Shown here: one piece after another, positions 1 through 40,626 of the stretch
Position numbering within the stretch: the first letter of the stretch is position 1
Layout: each line of letters starts with the position of its first letter
Virus record (IMG/VR): IMGVR_UViG_2737471840_000007
Coordinates: 1 to 40,626 of that record
Length of the DNA: 40,626 nucleotides
From: a virus
Lineage: Duplodnaviria; Heunggongvirae; Uroviricota; Caudoviricetes
Reading direction: 5' to 3' (one strand)
The notes under the pieces: generated by a model
Database searches by the model: none
Seen by the model: the letters and a program-made list of their open reading frames with translations, nothing else
What the model was told of the DNA's origin: nothing
Made by a program: the position numbers and the translations under genes

Positions 1-1248
1 ATGGCACTGAATATTCCATTCAGAAATGCGTACTATCGTTTTGCATCCAGTTACTCATTTCTCTTTTTTATTTCCTGGTCGCTGTGGTGGTCGTTATACG
101 CTATTTGGCTGAAAGGACATCTAGGGTTGACAGGGACGGAATTAGGTACACTTTATTCGGTCAACCAGTTTACCAGCATTCTATTTATGATGTTCTACGG
201 CATCGTTCAGGATAAACTCGGTCTGAAGAAACCGCTCATCTGGTGTATGAGTTTCATCCTGGTCTTGACCGGACCGTTTATGATTTACGTTTATGAACCG
301 TTACTGCAAAGCAATTTTTCTGTAGGTCTAATTCTGGGGGCGCTATTTTTTGGCTTGGGGTATCTGGCGGGATGCGGTTTGCTTGATAGCTTCACCGAAA
401 AAATGGCGCGAAATTTTCATTTCGAATATGGAACAGCGCGCGCCTGGGGATCTTTTGGCTATGCTATTGGCGCGTTCTTTGCCGGCATATTTTTTAGTAT
501 CAGTCCCCATATCAACTTCTGGTTGGTCTCGCTATTTGGCGCTGTATTTATGATGATCAACATGCGTTTTAAAGATAAGGATCACCAGTGCGTAGCGGCA
601 GATGCGGGAGGGGTAAAAAAAGAGGATTTTATCGCAGTTTTCAAGGATCGAAACTTCTGGGTTTTCGTCATATTTATTGTGGGGACGTGGTCTTTCTATA
701 ACATTTTTGATCAACAACTTTTTCCTGTCTTTTATGCAGGTTTATTCGAATCACACGATGTAGGAACGCGCCTGTATGGTTATCTCAACTCATTCCAGGT
801 GGTACTCGAAGCGCTGTGCATGGCGATTATTCCTTTCTTTGTGAATCGGGTAGGGCCAAAAAATGCATTACTTATCGGAGTTGTGATTATGGCGTTGCGT
901 ATCCTTTCCTGCGCGCTGTTCGTTAACCCCTGGATTATTTCATTAGTGAAGTTGTTACATGCCATTGAGGTTCCACTTTGTGTCATATCCGTCTTCAAAT
1001 ACAGCGTGGCAAACTTTGATAAGCGCCTGTCGTCGACGATCTTTCTGATTGGTTTTCAAATTGCCAGTTCGCTTGGGATTGTGCTGCTTTCAACGCCGAC
1101 TGGGATACTCTTTGACCACGCAGGCTACCAGACAGTTTTCTTCGCAATTTCGGGTATTGTCTGCCTGATGTTGCTATTTGGCATTTTCTTCTTGAGTAAA
1201 AAACGCGAGCAAATAGTTATGGAAACGCCTGTACCTTCAGCAATATAG
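1..1248 (+). CDS. cscB: Sucrose:H+ symporter, LacY-family MFS permease
   Basis: 415-aa ORF, 12-TM hydrophobic profile; N-terminus MALNIPFRNAYYRFASSYSF and overall sequence match my recollection of E. coli CscB and align with LacY; not verified by search. Confidence 0.8.
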   Translation: MALNIPFRNAYYRFASSYSFLFFISWSLWWSLYAIWLKGHLGLTGTELGTLYSVNQFTSILFMMFYGIVQDKLGLKKPLIWCMSFILVLTGPFMIYVYEPLLQSNFSVGLILGALFFGLGYLAGCGLLDSFTEKMARNFHFEYGTARAWGSFGYAIGAFFAGIFFSISPHINFWLVSLFGAVFMMINMRFKDKDHQCVAADAGGVKKEDFIAVFKDRNFWVFVIFIVGTWSFYNIFDQQLFPVFYAGLFESHDVGTRLYGYLNSFQVVLEALCMAIIPFFVNRVGPKNALLIGVVIMALRILSCALFVNPWIISLVKLLHAIEVPLCVISVFKYSVANFDKRLSSTIFLIGFQIASSLGIVLLSTPTGILFDHAGYQTVFFAISGIVCLMLLFGIFFLSKKREQIVMETPVPSAI

Positions 1249-1689
1249 ACGTAAACTTTTTCCGGTTGTTGTCGATAGCTCTATATCCCTCAACCGGAAA
1301 ATAATAATAGTAAAATGCTTAGCCCTGCTAATAATCGCCTAATCCAAACGCCTCATTCATGTTCTGGTACAGTCGCTCAAATGTACTTCAGATGCGCGGT
1401 TCGCTGATTTCCAGGACATTGTCGTCATTCAGTGACCTGTCCCGTGTATCACGGTCCTGCGAATTCATCAAGGAATGCATTGCGGAGTGAAGTATCGAGT
1501 CACGCCATATTTCGCTATCAGGATTCTGTGTGATGGTTACATCGCCCGGCCCAGGGCTGTTTAGTCATCAGCGCTTTCTGACAGTGCTGAGATTTCAACC
1601 TGTTGCAGTAAAAATGAGTAGATATAAGGCAAGTGTGCTGCCAAACCCATCTTTTACGGGGTGAAGGTAGATTTCGTTTGAAGGGTATC

Positions 1690-1704
1690 TGGTGTCCCCT
1701 GCAG
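1690..1704 (-). repeat. att core: 15-nt copy of the 3' end of tRNA-Arg (argW), CTGCAGGGGACACCA on the minus strand
   Basis: Minus-strand sequence CTGCAGGGGACACCA equals the acceptor 3' end plus CCA of argW as I recall it; lies 73 nt beyond the excisionase stop at the host/phage boundary. Confidence 0.6.
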
Positions 1705-1777
1705 ACATCTACTTGAAGCGGCAGGGGATTGATTGGAATGGTGTTTTTTAGGTGTGAGAAATATTTTACCCGCTATT

Positions 1778-1978
1778 TTACCCATTGGCGCGGCTTAAGA
1801 GCTTATTTTTGAATTCACAATGGTCACGATATAACCATCTTGCGCGTCCGTGGATAACTTTGGCTTTTGGCAGGTCGCCGGACTTAATCCGGTCATAGAT
1901 GAAGGTTTTACCGAAGCCAGTATCGGCCATGATGAATTTCAAATCAACCAGGGAATCAGGCTGTAGTTCGTGTTGCAT
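1778..1978 (-). CDS. torI: Excisionase / recombination directionality factor, TorI-like (AlpA/Xis winged-helix family)
   Basis: 66-aa ORF MQHELQPDSLVDLKFIMADTGFGKTFIYDRIKSGDLPKAK... matches my recollection of E. coli TorI (KplE1/CPS-53 prophage at argW); GGAG 8-9 nt upstream of ATG. Confidence 0.75.
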   Translation of the reverse strand: MQHELQPDSLVDLKFIMADTGFGKTFIYDRIKSGDLPKAKVIHGRARWLYRDHCEFKNKLLSRANG

Positions 1979-1997
1979 GAGTGCTATCTCCGAATAG

Positions 1998-2013
1998 GGA
2001 ATCGAACCTGCAA
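1998..2013 (-). repeat. tRNA T-arm-like fragment TTGCAGGTTCGATTCC (matches the argW segment immediately 5' of the att core)
   Basis: 16-nt identity to the argW T-arm region as recalled; located 20 nt upstream of the torI start codon. Confidence 0.4.
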
Positions 2014-2020
2014 ATCAGGC

Positions 2021-2050
2021 AATAAAAAACCGCCATCAGGCGTTTTTGTG
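2021..2050. terminator. Bidirectional intrinsic terminator-like hairpin (AAAAAACCGCCATCAGGCGTTTTTG)
   Basis: Short GC stem CGCC/GGCG flanked by A-tract upstream and T-tract downstream on both strands. Confidence 0.5.
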
Positions 2051-2203
2051 TTCTTTCAGTTCTTCAATTCGAATATTGGTTACGTCTGCATGTGCTATCT
2101 GCGCCCATATCATCCAGTGGTTATAGCAGTCGTTGATGTCCTCTGCTTCGATAACTCTGTTGAATGGCTCTCCATTCCATTCACCTGTGACTCGGAAGTG
2201 CAT
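2036..2203 (-). CDS. Small hypothetical protein (55 aa)
   Basis: ORF MHFRVTGEWNGEPFNRVIEAEDINDCYNHW... with GGAG 7 nt upstream; below ORF-track size cutoff; sits between two terminator hairpins so expression is uncertain. Confidence 0.3.
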   Translation of the reverse strand: MHFRVTGEWNGEPFNRVIEAEDINDCYNHWMIWAQIAHADVTNIRIEELKEHKNA

Positions 2204-2212
2204 TTATCATCT

Positions 2213-2241
2213 CCATAAAACAAAACTCGCCGTAGCGAGTT
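2213..2241 (-). terminator. Intrinsic terminator downstream of the 94-aa early gene
   Basis: Perfect 7-bp stem AACTCGC/GCGAGTT with 4-nt loop followed on the minus strand by TTGTTTTAT. Confidence 0.45.
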
Positions 2242-2274
2242 CAGATAAAAGAAATCCCCGCGAGTGCGAGGATG

Positions 2275-2559
2275 TTATTCATTGCCGATATTCACCTTTA
2301 TCGCGAACACCTTTACCGGTTTATCACCGAAGTGCGGATGTGTGATTGTCTTGATTTCATAGCCGCCATACGGAACGTCAATTCTGCGGCTGGAATCGTC
2401 ACGCTTCGGATATCCCTTTGTGATAATCAGGCGGTCATACTCCCGGAACATAATTCGCTTATTCCAATAGTCATTACACAGGCGATACTCTTCCGTTTTC
2501 TCTCCTCGAATCATGGCATCGAAGTATTCACCTTTGACGGCAAGTTGTAGGTTAGCCAC
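2275..2559 (-). CDS. Hypothetical phage early protein (94 aa)
   Basis: ORF in the early-left operon, 8-nt overlap with upstream gene. Confidence 0.55.
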   Translation of the reverse strand: MANLQLAVKGEYFDAMIRGEKTEEYRLCNDYWNKRIMFREYDRLIITKGYPKRDDSSRRIDVPYGGYEIKTITHPHFGDKPVKVFAIKVNIGNE

Positions 2560-2839
2560 GACCTTCCTCCTTTGGCTTGTGAATTTGTATCGTCATGCCG
2601 CTTTGAGTGGTGACTACAATGACAGAACCAGGCTGAAGGCTGTTAAGATTGAATGCTTCGTAAAACGAATCCAAGGCCAGCGCTTTTTTATTCTTTCGGT
2701 TCCACCAACGCCATCCCTTGCTACAGGCTACACTGACAATCCACTGTCCACTCCTGTAAGCCATATAAAACCAGATGAGCAAAACCTGAAGGAAGGCTAT
2801 CCAGTCAATAATCGTATATTTCGCGAAGGAGTCCATCAC
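2552..2839 (-). CDS. Hypothetical membrane protein (95 aa)
   Basis: ORF with hydrophobic N-terminal segment IIDWIAFLQVLLIWFYMAY; overlaps neighbouring genes in operon fashion. Confidence 0.5.
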   Translation of the reverse strand: MMDSFAKYTIIDWIAFLQVLLIWFYMAYRSGQWIVSVACSKGWRWWNRKNKKALALDSFYEAFNLNSLQPGSVIVVTTQSGMTIQIHKPKEEGRG

Positions 2840-3747
2840 TTCACCTCCTGCGGCGGTTCTGGTAGCGGCATCCAGTGTGTGACATTGCTAATCAGACCAT
2901 ATTCATTAGTTTGAGGATGGTTGCCGTTATCGTCTCCGTATTTAAGACTCTCCATAAAGCCATAATGCCTATCACCATTAACGCTCACAAAGCCGTAATA
3001 AGCAGGTATAACGCCGATCTCACACGTAACCAGTAAAGGAAAACTAGTTCTCCAATTTAGCTCGCCGATTACAGGCATTCGCTCACTACAGCTTATCCAG
3101 CCATCCGGAGTTACCGGATAGTTGCCCGATAGCGCATTACGCAATCGCTCCAGCTTCACGTATTCCTGAACCCTGTTTCCGTCGCATGCCTGAAGCCATT
3201 GCGCAGCCTTTTGCGCATCAGTGTGAAAGGCACAAGTGCGACCGTCATCAAATTGCATTTCGTAGAGGTCAGCAACTTGTTCAAACTGCGTATGTTGTGA
3301 CTTGTAAGTTTGGCTTACAGGTTCGGCACCATGAAGCATGGCGTCGCTCCGCTCTATGCCATCCAGCGCGATTCGCAGTGCCTGAATTGTGGTAGAGCTA
3401 TCGTTTGGGGCTATTCCATATCTCTCGAATACAGCTAAATGGTTGCGCATAATCTCAGGCGTAAGCTCTTTGTAAGCATAAGCAAGAGGCTCTGATGCAT
3501 TATCCGGCACAACCGACGCAGGCGCGGCAGCATAAACAGGAATAACGTCCGCTTGCTCTTTATTGCTTTCATCCGTTAAAGCCCAGAATAATTTCCCGGC
3601 CGGATGTTTGAAAATATAAGCAACTGGATCTGCTTCCAGCGATGCCAGCGCAATTCGTGCCAGTTCCATTTGTTCGCCACGGGTAAGCCCGTTTTCAAGC
3701 GTGGATTTAATGAACAATTCGATACGTTCTTTAGTGATAGCGCTCAT
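2836..3747 (-). CDS. DUF551-domain phage protein
   Basis: C-terminal HWMPLPEPP motif typical of DUF551; start placed at the internal ATG (MSAITKERIELF) preceded by AAGGAG and 1 nt after the upstream stop; ORF track extends to 3789. Confidence 0.65.
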   Translation of the reverse strand: MSAITKERIELFIKSTLENGLTRGEQMELARIALASLEADPVAYIFKHPAGKLFWALTDESNKEQADVIPVYAAAPASVVPDNASEPLAYAYKELTPEIMRNHLAVFERYGIAPNDSSTTIQALRIALDGIERSDAMLHGAEPVSQTYKSQHTQFEQVADLYEMQFDDGRTCAFHTDAQKAAQWLQACDGNRVQEYVKLERLRNALSGNYPVTPDGWISCSERMPVIGELNWRTSFPLLVTCEIGVIPAYYGFVSVNGDRHYGFMESLKYGDDNGNHPQTNEYGLISNVTHWMPLPEPPQEVK

Positions 3748-3748
3748 A

Positions 3749-4249
3749 TCACTCTCCTTTGATGCGAATGCCAGTAGCGCGGATTGCATCGATGACTTCA
3801 GAAACTTTGTATGCCATTACCGTTTGGTAATCCTCGTGGAAATCTGTTCGATGAAGCATGCTGCTACGTTCTGGGAGCGATATTTCCCGTGCTTCCAGTT
3901 CTGCAATGCGCTTCTCTGCGGCTTCCAGCTCAACACGCAGTTTCCCTACCGTTAGCGCAATATCCTCGTTCTCCTGGTCGCGGGATTTGATGTATTGCTG
4001 GTTTCTTTCCCGTTCATCCAGCAGCGCCTGCACTACTTCAGGGTTGAAAGCTGCGATATAGCGAGCGTTGTTCTCTGCGTTTTTCTGTTCGTCGAATCCA
4101 GGCCAGTCGACAATATCTCCGTGATGATTATCTCCTGGCGTGTGCACGGCGTACGTGCCGTATTTGCCCGGCGAAATAAATGCGACCCATTCGCCTTGTG
4201 TTGCCTGTTTTGCTATCTCACGCAGTGCCTGATAGTTAATCTCGCTCAC
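3749..4249 (-). CDS. Ead/Ea22-like family protein
   Basis: N-terminus [21 protein letters not shown] typical of lambdoid Ea22-like proteins; coiled-coil C-terminus. Confidence 0.65.
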   Translation of the reverse strand: MSEINYQALREIAKQATQGEWVAFISPGKYGTYAVHTPGDNHHGDIVDWPGFDEQKNAENNARYIAAFNPEVVQALLDERERNQQYIKSRDQENEDIALTVGKLRVELEAAEKRIAELEAREISLPERSSMLHRTDFHEDYQTVMAYKVSEVIDAIRATGIRIKGE

Positions 4250-4761
4250 TGGTTGCCTCCTTTGCGAAGTTTCGCGGCAAAATCAGCCGCAACCTCTTTG
4301 ACCATATTGGAAAGCGGAGTGCCACCTCCGAATTTTTCTGAGAACATCTCCACGCCCTGTGCCCGCAGTTCCGACAGGAAAGAGTCGGTGGCTGGGGTTT
4401 CGATATCGTTAATTTCAGGAAGAATCTCTTCCCATGTGGCGATATCGCCATTCAAATGCCATCCGGCAATTCCACTGGAGTTATCCGCAACACTGCGAAC
4501 GGCTTCAATAGTTTCGAGCATTACCGCATTCTCCGCCGCAAGCGCCGAAAACTTCTCGTGTGCCAACTTAACAGCTGCATCAGCCTGCTTAATTGACTCA
4601 ATCGCTCTCTGCTGGTCTTCGGACAGAGCCGAAATCTTGGCCTCCGCTTCAGCAAATTTACGCACCAGATATTCAGCGTTTGTTTCGTTAACCTTTAAAT
4701 CTCGTGGGATGCATTTACCTTTCAGAAATCCATCCATCTCAATTAGTGACATTTGTTTCAT
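4246..4761 (-). CDS. Hypothetical phage protein (171 aa)
   Basis: ORF with ATGA start/stop overlap with the downstream gene. Confidence 0.55.
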
Positions 4762-4922
4762 TTCTTCCCACTCCGCAACATCGCATTCAGATATTTGTTT
4801 TGATTTACTGACGGAAAAGAATTTCTCTTAAGTAATTCCTCTCTCGATGGCATTGGCTTTACGCGTTGGCGAATAATCATTTCTGCCGGAAGAATGCCGG
4901 GATTGTATGCAAGTCCTCTCAT
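4758..4922 (-). CDS. Small hypothetical protein (54 aa)
   Basis: [24 protein letters not shown]... whose TGA overlaps the ATG of the next gene (ATGA); below ORF-track cutoff. Confidence 0.35.
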
Positions 4923-4938
4923 GGTAAATTCCTCTTTG

Positions 4939-5253
4939 TTAATTTATTCGTATGCCTGCTCTTTCTTCATCGAGTTTTTTTAGTTTGTACCGCATAGCTC
5001 TTACTGAATAAATTGAGCGGCAGGTTGCAATTGCTATTTCTTCTGCGGAGAACTTACCGAAAAGTGATACTTCGGCTCTTGTCCATCGTCTTCCACGAAG
5101 TCGGCTAACAATGTCAGCGCCAATCCTTGTTGCTTTCGCCATTACTGCTTTTTCAGTCCTTTCCAGTTTTTCAGCGATAACTTCAACTGGCATTGTCGCC
5201 GCTACTTCGCGCAAGAAATCGACTTCCCATTTCTCCCATGGAGTCTTTTTCAT
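4939..5253 (-). CDS. Hypothetical phage protein (104 aa)
   Basis: ORF in early operon; basic C-terminus. Confidence 0.5.
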
Positions 5254-5264
5254 AGTCGATACCG

Positions 5265-5753
5265 TTATTTGATAAGAAGTGAAGGTTTCCCAACTTTGAG
5301 TTGAGCGCCGGGGATATTTATTCCTGCTTTTAGTTGGTGTTTGATTGCCAGTTTGTCGGCTTTAATTGTCGTTTCAAACTCAACGTATTCAGGAGGAATG
5401 GCGCTTGAGTCGATGATTTCTACAATTTCTGACGGTTTGCGGATTGTTACCTGGTGAATACCTGCTCGAATATTTTTCTTGCCAACCATTTCAAGCGATG
5501 ACGCTATATATGATTTGATGCTGTCAATCTTATTTTGAATTACTGCGGCTCGCTCATTCAGCGACTTTGCCTCTTCCTTGAGGCGTTCAGCATAACCAGA
5601 TTCATTTTTAATGACGGAAAGAAGTTGCTCTATTTTATCGGTAAATTCTCCTTCCATGCCTTCTATTGTGTCAGCAATCATCTCTGGTTCTAAATCTGAA
5701 TCCATCAATTTTGCGTATTCATTGGCAATTTCATACAGTTTGCTCACTGGCAA
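5265..5753 (-). CDS. Gp157-like phage protein (Sipho_Gp157 family), coiled-coil
   Basis: 162-aa acidic coiled-coil protein immediately downstream of recT, the usual context for Gp157-family proteins; family assignment from memory. Confidence 0.45.
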   Translation of the reverse strand: MPVSKLYEIANEYAKLMDSDLEPEMIADTIEGMEGEFTDKIEQLLSVIKNESGYAERLKEEAKSLNERAAVIQNKIDSIKSYIASSLEMVGKKNIRAGIHQVTIRKPSEIVEIIDSSAIPPEYVEFETTIKADKLAIKHQLKAGINIPGAQLKVGKPSLLIK

Positions 5754-6642
5754 CCTCCAGTTTCGCTTTGCATTCTGCGTAAATGGCTTGTACGTTCTGC
5801 TGCAATTTCATTCCAGATGTCAGGCGATATGCTTCTGCAAAATATCGCTTCAAATCATCCATGTTTTCTGCCTGAGCCATTTCATCACAAAGAAGTTGTG
5901 CTTTATCCGTTATTTCCTGCTGGCGTTTCCGTTCATCTTCGCGGATATCTTCCTCTGATTTGTGCGGCATAACTGGTTCAGTCCACACACCTTCTTCTTC
6001 GTTTAGTACGTGAATAGCACTATCAAGACGTGATGCCTTAGGCCAATACTTGCTTGCACGCTTTACGACCGTCTTTCGCGCCATCTCATTCCAGTGATTT
6101 ACCCATGGTCCTTTATCGCTGAAGGCCGCCTTGCTTGTTTTCCTTACAGCCTCAATTTCAGCCAGACTCATCTCTTCCGTTAGATAATCACCTGCTGGCG
6201 TCTTAACTGTGCAGTAAACGCCAACGATATCACCACGATCACCGAAGGCGTTGTATTTATGGGTTGGTGCTTTATCAAGCCCGTTTGACTCATAGGTATC
6301 GTTAGCATGAACAAGTTTTGCCTGACCCCATGAGATAACACCAGACTCCATTGCAATATGGAGCAATCCCATATAACTGATATCAAGGCACACCATGCCG
6401 TCGCGCGGAACCAGATAAGCCAGTTTGCTGGCCGGGTTTAAGGTGATGCCGATCGCCGCAACATTGATGATGGCGTTCTGTGCGCTGGTTGGGTTTGCCA
6501 GTGCTGTTTTAGCCAGGTAATCATTTTTCTGGAAATACTGAATTGCAAACTGGCTTTCCTTAGCCCATGTCACCGTCTGTTCAGTCAATGCTCCGCAGAA
6601 TAACTGCTCCTGCTGTTTAACGAATTCAACGATATTGCTCAT
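5731..6642 (-). CDS. recT: RecT-family single-strand annealing recombinase
   Basis: 303-aa ORF; motif GPWVNHWNEMARKTVVKR closely parallels Rac RecT GPWVTHWEEMAKKTAIRR. Confidence 0.85.
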   Translation of the reverse strand: MSNIVEFVKQQEQLFCGALTEQTVTWAKESQFAIQYFQKNDYLAKTALANPTSAQNAIINVAAIGITLNPASKLAYLVPRDGMVCLDISYMGLLHIAMESGVISWGQAKLVHANDTYESNGLDKAPTHKYNAFGDRGDIVGVYCTVKTPAGDYLTEEMSLAEIEAVRKTSKAAFSDKGPWVNHWNEMARKTVVKRASKYWPKASRLDSAIHVLNEEEGVWTEPVMPHKSEEDIREDERKRQQEITDKAQLLCDEMAQAENMDDLKRYFAEAYRLTSGMKLQQNVQAIYAECKAKLEVASEQTV

Positions 6643-6950
6643 GCTGCTTCTCCATAAATGTGTCTGCGTTTGAATATTGCGAATGCATATTCAGCCTTAA
6701 CTCTTTCGGTTATTGCATCCCAGAACCATTCAGCGGCTTTTTCCTGATAGTTACAGTCATCATCTTCCAGCCAGTCGATAGCGTCCTTAGTGTGTTCATC
6801 TGGTTTATATGAGCGAAGCATTTCGCTTATTGGGTCGCAACGTTTGCAGAGACGATCAACTTCACTGTTGATTCGTTCGTAATCTTCATCAGTAAAACTT
6901 GCGATTATTTGCGATATTTCACGCTTATCATTCAGAGTCAGAATCATCAT
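6639..6950 (-). CDS. Hypothetical phage protein (103 aa)
   Basis: ORF with AGGAGA SD; ATGA overlap with recT. Confidence 0.55.
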   Translation of the reverse strand: MMILTLNDKREISQIIASFTDEDYERINSEVDRLCKRCDPISEMLRSYKPDEHTKDAIDWLEDDDCNYQEKAAEWFWDAITERVKAEYAFAIFKRRHIYGEAA

Positions 6951-7035
6951 CTTTCTCCTGTTCTTTGTGCTGATTGAGCATTTTGTTCATCTGACGAATG
7001 AATTCTTCGTCTGACCAGTTATCTGTAAAACTCAT
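6928..7035 (-). CDS. Small acidic hypothetical protein (35 aa)
   Basis: ORF MSFTDNWSDEEFIRQMNKML...; ATGA overlap with the upstream kil-like ORF; below cutoff. Confidence 0.3.
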   Translation of the reverse strand: MSFTDNWSDEEFIRQMNKMLNQHKEQEKDDDSDSE

Positions 7036-7184
7036 TTCCTGCGATACCACGGAAGGTTGATAGCTGATTTCATCGCTTTATTTGCTTCAAGCCACATTTT
7101 GGAATCACCAATAAATCTGGCTATTACTGCTTTGTTCTGTGCAGCACGAAGCATCTGGTGATTAATGGCTATTTCATTGCGCAT
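7032..7184 (-). CDS. kil: Kil-like small protein (lambda Kil family, host division inhibitor)
   Basis: 50-aa ORF MRNEIAINHQMLRAAQNKAVIARFIGDSKMWLEANKAMKSA; central A.FIGD.KM motif and position (after cIII, before recombination genes) match lambda kil as recalled. Confidence 0.45.
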   Translation of the reverse strand: MRNEIAINHQMLRAAQNKAVIARFIGDSKMWLEANKAMKSAINLPWYRRK

Positions 7185-7303
7185 AACGCCTCCAGTTGTT
7201 TCTTTGCTGCTCTGATTAATTGTTTAACTCGGCGTGATAATTCAGATTCGTGCGGGTAGAAAGCGGACATGACGCCGCTACCCGCGAGCTGAAAGTGCAT
7301 CAT
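7169..7303 (-). CDS. cIII: CIII-like small protein (FtsH-inhibitor family)
   Basis: 44-aa ORF MMHFQLAGSGVMSAFYPHESELSRRVKQLIRAAKKQLEAL resembles lambda CIII amphipathic helix region; AAGGAG 6 nt upstream of ATG; the ORF-track 79-aa version extends through two terminator hairpins. Confidence 0.5.
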   Translation of the reverse strand: MMHFQLAGSGVMSAFYPHESELSRRVKQLIRAAKKQLEALCAMK

Positions 7304-7325
7304 GGGTAACTCCTTATATTTGATT

Positions 7326-7393
7326 GCATAACGAAAACGCTTCGAGTGAAGCGTTATTGGTATGCATATAAAAAAGCCCTCACACTGGAGGGC
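7326..7393 (-). terminator. Tandem intrinsic terminators between ral and cIII (tL-like)
   Basis: Hairpin GCCCTC-ACACTG-GAGGGC (7376..7393) followed by TTTTTTATAT, then perfect 8-bp hairpin AACGCTTC-GAGT-GAAGCGTT (7336..7355) followed by TTTTCGTTAT, both on the minus strand. Confidence 0.5.
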
Positions 7394-7529
7394 AAAGAAG
7401 ATTTCCAATAATCAGAACAAGTTGGCTCCTGTTTAGTTACGAGCGACATTGCTCCGTGTATTCACTCGTTGGAATGAATACACAGTGCAGTGTTTATTCT
7501 GTTGTTTGTGCCAAAAATAAAGGCCACTA

Positions 7530-7730
7530 TCAGGCAGCCTTGTTATTCTGTTTACCAAGTTCTCTGGCAATCATTGCCGTTGTTCGTATTGCCCATTTAT
7601 CGACATATTTCCCATTCTCCATTACAGGAAACATTTCTTCAGGCTTAACCATGCATTCCGATTGCAGCTTGCATCCATTGCATCGCTTGAATTGTCCACA
7701 CCATTGATTTTTATCAATAGTCGTAGTCAT
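7530..7730 (-). CDS. ral: Restriction alleviation protein Ral-like (4-Cys small protein)
   Basis: 66-aa ORF with CGQFKRCNGCKLQSEC; size, position left of N and 17-nt overlap with a 28-codon ORF mirror lambda ral/orf28. Confidence 0.6.
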   Translation of the reverse strand: MTTTIDKNQWCGQFKRCNGCKLQSECMVKPEEMFPVMENGKYVDKWAIRTTAMIARELGKQNNKAA

Positions 7731-7800
7731 ACGGATAGTCCTGGTATTGTTCCATCACATCCTGCGGATGCTCTTCGAACTCTTCAAATTCTTCTTCCAT
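7714..7800 (-). CDS. Small acidic protein, lambda orf28-like (28 aa)
   Basis: ORF MEEEFEEFEEHPQDVMEQYQDYPYDYDY with GAGGTG SD 4 nt upstream; overlaps ral start by 17 nt as in lambda. Confidence 0.45.
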   Translation of the reverse strand: MEEEFEEFEEHPQDVMEQYQDYPYDYDY

Positions 7801-7858
7801 ATATCACCTCAAATAAGTGGTTTGCTGCCTAATTTTATTTTCTGGCGACCAACACAAG

Positions 7859-8242
7859 TCACCTTGCTGTCAGTTGTTTTGATTTCCTGTAGCCTGCCGC
7901 GTAAAGAGCTACATTTGGAAGACATACACCAGTTTCTGGTTGCCTATGCCCAAACTCATTCGCGTACACAATGGCCGCTCTCTCCAGATTGCGTCTGTAT
8001 TCTTTCTGTTGCCAGATCACGTCCTGTGCCATGAACTTAATTGGCTTAGCGTCTTCTATGCGCTCAGGCGTTTCGTGAGTACCTTTAGCCTGAATCTGCG
8101 CTCTGCTTAGAGTAGGGCGGTGTAATACTTCTGAACTTATTGCTTCTTCGCGGGCCAGTACGCCGTTAGCTAATGCCTTTGCCTTTAAACGCTCACGACG
8201 ACGAGAACGTGAATTGCCTTTGAACTGAGTTCTGCGTGTCAT
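7859..8242 (-). CDS. N: Antitermination protein N (P22 gp24 / phage 21-type)
   Basis: 127-aa ORF with arginine-rich N-terminus NSRSRRRERLKAKALA and C-terminus LPNVALYAAGYRKSKQLTAR resembling P22 gp24 as recalled. Confidence 0.8.
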   Translation of the reverse strand: MTRRTQFKGNSRSRRRERLKAKALANGVLAREEAISSEVLHRPTLSRAQIQAKGTHETPERIEDAKPIKFMAQDVIWQQKEYRRNLERAAIVYANEFGHRQPETGVCLPNVALYAAGYRKSKQLTAR

Positions 8243-8407
8243 ATAGACCTCCTGATGAACTTTGGTGGTGTGGTAGGTGGGAGACCCATTTCGACCTGTT
8301 TCGGCCTACTTCAATTCGGCAATAGTCCCGCAGGCCTCGCCGCTTTACGTGCGACATATTCCCGTCCATGAACCCTTCACCACACCCCAAAGTTCACTTT
8401 GGTTATT

Positions 8408-8422
8408 GCGCTTTGTCAGCGC
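8408..8422 (-). promoter_or_regulatory. nutL boxB (P22-type hairpin GCGCUGACAAAGCGC on the leftward transcript)
   Basis: Exact 15-nt palindromic hairpin GCGCTGACAAAGCGC in the pL leader upstream of N. Confidence 0.6.
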
Positions 8423-8490
8423 CGTAGATTCATATTCGAATCGTTGTATATTCACCGCCCTGGTGAGTAGTGCGTCCTGCTGATGTGTTT

Positions 8491-8519
8491 AGTATCACCG
8501 CCAGTGGTATTTATGTCAA
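8491..8519 (-). promoter_or_regulatory. pL promoter (-35 TTGACA, -10 GATACT)
   Basis: Minus-strand TTGACATAAATACCACTGGCGGTGATACT identical to lambda pL as recalled. Confidence 0.75.
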
Positions 8520-8553
8520 CACCGCCAGAGATAATTTATCACCGCAGATGGTT
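8493..8553. promoter_or_regulatory. Operators oL1, oL2, oL3 (cI/Cro binding sites)
   Basis: Three 17-bp sites TATCACCGCCAGTGGTA, CAACACCGCCAGAGATA, TATCACCGCAGATGGTT matching lambda oL. Confidence 0.8.
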
Positions 8554-8704
8554 ATCTGTATGTTTTTTATATAGATTTATTTTTTTTGCAGGGGTGTGTG
8601 GCTTGGGAGGTGATCGAGAGATCTGAATTGCGATGTTTAGTGAGTTGTATCTATTAATTTTCAAATAAATACAATTGGTTATGTGTTTTGGGGCGAACGT
8701 TAGG

Positions 8705-8735
8705 CAAAGAAAACCCGGCGCGGTGGCCGGGTTTA
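8705..8735 (-). terminator. Intrinsic terminator at end of the immunity-region transcript (tIMM-like)
   Basis: Stem CCCGGC-GCGGTG-GCCGGG immediately after the 216-aa gene stop, followed on the minus strand by TTTCTTTG; A/T tracts on both sides. Confidence 0.6.
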
Positions 8736-8736
8736 T

Positions 8737-9387
8737 TTATTGCTTAGGAGCTTGTTGTGATGACGATTGGTTAGTTGGAGCGCTCGTTAATGGTTGCTGT
8801 GTCGGTACCTGTATTATAATTGGAGCCGGGCTGGTTACTGATGGTGACTTGTCATTGCCGGAGATAATCCAACTTGAGGCTAACATCACGCCAGACAGAA
8901 TCACAGTAACTAAAGTCAAGCCAACGGCCATCGCCCACTGAGTCGTTGTAAGTCCCGTTTTCAAACCGCCGATTTCACCTTTAATTTCAGCAATACCTCT
9001 CTCAATAGAAGAAAATTGCTGAGTATAATAGGTTTTAAAGTCAGCTGATTCGCGACGCATTTCCGCAGCAATAGACTCTACCTCTGATTTGTTTTGTGAA
9101 AGCTTTGCGTCAAGTTCTTCTCTGGACATTCCGCTCACGCTTACCTCCAGGGTATCACTCTTCATCGCTACATCTTCCTTACTTGGGCGCAAACCCGTTT
9201 CGTCCATGGCGTATGAAACTCTATTTGATACCTTAGCATCAATACCAATACTTTGGTACTGAGATGGATCCCCATAAGGAGAAACGGTTGTCGCTGCTAG
9301 GGTTGCACTAACTATAATACTTGGAAGAACTGATGATGTTGTTCCTGAGGTAGGTTGAACTGAAGAAACTGGCTTCAGTCTTTCCAT
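8737..9387 (-). CDS. Hypothetical tail-anchored membrane protein (coiled-coil, single C-terminal TM helix, P/Q/S-rich tail), rexB-position gene
   Basis: 216-aa ORF; TM segment WAMAVGLTLVTVILSGVMLASSWII; start overlaps upstream gene stop (ATGGAAAGACTGA); alternative internal start at MKSDT (9165) has AAGGAAG SD. Confidence 0.6.
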   Translation of the reverse strand: MERLKPVSSVQPTSGTTSSVLPSIIVSATLAATTVSPYGDPSQYQSIGIDAKVSNRVSYAMDETGLRPSKEDVAMKSDTLEVSVSGMSREELDAKLSQNKSEVESIAAEMRRESADFKTYYTQQFSSIERGIAEIKGEIGGLKTGLTTTQWAMAVGLTLVTVILSGVMLASSWIISGNDKSPSVTSPAPIIIQVPTQQPLTSAPTNQSSSQQAPKQ

Positions 9388-9641
9388 AGCCCATTATCCC
9401 TGAGAGCTACCTGTAATGATTTTACTAATGCAACAGCTTGATCCGGGCTCATTGAGACTGACATGTTAGGGGTCAACTCAACTTTTACTTGGAAGCTATT
9501 ATTTCCTTGCTCATCAGACTGCATGTGATGCTCAAATTCATGGCGGTAAAAAGTAATGATTGTTTCAGCACGATCAGGCGTAATAAGAACTGATGTGGCG
9601 GTCATGTGCTGAGGTATGATTTTAATAGTGTTATCTGACAT
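9375..9641 (-). CDS. Hypothetical small soluble protein (88 aa), rexA-position gene
   Basis: Start placed at internal ATG (MSDNTIKIIPQHM) preceded by AAGGA at 5-nt spacing; ORF track gives a longer TTG/ATG-extended version to 9782. Confidence 0.55.
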   Translation of the reverse strand: MSDNTIKIIPQHMTATSVLITPDRAETIITFYRHEFEHHMQSDEQGNNSFQVKVELTPNMSVSMSPDQAVALVKSLQVALRDNGLWKD

Positions 9642-9833
9642 AAGTATCCTTTTTGTTTCCTTAGTATTTTTTTGCATTGACATCAGAAATAGCGAATCCA
9701 CAAGAGTATGAGTAAAGCTAATCAGTTTAGTGATACGGTGACTATTAAAGTGGTAAACCACATCAAAGCTCGCAGAGTGCATACCAGGCTGTCACACATG
9801 ACAAAGTAACGAGGATGCCTGATCTCATAGCGC

Positions 9834-9989
9834 TCAAAGAGACATGCCGATAATGGCATTAACCACGCATGACGCCATAAACACGCCGCCAACGATGAAG
9901 CTGGCTTGGTTCTTCCTGGTAGCGCCAAGAGTCAACAGAACCACTGAAAGGGCAAAAAAAGGTATCGCGATTATGCTGAACGTGTTCAT
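9834..9989 (-). CDS. Small hydrophobic membrane peptide (51 aa, two predicted TM segments)
   Basis: ORF MNTFSIIAIPFFALSVVLLTLGATRKNQASFIVGGVFMASCVVNAIIGMSL with GAGG 6 nt upstream; first ORF downstream of cI on the same strand; below ORF-track cutoff; an antisense 69-aa plus-strand ORF overlaps it. Confidence 0.4.
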   Translation of the reverse strand: MNTFSIIAIPFFALSVVLLTLGATRKNQASFIVGGVFMASCVVNAIIGMSL

Positions 9990-10066
9990 GTTGACCTCAA
10001 CTTATTTCGATTCTCCATCACCCTTAATCCGCCGCCCCATGTGTTTGTTGTGATCCGTTGCTGGCC

Positions 10067-10783
<717 letters not shown>

Positions 10784-10786
10784 TTA

Positions 10787-10815
10787 AATCTATCACCGCA
10801 AGGGATAAATATCTA
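10787..10815 (-). promoter_or_regulatory. pRM promoter (-35 TAGATA, -10 TAGATT on the minus strand)
   Basis: Matches lambda pRM arrangement; transcript would start at the cI ATG (leaderless). Confidence 0.65.
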
Positions 10816-10854
10816 ACACCGTGCGTGTTGACTATTTTACCTCTAGCGGTGATA
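10791..10854. promoter_or_regulatory. Operators oR3, oR2, oR1
   Basis: TATCACCGCAAGGGATA (10791..10807), TAACACCGTGCGTGTTG (10814..10830), TACCTCTAGCGGTGATA (10838..10854). Confidence 0.85.
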
Positions 10855-10856
10855 AT
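10828..10856 (+). promoter_or_regulatory. pR promoter (-35 TTGACT, -10 GATAAT, 17-bp spacer)
   Basis: Sequence as in lambda pR; followed by AAGGAGGT SD of cro. Confidence 0.8.
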
Positions 10857-10871
10857 GGTTGCATGTACTAA

Positions 10872-11081
<210 letters not shown>

Positions 11082-11088
11082 GTAACAC

Positions 11089-11134
11089 CGCTCTTTTCAC
11101 AATGGACATTCGTCCTACGTCGCTGACAAAGCGA
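11089..11134 (+). promoter_or_regulatory. nutR: boxA-like CGCTCTTTT and boxB hairpin TCGCTGACAAAGCGA
   Basis: boxA-like 11089..11097; boxB 11120..11134 with the same GCUGACAAAGC loop context as nutL. Confidence 0.55.
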
Positions 11135-11218
11135 GCCCCAAGATATCTGACCAACTAAGGCCATATGCGTTTCCACGCATACCTTTCAACTAACTATTCA
11201 CTATTGGAAAATTAACAA

Positions 11219-11515
11219 ATGACACAAGCAAGTTACAGCAAGCCAACACAGCGAGAAATTGATCGCGCAGAAACAGATTTACTCATCAACCTGTCAACGC
11301 TTACCCAGCGCGGTCTGGCAAAGATGATTGGCTGTCATGAATCGAAGATAAGCAGAACGGACTGGAGATTTATTGCTTCGGTCTTGTGTGCTTTCGGAAT
11401 GGCATCAGACATCAGTCCGATTAGCAGGGCTTTTAAGTATGCATTGGATGAAATCACAAAGAAAAAATCCCCGGCTGCCACCGAGGATTTTAAGCAAATT
11501 GATATGCAATTCTGA
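11219..11515 (+). CDS. cII: CII-like transcriptional activator
   Basis: 98-aa ORF; ...ESKISRTDWRF... and C-terminus KKKSPAATEDFKQIDMQF parallel lambda CII (...KSQISRWKRDW..., NKKRPAATERSEQIQMEF). Confidence 0.65.
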   Translation: MTQASYSKPTQREIDRAETDLLINLSTLTQRGLAKMIGCHESKISRTDWRFIASVLCAFGMASDISPISRAFKYALDEITKKKSPAATEDFKQIDMQF

Positions 11516-11547
11516 GGGAATTACTGGATCAATCCACAGGAGTAATT

Positions 11548-11709
11548 ATGACAAAACGTCGTAAGAAATACCAGGAAAAAGAAGAGATTCGACACCCTGA
11601 TTCACCTGAGGGATTAGTGGTAGCCGCAGCAAATAACAGGGCGTTCGCAGAGCGCCTTGTTGGTGTTTACAGACTAGCCAAAGCAGGAGTGAAACATGGG
11701 CGTCGTTAA
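11548..11709 (+). CDS. Small basic hypothetical protein (53 aa)
   Basis: ORF MTKRRKKYQEKEEIRHPDSPEGL... with AGGAGT SD; overlaps O start by 14 nt; below cutoff. Confidence 0.3.
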   Translation: MTKRRKKYQEKEEIRHPDSPEGLVVAAANNRAFAERLVGVYRLAKAGVKHGRR

Positions 11710-12517
11710 GTTAGCTGATTACAGGCCTCAACTGGAGGTCGTGGAGCATCGCGTGGCAGATACCGAAGATGGTTTCATGCGCGTTGCTAACGAGATTACC
11801 GACAGTCTGCTGATGGCTGATTTAACCGTCCGGCAGTTGAAGGTGATGCTCGCTATCATGCGCAAGACATACGGATTCAATAAGCCGATGGATCGACTCA
11901 CAAACACGCAGATAGCAGCCATGACAGGTATTCATCACACTCATGTTTGCGCTGCCAAGCGCCAGCTTATTGAGCGTAAATTCCTCATTGCTGATGGCGT
12001 GAAAATCGGAGTGAACAAGGTGGTTTCTCAGTGGATTAGCCAGGACAGCTTAACATTAGCTAAAACAGCTAATAAAACATTAGCCAAGTCGGCTAATGGG
12101 TATAAGCCAAGTCAGCTAAACACAAAAGACAATATACAAAAGACAATAAATACAAATACCCCCTTACCCCCTAACGGGGGCGGCGATGGGCAGGTTAAAC
12201 CTGAACGTCGCAAGGCAGAACGAATCGACTACGAATCCTTCCTGAACGCTTACAACACCGAAGTCGGTGACAGACTGCCACACGCTGTTGCGGTCAACGA
12301 GAAACGCAAACGCCGCCTGAAGAAAATCATCCCGCAACTGAAAACGCCAAACGTGGACGGTTTCAGAGCGTATGTCAGGGCGTTTGTGCATCAGGCCAAG
12401 CCGTTTTACTTCGGAGACAACGACACGGGCTGGACAGCTGATTTTGATTACCTGCTGAGGGAAGATTCGTTAACGGGAGTTCGGGAAGGGAAGTTTGCAG
12501 ACAGGGGGATTGCATGA
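11696..12517 (+). CDS. O: Replication initiation protein O-like
   Basis: N-terminal [32 protein letters not shown] aligns with lambda O LTKRQFKVLLAILRKTYGWNKPMDRITDSQL; iteron array inside the gene. Confidence 0.8.
12034..12158. other. Origin of replication inside O: 3-4 dyad-symmetric iterons plus AT-rich region
   Basis: TTAGCTAAAACAGCTAA (12056..12072), TTAGCCAAGTCGGCTAA (12080..12096), TAAGCCAAGTCAGCTAA (12103..12119), degenerate copy at about 12034..12051, then AT-rich ACAAAAGACAATATACAAAAGACAATAAATACAAATA. Confidence 0.55.
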
Positions 12518-13890
12518 AACAGGATATCGAAGCGAGCGTTATCGGTGGCCTGCTGATTGGTGGATTAACACCAACTGCCAGTGACGTTCTGGCAACGCTG
12601 GAGCCGGAAGCGTTTTCAATTCCGCTCTACCGGAAAGCCTTCGAGGTTATCCGGAAGCAGGCGAGAAACAGAAACCTAATCGACGCGCTGATGGTTGCCG
12701 AGGCGTGCGGAGAGGAGCATTTCACGTCAATCCTGATGACCAGTAAGAACTGCCCGAGTGCCGCAAACCTGAAGGGATATGCCGGAATGGTCGCGGATAA
12801 CTATCACCGCCGTCTGGTGCTGGAAATCATGGATGAAATGCGTGAACCAATTCAGAGCGGAACCATCGACGCATCGAGTCAGGCGATGGATGAACTTGTA
12901 AAGCGTCTTTCAGCCATCAGAAAGCCACGTGACGAGGTTAAACCTGTGCGGTTAGGGGAAATCATCACCGACTACACTGACACGCTTGACAGGCGTCTGA
13001 GGAACGGAGAAGAGTCAGATACCCTGAAGACCGGAATCGAAGAACTTGATGCCATCACCGGAGGGATGAACGCGGAAGACCTTGTGATAATCGCTGCTCG
13101 TCCTGGTATGGGGAAAACCGAACTGGCGCTGAAGATTGCCGAAGGCGTTGCAAGCCGCGTTATTCCTGGTTCTGACGTCCGGCGCGGAGTATTGATTTTC
13201 TCAATGGAAATGAGCGCATTGCAGATTGCAGAGCGAAGCATTGCCAACGCCGGGAGGATGTCGGTTAGCGTACTGCGAAATCCTGCATCGATGGATGACG
13301 AAGGCTGGGCGCGTGTTGCTAACGGCATGAGTCAGCTTGCAGATTTGGATGTATGGGTAGTCGATGCCTCGCGGTTATCGGTCGAAGAAATACGCTCAAT
13401 CGCAGAACGGCACAAACAGGAAAACCCAAACCTGTCACTCATCATGGCGGATTATCTTGGCCTGATTGAGAAGCCGAAAGCAGACCGCAACGACCTTGCA
13501 ATTGCTCACATCTCCGGAAGCCTGAAGGCGATGGCGAAGGACCTGAAAACGCCTGTTATCTCCCTGAGTCAGCTTTCGCGCGATGTTGAGAAGCGACCAA
13601 ACAAACGCCCGACAAACGCAGATTTGCGTGATTCAGGAAGCATTGAACAGGACGCAGACTCAATCATCATGCTCTATCGGGAAGCGGTATATGACGAGAA
13701 CAGTAGCGCCGCGCCATTTGCTGAAATCATCGTGACGAAAAACCGTTTTGGCTCGCTTGGTACGGTTTACCAGCGGTTCTGTAACGGACACTTTGTTGCA
13801 TGTAACCAGGATGAAGCCAGACTGATTTGCACAGCATCAAATGCACCTGCTGCGCGTGGCAGACGATATGCGCAAGGGGCTGACGTATGA
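12514..13890 (+). CDS. Replicative DNA helicase, DnaB family (P22 gene 12-type)
   Basis: 458-aa ORF with Walker A GMGKTE, DnaB C-terminal motifs; ATGA overlap with O. Confidence 0.85.
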
Positions 13891-13916
13891 CCATCTACAT
13901 CACTGAGTTAATAACA

Positions 13917-13946
13917 GGGGCTATTTACACAGTAGCCCTTTTTTAT
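13917..13946 (+). terminator. Intrinsic terminator after the helicase gene (tR2-like)
   Basis: Stem GGGCTA/TAGCCC followed by TTTTTTATT. Confidence 0.5.
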
Positions 13947-13971
13947 TGGATTAAGAACGAGGGGAATCCTG

Positions 13972-14184
13972 ATGGACACCGTTAACGGAATGTGTTCAGA
14001 CGCACCGCGTGCCAAGAAATGTAAATGCGGAAAATCACCGACAATATTCGACATGGAGAACGGGTGCCAAATCTACTGCGCTAACCACGCTGCTGTGGCG
14101 GCCGCGAATTATCGCAGTGCGGTAACGGAGTGGAATAACCTGAAATCTGTTAGAGAGGGAAGTCATGAAAAAACTAACCTTTGA
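13972..14184 (+). CDS. Hypothetical Cys-rich small protein (70 aa)
   Basis: ORF with CKCG...C..YC pattern; start uncertain. Confidence 0.45.
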   Translation: MDTVNGMCSDAPRAKKCKCGKSPTIFDMENGCQIYCANHAAVAAANYRSAVTEWNNLKSVREGSHEKTNL

Positions 14185-14605
14185 AATTCGATCCCCAGCA
14201 CATCAGCAAAACGCTATTCACGCGGTACAGAAAATTCTTCCAGACCCAACCAAACCAATCGTAGTAACCATTCAGGAACGCAACCGCAGCTTAGACCAGA
14301 ATCGAAAGCTTTGGGCTTGCCTTGGTGACGTCTCTCGTCAGGTTGAATGGCATGGGCGCTGGCTGGATGCAGAAAGCTGGAAGTGTGTGTTTACCGCAGC
14401 ATTAAAGCAGCAGGACGTTGTTCCTAACCTTGCCGGGAATGGCTTTGTGGTAATAGGCCAGTCAACCAGCAGGATGCGTGTAAGCGAATTTGCGGAGCTA
14501 TTAGAGCTTATACAGGCATTCGGTACAGAGCGTGGCGTTAAGTGGTCAGACGAAGCGCGACTGGCTCTCGAATGGAAAGCGCGATGGGGAGATCGGGCTG
14601 CATGA
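14165..14605 (+). CDS. ninB: NinB recombination protein
   Basis: 146-aa ORF MKKLTFEIRSPAHQQNAIHAVQ... near-identical to lambda NinB as recalled. Confidence 0.9.
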   Translation: MKKLTFEIRSPAHQQNAIHAVQKILPDPTKPIVVTIQERNRSLDQNRKLWACLGDVSRQVEWHGRWLDAESWKCVFTAALKQQDVVPNLAGNGFVVIGQSTSRMRVSEFAELLELIQAFGTERGVKWSDEARLALEWKARWGDRAA

Positions 14606-15129
14606 CTATCAAATCAAATACGCCGGCACACGACAAGGACTGCTGGCAAACGCCGCTTTGGCTTTTTGATGCACTGGATATTGAGTTTGGATTCTGGCTG
14701 GATTCGGCAGCGAGCGACAAAAATGCTCTGTGCGCTCACTGGTTAACTGAGGCCGACGACGCGCTCAATTCTGAGTGGGTAAGCCACGGTGCAATCTGGA
14801 ATAACCCACCGTACAGCAATATCAGGCCGTGGGTGGAAAAAGCCGCTGAGCAGTGCATACAACAGCGACAGACGGTAGTGATGCTTGTGCCAGAGGATAT
14901 GTCTGTCGGATGGTTCAGCAAGGCTCTGGAGAGTGTTGACGAAGTTCGTATTATCACTGATGGACGGATTAATTTTATCGAACCATCGACAGGGCTGGAG
15001 AAGAAGGGAAACAGCAAAGGTTCCATGCTGCTGATTTGGCGACCGTTCATCAGTCCTCGACGGATGTTTACTACCGTATCCAAAGCGGCATTGATGGCGA
15101 TCGGGCAGGGCGTCAGGAGGGCGGCATGA
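14602..15129 (+). CDS. DNA N6-adenine methyltransferase (Dam-like, phage type)
   Basis: Catalytic NPPY motif ([10 protein letters not shown]); start at ATGA overlap with ninB stop; occupies the ninC/ninD position. Confidence 0.8.
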
Positions 15130-15302
15130 GACGACAGCGACGAAGTATCACCGACATAATCTGCGAAAACTGCAAATACCTTCCAACGAAACGCTCCAGA
15201 AATAAACGCAAGCCAATCCCAAAAGAATCTGACGTAAAAACCTTCAACTACACGGCTCACCTGTGGGATATCCGGTGGCTAAGACATCGTGCGAGGAAAT
15301 GA
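15126..15302 (+). CDS. ninE: NinE protein
   Basis: 58-aa [26 protein letters not shown]... matches lambda NinE as recalled; ATGA overlaps on both sides. Confidence 0.75.
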
Positions 15303-15688
15303 CAATGGATTATTCACAGTTAAGTGATTTTGAAATTAACGTGGCGGTATTCGAAGCCATTCATAACGGATCACCGGATTACAAAGAAGGTGAGAATGGC
15401 GCGATGGTGTTTATCTCATTTGAGGGAGACATTGTAAACGGAGACGCAGTTGAAGTAGAGGTTGAGCGCGGATCCTTTAACCCATGCGCAAACCCAGCAG
15501 ACGCATGGCCGATTATCACTGAAAACAACATCAGCATAATTTTAGACAATCCCTCAATGCCGTGCGCCACAGACAACGCAAGGGACTTGTTTGATGATGC
15601 CGGACCGAATGTTTGTGTCGCATATGACAATCCACTCCGTGCCGCCATGATTGTCTTTCTCATGATGCAGGACGCCAATAATGCTTAG
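15299..15688 (+). CDS. Hypothetical nin-region protein (129 aa)
   Basis: [27 protein letters not shown]...; start at ATGA overlap with ninE stop. Confidence 0.6.
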
Positions 15689-15857
15689 CCCATCCCAATC
15701 CATTCAATACCAGAAAGAAAGCGTCGAGCGGGCTTTAACGTGCGCTAACTGCAGTCAGAAGCTGCATGTGCTGGAAGTTCATGTGTGTGAGCACTGCTGC
15801 GCAGAACTGATGAGCGATCCGAATAGCTCAATGTACGAGGAAGAAGACGATGGCTAA
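15681..15857 (+). CDS. ninF: NinF protein
   Basis: 58-aa [27 protein letters not shown]...HVCEHCC matches lambda NinF as recalled; below cutoff. Confidence 0.7.
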
Positions 15858-16461
15858 ACCAGCGCGAAGACGATGTAAAAACGATGAATGTCGGGAATGG
15901 TTTCACCCTGCATTCGCTAATCAGTGGTGGTGCTCTCCAGAGTGTGGAACCAAGATAGCACTCGAACGACGAAGTAAAGAACGCGAAAAAGCGGAAAAAG
16001 CAGCAGAGAAGAAACGACGACGAGAGGAGCAGAAACAGAAAGATAAACTTAAGATTCGAAAACTCGCCTTAAAGCCACGCAGTTACTGGATTAAACAAGC
16101 CCAACAAGCCGTAAACGTCTTCATCAGAGAAAGAGACCGCGACTTACCATGTATCTCGTGCGGAACGCTCACGTCTGCTCAGTGGGATGCCGGACATTAC
16201 CGGACAACTGCTGCGGCACCTCAACTCCGATTTGATGAACGCAATATTCACAAGCAATGCGTGGTGTGTAACCAGCATAAAAGCGGAAATCTCGTTCCGT
16301 ATCGCGTCGAACTGATTAACCGAATCGGGCAGGAAGCAGTAGACGAAATCGAATCAAACCATAACCGCCATCGCTGGACTGTCGAAGAGTGCAAGGCGAT
16401 CAAGGCAGAGTACCAACAGAAACTCAAAGACCTGCGAAATAGCAGAAGTGAGGCCGCATGA
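15850..16461 (+). CDS. ninG: NinG (Rap) recombination protein
   Basis: 203-aa [30 protein letters not shown]... near-identical to lambda NinG as recalled. Confidence 0.9.
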
Positions 16462-16664
16462 CGTTCTCAGTAAAAACCATTCCAGACATGCTCGTTGAAG
16501 CATACGGAAACCAGACAGAAGTGGCACGCAGACTGAAATGTAGTCGCGGTACGGTCAGAAAATACGTTGATGATAAAGACGGGAAAATGCACGCCATCGT
16601 CAACGACGTTCTCATGGTTCATCGCGGATGGAGTGAAAGAGATGCGCTATTACGAAAGAATTGA
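16458..16664 (+). CDS. ninH: NinH protein
   Basis: 68-aa [40 protein letters not shown]... as lambda NinH. Confidence 0.85.
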
Positions 16665-17313
16665 TGGCAGCAAATACCGAAATATTTGGGTAGTTGGCGA
16701 CCTGCACGGATGCTACACGAACCTGATGAACAAACTGGATGCGATTGGATTCGACACCCAAAAAGACCTGCTTATCTCGGTTGGCGATTTGGTCGATCGC
16801 GGTGCAGAGAACGTCGAATGCCTGGAATTAATCACATTCCCCTGGTTCAGAGCTGTACGTGGAAACCATGAGCAAATGATGATTGATGGCTTATCAGAGC
16901 GTGGAAACGTCAATCACTGGCTACTTAATGGCGGTGGCTGGTTCTTTAATCTCGATTACGACAAAGAAATTCTGGCTAAAGCTCTTGCCCATAAAGCAGA
17001 TGAACTTCCGTTAATCATCGAACTGGTGAGCAAAGATAAAAAATATGTCATCTGCCACGCCGATTATCCTTGTGACGAATACGAGTTTGGAAAGCCAGTT
17101 GATCATCAGCAGGTAATCTGGAACCGCGAACGAATCAGCAACTCACAAGACGGGATCGTGAAAGAAATTAAAGGCGCGGACACGTTCATCTTTGGTCATA
17201 CGCCAGCAGTGAAACCACTTAAATTTGCCAACCAAATGTATATCGATACCGGAGCAGTGTTCTGCGGAAACCTCACATTGATTCAGGTACAGGGAGAAGG
17301 CGCGTGGGCATAA
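16642..17313 (+). CDS. ninI: Ser/Thr protein phosphatase NinI (lambda PPase-like)
   Basis: Start at [25 protein letters not shown]; metallophosphatase motifs GDLHG, GDLVDRG, GNHE. Confidence 0.9.
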
Positions 17314-17822
17314 GAGAACTAAACCTCACCAAAGAACAGCATGAGTGGCTGAATGGCTGGCTTGAACTGTGGGGCGCATGGGTTTATTCAGGTCGTCTGG
17401 AAAAGCGCATGAGCAGCGTAATAGCGAAGTTCATGGAGAGCGTAGAGCCGGGAAGAGTTATGACAAGGCCAATGTGCAATGATGATGATGGAATGTTGAT
17501 TTCTCAGGTCGTCGATTCCGTCATGTGCATTGACAAGAAAGCCTTTGGCATCCTCCTCAGCTACTACGCTCATGGTTCATCTAAGCGAGCAATTGCATCC
17601 TACTATCACGCGACTGCAAAGCCACGCAAGATGTGTGGACGTGGTGGCGAGGGATGGAGAAAACCTTCACTGGCAACCTGTAGAAACGAAATTGACGACA
17701 TCCTGAAAGCGTCGTTATTTGTTTTGTACCAGCCAATGCAAAATGCTTTCAAAATGCGTAAACGTGTTGAGAAAGTTAAGCATGTTGCTGTTAAAAGCCT
17801 TGACATGCAATTATCCATTTAG
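17304..17822 (+). CDS. Q: Late antiterminator Q-like protein (non-lambda Q family)
   Basis: 172-aa ORF at the Q position between nin genes and lysis genes; ELWGAW and DDD motifs resemble the Qin/DLP12-type Q family as recalled. Confidence 0.6.
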
Positions 17823-17829
17823 CCATAAT
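17800..17829 (+). promoter_or_regulatory. Candidate late promoter pR' (-35 TTGACA, -10 CATAAT, 18-bp spacer)
   Basis: Consensus -35 inside the 3' end of Q; followed 12 nt later by a terminator hairpin. Confidence 0.45.
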
Positions 17830-17840
17830 TAGAAGGTAAG

Positions 17841-17881
17841 CTGCCGTTAGTGACTCTTAAGTTGCAACGGTGGCTTTTTTT
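17841..17881 (+). terminator. tR'-like intrinsic terminator
   Basis: Stem CTGCCGTT/AACGGTGG (with G-U pairs) followed by CTTTTTTT. Confidence 0.45.
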
Positions 17882-17885
17882 ATTT

Positions 17886-17960
17886 GGGTCAGTCGTATAA
17901 AGGTCATTACGGAAGGCTGTTAACCTTCTTATCGTGGTTCGAGCCCACGCTGTCCCGCCA
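17886..17960 (+). tRNA. tRNA-Asn-like (anticodon GTT), phage-encoded, some stem mismatches
   Basis: 75-nt cloverleaf folded by hand: acceptor GGGTCAG/CTGTCCC (1 mismatch), anticodon stem GAAGG/CCTTC, loop CTGTTAA, T-arm CGTGG-TTCGAGC-CCACG, 3' GCCA. Confidence 0.5.
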
Positions 17961-17965
17961 AACAT

Positions 17966-18041
17966 GCTGGTTTAGCTCCAATGGTAGAGCAGTCGCCTTG
18001 TAAGCGAATGGGTAGCGGTTCAAGTCCGTTAACCAGCACCA
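17966..18041 (+). tRNA. tRNA-Thr-like (anticodon TGT), phage-encoded
   Basis: 76-nt cloverleaf: perfect acceptor GCTGGTT/AACCAGC, D-arm GCTC-CAATGGTA-GAGC, anticodon loop CTTGTAA, T-loop TTCAAGT, 3' ACCA. Confidence 0.65.
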
Positions 18042-18128
18042 TAACTGAGCCGTAGCCACTGGCTATCCTGAATTCATCAGTGATAGTTATGCTGCGGCCT
18101 TCTACACATGACCTTCGTGAAAGCGGGG

Positions 18129-18160
18129 GCAGGAGGTTGTTAGCGCAACCTCCTGCCGTT
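18129..18160 (+). terminator. Stable hairpin (11-bp perfect stem) followed by TTTT, possible terminator or processing site between tRNAs and S
   Basis: GCAGGAGGTTG-TTAGCG-CAACCTCCTGC then CGTTTTG. Confidence 0.35.
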
Positions 18161-18282
18161 TTGCCCGTGCATATCGGTCACGAACAAATCTGATTACTAA
18201 ACGCAGTAGCCTGGATTTGTTCTATCAGTAATCGACCTTATTCCTAATTAAATAGAGCAAATCCCCTTATTGGGGCTAAGAC

Positions 18283-18606
18283 ATGAAGATGCCAGAAAAA
18301 CATGACCTGTTAGCCGCCATTCTCGCGGCAAAGGAACAAGGCATCGGGGCAATCCTTGCGTTTGCAATGGCGTACCTTCGCGGCAGATATAATGGCGGTG
18401 CGTTTACAAAAACAGTAATCGACGCAACGATGTGCGCCATTATCGCCTGGTTCATTCGTGACCTTCTCGACTTCGCCGGACTAAGTAGCAATCTCGCTTA
18501 TATAACGAGCGTGTTCATCGGCTACATCGGTACTGACTCGATTGGTTCGCTTATCAAACGCTTCGCTGCTAAAAAAGCCGGAGTAGAAGATGGTGGAAAT
18601 CAATAA
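18283..18606 (+). CDS. S: Holin S (lambda class I holin, S107/S105 dual start)
   Basis: 107-aa [38 protein letters not shown]... near-identical to lambda S as recalled. Confidence 0.95.
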
Positions 18607-19066
18607 TCAACGTAAGGCGTTCCTCGATATGCTGGCATGGTCAGAGGGAACTGATAACGGACGTCAGAAAACCAGAAATCATGGTTATGACGTCATTGTA
18701 GGTGGAGAGCTATTCACTGATTACTCTGATCACCCTCGCAAACTTGTCACGCTAAACCCAAAACTCAAATCAACAGCCGCCGGGCGCTACCAGCTTCTTT
18801 CCCGTTGGTGGGATGCCTATCGTAAGCAGCTTGGCCTGAAAGACTTCTCTCCGAAAAGCCAGGACGCTGTGGCACTGCAACAGATTAAAGAGCGTGGCGC
18901 TTTACCGATGATTGATCGCGGTGATATTCGTCAGGCAATCGACCGTTGCAGCAATATCTGGGCTTCACTGCCGGGCGCTGGTTATGGTCAGTTCGAGCAT
19001 AAGGCTGACAACCTGATTGCAAAATTCAAAGAAGCTGGCGGAACGGTCAGAGAGATTGAGGTATGA
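18590..19066 (+). CDS. R: Endolysin R (lambda lytic transglycosylase)
   Basis: 158-aa [42 protein letters not shown]... near-identical to lambda R. Confidence 0.95.
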
Positions 19067-19500
19067 GCAGAGTCACCGCGATTATCTCCGCTCTGGTTAT
19101 TTGCATCATCGTCTGCCTGTCATGGGCTGTTAATCATTACCGTGATAACGCCATCGCCTATAAAGAACAGCGCGATAAAGCCACGTCCATCATCGCTGAT
19201 ATGCAGAAGCGTCAACGTGATGTAGCAGAACTTGACGCCAGATACACAAAGGAGCTTGCTGATGCTAACGCGACTATCGAAAGTCTCCGTGCTGATGTTT
19301 CTGCTGGGCGTAAGCGCCTGCAAGTCGCCGCCACCTGTGCAAAGTCAACGACCGGAGCCAGCAGCATGGGCGATGGAGAAAGCCCAGGACTTACAGCAGA
19401 TGCTGAACTCAATTATTACCGTCTCCGAAGTGGAATCGACAAGATAACCGCGCAGGTTAACTACCTGCAGGAATACATCAGGACGCAATGCCTGAAATAA
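19063..19500 (+). CDS. Rz: i-spanin Rz
   Basis: 145-aa ORF with N-terminal TM and coiled coil; lambda Rz-like; Rz1 embedded in +1 frame. Confidence 0.9.
19262..19447 (+). CDS. Rz1: o-spanin Rz1 (lipoprotein embedded in Rz)
   Basis: Embedded ORF with lipobox LLGVSAC and proline-rich region [13 protein letters not shown]; start chosen at MLTRLSK. Confidence 0.7.
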
Positions 19501-19531
19501 TTTTTTTGCAAATCACAAAGTCCATTTAATG

Positions 19532-19586
19532 AGCCTCGCGATGCGGGGCTTTTTGCAATAAATGCGTACCGCAACGCATGTTTTTT
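19532..19586 (+). terminator. Tandem intrinsic terminators downstream of Rz
   Basis: Hairpin AGCCTCGC-GAT-GCGGGGCT + TTTTG (19532..19554) and hairpin ATGCGT-ACCGCA-ACGCAT + GTTTTTT (19562..19586). Confidence 0.5.
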
Positions 19587-19701
19587 ACACCGAACCTGCC
19601 CCTTTGGAATGGGCCTTTGAGGATACCAGTTAGTGCTGGCGAGCCTCGGTGGGCTGGTTTCCTGTGCGGCAAAGGTTCATTTCAAAGAGTAGGTACACGC
19701 T

Positions 19702-20199
19702 ATGAAATCATTAACCCTCTTCAATCAACCAATTCGTATCGGTGAAGATGGCATGATCTGCCTCACTGATATGTGGAAAGCCAGTGGTAAAAGTGAATCT
19801 GAATCGCCTTACCACTACCTGCGAAACAAGCAGACCAAAGAGTTCTTAGCCGAGCTGGAGAAAAACCACGAATCTGTGGTTTTTACTGAGCGCGGTGTAC
19901 ACGGTGGAACATATGGCGGGAAGTTTGTTGCTTACGATTATGCGGCTTGGTTAAACCCCGGGTTCAAGTACGCGGCCTATAAAGTCCTCGATGACTACTT
20001 CACCGGAGAACTTCAGCATCGCAACAGCTTAAGTGCGCAGCTCAACATGAAATGTCATGAGTTTGACCAGAAGAAAGACATGGCGAGCTTCTGCGGACAA
20101 GGGCTGGCAGCATGGCGCTATACGAAGCCAGTGTTGGTCGCTGAGATTAACTCCCTGGCTAACCAGCTGCAGATTACGATCCCCGGGCTTCCGGGATGA
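19702..20199 (+). CDS. KilA-N domain protein (putative)
   Basis: 165-aa ORF; N-terminal region IRIGEDGMICLTDMWKASGK resembles KilA-N DNA-binding domain; assignment from memory. Confidence 0.4.
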   Translation: MKSLTLFNQPIRIGEDGMICLTDMWKASGKSESESPYHYLRNKQTKEFLAELEKNHESVVFTERGVHGGTYGGKFVAYDYAAWLNPGFKYAAYKVLDDYFTGELQHRNSLSAQLNMKCHEFDQKKDMASFCGQGLAAWRYTKPVLVAEINSLANQLQITIPGLPG

Positions 20200-20453
20200 G
20201 TGATCGTGTTATTGAATGCGCCTCCAGAGCGGGGCGCGACTTCTCAGAGTTCATGAAAGGCGAGAAGGGCATGATGGAAGCATTGGCCTCGGTGGATGAG
20301 TTTGGCGAGCAGCTGCGCCTCAACGGCTGTGTCAATCATCACTTTGTTAGCTACATGATGCGGAACTCGATCATGCAGGCATTCATGGACATGGCAAAAG
20401 CCGAGAAGAAAGAAGAGTGCCGACGTAAGCGAGCGGAAGCAAAAGCGAAGTAG
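20196..20453 (+). CDS. Hypothetical protein (85 aa)
   Basis: ORF with ATGA overlap to upstream gene; basic C-terminus. Confidence 0.5.
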   Translation: MSDRVIECASRAGRDFSEFMKGEKGMMEALASVDEFGEQLRLNGCVNHHFVSYMMRNSIMQAFMDMAKAEKKEECRRKRAEAKAK

Positions 20454-20747
20454 CCATTACAAAGCCCATCTACGGGTGGGCTTGATAATGAAACCGGAAT
20501 TTATTCTTGGCAACCAGTTACGGCAGTACCACGAAGCAACCCAAGCCAGTAAGTGGGGAAATAACACTGGCAGCCACTGAAAGATGAACCTCCAGCCTTA
20601 TGGCAAAAAAGATTCTTTGTGGTGGCGGGCTGATGGAAAGACATCGGTTATTGCAGAGACCATTCAATGAGTGGTCTCGACAATGGCTTATACCCTACAC
20701 GGGATAACTTAACTGATATCCCTTTTAACGGATAAACGGAGCCAATA

Positions 20748-21302
20748 ATGGCAAAGCTCACAGACAAACAAGAGCTGTTTGCCCGTGAGTACCTGAAAGA
20801 TTTAAACGCCACTCAGGCAGCTATCAGGGCGGGTTACAGCGAGAAAACTGCTCGCGCCACTGGTAGCGAGAACCTGTCAAAACCTGACATAGCAGATCGC
20901 ATTGCTGAGCTAAAGGCTGAACGCAATGAAGAGGTAGGTATAGACGCTGCCTATGTATTGCGACGGCTGACTGAAATCGATCAGATGGACGTGCTTGACA
21001 TTCTGCTTGCCAATGGCGAACTGAAGCCGATTAAAGACTGGCCTAAGGTGTGGCGTACAACGCTATCAGGAATGGATGTCGTCGAGATGGCATCAGCAGA
21101 TAGTGCTGCTCTCCTGAAGAAAATCAAATGGCCTGATAAGGTTAAAAACCTTGAGTTGCTCGGGCGTCATGTTTCTGTTCAGGCGTTTAAAGACAATGTC
21201 AAAAATGAAGTGACTGGTGCTGACGGAGGACCAGTCAGAACAGAAATTACCAACTTAACGCCGGAGCAGGCTGCAGAAGCGTATAAAAAAATGATGGGCT
21301 AA
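20748..21302 (+). CDS. Terminase small subunit
   Basis: 184-aa [51 protein letters not shown]..., typical TerS (Terminase_2-like) N-terminus; immediately upstream of large subunit. Confidence 0.75.
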
Positions 21303-21304
21303 GT

Positions 21305-22927
21305 ATGCCGTTACCATTTCCCTTCGATTTTAAACATCCTGATTACCAGATGGTTTTTGAATGGCGGATGGAACGCCTACAACGCATTCGCCAGAATCCT
21401 GAAATATTGCCTGCACTAAAACAGTTTTACCGAACCAATCCGGCTCAGTTCATCATCGACTGGGGCATGACAACGGACCCGCGTAATATTGATTATGGCC
21501 TGCCGGTGACCATTCCGTTTTTACTCTTCCCTAAGCAGGAGGAGTGGATCCACTGGATTATGGAACGCTGGGGCAATCGGGAGAATGGTATTACCGAAAA
21601 ATCCCGTGAAATGGGGCTCAGTTGGACCGCGATCGGACTGGCCTGCTCGCTTTGTCTCTTCAACAAAGAAATGGTTATCGGTTTCGGCTCCCGTAAAGAG
21701 GAATACGTCGACAGCACCGGTGACCCGAAAGCATTGTTCTGGAAGGCGCGCAAGTTCGTGGAAACGCTGCCCATCGAGTTTCGTGGTTCGTGGGACGAGA
21801 AGAAGCATGCGCCGTATATGCGCGTTGAGTTTCCAGATACTGGCGCGGTTATCAAAGGCGAGGCTGGCGACAATATCGGACGTGGTGACCGTACCACGCT
21901 CTACCTGGTGGATGAAGCTGCATTCCTCCAGCGTCCTCTGTTGATTGATGCGGCGCTGTCGCAAACCACCCGTTGCCGTATTGACCTGAGCTCGGTTAAT
22001 GGCATGGCGAACCCGTTCGCGCAGAAGCGCCACGGCGGGAAGATACCGGTATTCACATTCCACTGGCGAAATGACCCGCGCAAGGATGAAGAGTGGTATC
22101 GCAGGGAATGCGAGAAAATCGACAATCCGGTGGTGGTAGCGCAGGAACTTGACCTGAACTACAGCGCATCTGCGGAAGGCGTCCTGATCCCGTCCGATTG
22201 GGTACAGGCTGCCGTCGACGCTCATATTAAGCTGGGCATCCAGCCAACGGGCAAACGCCTGGGCGCGATGGACGTCGCCGACGAAGGCCGGGACAAAAAC
22301 GCCTTTTCGACCCGTCACGGCTTCCTCCTGGAGAACGTGCGGGAATGGTCCGGCGTGGGCAGCGACATTTACCAGTCCGTTGAGAAGGTCTTCGGCTTTT
22401 GCGAACAGGACAACCTCGAAGAATTTCGCTTCGACGAGGACGGCCTGGGCGCTGGCGTTCGCGGCGATGCACGCGCCATCAACGAACTGCGTAACGCTGC
22501 GCGCCGACCGTCAATACTCGCCACACCGTTTCGCGGTAGCGGCGCGGTGTTTGATCCGGACGACGAAGCGGTGCGCGGCGACAACGGACAGGCCGCCCGC
22601 CTGAACAAGGACTTCTTTGCTAACGCCAAGGCCCAGAGCTGGTGGCAATTACGCAAGCTTTTCCAGAACACCTATCGCGCCGTGGTTGAGGGAATGGCCT
22701 ACAACCCGGACGAAATTATCTCAATCAGCAGCGCCATGGCGAGCAAAGACAAACTCATCATCGAGCTGTCGCAACCGACCTATTCCATTAACGGTGTGGG
22801 GAAAATCGTTGTTGATAAACAGCCTGACGGCACCAAGTCGCCGAACCTCGCCGACTCGGTGATGATCAGCTACGCGCCAATGAATTCAGCCCTGAACATC
22901 TGGGAGCTGCTAGGGAGACAGGCCTGA
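21305..22927 (+). CDS. Terminase large subunit
   Basis: 540-aa ORF following TerS, with Walker-B-like LYLVDEAAF and nuclease-domain acidic residues; position before portal. Confidence 0.8.
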
Positions 22928-24393
22928 TGGAACGAAACAAACAAGCCACGCGGCGAACGGCACAGGCCACCGCTGATGGCTATGAGAACTTTGTCGCCCG
23001 CGTGGGGATGCAGACGCCTAACCAGCACTCAGCATCGACCTACCGGGCTAACTTCACCAGCCGCAACCGCATGCTGGTGGAATGGTCCTATCGTTCGTCC
23101 TGGATCATCGGCGAAGCGGTCGACGCTATCCCGGATGATATGACCCGCAAAGGCATTCGCATTACTTCGGAAATTGATGCAAAAGATCGCGGCATTCTCG
23201 AATCACAACTTGATGAGTTGCAGATCTGGGATGCGCTGAACGACGTGCTGAAATGGTCTCGCCTCTACGGCGGCGCGGTCGGCTTCATCATGATCGAGGG
23301 GCAGGCACCAATGACCCCGCTGCGGCTCGAAACCATTGGAGAAGGCAAGTTTAAGGGCATTCTCCCGCTCGACCGCTGGATGATTAACCCGGTGCTGACC
23401 CGTCGCATTAAAGATATGGGGCCAGATCTCGGCAAACCTGAGTTTTACGACGTGGTGACCACTGCAACGGGCATCCCGGCCTGGCGCATCCATCACAGCC
23501 GCCTGATTCGCTTCGACGGGGTGACGCTACCATTCCAGCAGAAGATGACCGAAAACGAATGGGGAATGTCGGTTGTAGAGCGTATCTGGGATCGGCTTAC
23601 TGCGTTCGATAGCGCTACTGTCGGCGCGGCGCAGCTGGTCTATAAAGCGCATCTGCGTACCTATAGCGTGGAGAAGTTGCGCGAGCTTATCGCGCTTGGA
23701 GGACCGGCGTTCGAAGCGTTGCTGAAGAACATCGACCTGATCCGCCAGTTCCAGAGCAATGAAGGTATGACGCTCATGGACTCGCGGGATAAGTTCGAAA
23801 CCCACCAGTACAGCTTTAGTGGTCTGGATGACATTCTTTCGCAGTTTGCTGAGCAGATCAGCGGTGCCGTTGGTATCCCGCTGGTACGCCTGTTCGGTCA
23901 ATCCCCGAAAGGCTTCTCTACTGGTGATGCAGACCTCGCCAACTATTACGACCGGGTGAGCTCATTGCAGGAGCGCCGCTTACGGATGCCGATGCGCCGG
24001 ATACTGGACATTATGCACCGCTCGGAACTCGGTAAGCCGCTGCCGGACGATTTCACGTTTGAGTTTAACCCGCTCTGGCAAATGTCTGATGTCGATCGCT
24101 CAACGGTGGCGTTAAACACTACCAACGCAATCAGTACGGCGCTGGGTGATGGTCTGATGACACTGAAAGCCGCTATGACCGATTTGCGCGAAAATTCTGA
24201 CGTAACCGGCATCGGGGCATCCATTACCGACGAGGACATAGAGAATGCCGAAGACGAAGCGCCGCCAGGCATCGGCGAACTTGGCGACAAACCGCCAGAG
24301 TCGCCAGGCGGAGATCCGATATCGAACGAGCCTACGGCAGATAGCGCGGGCGGTCGGGGATATCGTAAATGGGCGCTACGATGGTTCAAATGA
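22927..24393 (+). CDS. Portal protein
   Basis: 488-aa ORF immediately after terminase (ATGA overlap), acidic C-terminal tail; position and size. Confidence 0.7.
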   Translation: MERNKQATRRTAQATADGYENFVARVGMQTPNQHSASTYRANFTSRNRMLVEWSYRSSWIIGEAVDAIPDDMTRKGIRITSEIDAKDRGILESQLDELQIWDALNDVLKWSRLYGGAVGFIMIEGQAPMTPLRLETIGEGKFKGILPLDRWMINPVLTRRIKDMGPDLGKPEFYDVVTTATGIPAWRIHHSRLIRFDGVTLPFQQKMTENEWGMSVVERIWDRLTAFDSATVGAAQLVYKAHLRTYSVEKLRELIALGGPAFEALLKNIDLIRQFQSNEGMTLMDSRDKFETHQYSFSGLDDILSQFAEQISGAVGIPLVRLFGQSPKGFSTGDADLANYYDRVSSLQERRLRMPMRRILDIMHRSELGKPLPDDFTFEFNPLWQMSDVDRSTVALNTTNAISTALGDGLMTLKAAMTDLRENSDVTGIGASITDEDIENAEDEAPPGIGELGDKPPESPGGDPISNEPTADSAGGRGYRKWALRWFK

Positions 24394-25018
24394 TAGCGTT
24401 ACCGAAATAATGGATGCGCTGGAGCGCTACAGCGAAATCATCACCCCCTGGGCGACTAAGGTTGCTGAGAGCTTCACCGCCGACATTGCGCGCCAGAATG
24501 AAAAGCAGTGGCGTCAACACAGCCGGAACATCAGCGCAGAGCTGCGCAACATGGTTGACCGCGCCCCGGTAGGCCAGGTGATGAAATCCATCGTCGCCGA
24601 GCAAATTAAGTACATCAAATCTCTGCCTCTTGAGGCCGCCGATCGGGTGTATGACATTCAGAACAAGGCCATCGAGGCTGTAGTAACTGGTGGCCGCGCT
24701 GAGCCATTCGCGAAAGAGATAGCTGCTTCCGGTGACGTGTCACGCTCACGAGCGAACCTTATCGCCCGGACTGAGCTTGGGCGCGCAACCGGTGCACTGG
24801 ATCAGGCGCGTGCGCTGTCAATCGGCTCGAATGGTTATATCTGGCGTACAGCCGAAGATGGCGACGTCCGGCATTCTCATCGAGAGATGGAAGGGAAGTT
24901 TATCGAATGGGGCAAACCTCCAACGCTTGACGGCATGACCGGTCACGCTGGCGAGCTCCCGAACTGCCGCTGTTACAAAGAGATCGTCTTCCCCAACCCT
25001 CATTCTTATCTCGCCTGA
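24245..25018 (+). CDS. Head morphogenesis protein (Mu F-like / SPP1 gp7-like minor head protein)
   Basis: 257-aa ORF after portal; F-like domain features; start ambiguous: ORF begins 149 nt inside portal gene, alternative ATG at 24410. Confidence 0.6.
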   Translation: MPKTKRRQASANLATNRQSRQAEIRYRTSLRQIARAVGDIVNGRYDGSNDSVTEIMDALERYSEIITPWATKVAESFTADIARQNEKQWRQHSRNISAELRNMVDRAPVGQVMKSIVAEQIKYIKSLPLEAADRVYDIQNKAIEAVVTGGRAEPFAKEIAASGDVSRSRANLIARTELGRATGALDQARALSIGSNGYIWRTAEDGDVRHSHREMEGKFIEWGKPPTLDGMTGHAGELPNCRCYKEIVFPNPHSYLA

Positions 25019-25032
25019 ATCGCAGGTAAACC

Positions 25033-26253
25033 ATGAAATATTTTTTCAATACCCGGCTGGGGGAAACCCGCTATCAGCTTGCTGACGGCTCGTTGCTGTG
25101 CAGAGACGTGCCGATAGGACGAACAGGTAAGCAGCTCTATGGTGCTGATGACCTGCCAAAACTGAAACCCGATAAGTTCGGTGAGATAGTCGTAACGCGC
25201 TCTCCTGAGCAGGTATTCCATCCCGCCACGCTCGCCTCATTCGAAGGGATGAGCATCACGATCCTGCATCCTGAAGATGAAAACGGGAATGTGCGGCTGG
25301 TAAATCCCGAGAACTGGAAAGAGCTTGCTGTCGGGCACCTCCAGAATGTCCGGCGCGGGACGGGTGAGCAGTCTGATTTGATGCTGGCTGACCTTATCGT
25401 CAAAGACGAAAACGCCATTCAGCTTATCGAAGATGGCCTGCGTGAAGTGTCGTGCGGCTATGACGCGGAATACGAGCAGGCCGAGCCAGGTAAAGCCGAG
25501 CAGGTCGATATTACCGGAAACCATGTGGCTCTTGTCCCTAAAGGCAGAGCCGGAAATCGTTGTGCAATTGGAGACAGAGACACAATGGCAAATCAAAAGA
25601 AAAGCTGGTGGACCCGCATGCGCACGGCCATCAAAACGGGTGACGCTGACACCATGAACGAACTGCTGGACTCTGCGCCAGCGGCGGTAACGGGTGATGA
25701 AGGGGATCTGCCCAGCGGCGTTAACCTCAACATTAACCTTTCACCGCAGCAACCATTGCCGGACAAAAAGCCGGAAATGGGCGGAGAGCCAACCGGCGAC
25801 GGCGAGGACGATATCAAAACCTTGCTTAAAGCCCTGCTGGCTAAGCTGGAAGGAAATGCGACGGGCGATAACGACAATAAGCCTGACGATAATCCGACCG
25901 GTGACGGCGAGGACGATGAAGAGGAAACCACGATTACTGGTGACTCAGCCTGGCGTGCCGAGGTTATCGTCCCAGGTATCGATCTGAGCCGTAAGGTGAA
26001 ACCGACCGCGTTCAAACGTGATGTGCTGGCTTCCGCTGACAAAACGCTGGTTCGCCAGATAGTCGGCGATGCGGATATCCGCAAATTGCCGAAACAATCG
26101 GTCAACATGGCGTTTAATGCCGTGTCAGAGATTGCCAAAGGGCGAAACACCCGCAGCACCACGGGCGATGCACAACGTCCAAATATGGGCATGACCAGCA
26201 TCGCTTCCCTGAACAAACAAAACGCCGACTTCTGGTCTAACCGCAAAGGATAA
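25033..26253 (+). CDS. Putative head scaffolding / prohead core protein
   Basis: 406-aa ORF between head morphogenesis and capsid genes with long acidic low-complexity region (GDGEDD repeats). Confidence 0.45.
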   Translation: MKYFFNTRLGETRYQLADGSLLCRDVPIGRTGKQLYGADDLPKLKPDKFGEIVVTRSPEQVFHPATLASFEGMSITILHPEDENGNVRLVNPENWKELAVGHLQNVRRGTGEQSDLMLADLIVKDENAIQLIEDGLREVSCGYDAEYEQAEPGKAEQVDITGNHVALVPKGRAGNRCAIGDRDTMANQKKSWWTRMRTAIKTGDADTMNELLDSAPAAVTGDEGDLPSGVNLNINLSPQQPLPDKKPEMGGEPTGDGEDDIKTLLKALLAKLEGNATGDNDNKPDDNPTGDGEDDEEETTITGDSAWRAEVIVPGIDLSRKVKPTAFKRDVLASADKTLVRQIVGDADIRKLPKQSVNMAFNAVSEIAKGRNTRSTTGDAQRPNMGMTSIASLNKQNADFWSNRKG

Positions 26254-26257
26254 TCCA

Positions 26258-26761
26258 ATGACTGCATATCTGTACCGGATGCCTGTTGGCATTGCCGGGG
26301 CTATCTCTCGCCCGCAGGACTTAACCGTCGAACCGGTGGTCCTTAAATCCGATAACGCCTTTGCTGCCTATGGGCTGGCTGGTAAATACGATGATGACGG
26401 TTTTTTCGTGCCGCTGGAGGACGGTGACACCGCCGACAAGGTGAAGGGGATCTACGTTCGTCCGTATCCGACCACATCGCAGCCAGACATGGTTCGCCAG
26501 GTGGGGACGGATAAGAATTTCCCGGGCGACGCCATGAAACGTGGCTACATGACCGTTAACCTTGGATCTGGCTTCGATGCCAGCACCATCAAAAAAGGTG
26601 ATCCTGTCTACGTGGTCGTTTCGCTCGATTCAACCATTGACGTGCCGCTGGGCGGCTTCATGTCCACGTCCGTCAGTGGCAAAAACGTGGCGCTGACCAA
26701 CGCCGAATTCACAGGGGCCGGTGACGCTAACGGCAATGCAGAAATCTCCTGGAAGATTTAA
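26258..26761 (+). CDS. Head structural protein (possible decoration protein)
   Basis: 167-aa ORF immediately upstream of major capsid gene. Confidence 0.45.
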   Translation: MTAYLYRMPVGIAGAISRPQDLTVEPVVLKSDNAFAAYGLAGKYDDDGFFVPLEDGDTADKVKGIYVRPYPTTSQPDMVRQVGTDKNFPGDAMKRGYMTVNLGSGFDASTIKKGDPVYVVVSLDSTIDVPLGGFMSTSVSGKNVALTNAEFTGAGDANGNAEISWKI

Positions 26762-26772
26762 GGAACAGACGA

Positions 26773-27714
26773 ATGATTACTTTTGATCAGGCAACCGTTG
26801 ATAGCTCTGGTGCCTTTCTCATCGGGGAGCTGGAGCGACTCGACCAGACGCTGAACCTGCCGCTGGTGGGTTACACCTGGACCCGCGATATTCAGCTGCG
26901 TGAAGACGTTTCTATCGCAGATGACATTTCCAGCTGGACTAACACCAGCTTTGGCGCTGCGGGTACTGGCGCAAATCCGAACGGTAAAAACTGGGTAGGC
27001 AAAGACTCAACCGCTATTGCTGGCGTGAACGTGGATATCGGCAAATCCGGTAACCCGCTGAACCTGTGGGGGATGGAACTTGGCTGGACCGTTGTAGAGC
27101 TGGCAGCAGCTCAGCAGGTAGGTCGCCCGATTGACACCCAGAAGTACGACGGGATGCAGCTCAAATGGCAGATGGACAACGACGAGCAGGTGTATGTTGG
27201 CGATTCCGCATTAAACCTGAAAGGCCTTGTTACCCTGAACGGTGTTCCTGTCAACAACGCTGCCAAAACGTGGGCAACCTCAACACCGGACGAAATCCGC
27301 GCAAGCATTAACCAGGTGCTGTCTGATGCGTGGGCCGCTTCTGGTTACTCTGTGGTTCCGCGTGATTTGCTGATCCCGCCAGAGCAGTTTGCTCTGTTGT
27401 CCAGCATCATCGTTTCATCTGCGGGTAACCAGTCCCTGTTGACGTACCTTCAGACCAACACCATCAGCTATCACCAGAACGGTGTTCCGCTGAATATCCG
27501 CGCGGTTAAATGGCTGAAAGGCCGTGGTGTGGGGAATAAGGATCGCATGGTTGCGTACACCAACGATAAAAAATACGTCCGCTATCCGCTGGTGCCGTTG
27601 CAGAGCGTTCCTATCCAGTATCGCGGTCTGTATCAGATTGCGACCTACTACGGCAAGCTGGGTGCGGTTGAGCCAGTGTACAAAGAAACCATTTCGTACG
27701 TTGATGGCATTTAA
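26773..27714 (+). CDS. Major capsid protein (putative)
   Basis: 313-aa ORF in the head module position expected for the major capsid protein; assignment by context. Confidence 0.55.
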   Translation: MITFDQATVDSSGAFLIGELERLDQTLNLPLVGYTWTRDIQLREDVSIADDISSWTNTSFGAAGTGANPNGKNWVGKDSTAIAGVNVDIGKSGNPLNLWGMELGWTVVELAAAQQVGRPIDTQKYDGMQLKWQMDNDEQVYVGDSALNLKGLVTLNGVPVNNAAKTWATSTPDEIRASINQVLSDAWAASGYSVVPRDLLIPPEQFALLSSIIVSSAGNQSLLTYLQTNTISYHQNGVPLNIRAVKWLKGRGVGNKDRMVAYTNDKKYVRYPLVPLQSVPIQYRGLYQIATYYGKLGAVEPVYKETISYVDGI

Positions 27715-27755
27715 CAGCCACATGGCCCCCTGGCGGGGCCATTAAGGATGACCCG

Positions 27756-27977
27756 ATGGCAAAAAATAATGCAGTAATACACGTACATACCCCGTTTGTG
27801 CTCACGCTTCCCGACGGTTCGCGGCGCGAGTTTGTTAAAGGCCGTCATGCAGTGGAGGAAGACGTTGCCACGCACTGGTTCACTCGTGCGCACGCGGAAG
27901 TATCCGTTGTCAAAGCCACAGACGCGCGTAACGAGGTAAAAAATGCCAAAGAATCAAAGTCTGCCAGCGGTAAGTGA
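27756..27977 (+). CDS. Hypothetical phage protein (73 aa)
   Basis: ORF in the head-to-tail region of the late operon. Confidence 0.4.
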
Positions 27978-37856: not shown

Positions 37857-38210
37857 ATGCGATACCGTCGCGAAGATACTGAAGGCGATTACACTTTCGG
37901 CCAGGGTGACGATACTTTCCTTATCGACAGTCCGGAATGTGTCGCCCAGGCCGTAAAAACCCGTTTCGAGCTGTGGCGCGGTCAGTGGTTTCTCGATCTG
38001 ACGGAAGGCACGCCGTATGTTCAGTCAGTGCTTGGGAAGCAGCGATCAGATGTCTACATCCTGGCTATACGCGAACGCATACAGGATACACCTGGCGTTC
38101 TGTCGATTCTTTCCTTCGATACCAATTATGACGGCACCAGCCGTCGCGTCACCTTCACTTCCTCCATTGACACAATCTACGGCCAGACGACTGTAACAAG
38201 CGAGGCATAA
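37857..38210 (+). CDS. Baseplate protein (gpW / gp25-like, Mu gp46-position)
   Basis: 117-aa ORF; size and position. Confidence 0.5.
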   Translation: MRYRREDTEGDYTFGQGDDTFLIDSPECVAQAVKTRFELWRGQWFLDLTEGTPYVQSVLGKQRSDVYILAIRERIQDTPGVLSILSFDTNYDGTSRRVTFTSSIDTIYGQTTVTSEA

Positions 38211-39410
38211 ATGGCTTTGAACCTCGACACGCTGGGGCTATCGGCAACGGTAACCGCCCAGGGGATTAGTGCGCCTGATTACCAGACAATCCTAGATACA
38301 CTGACCAGCTATTTCAGGCAGATTTACGGTAGTGATGCCTACCTCGAACCAGACAGCAAAGACGGGCAGATGGTCGCGCTGGTGGCTCTTGCCGTGCATG
38401 ACGCTAACAACACCGCTATCGGGATCTACAACTCTTTTTCACCGACGACAGCGCAGGCCGCAGCGCTTAGCAGCAATGTGAAAATTAACGGGATCACGCG
38501 AAAAGTAGCGACAAACTCTACTGCTGACCTTCTGTTAACCGGTACGGCAGGCACGACTATCACGAATGGCTCCGCACGGGATAAAAACGGCATTATCTGG
38601 AATTTTCCCGCAAGTGTAGCGATCGGCGTTGATGGTACTGTGCTGGTGACGGCCACATGTGCGAATAGCGGTTCGGTTGCGGCGCTGGCCGGGACTATTA
38701 CCACTATCAACACCCCGACCCGAGGTTGGGTGTCGGTAACCAATCCAGTTGCGGCTACTGTCGGTTCACCAGCCGAAACCGACGCAGAGCTGCGCATTCG
38801 GCAGGGGCAAAGCGTCGCGCTACCATCGATCACACCGTTTGAAGGTGTCGACGGTGCTATCGCTAATGTTGCTGGCGTGACACGTCACAAACTATATGAG
38901 AACGACACTGGGGAAACCGACAGCAACGGGCTGCCGCCACACTCTATTTCCGCCATCGTCGATGGAGGGGATGTTACCGAGATAGCCCAGACCATCAGGG
39001 GGAATAAAGGGCAGGGAACCGCAACTTACGGTAAAACTTCTGTCACAGTGCCGGATACTTATGGTAATCCTCACGTCATCAGTTTTTCGCGCTCTACCGA
39101 TGTGCCTATTTTCGTAGCCATTACCCTGAAAGTTTTTACCGGGTATACCTCTCAAATCGGCGAGCAGATCAAACAGGCTGTTGCCGACTATATTAACGGC
39201 CTGACAATTGGCGACGACGTTCTGCTGAGCCGTATTTATTCCCCGGCAAACCTTGGCGTAGTGAGCGGCGGTAATGCCCGATATTACGACATTACCGACC
39301 TGCTGATCGGTAAGTCGTCTGGCAGCGTATCGGCATCAAATATTGATATTGCCTATGATGCTTCGGCGTCCTGTAGCACCGCGAATATCACAATCACGGT
39401 GACCTCATGA
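38211..39410 (+). CDS. Baseplate J-like protein (Mu gp47-position)
   Basis: 399-aa ORF; size and position in conserved baseplate order. Confidence 0.6.
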   Translation: MALNLDTLGLSATVTAQGISAPDYQTILDTLTSYFRQIYGSDAYLEPDSKDGQMVALVALAVHDANNTAIGIYNSFSPTTAQAAALSSNVKINGITRKVATNSTADLLLTGTAGTTITNGSARDKNGIIWNFPASVAIGVDGTVLVTATCANSGSVAALAGTITTINTPTRGWVSVTNPVAATVGSPAETDAELRIRQGQSVALPSITPFEGVDGAIANVAGVTRHKLYENDTGETDSNGLPPHSISAIVDGGDVTEIAQTIRGNKGQGTATYGKTSVTVPDTYGNPHVISFSRSTDVPIFVAITLKVFTGYTSQIGEQIKQAVADYINGLTIGDDVLLSRIYSPANLGVVSGGNARYYDITDLLIGKSSGSVSASNIDIAYDASASCSTANITITVTS

Positions 39411-40087
39411 GCAAATACACCGAACTGATCACTAACTACCACGCTACCAAGCCACTCTTTTTTGACCATATAGATCTGAGCACCCGCCCGCTGATTGATG
39501 TGTCCAGCACTATGTCAGGGCTTGTAACAGCCTTCGATATCGATACGGCGGTTGGCGTGCAACTCGATATCCTCGGCCTGTGGATTGGGCGTAGTCGTAT
39601 AGTCAGCCAGCCAATTAGCGGCGTTTATTTCAGCTGGGACACTGACGGGCTCGGATATGACCAGGGCATCTGGCAAGGGCCATATGATCCTGATTCTGGC
39701 TATACGACGCTGAGTGATGACACCTACCGCATCATTCTGAAAGCGAAAATCGCTATCAACAACTGGGACGGGCGGAACGACTCGCTGCCGCCCATTCTTG
39801 ACGCTGCGACCGCAGGCTCTGGCCTGAAGATGCAAATCGTCGACAACCAGGACATGACGATTTCGGTCTGGGTATTCCCCGAGGCTGATATTTCTGATGT
39901 ATCTCTCGAACTGATAGCTGCTATCAAACAGGGCTATCTCACGGTTAAAGCTGCTGGTGTATGGGCCGGTGATGTTGAAACGCCTTCGATAGAAACACCT
40001 TCCGAGGGCTCTAAATTCTTTGGGTTTGATATGGATAACGAATACATCGGCGGATTCGATGTAGGAGCATGGGGAGTATTACTCTGA
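39407..40087 (+). CDS. Tail protein (Mu gp48-position, gpI-like)
   Basis: 226-aa ORF, ATGA overlap with upstream gene. Confidence 0.5.
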
Positions 40088-40626
40088 TGGCAACAAATAA
40101 CTTTAAAGCGTTCGCGCTTGATCCGAATGCTAACGTCATGTCACAGGCTGACTGGGAAGCGCTTCCGGCGCTGCTGTCTGGCTTTACGGCCGGGAAAGCG
40201 TCCAGCGCCCAGGTAAACAAAGCCATCCGCCAGGCGACCACGATTGCTGCGCTGGTGGGGCAGTTTATTGCGAATTCCGGTGTGGACGCGCTGGATAATG
40301 CTGACGTTAACGGGCTGGTGACAAAGTTCACGAACGCGCTTACCACAAACCTTGGTTTGGGAACGGCATCGAAAAGGAATGTCGGGACGGGGGCAAATCA
40401 GATACCGGACATGTCCGCCTTCGCGTCAGGATCTGGGTATCAAAAACTACCGGGAGGATACATTTTGCAGTGGGGATCTGCGAATGCAGGTAACTCAGCA
40501 TCAACGGGAATATCTAATACGTTCCCAATTCCATTCCCGTCAGGGATTATCATCATTACGACCGGGCAGATTGACCCCTCTTATACTTCAGCACAACAGC
40601 CAGCATCAGTCGGTATTTCGTCGCCC
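40087..40626 (+). CDS. Tail fibre protein, N-terminal part (truncated by window end)
   Basis: Open frame from ATG at 40087 to window end (180 codons, [33 protein letters not shown]...), conserved tail-fibre N-terminal style; not in ORF track because no stop. Confidence 0.65.

Follow-up and report, generated by a model that had tools for sequence, protein, structure and literature searches.

A lambda-type immunity region and the genes of a contractile tail lie together on the 40,626-nt stretch of DNA analysed here (the window), which raises the questions whether both belong to one phage, from which phages its parts derive and whether their combination is as unusual as the initial annotation had held. 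We consider it highly probable (about 0.9) that the window carries, from position 1689 onward, one temperate lambdoid prophage, located at a KplE1-type att site downstream of cscB and recombined from already known modules. The prophage is an ordinary mosaic of the lambda family in E. coli; its features are collected in Table 1.

Table 1. Features of the window, with the evidence for their assignment.
Feature	Position	Strand	Basis
Host cscB (sucrose/oligosaccharide MFS permease), outside the phage	1..1248	+	
att core, prophage left end	1689..1704	-	KplE1-core likeness; match start at 1690
TorI-like excisionase (recombination directionality factor)	1778..1978	-	VTB97448v homologue annotated torI
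Accessory/recombination genes, early-left	2036..6950	-	Pfam; tblastn vs lambda, P22, HK97
kil, cIII	7032..7303	-	HK97 kil and cIII, 100% aa
ral	7530..7730	-	lambda Ral, 98% aa
N antiterminator, H-19B/HK97 type	7859..8242	-	HK97 N 100% aa; H-19B N 97.6%
nutL boxB hairpin GCGCUGACAAAGCGC	8408..8422	-	Exact; same as P22 nutL boxB
oL1, oL2, oL3 operators	8493..8553	.	3/3 17-mers as in lambda
HK97 gp48, gp49 homologues	8737..9641	-	HK97, 100% aa
cI repressor, lambda immunity type	10067..10780	-	lambda cI 99% aa; HK97 cI 100%
oR3, oR2, oR1 operators	10791..10854	.	OR3, OR2 as in lambda; OR1 as in HK97
cro	10881..11081	+	lambda Cro 98% aa; HK97 100%
nutR, boxA CGCTCTTTT and boxB UCGCUGACAAAGCGA	11089..11134	+	Same as HK97
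cII	11219..11515	+	HK97 cII 100% aa; lambda cII 35%
O-like replication initiator	11696..12517	+	PF04492
Four 18-nt iterons in O-like gene	12035-12119		
DnaB-type replicative helicase	12514..13890	+	PF03796, PF00772
nin region: ninB, Dam methylase, ninE, NinX, ninF, ninG, ninH, ninI	14165..17313	+	
Q antiterminator, Q21 family	17304..17822	+	PF06530, E 1e-25
pR'-like promoter (TTGACA-18-CATAAT), then tR'-like hairpin and U-run	17800..17885	+	
tRNA-Asn (GTT), tRNA-Thr (TGT)	17886..18041	+	ARAGORN; Rfam RF00005
Lysis cassette: S holin, R endolysin, Rz with embedded Rz1	18283..19500	+	
Small post-lysis genes, incl. KilA-N/ORF11CD3 protein	19578..20453	+	Pfam; partial HK97/P22 matches
Terminase small and large subunits	20748..22927	+	TerS PF03592
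Head genes	22927..27714	+	PF06381, PF04233, PF09979, PF23982/PF22758, PF09950
Connector/neck genes incl. DUF4054, neck/tail terminator	27756..29848	+	PF13262, PF23961
Tail sheath (DUF3383), tail tube (KPP10_Orf10/DUF3277)	29852..31463	+	PF11863 E 7e-103; PF11681
Tail assembly chaperone with predicted programmed -1 frameshift	31467..32080	+	PF21822
Tape measure with C-terminal SLT lytic transglycosylase domain	32070..34337	+	PF01464, residues 589-689
Baseplate core: Dit-like, Pam3 gp18-type plug, hub, one unknown protein	34337..36689	+	
DUF4236 gene (moron) in baseplate cluster	36713..37003	-	PF14020 E 2e-20
Spike (V-like), sheath initiator (W/gp25-like), Baseplate_J wedge, DUF2612 wedge	37215..40087	+	
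Tail fibre, N-terminal part, cut by window end	40087..40626	+	PF21882 Gp53-like_C

The left border and the HK97-type early region

The whole window (1-40,626) had been taken as phage: this stands for the part from 1689 on, but about 1.7 kb of host DNA is included, comprising E. coli cscB and the spacer downstream of it (1-1688). Positions 1-2258 are 99.2% identical at the nucleotide level to E. coli VTB97448v, in which the gene is annotated as an oligosaccharide MFS transporter and has cscA, cscK and dsdA as neighbours. At the border, 15 of the 16 bases at 1689-1704 agree with CTGCAGGGGACACCAT, which we take to be the KplE1 att core, and matches to a number of phage and E. coli records begin at position 1690, among them that to the Kapi1 record from its position 3. 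On the right side, the window end cuts the prophage inside the tail-fibre gene; the remainder of the fibre, the integrase and the second att site lie beyond the window.

In the early-left region, the excisionase has a single and weak Pfam match, HTH_17, and the accessory genes include lambda orf55-like, DUF4752, DUF551, Ea22, DUF2737, Gp157 and RecT. The ral gene sits on a lambda-type segment that is flanked by HK97-type segments, with 96.8% nucleotide identity between 7365-7825 and lambda 33920-34381. The early region proper is that of HK97: nucleotide identity reaches 98.8% over 7798-15299 (7.5 kb), and N, gp48, gp49, cI, cro, cII and O are each 100% identical in amino acid sequence. HK97 itself combines the cI, cro and operators of lambda with an H-19B/HK97-type N, P22-like boxB and O plus a DnaB-type helicase.

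The near-identity of cI, cro, oR and oL to lambda that the initial annotation had stated was confirmed by a nucleotide identity of 97.8% over 10071-11095 and by the operators: five of the six 17-mers match lambda exactly, and OR1 carries one substitution. The gp48 and gp49 homologues, for which Pfam and PADLOC gave no convincing family, occupy the position of lambda rexAB. The description of N as P22/21-type holds in part only: BLAST aligned P22 gp24 over the last 33 residues alone (67% identity), and the nearest proteins are those of HK97 and H-19B. N matches the profile PF25694 N_peptide and has the arginine-rich motif, 12-RSRRRER-18, that has been characterised in the H-19B protein. Similarly, one sequence had been given for both boxB elements; it is correct for nutL, but nutR departs from it by two mismatches with pairing kept. 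Both hairpins fold, nutL with a 5-bp stem and a loop containing GACAA (dG -8.5 kcal/mol) and nutR with a dG of -6.4 kcal/mol.

Replication relies, as proposed earlier, on O and a DnaB-type helicase instead of P. The initiator is identical to that of HK97, 51% identical to P22 gp18 and 42% to lambda O; the helicase shares 99% of its residues with HK97 P and 90% with P22 gp12, and lambda P gave no match to it in tblastn. Further downstream, the nin genes are indeed close to lambda at the amino acid level (ninB 99%, ninE 95%, ninF 87%, ninG 98%, ninH 100%, ninI 97%), but two genes that lambda lacks interrupt the series, an HK97-type Dam methylase (99% identity to HK97) and NinX (45% to P22 NinX).

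Late control and lysis genes

Q is not lambda Q, in agreement with the first reading: The Q proteins of lambda, HK97 and P22 gave no match in tblastn, and the protein falls into PF06530, which is the Q21 family (PMC9388147). Among solved structures, the Q proteins 6jnx and 6p18 match it at E 2.6e-91. Between Q and S lie a promoter, a terminator and tRNA genes. The pR'-like promoter scores 11/12, the tR'-like hairpin at 17838-17876 (dG -20.2 kcal/mol, z -4.1) is followed by UUUUUUUAUUU, and the tRNA-Asn/tRNA-Thr pair is likewise placed in E. coli S1 and VTB97448v. The claim that the lysis genes are near-identical to lambda applies to S (99% in amino acids) and R (98%), but not to Rz, which is 58% identical to its lambda counterpart, 97% to that of HK97 and 90% to that of P22; the nucleotide identity with lambda ends within Rz, at 19311. 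The Rz1 lipoprotein ORF occupies the +1 frame of Rz.

The virion module

From 20748 to 40626, each of the 25 virion ORFs has a SEN34 homologue, with 37-96% amino acid identity and unchanged gene order. TerL is 96% identical to that of SEN34 and 98% to that of Omnitron, the head genes (portal, Mu-F-like head morphogenesis protein, DUF2213, cement protein, major capsid protein) are 83-95% identical to SEN34, the connector and neck genes follow the SEN34 order, and the N-terminal part of the tail fibre shares 65-68% of its residues with those of SEN34, Omnitron and 611R5. SEN34 is a lambda-like Salmonella phage with a lambda-like early region, whose tail electron microscopy showed to be contractile; it was chosen as prototype for the lambda cluster "temperate 26" (PMC5261728). 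Contractile tails occur in other lambda-like phages as well, such as SfV and SfIV.

The sheath, tube, frameshifted chaperone and J-, W- and V-like baseplate proteins that had been listed at the outset were all recovered by Pfam, phrog and PDB matches. The sheath gene (29852-31012) belongs to phrog_205 (tail sheath); its product matches the sheaths of XM1 and Pam3, and the tube that of Pam3. The tape measure falls into phrog_2276 (E 2e-219), and the baseplate core matches PF21821, PF22479 and, weakly, PF22759, with the hub in phrog_196. E. coli S1 shares the reverse-strand DUF4236 gene. The proteins encoded from 37215 to 40087 match PF18352 with a GpV apex motif, PF04865, PF11041 and phrog_120, and, among solved structures, baseplate chains of Pam3, XM1, E217 and phi92 as well as Mu gp47, the latter weakly (E 5e-6). 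In the chaperone gene, the slippery run GGGAAATTTTTTG at 31835-31847 precedes a -1 frame that is open to about 32080, and both are kept in five relatives (SEN34, Omnitron, 611R5, S1, VTB97448v). The modelled fusion protein matches PF21822 and PF21829, and the -1 product bears DUF6889; judged from sequence, the -1 site is real.

The tail had been called Mu-like, and a contractile tail of that kind, such as the lambdoid SfV and SfIV of Shigella have, would account for several properties of the module: the Mu/P2 order of sheath, tube, frameshifted chaperone, tape measure, hub, spike, W-like and J-like proteins, the Phage_Mu_F domain in the head morphogenesis protein, the assignment of both the J protein and Mu gp47 to PF04865 with the weak match to the gp47 structure 9ki1, and the 28% identity of TerL to Mu gp28 across one third of its length. 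We nevertheless regard this origin as very improbable. Beyond the weak and partial alignment in TerL, the Mu proteins gave no match. In tblastn at E 1e-3, the tail proteins gave no match to Mu or SfV except for a fibre fragment; only one of ten Mu tail proteins belongs to a family common to the window (Baseplate_J), whereas the other nine fall into Pfam families without a match there (PF04984, PF10618, PF23746, PF20155, PF07157, PF22255, PF06890, PF07409, PF10076). Moreover, the window encodes no counterpart of gp43, the DNA-circularisation protein of Mu, and the nearest solved structures are those of XM1, Pam3, E217 and phi92. By homology and gene order, the virion module is thus assigned to the SEN34 type and to the XM1/Pam3/E217 structural class. 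With SEN34-type virion genes beside a lambda-type immunity region, the warning that immunity-based typing fails to predict the virion type proved justified.

Joining of the modules

The proposed exchange of modules at conserved boundaries fits the identity breakpoints, most of which coincide with gene borders: 15299 is the end of ninE, 17306 the ninI/Q junction, 18043 lies just past tRNA-Thr and 20756, where HK97-like DNA stops, is the start of TerS. Four modules would thereby be combined: an HK97-type early region (cI, Cro, oL and oR of lambda specificity, N acting on P22-like boxB, O with a DnaB helicase), lambda-type segments that bear ral, ninF-I, S and R, a late antiterminator of the Q21 family accompanied by its own pR'/tR' and a pair of tRNA genes, and a SEN34-type head and contractile tail. 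We reject the description of this mosaic as unusual because HK97 already joins lambda immunity to a P22-like nut site and a DnaB helicase in its early region; in addition, contractile-tailed phages of the lambda type have been described and the architecture recurs in many E. coli genomes, among them S1 and VTB97448v (at the identical chromosomal site). Neither the phage nor the E. coli collections hold a record that covers at least 80% of the first 25 kb, so the exact combination of modules is undocumented elsewhere.

The absence of a database record covering the whole window, the GC content, which is 44-51% in the early region and rises to 52-58% across the virion genes, and the position of the right end outside the window might point to an assembly chimera or to two elements, adjacent or decayed, in which a lambdoid early region stands beside an unrelated myovirus or tailocin remnant. 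Several observations make this most unlikely. Q, pR'/tR', lysis genes, TerS, TerL, head and tail follow one another in the canonical order of a single late operon, with the HK97-like DNA ending exactly at the TerS start. E. coli S1 shows the same arrangement, contiguous, as one prophage between host genes, and VTB97448v has it at the cscB site; the join of lysis genes and terminase is found in the sequenced phages SEN34 (plaque-purified) and vB_EcoM-611R5, and, with lambda-type lysis genes, in 20 complete E. coli genomes. The window showed neither IS elements nor broken ORFs, none of the 40 early-region ORFs has internal stops, and the virion ORFs that were checked are similar in length to those of SEN34.

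As a single prophage, and judged by its well-studied homologues, the mosaic would be expected to work as follows: In the lysogen, cI would keep pL and pR shut. Upon induction, boxB-bound N would take transcription past the early terminators, and O, bound to the four iterons within its own gene, would recruit the phage-encoded helicase. Q, loaded at pR', would then allow readthrough of the terminator at 17838-17885 into the tRNA, lysis and virion genes as a single late operon, in which a -1 ribosomal slip at GGGAAATTTTTTG would yield the long form of the chaperone. The resulting particle is predicted to have an isometric head and a contractile tail.

Early region and immunity

Judged from its sequence, the prophage is a temperate phage of the lambda supercluster that joins an HK97-type early region to a contractile-tail virion of the type found in Salmonella phage SEN34. 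It retains the lambda-like module order pL-N / cI / cro-cII-O-P / nin / Q / S-R-Rz / virion genes, and every control module has homology to lambda, HK97 or P22. The exact recombinant, in which an HK97 early region carrying lambda immunity is combined with Q of the Q21 type and two tRNAs, the S and R genes of lambda and a SEN34-type virion, is absent as a whole from the phage and complete E. coli genome collections searched. We assign a probability of about one half to the reading that it may be an intact, inducible, lambda-immune myovirus; its inducibility, morphology, immunity, frameshifting and Q-dependent read-through are predicted properties.

Nucleotide comparison identified positions 1-1248 as the E. 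coli sucrose-permease gene cscB, not phage DNA: Over positions 1-2258 the window agrees at 99.2% of nucleotides with the cscB locus of E. coli VTB97448v, in which cscB adjoins cscA, cscK and dsdA and a related prophage occupies the same cscB/att site. The first ~1.7 kb (1-1704) are host DNA, composed of cscB and a spacer, and end at a sequence resembling the KplE1 att core. Several phage and E. coli records start to match exactly at window position 1690. From approximately this point the prophage continues up to the right edge of the window, which cuts through a tail-fibre gene. Because the TorI-like excisionase gene sits at this att end, the integrase presumably lies at the far end, beyond the window, as does the second att copy. 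Gene calls correspond to strand-consistent ORFs checked against HK97, lambda and PGAP annotation; antisense ORFs such as 3995-4831 (plus strand) and 10740-10985 (minus strand) were discarded as artefacts of greedy longest-ORF calling in the left arm.

Local blastn against lambda, P22 and HK97 yielded nucleotide identities to HK97 (Byrnievirus HK97) of 99.4% over 6986-7488 and 98.8% over 7798-15299, with a lambda-type ral segment (7365-7825, 96.8%) breaking the HK97 homology. Protein by protein, the products of kil, cIII, N, gp48, gp49, cI, cro, cII, gp53, O and gp60 do not differ from their HK97 counterparts (100% identity), and identity is 99% for the DnaB-type helicase, ninB and the Dam methylase; nutL, nutR and oR are likewise the same in both. 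However, HK97 is a siphovirus whose head and lambda-like tail genes are its own and do not occur in the window, its Q is a different protein without a match there, and it carries gp45, roi, an HNH endonuclease and rusA where the prophage instead has lambda-type ral, ninG, ninH and ninI.

The near-identity of cI and cro to lambda that had been noticed in the initial annotation is real (cI 99% and Cro 98% at the amino acid level; 97.8% of nucleotides over 10071-11095). For the operators, this holds for five of six: The 17-mers OR3, OR2, OL1, OL2 and OL3 are identical to lambda, whereas OR1 (10838-10854) carries one substitution, reading TACCTCTAGCGGTGATA versus TACCTCTGGCGGTGATA in lambda, a one-base change also present in HK97. 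The lambda likeness of the immunity region is HK97's own likeness to lambda. By cI/Cro specificity and oL/oR sequences, the prophage falls into the lambda immunity group, to which its predicted immunity would correspond. The stretches with 92-98% nucleotide identity to lambda (cI-cro, ninF-I, S-R) would be potential substrates for recombination with that phage. The position of the gp48 and gp49 homologues in place of rexAB suggests a role in exclusion or defence; neither could be placed convincingly in a Pfam or PADLOC family, and the ten candidate accessory proteins screened with PADLOC, this pair among them, gave no convincing match.

N and its boxB hairpins, both of which fold as 5-bp stems, had been described as P22/21-type and the two hairpins as having one sequence. 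The nutL boxB indeed has exactly this sequence and is that of P22 nutL, but nutR, while keeping the loop, has a changed closing pair; in P22 itself, the boxB of nutR has a different sequence. N is 97.6% identical to H-19B N, yet BLASTP aligns it with P22 gp24 in the C-terminal 33 residues only (67%) and finds no full-length homology, and its alignment with lambda N is marginal and confined to the arginine-rich motif. This motif resembles that of P22 by eye, and its 12-RSRRRER-18 is the motif that genetic mapping has tied to RNA binding in H-19B N (PMC3526286). The label “P22-type” therefore fits boxB fully and N only in part. A boxA, CGCTCTTTT, is located at 11089-11097 in nutR. In the case of nutL, the ~60 nt preceding boxB on the minus strand (8423-8480) contain nothing visible that resembles a boxA CGCTCTT; HK97 presumably has the same nutL arrangement, since it is 98.8% identical across 7798-15299.

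As proposed initially, the replication genes are O and a DnaB-type helicase in place of P: The helicase gene follows O, and its product shares 90% identity with P22 gp12 but does not match lambda P. Segments of several sources make up the nin region. Its nin genes are close to lambda, as had been claimed: ninB (99%), ninE (95-98% to lambda, P22 and HK97), ninF (87%; 95% to P22), ninG (98%), ninH (100%) and ninI (97%). Its Dam methylase is HK97-type, and its NinX is 45% identical to P22 NinX.

Positions and properties of features annotated in the window
Feature	Position	Strand	Remarks
att core-like 16-base sequence	1689-1704		15/16 match to KplE1 att core
TorI-like excisionase gene	1778-1978	minus	directly inside att core
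nutL boxB	8408-8422	minus	exactly GCGCUGACAAAGCGC; equals P22 nutL boxB
HK97 gp48 and gp49 homologues	8737-9641	minus	in slot of lambda rexAB
nutR boxB	11120-11134		UCGCUGACAAAGCGA; loop as in nutL, closing pair changed
O protein iterons	12035-12119		four 18-nt iterons within the O gene; O protein PF04492
Q	17304-17822		PF06530, 90 bits vs cut-off 26
Promoter	17800-17829		TTGACA-18-CATAAT; near-consensus, overlaps Q stop codon
Hairpin with U-run	17838-17885		dG -20.2 kcal/mol, z -4.1
tRNA-Asn (GTT) and tRNA-Thr (TGT)	17886-18041		between predicted pR'/tR' pair and holin gene
STY1053-family ORF	27756-27977		73 aa
Chaperone gene	31467-31892		slippery run GGGAAATTTTTTG (G GGA AAT TTT TTG) at 31835-31847
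DUF4236 gene	36713-37003	minus	mid baseplate cluster, opposite strand, moron-like

Late control and lysis

Lambda identity ends at 17306, the ninI/Q junction, and resumes at 18043. The intervening Q was correctly recognized as distinct from lambda Q: It has no match to the Q proteins of lambda, HK97 or P22 and is assigned by its Pfam match to PF06530, the Q21 family of late antiterminators (PMC9388147). Its match to the solved Q21 structures PDB 6jnx and 6p18 (E 2.6e-91) likewise places it in the Q21 family. It is 97-99% identical to Q of HK629, ST64T, BTP1 and others and ~85% identical to Q of the Stx2c phages 2851 and 1717. Phage 21 Q (162 aa versus 172 aa in the prophage) aligns over its full length, residues 1-162, with the first ~100 residues nearly identical and the divergence located in residues ~103-162. 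In phage 21, as in the prophage, the Q gene occupies the same place and is followed by a promoter and a terminator; unlike phage 21, the prophage has two tRNA genes downstream of the terminator.

A terminator consensus scan between Q and S returned no candidate, but folding revealed a strong hairpin with a U-run that the consensus-scan criteria had missed. Together with the promoter overlapping the end of Q, it would constitute the expected pR'/tR' pair, and the tRNAs would be expressed solely through Q-dependent read-through. The same tRNA-Asn and tRNA-Thr pair is present in VTB97448v and in E. coli S1, another strain with a related prophage. Rfam at the gathering threshold detected no RNA families besides these two tRNAs.

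The lysis genes S, R and Rz had all been taken to be near-identical to lambda, which applies to S (99%) and R (98%) but not to Rz, whose identity to lambda is 58% as compared with 97% to HK97 and 90% to P22. Rz (19063-19500) is a hybrid in which lambda nucleotide identity stops at 19311 and the remainder is HK97/P22-like; this recombination joint thus does not coincide with a gene border. In its +1 frame, Rz contains an embedded ORF for an Rz1 lipoprotein.

Virion module and type of the contractile tail

HK97-like DNA stops at 20756, eight bases into TerS, within the first gene of the virion module (terminase to tail-fibre genes, 20748-40626). From there to the window end, the best phage matches are the Citrobacter phage Omnitron (92.5% of nucleotides), the vB_EcoM-611R5 group and Hafnia phage yong1, joined for the head genes by SEN34. 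SEN34 has homologues of 25 of the 25 virion ORFs in the same order (37-96% amino acid identity; TerS as a partial match only), with 83-96% for head genes and 37-83% for tail genes. The head families comprise Terminase_2, Phage_portal_3 (DUF1073), Phage_Mu_F, DUF2213, the major capsid protein (DUF2184), DUF4054 and a cement protein of the XM1 gp53 / E217 gp24 / Pam3 gp6 family. The sheath, tube, frameshifted chaperone and J/W/V-like baseplate proteins named in the initial annotation are borne out by family and PDB matches: The tail contains a neck terminator, a DUF3383 sheath, a KPP10_Orf10 tube, Phage_TAC_15 and an SLT-bearing tape measure, and the baseplate a Dit-like protein, a Pam3 gp18 plug, a hub, a spike with GpV apex motif, a sheath initiator, Baseplate_J and DUF2612.

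These proteins match solved structures of XM1, Pam3, E217, phi92 and related myophages at the sequence level. With XM1, Pam3 and E217 the cement, sheath, tube, plug, hub, spike, sheath initiator and wedge J share families or PDB matches; however, the kinship is distant (phmmer E 1e-35 to 1e-6; Pam3 sheath ~27% identical), the hosts differ, and no lambdoid control region was seen in these three phages in the searches made. SEN34 has been plaque-purified and displays a long contractile tail by electron microscopy; its authors described it as genetically lambda-like and morphologically a myovirus, and it has become the prototype of “temperate 26”, a new lambda cluster (PMC5261728). From the sheath, tube and baseplate genes and the electron microscopy of SEN34, we infer a contractile-tailed morphology for the prophage.

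The alternative that this tail is Mu-like, as had been suggested, found no support when all virion proteins were compared by tblastn with Mu and with SfV, a lambdoid phage whose tail is annotated protein by protein as Mu-like: The matches were limited to part of TerL, where the match is weak, and to a tail-fibre fragment, the fragment being the sole match of the tail module. Mu's ten tail proteins belong to the Pfam families PF04984/17482, PF10618, PF23746, PF20155, PF07157, PF22255/21683, PF06890, PF07409, PF04865 and PF10076, of which only PF04865 (Baseplate_J) is common to window proteins; the corresponding match to Mu gp47 (9ki1) is weak (E 5e-6). This sharing does not discriminate between tail types, because the Baseplate_J family is found in most contractile tails. 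The Mu-family sheath, tube, chaperone, DNA-circularisation protein, GpP hub, gp45, gp46 and gp48 were not found in the window. SfV and SfIV, another such lambdoid phage, do combine lambda-style cI/cro/Q/S/R/Rz with a contractile tail, as here, and are myoviruses by electron microscopy, but their tail proteins are annotated as homologues of Mu L, N, P and gp45-48, whereas the window tail is unmatched save for the fibre fragment. The Mu-like reading is consequently rejected on the missing tblastn matches and the non-shared Pfam families, and for tails of the SEN34/DUF3383-sheath class the label “Mu-like” is inappropriate.

The predicted programmed -1 frameshift in the tail assembly chaperone is of the lambda G/GT type, with a slippery heptamer close to the 3' end of the gene. 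In the prophage, the -1 frame is open from the slippery run in the chaperone gene to ~32080, just beyond the start codon of the tape measure. Slippery run and open -1 frame are kept in all five relatives compared (SEN34, Omnitron, 611R5, S1 and VTB97448v) while the downstream sequence diverges, and the modelled -1 product of 204 aa corresponds to Phage_TAC_15 plus DUF6889. The predicted programmed frameshift, already proposed from the sequence, is well supported.

Divergence within the virion module (27906-40626) from SEN34, Omnitron and S1 is uneven: Relative to SEN34, sheath, chaperone, plug and spike are only 47-64% identical, as opposed to the head genes. Among the four related virion modules compared, none has a spike with more than 67% identity to that of the prophage, and the tape measure varies in length (755 aa in the prophage, 669 aa in SEN34). 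The STY1053-family ORF was considered as a truncated pseudogene, which we rejected: Its 73-aa form also occurs in 611R5 and VTB97448v, and the family has two natural length variants, 73 aa and 130 aa (E. coli S1). The DUF4236 gene is also found in S1.

Relatives and recombination joints

The closest relatives share different parts of the prophage. In E. coli S1, one prophage flanked by host genes has the HK97-type early region (99.3% of nucleotides over 7798-13918). Its Q, tRNAs and lysis genes are also those of the window, and its virion module has ~92-94% nucleotide identity; however, its site differs (between sbcB and dacD), as do its early-left genes. The VTB97448v prophage has a lambda-type cI and the same Q, tRNAs and virion module, but its N, O and helicase are different and rexAB is retained. 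Omnitron shares the virion module (~84-94% of nucleotides), whereas its early region and that of 611R5 are unrelated. SEN34 has a lambda-like regulatory layout, a contractile tail and the conserved frameshift site, but its tail proteins are diverged (sheath 64%, chaperone 54%, spike 47%) and its early region is unrelated, with another repressor, a lambda P-type loader and another Q. SEN34 is now the prototype of the genus Brunovirus; against a quoted genus threshold of at least 70% genome-wide nucleotide similarity, an estimated ~12.7 kb of identical aligned bases in the ~38.9 kb of prophage in the window (~33%) places the prophage outside this genus.

At least 80% of the late half is present in 22 complete genomes, and the lysis-to-terminase junction in 20. 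No record in the phage and complete E. coli genome collections covers at least 80% of the first 25 kb, and the top E. coli matches to this part all cover the replication genes and the TerL/DUF1073 genes. The absence of an exact combination is normal for lambdoid mosaics. The mosaic had been called unusual, a view that does not survive the finding of the same architecture in S1, a related one in VTB97448v and the junction in 20 complete genomes.

If the prophage is indeed an intact, inducible, lambda-immune myovirus, it would make an XM1/Pam3-class contractile tail in E. coli accessible to lambda-style genetics, with cI/operator control and the N and Q switches as handles. A repressor that types a prophage as “lambda/HK97-immune” can go together with a contractile-tailed particle, as is already known for SfV and SEN34 and, reportedly, since the HK97/HK022 comparisons. 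For prophage callers and immunity- or Q-based typing, virion type is not inferable from the control region; beyond correct annotation, the significance is slight.

Modular exchange at conserved boundaries, as initially postulated, describes the breaks at 17306 (ninI/Q) and 20756 (TerS start), but not the joint at 19311 inside Rz. If the prophage is an intact myovirus of this kind, the TerS-start break would be a further case of a recurrent recombination joint. The early and lysis regions have a GC content of 44-51%, whereas that of the virion genes is higher, at 52-58%, with the step at positions 20001-24000, which fits a separate evolutionary source of the late module.

Follow-up and report, generated by a model that had tools for sequence, protein, structure and literature searches.

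The argW attachment junction of a lambdoid prophage and a conserved tRNA T-arm copy in its torI leader

The window analysed here is the complete 40,626-nt DNA of IMG/VR record IMGVR_UViG_2737471840_000007. At its left end, the host gene cscB and a short stretch of host DNA are followed by an attachment core, a phage P arm, the excisionase gene torI with its leader, a 16-nt copy of tRNA sequence, an intrinsic terminator, and the last gene of an early-left module (Table 1). Together these features form the attR junction of a lambdoid prophage integrated in argW beside the csc genes, whose recombination module is of the IntS/TorI type (KplE1/CPS-53, HK620, Sf6, CUS-3, Kapi1). It is the right-hand junction of an already known and well-studied type of E. 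coli prophage.

Table 1. Features at the left end of the window
Feature	Position	Strand	Basis or remark
cscB (sucrose permease), host flanking gene, 415-aa ORF	1..1248	+	Oligosaccharide MFS transporter in H15 and elppa10
Host DNA directly 3' of empty argW, no integrase	1249..1689		Identity to unoccupied loci
attR core CTGCAGGGGACACCA, IntS crossover segment	1690..1704	-	Host homology stops at 1704, phage homology begins at 1690
P arm of attR	1705..1801	-	97-100% identical to HK620, Sf6 and HF4s
torI, recombination directionality factor (excisionase), 66 aa, reads towards the core	1778..1978	-	Match to PDB 1Z4H
torI leader CTATTCGGAGATAGCACTC, Shine-Dalgarno GGAG at 1991..1988	1979..1997	-	Read directly
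Phage-borne copy of the argW T-arm (5' stem strand, T-loop, CC), TTGCAGGTTCGATTCC	1998..2013	-	Conserved torI-leader element, not an att junction
Linker ATTGCCTGAT; with the 16-mer TTGC it gives TTGC-N5-TTGC	2014..2023	-	HK620 'cII' site annotation
tL4-type intrinsic terminator, hairpin CGCC-ATCA-GGCG between A-run and T-run	2024..2047		tL4 in HK022 (X51962)
55-aa early-left gene (ORF55 type), last of the lambdoid module abutting the recombination module	2036..2203	-	ORF

On the host side, positions 1250..1704 match the unoccupied argW loci of other strains at 100% identity, and the flank that follows ACCA is that of strain H15. The csc regulon is located between the argW region and dsdX (PMC3032704). 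The original prediction of an att core at this point was borne out: the minus strand carries the last 15 nt of argW, which correspond to the published KplE1/HK620/Sf6 core CTGCAGGGGACACCAT without its final T (PMC2951348; HK620 'attP core' feature). Islands and prophages inserted in tRNA genes carry at their attR end a direct repeat of the 3' part of the tRNA, a rule of Reiter et al. (1989) as relayed in PMC8787464, and the core fits it. The second tRNA fragment that had been proposed matches the argW T-arm segment preceding the core at all 16 positions. Uninterrupted argW in strain H15 reads ...GGGCTAATTGCAGGTTCGATTCCTGCAGGGGACACCA and then GATACCC, so the two fragments are consecutive in the tRNA and have one C in common. 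Both are single-copy in the window, even with two mismatches allowed, and shuffled sequences gave 0.03-0.04 matches. The chance of finding a 16-mer from the neighboring tRNA segment within 400 bp and in the same orientation is about 1e-7.

No integrase lies at the cscB end, as anticipated; only ORFs of 43-44 aa occur between cscB and torI. The expected KplE1-type layout, with intS beside an intact argW at the end opposite to torI, is the published arrangement (PMC2951348, PMC8787464), and it is found in the relative elppa10, whose junction is 98.8% identical. The window stops before attL, and the far-end intS and tRNA-Arg were read in elppa10 only. Among RefSeq complete genomes, none reached 99% identity to the right-hand part of the prophage, the best covering 83-87% of the query at 94-96%. 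The phage order in this module is terminator, torI, P arm, core, P' arm, and intS. Given this gene order, integration at the 15-16-bp core parts torI from intS: torI remains at attR, as here, and intS would come to lie at attL, beside the reconstituted argW and outside the window.

The torI product was correctly recognized just inside the core. It aligns along its entire length with PDB 1Z4H (Tor inhibition protein; E = 6.6e-43), and RefSeq names its homolog TorI. TorI-dependent excision, which yields attP and attB, has been demonstrated for KplE1 (PMC2951348, PMC3509656). Putative arm repeats of the GGGTAAAA type are present between torI and the core: two putative IntS arm-type repeats TTTTACCC at 1762..1784 overlap the torI stop codon and coincide with the HK620-annotated attP repeat (HK620 positions 1441-1463, which map to 1762-1784), and the pattern GGGTAAA-N-GGGTAAAA was kept in every genus examined. 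The idea that an att arm embeds torI was right only at the margin. The repeats overlap the last torI codons, but the published attR substrate shown to recombine in vitro measures 135 bp and ends at primer attR-IHF2 (PMC3509656). This primer, CTCTTAAGCCGCGCCAATGG, maps to 1782-1801, about 24 bp inside torI, and the substrate stops about 200 bp short of the 16-mer. The 16-mer is consequently not needed for recombination in vitro.

Upstream of torI, the GGAGAT in the leader is conserved across genera, and a sigma-70 scan returned no promoter near the gene. Just beyond the 16-mer lies the terminator that closes the early-left operon. Its hairpin is annotated as a terminator in phage 434 and HK140; a consensus terminator scan missed it because its G-C stem has four pairs only. 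Weak Rfam matches to STnc130 and STnc420 (E = 0.03-0.05, far below the gathering score) stem mainly from this same hairpin. The terminator is also a mosaic joint, where at least three different upstream modules meet the T-run. From 2016-2024 on, the DNA is 93-97% identical to HK022, 434, Stx1a phages, and CUS-3, and the 55-aa early-left ORF has no NCBIfam match.

Comparison with known elements separates what is shared from what is particular to this prophage. KplE1 (CPS-53) of K-12 has the same core, TorI protein, P arm, and 16-mer, with 97.3% identity over 1690..2028 and intS at the other end, beside argW (PMC2951348). Differences lie in the host flank, which here is the csc side and therefore places a G after ACCA and shortens the repeat to 15 nt instead of 16, and in the module upstream of the terminator, which is of the ORF55/ASCH type here and holds yfdT in KplE1. 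This prophage also looks complete and lambdoid, whereas KplE1 is a 10-kb remnant. The P22-like, argW-integrating phages HK620, Sf6, HF4s, and Kapi1 display the order torI (hkaC / gp18), attP core, and int, with the 16-mer in the leader and 96-100% identity from 1690 to a point between 2083 and 2300. These are podoviruses, whereas the 37.2-40.6 kb stretch of this prophage holds baseplate genes of a contractile tail, and only the recombination and early-left modules are held in common.

The 16-mer lies upstream of torI in the free phages HK620 (positions 1677-1692), Sf6, HF4s (100% identical), and Kapi1, as well as in K-12 KplE1 and S88, and it is intact in 115 of the 121 torI leaders listed from viral contigs. 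The sequence is not specific to argW, since viral contigs carry it in the T-arms of other, unrelated tRNA genes; its assignment to argW follows from the adjoining argW core and from the host. At 1998..2013, ARAGORN reports no tRNA, and Rfam gives no tRNA match even at E <= 10. Relative to the rule for tRNA-inserted elements, the 16-mer departs in position: the tRNA segment it copies is 5' of the crossover, and the copy sits within the phage, with a gene between itself and the core.

A split tRNA had initially suggested nested or sequential integration, in which two att junctions would result from successive argW insertions in this chromosome, the 16-mer would be the older remnant, and torI would be trapped between them. 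The consecutive tRNA pieces in direct orientation, about 290 bp apart, invite this reading, and the CUS-3 GenBank record (CP000711) treats the identical 16-mer as 'attL core / attR core'. Against it stands the order of 16-mer, torI, and core, which recurs in free phages, in KplE1 of K-12, and in the modules of other genera, so that the arrangement arrives with the phage. Homology to HK620 is unbroken from 1690 to 2083, across the 16-mer, which also lies inside continuous homology to Sf6 and HF4s, contrary to what a boundary between two elements would show. The CUS-3 annotation itself looks mis-delimited, since in S88 (a K1 genome with the same prophage type, used for this comparison in place of RS218 itself) the CUS-3-type prophage does not end at the '16-bp core' but goes on to include torI and the true core. 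At the CUS-3 attL, the 16-mer is argW itself, with the real core next to it. On the right, the record reaches only as far as the leader copy, so that torI, the P arm, and the true core fall outside it. The designation of the 16-mer as att core is apparently an error, which cut torI off the record. Successive integrations are therefore hardly credible as the source of the split, and the locus as a whole is very probably best explained as an attR junction accompanied by a phage-borne 16-mer in the leader, not as two junctions.

What the 16-mer does in the leader is a separate matter, on which its conservation bears most directly. In torI leaders from 10 genera, the 11-mer GGTTCGATTCC has a pairwise identity of 0.968; for torI itself, the corresponding values are 0.831 at codon positions 1+2, 0.567 at position 3, and 0.51 at fourfold sites. 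The segment (C)AGGTTCGATTCC is retained by ten genera with differing flanks, and one further lineage retains cTTCGATTCC only. The sample comprises 10-12 lineages picked for having the motif, and torI leaders are either nearly intact in the motif or unrelated. The motif is absent in about a dozen other lineages (Klebsiella, Dryocola, Cronobacter, Rahnella, Mixta, several Pantoea, Tatumella, Arsenophonus, and Proteus); these do without it, and it is hence dispensable for recombination. Adding loci through TorI alignment in viral contigs returned only proteins that were 100% identical. Because an identity of 0.97 compares with 0.51 at torI fourfold sites, the T-loop part (GGTTCGATTCC, at minimum TTCGATTCC) looks to be under purifying selection, and would be a working cis element in place of a decaying relic. 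No report of GGTTCGATTCC conservation in torI leaders was found in the searchable literature.

This conservation is the main argument against a neutral fossil left by the event that built the module, be it an aberrant excision that carried off the 3' half of argW or an insertion of torI into a longer tRNA-like attP. Such an origin would agree with the marginal location of the 16-mer, which borders the recombination module and is 10-15 nt away from the mosaic joint, with the many lineages that lack the motif, and with Serratia and one Pantoea, in which the argW match extends 2 nt further (CCTG). The Cedecea and Serratia leaders also resemble the remaining tRNA 3' end (p = 0.025 and 0.097). However, this likeness is not significant overall: local alignment against shuffles gave p = 0.025-0.92 per genus and about 0.1 combined, and descent of the whole leader from a degenerate copy of the full tRNA 3' half was not established. 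An unsplit attP, with 31 contiguous nt and no preceding argW, was absent among the 121 matches listed, all 14 contiguous cases being real argW genes. Considering that the 11-mer surpasses both synonymous (0.51) and non-synonymous (0.83) identity in torI, neutrality appears rather doubtful. HK620 and Sf6 annotations propose instead a pI promoter activated by cII on TTGC-CTGAT-TTGC (HK620 'promoter, phage integration' at 1664-1702 and 'cII protein' site at 1689-1701; Sf6 'pI' feature), with a start near the torI ribosome-binding site that would therefore supply Int without TorI during lysogenization. The analogy is with lambda, where pI lies inside xis and, together with sib retroregulation, answers the same problem, in that integration calls for Int alone and excision for Int and Xis together; the pI-like promoter in the HK620 annotation was placed by its authors on this very leader spot. 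This prophage does encode a cII protein (11219..11515), but its own pRE-like site inside cII (11228..11241) shows the canonical TTGC-N6-TTGC and not the N5 spacing of the leader. Across the window, 10 instances of the pattern compare with an expectation of 7.0, the promoter scan gave no sigma-70-like -10, and the conserved part is the T-loop, which would be promoter spacer. Moreover, in 27 of the 121 relatives listed from viral contigs the first TTGC reads TTAC (ATTACC, with A in place of G), and other genera lack this TTGC. Unlike in lambda, xis and int are separated by attP in this module, int is transcribed from an autoregulated promoter of its own in attL (PMC2951348), and cII-site features are missing at the leader. 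With chance-level frequency, polymorphism, and poor retention across genera, the cII/pI site was judged weak, and this function is unlikely.

Two other functions would act on torI itself. In an RNA-based control, the motif would serve in a read-through transcript as a T-arm mimic hairpin or as an anti-Shine-Dalgarno (UUCC/GGAG) that limits torI translation. Expression of torI reportedly proceeds by read-through and is limited by Rho termination, a T-arm-like hairpin is possible in Edwardsiella, P. stewartii, and Serratia (GACAGG/CCTGTC, CAGG/CCTG), and RNAalifold pairs the motif with the ribosome-binding region. Nevertheless, the consensus fold reaches only -3.7 kcal/mol with a covariation term of -0.15, ten single-sequence z-scores range from -1.9 to +0.3 with most near 0, and the E. 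coli leader makes 2-3 T-stem pairs only. A stable fold was rejected on these grounds, and a role as RNA element seems quite unlikely. An operator through which TorI autoregulates its own gene via GTTCG in the T-loop draws on the five TorI sites mapped in attL (pattern yAGTTCGY), which center on GTTCG, GATCG, or GTCCG (PMC2951348), and on a second xTTCG located 12 nt downstream, beside the ribosome-binding site, in several genera. Against a weight matrix that combines 24 P'-arm sites from 5 lineages, though, the leader motif scores -1.5 bits against 7.8-14.6 for real sites, and 3% of random 12-mers from the window score as well; one lineage carries CTTCG instead of GTTCG. A canonical TorI site was accordingly rejected, and TorI autoregulation through the motif is improbable indeed.

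A further proposal takes the likeness to argW at face value and assigns the motif to the integrase. If the core is read as GATGTC-TGCAGGG-GACACC (C and C' on either side of a 7-bp overlap), TTCGATTCC would be the left half-site of attB, and this is exactly the leader motif. After 7 nt, the motif is followed by GAGAT(A/G) in 8 of 10 genera, and beside the core the P arm has TT(C/A)GATGT in most genera as opposed to TTCGATTCC in argW. The leader motif would then be a pseudo-core that IntS occupies without recombining, as the overlap sequence differs, and IntS bound there would keep down the amount of excisionase made by read-through in the lysogen. GAGAT doubles as the ribosome-binding site, and its conservation and spacing may thus have no connection with IntS. 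An IntS attB-type half-site that acts on torI expression is the mechanism favored here, although a tentative one that falls well short of an even chance. The fuller proposal, in which the argW T-loop copy is a selectively maintained pseudo-att site, bound by IntS or another recombination protein and restraining the excisionase in the lysogen, is more speculative still.

Independently of function, the motif probably came from argW originally, for instance through an old aberrant excision that built the torI-attP-intS layout. Such an event would predate the spread of the module across Enterobacterales, and the element could be its visible trace, that is, of the aberrant excision behind the xis-attP-int gene order.

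As one more instance of a well-studied argW prophage module, the junction itself changes nothing. The 16-bp T-arm repeat, on the other hand, is a trap in prophage delimitation that can be mistaken for a second insertion, and it is apparently the reason why the excisionase gene is missing from the CUS-3 reference record. Excision in the IntS/TorI module is thought to depend only on the timing of TorI production, and the torI promoter has been called 'non-characterized' (PMC2951348). A motif beside torI that is better conserved than the coding positions therefore represents a cheap and well-defined target for mutagenesis in HK620 and KplE1. If the pseudo-att proposal were true, the integrase would control the directionality factor, in addition to the published control of intS by IntS and TorI.

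Both argW fragments that the original prediction placed on either side of torI are genuine, not chance matches. The uninterrupted argW of strain H15 reads GTCCTCTTAGTTAAATGGATATAACGAGCCCCTCCTAAGGGCTAATTGCAGGTTCGATTCCTGCAGGGGACACCA and then GATACCCTTCAAACG, so the two fragments are exact pieces that lie consecutively in the tRNA with one C in common. Each has a single match in the 40.6-kb window with two mismatches allowed, against an expectation of 0.03-0.04, and the host DNA past ACCA is the same as in H15. ARAGORN found no tRNA at the fragments, and no Rfam tRNA match was obtained there even at E <= 10. The gene between them does encode a TorI-like excisionase, or recombination directionality factor (RDF), and the 440 bp after cscB contain no ORF longer than 44 aa, in line with the proposed absence of an integrase on that side.

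Homology to phage records begins at 1690; identity is 100% for HF4s and 96-98% for HK620, Sf6, Kapi1, N7, and others. The host/phage overlap of 15 nt corresponds to the core published for KplE1, HK620, and Sf6, CTGCAGGGGACACCAT (PMC2951348, PMC8787464), less one base, since G is the first base of the flank on the csc side. In the published layout, attP lies between xis/torI and int (PMC2951348, PMC8787464), and both genes therefore land at opposite prophage ends. The anticipated KplE1-type layout agrees with this order and with the far end in strain elppa10, whose junction is 98.8% identical and whose ~44-kb prophage terminates in intS, tRNA-Arg, and yfdC; the prophage studied here runs off the window before that end, with baseplate and tail-fibre genes last. 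The csc regulon has been positioned between the argW region and dsdX (PMC3032704). All of these features (junction, core, TorI, and the lack of an integrase) are real, and the literature already describes them well. In the P arm (window 1705-1735; L216-L244 in other genera), TCCCCTGC lies ~18 nt upstream of the core's GCAGGGGA; the two make up an inverted repeat that most genera keep and whose pairing resembles the two acceptor-stem strands of argW. In Hafnia (L237, 1201-2601) and Cedecea (L241, 1201-2601), the core, the P' arm, and an integrase gene come immediately after torI, which makes an uninterrupted attP; each contig is therefore a tandem array or else a phage that is unintegrated or circular.

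This prophage is a mosaic. At 37215-40626 it has genes of the contractile-tail type (V/W/J-type baseplate genes and one for a tail fibre), with a best RefSeq match of only 94-96%, whereas its recombination and early-left modules are of the P22-like podovirus kind. Among complete RefSeq genomes, no close match to its right-hand part was found. Phage-borne tRNA-Asn (GTT) and tRNA-Thr (TGT) genes lie 5 bp apart at 17886-18041, and two tRNAs have been described just before the lysis genes of Kapi1 (PMC8787464).

The original prediction misread the second tRNA piece, which does exist but is a conserved stretch of the phage's own torI leader. HK620 homology is unbroken from 1690 to 2083, spanning this 16-mer, which lies at 1677-1692 in HK620, upstream of hkaC (= torI), and occurs also in K-12 KplE1 (after yfdT) and the K1 strain S88. 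Among 121 torI leaders from viral contigs, retrieved by a search anchored on the torI start and not on the 16-mer, 115 carry it intact and the other six differ by one substitution each. In vitro, recombination proceeds on a 135-bp attR substrate that ends at primer CTCTTAAGCCGCGCCAATGG (PMC3509656). This primer maps to window 1782..1801, with the 16-mer 200 bp further in, so excision in vitro does not require the 16-mer. The split tRNA had suggested nested or sequential integration at argW; for this chromosome that reading is unsupported, as the 16-mer travels as phage DNA with torI. The other suggestion, an att arm embedding torI, survives only in that arm-type repeats at 1762..1784 overlap the last torI codons.

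Features of the junction, the torI leader, and the cI, cro, and cII genes (window coordinates)
Feature	Position	Strand	Remarks
cscB	1..1248		Upstream of junction
Core fragment	1690..1704	minus	CTGCAGGGGACACCA, read directly
torI ORF	1978..1778	minus	66 aa; full-length match to solved TorI structure 1Z4H
19-nt leader with GGAG	Between 16-mer and torI	minus	
16-mer	1998..2013	minus	TTGCAGGTTCGATTCC, read directly
ATTGCCTGAT	Between terminator hairpin and 16-mer	minus	
tL4-type terminator hairpin	2047..2024	minus	Second in order
ORF55-type gene	2203..2036	minus	First in order
cI	10067-10780	minus	
cro	10881-11081		
pRE-like TTGC-N6-TTGC	11228-11241	minus	Canonical; within 5' end of cII, towards cI
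cII	11219-11515		

HK022, 434, Stx1a phages, and HK140, which are lambdoid phages with other integration modules, match the window from 2016-2024 rightwards. Relatives carry at least three unrelated upstream modules, each joined at the T-run of its own terminator, so conservation of the recombination module starts with the 16-mer. The predicted hairpin at 2024-2047 could terminate transcription in either direction. Two sub-threshold Rfam matches within 1928-2075 are centred on it, STnc130 (plus strand, 29 bits vs 55) and STnc420 (minus strand, 24.6 bits vs 70), both Salmonella sRNAs. An antisense RNA may run over the torI start.

Previous annotations of the 16-mer conflict. The CUS-3 record (CP000711) gives exactly this sequence the labels 'attL core' and 'attR core' and stops at it, its boundaries (L001:1-16 and L004:1-16) being the 16-bp T-arm repeat as opposed to the true 15/16-bp core. 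In the CUS-3 attL, the 16-mer is argW itself, followed by the real core and an HK620-like P' arm. The S88 prophage is of the CUS-3 type (neuO and the endosialidase gene are 100% identical), and the S88 sequence (L245:820-1200) continues directly past the 16-mer into torI, the P arm, CTGCAGGGGACACCAT, and then dsdC. Judged from S88, the CUS-3 record appears to have had its ends set at the wrong repeat and to be short by ~310 bp, which include the excisionase gene, the P arm, and the true core. The HK620 and Sf6 records place a putative integration promoter pI and a cII site, TTGC-CTGAT-TTGC, overlapping the 16-mer.

Loci from other genera were found through TorI homologues of 62-86% identity. 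Ten genera or lineages (Escherichia, Enterobacter, Citrobacter, Atlantibacter, Cedecea, Serratia, Hafnia, Edwardsiella, and two Pantoea lineages) keep (C)AGGTTCGATTCC ~20 nt before the start codon within differing flanks, matching the argW 16-mer at 12-16 of 16 positions. Mean pairwise identity reaches 0.968 for the 11-mer GGTTCGATTCC and 0.854 for the whole 16-mer; torI itself gives 0.831 at codon positions 1+2, 0.567 at position 3, and 0.51 at shared fourfold-degenerate sites. One more lineage retains only cTTCGATTCC. The motif is wholly absent in about a dozen lineages, where torI usually abuts or overlaps an upstream gene, and Dryocola has a clean deletion between ATTGCCT and the ribosome-binding site; half-decayed versions were not seen among the lineages examined. 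This either-kept-or-absent pattern, together with the high 11-mer identity, indicates purifying selection where the element exists, in a small sample chosen by eye, and likewise indicates that the motif would be dispensable for recombination. No earlier report of this conservation was found within the literature open to search; it is a modest observation, as yet without a mechanism. The Enterobacter leader (L216, 2150-2213) has a local duplication, GCTCGATTC-ATAGG-TTCGATTTC, with two TCGATT units. A divergent TorI module (68% identity; L330:620-700) has GTGTTCGACTCCTC ~60 nt before the torI start; this motif is T-loop-like (TTCGACT) but not of the same type as the E. coli element.

The element most probably derives from argW, given the 16/16 identity in E. 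coli, the argW-specific T-loop TTCGATT, and, in Serratia and one Pantoea, a longer match that reaches CCTG. Its position at the edge of the module would be accounted for if an aberrant excision from a prophage remnant had carried off torI-P-core along with the argW 3' half. Outside the element, the leader has no significant similarity to the tRNA 3' end, and no unsplit 31-nt attP occurs among the matches listed (n=121).

Several functions were weighed for the motif. RNA structure finds little in its favor: RNAalifold gives -3.7 kcal/mol with no covariation, single-sequence folds of ten leaders have z-scores from -1.9 to +0.3, and a T-arm-like hairpin can be drawn in some genera (Edwardsiella GACAGG/CCTGTC) but not in E. 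coli. The annotated cII site at 2010-2022 has an N5 spacing, whereas the phage's own pRE-like site, our yardstick, has N6 and lies in the arrangement expected of pRE. The pattern also occurs at chance frequency in the window (10 found vs 7.0 expected), the first TTGC of the annotated site reads TTAC in 27 of the 121 relatives, and other genera do not keep the TTGC repeat while they do keep the supposed spacer. Mapped TorI sites centre on GTTCG, GATCG, or GTCCG (PMC2951348), and TorI-type sites were recovered in the P' arms of five lineages. As a canonical TorI operator the leader motif was rejected, scoring -1.5 bits on a weight matrix built from 24 P'-arm sites that themselves score 7.8-14.6, and one lineage reads CTTCG. 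In attL (CUS-3 L004:1-130; HK620 L002; L074, L097, L124), the argW T-loop GTTCG lies 31 nt before TorI site I1, itself 20 nt before I2. Both spacings come close to whole helical turns; the T-loop of the tRNA might therefore offer TorI one more site, restricted to attL and attB.

According to Menouni et al. in 2013, torI is reportedly reached by read-through that is limited by Rho termination. A scan found no sigma-70-type promoter near torI, and PtorI has been called 'non-characterized' (PMC2951348). The likeliest role of the leader motif, though a doubtful one, is that of a pseudo-core for IntS, the integrase of the same module. The attP core can be read as GATGTC, TGCAGGG, and GACACC, a 5/6 inverted repeat flanking a 7-bp overlap as in a classical core; in other genera the left core site is TT(C/A)GATGT. 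The attB left half-site would then be TTCGATTCC, exactly the invariant part of the leader motif. GAGAT(A/G), also the ribosome-binding site, follows 7 nt after the motif in 8 of the 10 genera. IntS would bind the pseudo-core without recombination, because the overlap differs, and in the lysogen would impede transcription that reads through into torI. If true, an IntS pseudo-core would fit the published view that RDF expression governs excision (PMC2951348).

What the first reader, a model, noticed from the sequence alone, without database searches (positions are those of the whole stretch)
8737..9989. Three-gene membrane cassette occupying the rexAB slot between cI and the immunity terminator: candidate lysogen-expressed exclusion/defence system
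cI, pRM, oR, oL and pL here are essentially lambda's, but the two genes lambda carries downstream of cI (rexA, rexB) are absent. In their place, on the same strand and ending at a tIMM-like terminator (8705..8735), are three ORFs. (1) A 51-aa peptide with two predicted TM segments and a GAGG SD (9834..9989). (2) An 88-aa soluble protein with an AAGGA SD (9375..9641). (3) A 216-aa protein (8737..9387) whose start overlaps the stop of gene 2 and which has a coiled-coil region, one C-terminal TM helix (WAMAVGLTLVTVILSGVMLASSWII) and a Pro/Gln/Ser-rich tail. By position they should be co-transcribed with cI from pRM and so expressed in the lysogen, as rexAB is. The slot plus the membrane-protein architecture is what one expects of an abortive-infection or superinfection-exclusion module. 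I do not recognise any of the three proteins.
Basis: partly seen in the sequence, partly recalled or inferred. Interest (0 to 1): 0.85.

Follow-up and report, generated by a model that had tools for sequence, protein, structure and literature searches.

The report
Unstudied membrane gene cassette replacing rexAB
In the place where phage lambda keeps its rexAB exclusion genes, this prophage carries three real but uncharacterised genes (HK97 gp48, gp49 and an unannotated 51-residue membrane peptide). Relatives of gp49 and gp48 sit directly behind the repressor gene in many enterobacterial prophages, so the cassette is a good but untested candidate for a new prophage-borne phage-exclusion system.

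Summary
Homology to lambda stops exactly at the cI stop codon (window 10071) and at the stop codon of the 216-aa gene (8737). A 1333-bp cassette therefore replaces rexA-rexB precisely.

The region is 99.7% identical to phage HK97. The 216-aa and 88-aa genes are HK97 gp48 and gp49, deposited as "Gp48" and "Gp49". The 51-aa ORF is not annotated in HK97.

All three are real genes: dN/dS against a Citrobacter copy is 0.10-0.20, and most differences fall at third codon positions.

The pair belongs to a family with 183 representatives at 50% identity. It has no Pfam, NCBIfam, PADLOC or PDB relative. In 40 distinct loci the gp48 homologue follows a small partner gene. This pair usually lies just downstream of a cI-type or other HTH repressor, and in P22-like phages downstream of mnt, in the sieA slot.

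The partner and the gp48 N-terminus are exchanged as one unit. The coiled coil, membrane anchor and periplasmic Pro-rich tail stay conserved.

In other E. coli prophages the same cI-to-terminator slot holds RexAB, HicAB, a PIN protein or a PADLOC candidate pair.

Function remains untested. A lysogen-expressed exclusion system is the best reading, at about 0.5. I found no published test of it.

The parts
9834..9989 (-). orf51: a 51-aa peptide with two hydrophobic segments and a short basic loop (TRKNQ). It is not annotated in the HK97 GenBank record.
   Evidence: The ORF and its GAGG SD are. The hydropathy scan gives two segments. Against Citrobacter L007 there are 16 nt differences, 11 at codon position 3, dN/dS 0.10. 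The 90% cluster has 25 members and all 15 listed are exactly 51 aa. It is always followed by gp49 and gp48, behind at least four different repressors.
9642..9833 (-). 192-nt non-coding spacer between orf51 and gp49. Some gene callers extend gp49 into it, giving 102, 128 or 135 aa.
   Evidence: Against the Citrobacter copy it carries a 10-nt insertion and a 1-nt deletion, so the upstream extension is not conserved as coding. It has no Rfam match and no promoter or terminator consensus match.
9375..9641 (-). gp49 (HK97 Gp49): an 88-aa soluble protein predicted as four beta-strands plus a C-terminal helix. It is the small partner of the module.
8737..9387 (-). gp48 (HK97 Gp48): a 216-aa C-tail-anchored protein. 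It has a low-confidence N-terminus (1-81), a long helix (89-139), a TM helix (about 150-175) and a Pro/Gln/Ser-rich tail with the conserved PIIIQVP motif. Its start overlaps the gp49 stop by 13 nt.
   Evidence: Searches give the ORF, annotation and alignments. AF2 is and hydropathy. dN/dS is 0.12, with 16 of 21 differences at codon position 3. The family has 183 representatives at E <= 1e-3. Only sub-threshold coiled-coil Pfam matches were found.
8705..8735 (-). Intrinsic terminator homologous to the lambda tIMM region, ending the cI operon.
   Evidence: The stem-loop has 9 bp, 6 of them GC. It folds at -19.1 kcal/mol, z = -3.7. The region is 89% identical to lambda 35550-35829 and is annotated 'terminator' in the mEp234 and HK106 immunity-region records.
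10067..10780 (-). cI repressor (237 aa, HTH_3 plus Peptidase_S24), the first gene of the operon.
   Evidence: The region is 97.8% identical to lambda cI-cro.
10828..10856 (+). pR-like promoter in oR. pRM lies in the same operator region on the other strand and is inferred from lambda.
   Evidence: Promoter scan. OR is annotated in HK97.
8491..8519 (-). pL-like promoter. It fires away from the cassette, so pL cannot transcribe it.
   Evidence: Promoter scan: TTGACA, 17 nt, GATACT.

Best explanation
The cassette is a lysogen-expressed accessory operon. It is read through from the repressor gene (pRM or pRE, then cI, orf51, gp49, gp48, then the tIMM-type terminator).

Its core is a conserved two-gene module. 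A small soluble cytoplasmic protein (gp49, or an unrelated substitute) is translationally coupled to gp48. gp48 is tethered to the cytoplasmic face of the inner membrane by a C-terminal anchor. It carries a variable N-terminal segment, a conserved coiled coil and a short conserved periplasmic Pro-rich tail.

The most likely function is exclusion of superinfecting phages by a Rex-like or toxin-antitoxin-like logic. The variable unit (partner plus gp48 N-terminus) would recognise or be titrated by a phage cue in the cytoplasm. The conserved coiled-coil and TM part would then act at the membrane, either by oligomerising to disturb membrane integrity or by blocking a membrane step of infection. 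orf51, a two-TM peptide found only in the HK97-type subfamily, would be an accessory or modulating subunit.

Shown here: the genes are real, the synteny behind repressor genes, the modular exchange, and the architecture. Inferred: transcription from pRM, partner binding to the gp48 N-terminus, topology, and any anti-phage activity.
For: 1. Exact replacement of rexAB between the cI stop and the terminator. The only lambda-type promoters that can read this strand are pRM and pRE. pL and pR point away (plus lambda knowledge).

2. In Citrobacter prophages orf51 starts 13 nt after a different repressor's stop codon. Other versions lie 40-100 nt after theirs. That leaves little room for a separate promoter.

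3. Across 40 distinct loci the gp48 homologue always has a small gene directly upstream, and 33 of these are gp49-family. Of 33 distinct next-upstream same-strand proteins, 23 match HTH_3 and 17 match Peptidase_S24.

4. In P22-like prophages the module follows an Mnt-like RHH gene beside arc/ant and the tailspike. That is where P22 has sieA. A second lysogenic transcript has therefore been exploited independently.

5. Modular swap: L055 and L017 gp48 homologues are 87% identical over the C-terminal 125 residues. Their N-termini are unrelated and their partners are unrelated.

6. In other E. coli prophages the same lambda-cI slot holds RexAB, HicAB plus a small membrane protein, a PIN protein, or a pair matching PADLOC candidate PDC-M24.

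7. All three genes are under purifying selection. The cassette is accessory, present in 52 of 5426 complete E. coli genomes.

Against: A single TM helix plus a coiled coil could equally be a scaffold. The gp48 model is poor outside the helix (mean pLDDT 50), and the gp49 model is only moderate (pLDDT 69).

No expression or phenotype data were found. HK97 lysogens have been used for decades, and I found no reported exclusion phenotype other than gp15. The key papers (Juhala 2000, Cumby 2012, Brenes and Laub 2025) are not held, so I could not check them.

The slot also holds cargo with no known defence role, for example two hypothetical proteins in E2348/69.
Confidence: 0.5

Rival explanations
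1. Superinfection exclusion at the DNA-entry step. gp48, with orf51, sits in the inner membrane. Through its conserved periplasmic tail it would occupy or alter a host inner-membrane or periplasmic component that incoming phages need for genome injection, as P22 SieA, T4 Imm and HK97 gp15 do. There would be no cell death.
For: The module occupies the sieA slot in P22-like prophages. The periplasmic PIIIQVP-type motif is conserved across the family. Small two-TM proteins accompany it in two subfamilies: orf51 in this window, and 75-76-aa proteins in L056 and L067. A Pro-Ala repeat of variable length in the tail suggests a periplasmic spacer.
Against: The variable, presumably specificity-giving, part of the system is cytoplasmic (partner plus gp48 N-terminus). 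An injection blocker would be expected to vary on the periplasmic side. The periplasmic tail is only about 40 residues and is predicted to be disordered. There is no similarity to SieA.
Confidence: 0.2
2. A lysogenic-conversion or prophage-maintenance function unrelated to phage defence. Examples are modulation of envelope physiology or stress tolerance, like bor and lom, or control of induction, like 434 Hex. The coiled-coil anchor would serve as a scaffold for a host partner.
For: Genes downstream of cI need not be defence genes. The 434 Hex protein modulates RecA-mediated repressor cleavage (PMC3564112, listed). gp48's architecture, a tail-anchored coiled coil, gives only sub-threshold matches, and these are to coiled-coil and tail-anchored families rather than to effectors: CCDC90-like and TIGR04211 SH3-and-anchor for the L017 homologue. 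No toxic or enzymatic domain is present.
Against: A partner-plus-N-terminus unit that is rapidly exchanged on a conserved body is typical of conflict systems rather than housekeeping conversion genes. The accessory distribution across many repressor types points the same way. The same slot holds RexAB, toxin-antitoxin genes, a PIN protein and a PADLOC candidate pair.
Confidence: 0.2
3. An addiction (toxin-antitoxin-like) pair that stabilises the prophage. gp48 would be a membrane toxin held in check by the upstream, translationally coupled gp49. There would be no dedicated anti-phage role.
For: The layout is a small upstream gene overlapping a larger downstream gene by 13 nt. The partner co-varies with the N-terminal segment of gp48. 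HicAB occupies the same slot in strain PE15.
Against: There is no similarity to any toxin or antitoxin family. The upstream protein has no DNA-binding domain for autoregulation. The module rides on the repressor transcript rather than on its own autoregulated promoter. This reading also overlaps the abortive-infection reading, because many toxin-antitoxin systems are defence systems.
Confidence: 0.08
4. Some or all of the ORFs, especially the 51-aa one, are chance reading frames or decaying remnants.
For: orf51 is not annotated in the HK97 record. HK225 has plus-strand ORFs annotated across it instead. Gene callers disagree on the gp49 and gp48 starts.
Against: dN/dS is 0.10-0.20 with third-position bias in all three ORFs. 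The orf51 length is invariant across the 15 listed members of its 25-member 90% cluster. The 156-aa gp48 calls lie on DNA identical to the 216-aa calls. Indels rule out the longer gp49 start.
Confidence: 0.02

Closest known systems
Lambda RexA/RexB abortive-infection system
   Same: It occupies exactly the same slot, between the cI stop and the tIMM terminator, on the same strand, so it is presumably on the same pRM/pRE transcript. The design is also two-component, with a soluble cytoplasmic protein plus an inner-membrane protein.
   Different: There is no sequence relationship. RexA and RexB match their PADLOC models at 9e-110 and 8.6e-61, while the window proteins match nothing. RexB has four TM helices. 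gp48 has one C-terminal anchor and a long coiled coil. gp49 is 88 aa against 279 aa for RexA. There is an extra two-TM peptide.
P22 SieA (and SieB) superinfection exclusion
   Same: In P22-like prophages the gp49/gp48-type module sits where P22 has sieA: downstream of mnt, on the mnt strand, next to the ejection-protein genes. Both are inner-membrane proteins.
   Different: There is no similarity to SieA. SieA is a single polytopic protein. This module has two components, with a mainly cytoplasmic body.
BstA of Salmonella prophage BTP1 and other cargo encoded downstream of the repressor (933W Stk, 434 Hex)
   Same: All are encoded directly downstream of the prophage repressor and expressed from its promoter in lysogens. 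PMC7067206 describes the region between the repressor and N as a common site for accessory loci.
   Different: BstA is a single soluble DNA-binding abortive-infection protein with a DNA self-immunity element. There is no homology and the architecture differs. The statements about Stk are from memory and were not checked here.
Tail-anchored coiled-coil membrane proteins (CCDC90/DUF1640-like, TIGR04211 SH3-and-anchor)
   Same: They share an architecture: an N-terminal cytoplasmic part, a coiled coil and a single C-terminal TM helix. Matches are sub-threshold: CCDC90-like at E = 0.12 for gp48 itself and E = 8.6e-6 for the best family member, and TIGR04211 at E = 1.4e-4 for the L017 homologue.
   Different: All matches fall below the curated cut-offs and are confined to the coiled coil. 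This is an analogy of architecture, not membership.
PHROG 5820 / PHROG 26809
   Same: gp48 and gp49 are clear members, at E = 1e-68 and 4e-62.
   Different: Both PHROGs are labelled 'unknown function', so membership adds no functional information.

Membership tests
RexAB (lambda) | Sequence homology to RexA and RexB | tested here: not met
   PADLOC gives no RexA or RexB hit for the window proteins. Lambda RexA and RexB, run as a positive control, hit at 9e-110 and 8.6e-61. BLAST finds no similarity between the cassette and lambda 35830-37230.
RexAB (lambda) | Location between cI and tIMM, co-oriented with cI | tested here: met
   The junctions with lambda homology lie at window 10071 and 8737.
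RexAB (lambda) | Exclusion of T4 rII and other phages through membrane depolarisation | not testable with these tools
   This needs plaque assays and membrane-potential assays.
P22 SieA-type superinfection exclusion | Homology to SieA | tested here: not met
   BLASTP of the L067 gp48 homologue against P22 SieA gives E = 0.077 over 26 residues.
P22 SieA-type superinfection exclusion | Position downstream of mnt in the immI region | tested here: met
   This holds for family members in L056-L061 and L067, not for the window itself. An Mnt-like RHH protein (36% identity, E = 6e-10) sits upstream, and arc, ant and the tailspike are adjacent.
Known or candidate defence systems in PADLOC-DB v2.0.0 | HMM match to any component | tested here: not met
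   No hits for the three proteins. The only hit is a chance-level PDC-S52 match (E = 0.0095) to the over-extended 135-aa reading of gp49.
Type II toxin-antitoxin pair | A small upstream antitoxin with a DNA-binding fold, overlapping a toxin of a known family | tested here: inconclusive
   The overlap and order fit. No toxin, antitoxin or HTH/RHH domain was detected. The gp49 model is four strands plus one helix with no fold match.
PHROG 5820 (gp48) / PHROG 26809 (gp49) | Profile match over the full length | tested here: met
   E = 9.6e-69 over residues 20-210, and E = 4.1e-62 over residues 1-88. Both are labelled unknown function.
Lysogen-expressed accessory cargo of the repressor operon | Conserved position directly downstream of diverse repressor genes on the same strand, ending at a terminator | tested here: met
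.
Lysogen-expressed accessory cargo of the repressor operon | Transcript present in lysogens | not testable with these tools
   No RNA-seq data for an HK97-type lysogen were found.

The most novel reading that the evidence does not exclude
gp49/gp48 defines a previously unrecognised, widespread family of two-component anti-phage systems in Enterobacterales prophages. A conserved tail-anchored coiled-coil membrane module would be coupled to a swappable cytoplasmic recognition unit (partner protein plus gp48 N-terminus). The system would be expressed by riding on whichever lysogenic repressor transcript is available, cI-type or Mnt-type. In the HK97 lineage it would be supplemented by a 51-residue two-TM peptide.
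Probability: 0.4. Interest if true: 0.7.

Novelty: new variant of a known kind. Interest (0 to 1): 0.55.

Why it matters
HK97 is a model phage, yet the genes in its rex slot have no assigned function. This analysis shows they belong to a sizeable family with 183 representatives at 50% identity. The family has a consistent position behind prophage repressors and a modular, exchangeable front end. Both are marks of a conflict system.

If the family is confirmed, it would add a defence or exclusion family made only of a coiled-coil membrane anchor and small adaptor proteins, with no enzyme. It would also give a tractable lambda-immunity model for asking how such minimal membrane systems sense and stop phages. 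Third, it would support 'the gene after the repressor' as a rule for finding prophage defences.

If the phenotype turns out not to be defence, it would still reveal what many enterobacterial lysogens express constitutively at their inner membrane.

Tried and rejected
- **Family and domain searches.** Pfam, PADLOC, PHROGs and NCBIfam scans of the three proteins gave no functional family. A Pfam scan of 42 diverse gp48 relatives gave only sub-threshold coiled-coil families.
- **Structure searches.** PDB sequence-profile searches with the gp49 and gp48 family alignments found nothing for gp49. For gp48 they found weak coiled-coil matches to trimeric viral fibres, with P22 gp26 at E = 1.3e-4. I treat these as compositional.
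- **RNA.** An Rfam scan of 8000-11500 found nothing real.
- **Truncated gp48 calls.** I suspected that the 156-aa gp48 calls in several genomes marked N-terminal pseudogenisation. The DNA is identical to the 216-aa calls, so this is only a difference in start-codon choice.
- **Longer gp49 reading.** I considered the 135-aa reading. Non-triplet indels upstream reject it.
- **Co-variation statistics.** Pairwise-identity correlations between the partner and the gp48 N-terminus (rho 0.40) and between the partner and the C-terminus (rho 0.36) are confounded by phylogeny, so I did not use them. The L055/L017 natural swap is the usable evidence.
- **Alternative partners and neighbours.** A Pfam scan of alternative partners and neighbouring small membrane proteins gave nothing apart from a DUF6404 match.
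- **Literature.** Searches for HK97 gp48 or gp49, for accession numbers, and for HK97 lysogen exclusion found nothing. Juhala 2000, Cumby 2012 and Brenes and Laub 2025 are not held. I therefore cannot rule out that one of them reports a test.
Full report
**1. What is in the sequence**

On the minus strand, downstream of a 237-aa cI gene (10067-10780), there are three ORFs:
- 9834-9989 (51 aa)
- 9375-9641 (88 aa)
- 8737-9387 (216 aa)

The 216-aa gene starts 13 nt before the stop codon of the 88-aa gene. GAGG and AAGGA ribosome-binding motifs precede the first two.

A 19-residue hydropathy scan gives two hydrophobic segments in the 51-aa peptide, separated by the basic loop TRKNQ. It gives none in the 88-aa protein. 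It gives one at residues 150-177 of the 216-aa protein, followed by a tail that is 63% Pro/Gln/Ser/Thr.

A 9-bp GC-rich hairpin at 8711-8734 follows the last gene. It folds at -19.1 kcal/mol with z = -3.7.

**2. Relation to lambda and HK97**

BLAST against lambda 35000-38500 aligns two stretches:
- Window 10071-11095 matches lambda 37231-38255 at 97.8%. This covers cI, oR and cro.
- Window 8452-8737 matches lambda 35550-35829 at 89%. This covers pL/oL, the tIMM region and the last 5 nt of rexB.

Nothing in between aligns. A 1333-bp segment therefore replaces the 1401 bp holding rexA and rexB, with both junctions at gene boundaries.

The segment is 99.7% identical to phage HK97. There the 216-aa and 88-aa genes are deposited as Gp48 and Gp49 with no function, and the 51-aa ORF is not annotated.

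The window as a whole is not HK97. Of the HK97 segment retrieved (23774-31272), only window 6986-7488 and 7798-13100 match, and the second match runs to the end of that segment. The late genes resemble a myovirus-type prophage, Citrobacter phage Omnitron.

The whole cassette is present at 99% identity or more in 52 of 5426 complete E. coli genomes.

**3. Are these real genes?**

A Citrobacter prophage (L007) carries the same three genes behind a different, 133-aa HTH repressor. Homology to the window begins 20 nt upstream of the orf51 start codon. The comparison gives:

| Gene | nt differences | at codon position 3 | dN/dS |
|---|---|---|---|
| orf51 | 16 | 11 | 0.10 |
| gp49 | 11 | 8 | 0.20 |
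| gp48 | 21 | 16 | 0.12 |

The 90% cluster of orf51 has 25 members. All 15 listed are exactly 51 residues long and differ only by conservative changes.

The 192-nt spacer between orf51 and gp49 carries a 10-nt and a 1-nt indel against Citrobacter. The longer gp49 readings that some gene callers give (102, 128 or 135 aa) are therefore not conserved, and the 88-aa start is right.

Some genomes call gp48 as 156 aa. Those calls lie on identical DNA and only reflect start-codon choice.

**4. The family and where it sits**

gp48 has recognisable relatives in Citrobacter, Klebsiella, Yersinia, Xenorhabdus and Kosakonia. An exhaustive profile search finds 183 representatives at 50% identity with E <= 1e-3, and 106 with E <= 1e-10.

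The conserved part begins at an S-R-E-E-L-D-A-K-L motif. It runs through a coiled coil whose length varies, in one close pair (L055 against L017) by exactly seven residues, then through the TM helix. It ends at a short motif such as PIIIQVP in the tail. The first 40-110 residues are variable.

A gp49 family was recovered with an alignment of upstream neighbours. It includes a 101-aa protein indexed in 784 blocks of the contig collection and seen in Citrobacter, E. coli, Salmonella and E. albertii.

I collected 40 distinct loci from public contigs and IMG/VR. In all of them the gp48 homologue is directly preceded by a small gene on the same strand. In 33 loci this gene belongs to the gp49 family, counting L003, whose 98-aa partner the greedy ORF picker had missed.

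I scanned 33 distinct next-upstream same-strand proteins. 23 match HTH_3, 17 match Peptidase_S24 and 10 match Phage_CI_repr. In other words, the pair sits just after the prophage repressor, with cro- or YdaS-type genes divergent from it.

The exact orf51 sequence was found behind at least four different repressors, always followed by gp49 and gp48.

In P22-like prophages (L056-L061, L067) the pair follows an Mnt-like ribbon-helix-helix gene (36% identity to P22 Mnt, E = 6e-10). It lies beside arc, ant and the tailspike gene, and a 75-76-aa two-TM protein follows it. In P22 itself that position holds sieA.

So the module has attached itself to two unrelated kinds of lysogenic transcript.

**5. 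Modular exchange**

In eight of the loci the upstream partner did not match the gp49-family profile. One of these is L003, where the ORF picker had missed the true partner. In the other seven the partner is a different protein:
- a 127-aa zinc-ribbon-like protein (L055), distantly related to the 125-131-aa zinc-ribbon partners of L013, L051 and L053, which do match the profile
- 158-165-aa beta-rich proteins
- a 106-aa protein

None of these has a Pfam family.

L055 and L017 form a natural chimera pair. Their gp48 homologues are 87% identical over the C-terminal 125 residues. Their N-terminal 32 and 65 residues are unrelated, and their partners show no alignment at all.

Similar N-terminal motifs also track with similar partners. 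For example, the MPAYHEK motif goes with the 97-101-aa partners, and the VSATLAA-type motif goes with the 87-92-aa HK97-type partners (listing).

The partner and the gp48 N-terminus therefore behave as one exchangeable unit on a constant membrane-anchored body. I infer that the partner binds the N-terminal segment. This was not tested.

**6. Structure and homology searches**

There is no Pfam, NCBIfam or PADLOC family for any of the three proteins. PHROG 5820 and PHROG 26809 match, but both are labelled 'unknown function'.

AF2 predicts gp48 as follows:
- residues 1-81: low confidence
- residues 89-139: helix, pLDDT 82-86 through the 91-120 blocks and falling towards 139
- residues 146-174: TM helix
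- tail: low confidence

The gp48 family profile weakly matches trimeric viral coiled coils such as P22 gp26, reovirus sigma-1 and HA2. I regard these matches as compositional.

**7. The slot is a cargo hotspot**

The pL-terminator flank occurs in 700 of 5426 E. coli genomes. Between it and a lambda-type cI gene, different prophages carry different cargo:

| Prophage or strain | Cargo |
|---|---|
| lambda | RexA-RexB |
| PE15 | YoaK-family small membrane protein, HicA-HicB and a hypothetical protein |
| E2348/69 | two hypothetical proteins |
| O104:H4 | a 180-aa protein plus a DUF1828 protein; both match PADLOC candidate system PDC-M24 |
| O157:H7 remnant | a PIN-domain protein |

A published transcriptome study also describes the region between the repressor and N as a common site of accessory loci. 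It shows bstA being transcribed from the cI promoter (PMC7067206).

**8. Interpretation**

These points are shown:
- three genes under purifying selection
- exact allelic replacement of rexAB
- conserved placement behind repressor genes of many kinds
- a modular partner/N-terminus swap
- a tail-anchored coiled-coil architecture

These points are inferred:
- transcription from pRM or pRE, because only those promoters face this strand (pL and pR point away), and because in Citrobacter only 13 nt separate the repressor stop codon from orf51
- a topology with the N-terminus in the cytoplasm and the tail in the periplasm
- binding of gp49 to gp48
- function

The reading I favour, at about 0.5, is a lysogen-expressed phage-exclusion system with a Rex-like or toxin-antitoxin-like logic. 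The variable cytoplasmic unit would sense a phage cue or be titrated by it, and the conserved membrane part would execute.

An injection-blocking role in the manner of SieA, Imm or gp15 gets about 0.2. It fits the sieA slot and the conserved periplasmic motif. It fits less well with the variability being on the cytoplasmic side.

A non-defence lysogenic function gets about 0.2. It cannot be excluded, because no effector domain and no phenotype are known.

**9. Novelty and limits**

The genes have been in GenBank since the HK97 genome was deposited, so the ORFs are not new. I found nothing in the searchable literature on the following:
- the family-level picture
- orf51 as a selected gene
- the repressor and mnt synteny
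- the modular swap

Three relevant papers could not be read. My recollection that the HK97 genome paper comments on genes 48 and 49 in the rex position is unverified.

The idea that genes downstream of cI are exclusion genes is well established. I therefore class this as a new variant of a known kind and score interest at 0.55. It is a well-supported, cheaply testable candidate in a model phage, but there is no functional evidence yet.

Noticed in passing
L017:5312-5947, L018:5312-5959, L019:5312-5923, L020:5312-5935: Otherwise near-identical gp48 homologues of Citrobacter and E. coli prophages differ only in the number of Pro-Ala repeats in the tail after the TM helix (203, 207, 211 and 215 aa). 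This looks like a slippage-prone length polymorphism in the presumed periplasmic spacer.
   Followed up: no
window 1-7800 and 13100-40626: The window is not phage HK97. Of the HK97 segment retrieved (23774-31272), only window 6986-7488 and 7798-13100 match, at about 99.3%, and the second match runs to the end of that segment. The late region resembles a myovirus-type prophage with baseplate-J genes, 92% identical to Citrobacter phage Omnitron. The early-left region resembles vB_EcoP-683R2 and HK140. It is a mosaic prophage with an HK97/lambda immunity module.
   Followed up: partly
L002:4007-4108 and 4152-4352 (HK225_045, HK225_046); window 9844-10053 (+): The HK225 record annotates plus-strand hypothetical ORFs across the orf51 region. 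The third-position substitution pattern supports the minus-strand 51-aa frame, so these are probably mis-annotations.
   Followed up: partly
L082:4578-4676 (E. coli PE15): In a lambda-cI prophage with HicAB cargo, the first gene after cI is again a tiny membrane protein (YoaK family, 32 aa). The 51 nt just downstream of cI are shared with the window. A small membrane peptide directly after cI may be a recurring feature of this slot.
   Followed up: no
L003:4746-5144 and 5284-5691 (Yersinia intermedia): Two further genes, for 132-aa and 135-aa proteins with an N-terminal TM helix and no Pfam family, lie between the repressor and the gp49/gp48-type pair. They may be extra cargo or additional subunits.
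   Followed up: no
L056:4431-4658, L067:4283-4513, L046:4459-4809: In P22-like and other non-lambdoid contexts the pair is followed, not preceded, by a small hydrophobic protein. These are 75-76-aa two-TM proteins, or a DUF6404 protein in L046 (E = 1e-43). They are not homologous to orf51, but they echo a three-part arrangement of small membrane protein, partner and anchor.
   Followed up: partly
L084:3286-4592 (E. coli O104:H4 prophage): The cargo in the same cI slot is a 180-aa protein plus a DUF1828 protein. They match both components of the PADLOC candidate system PDC-M24, at E = 4e-4 and 5e-7. It is another untested candidate riding on lambda-type cI.
   Followed up: no
A5 profile positions about 115-175 (gp48 residues about 105-150): The coiled-coil part of the family profile gives weak PDB hits only to trimeric viral coiled coils: P22 tail needle gp26 at E = 1.3e-4, reovirus sigma-1 and influenza HA2. 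This may hint at a trimeric state, or may be purely compositional.
   Followed up: no
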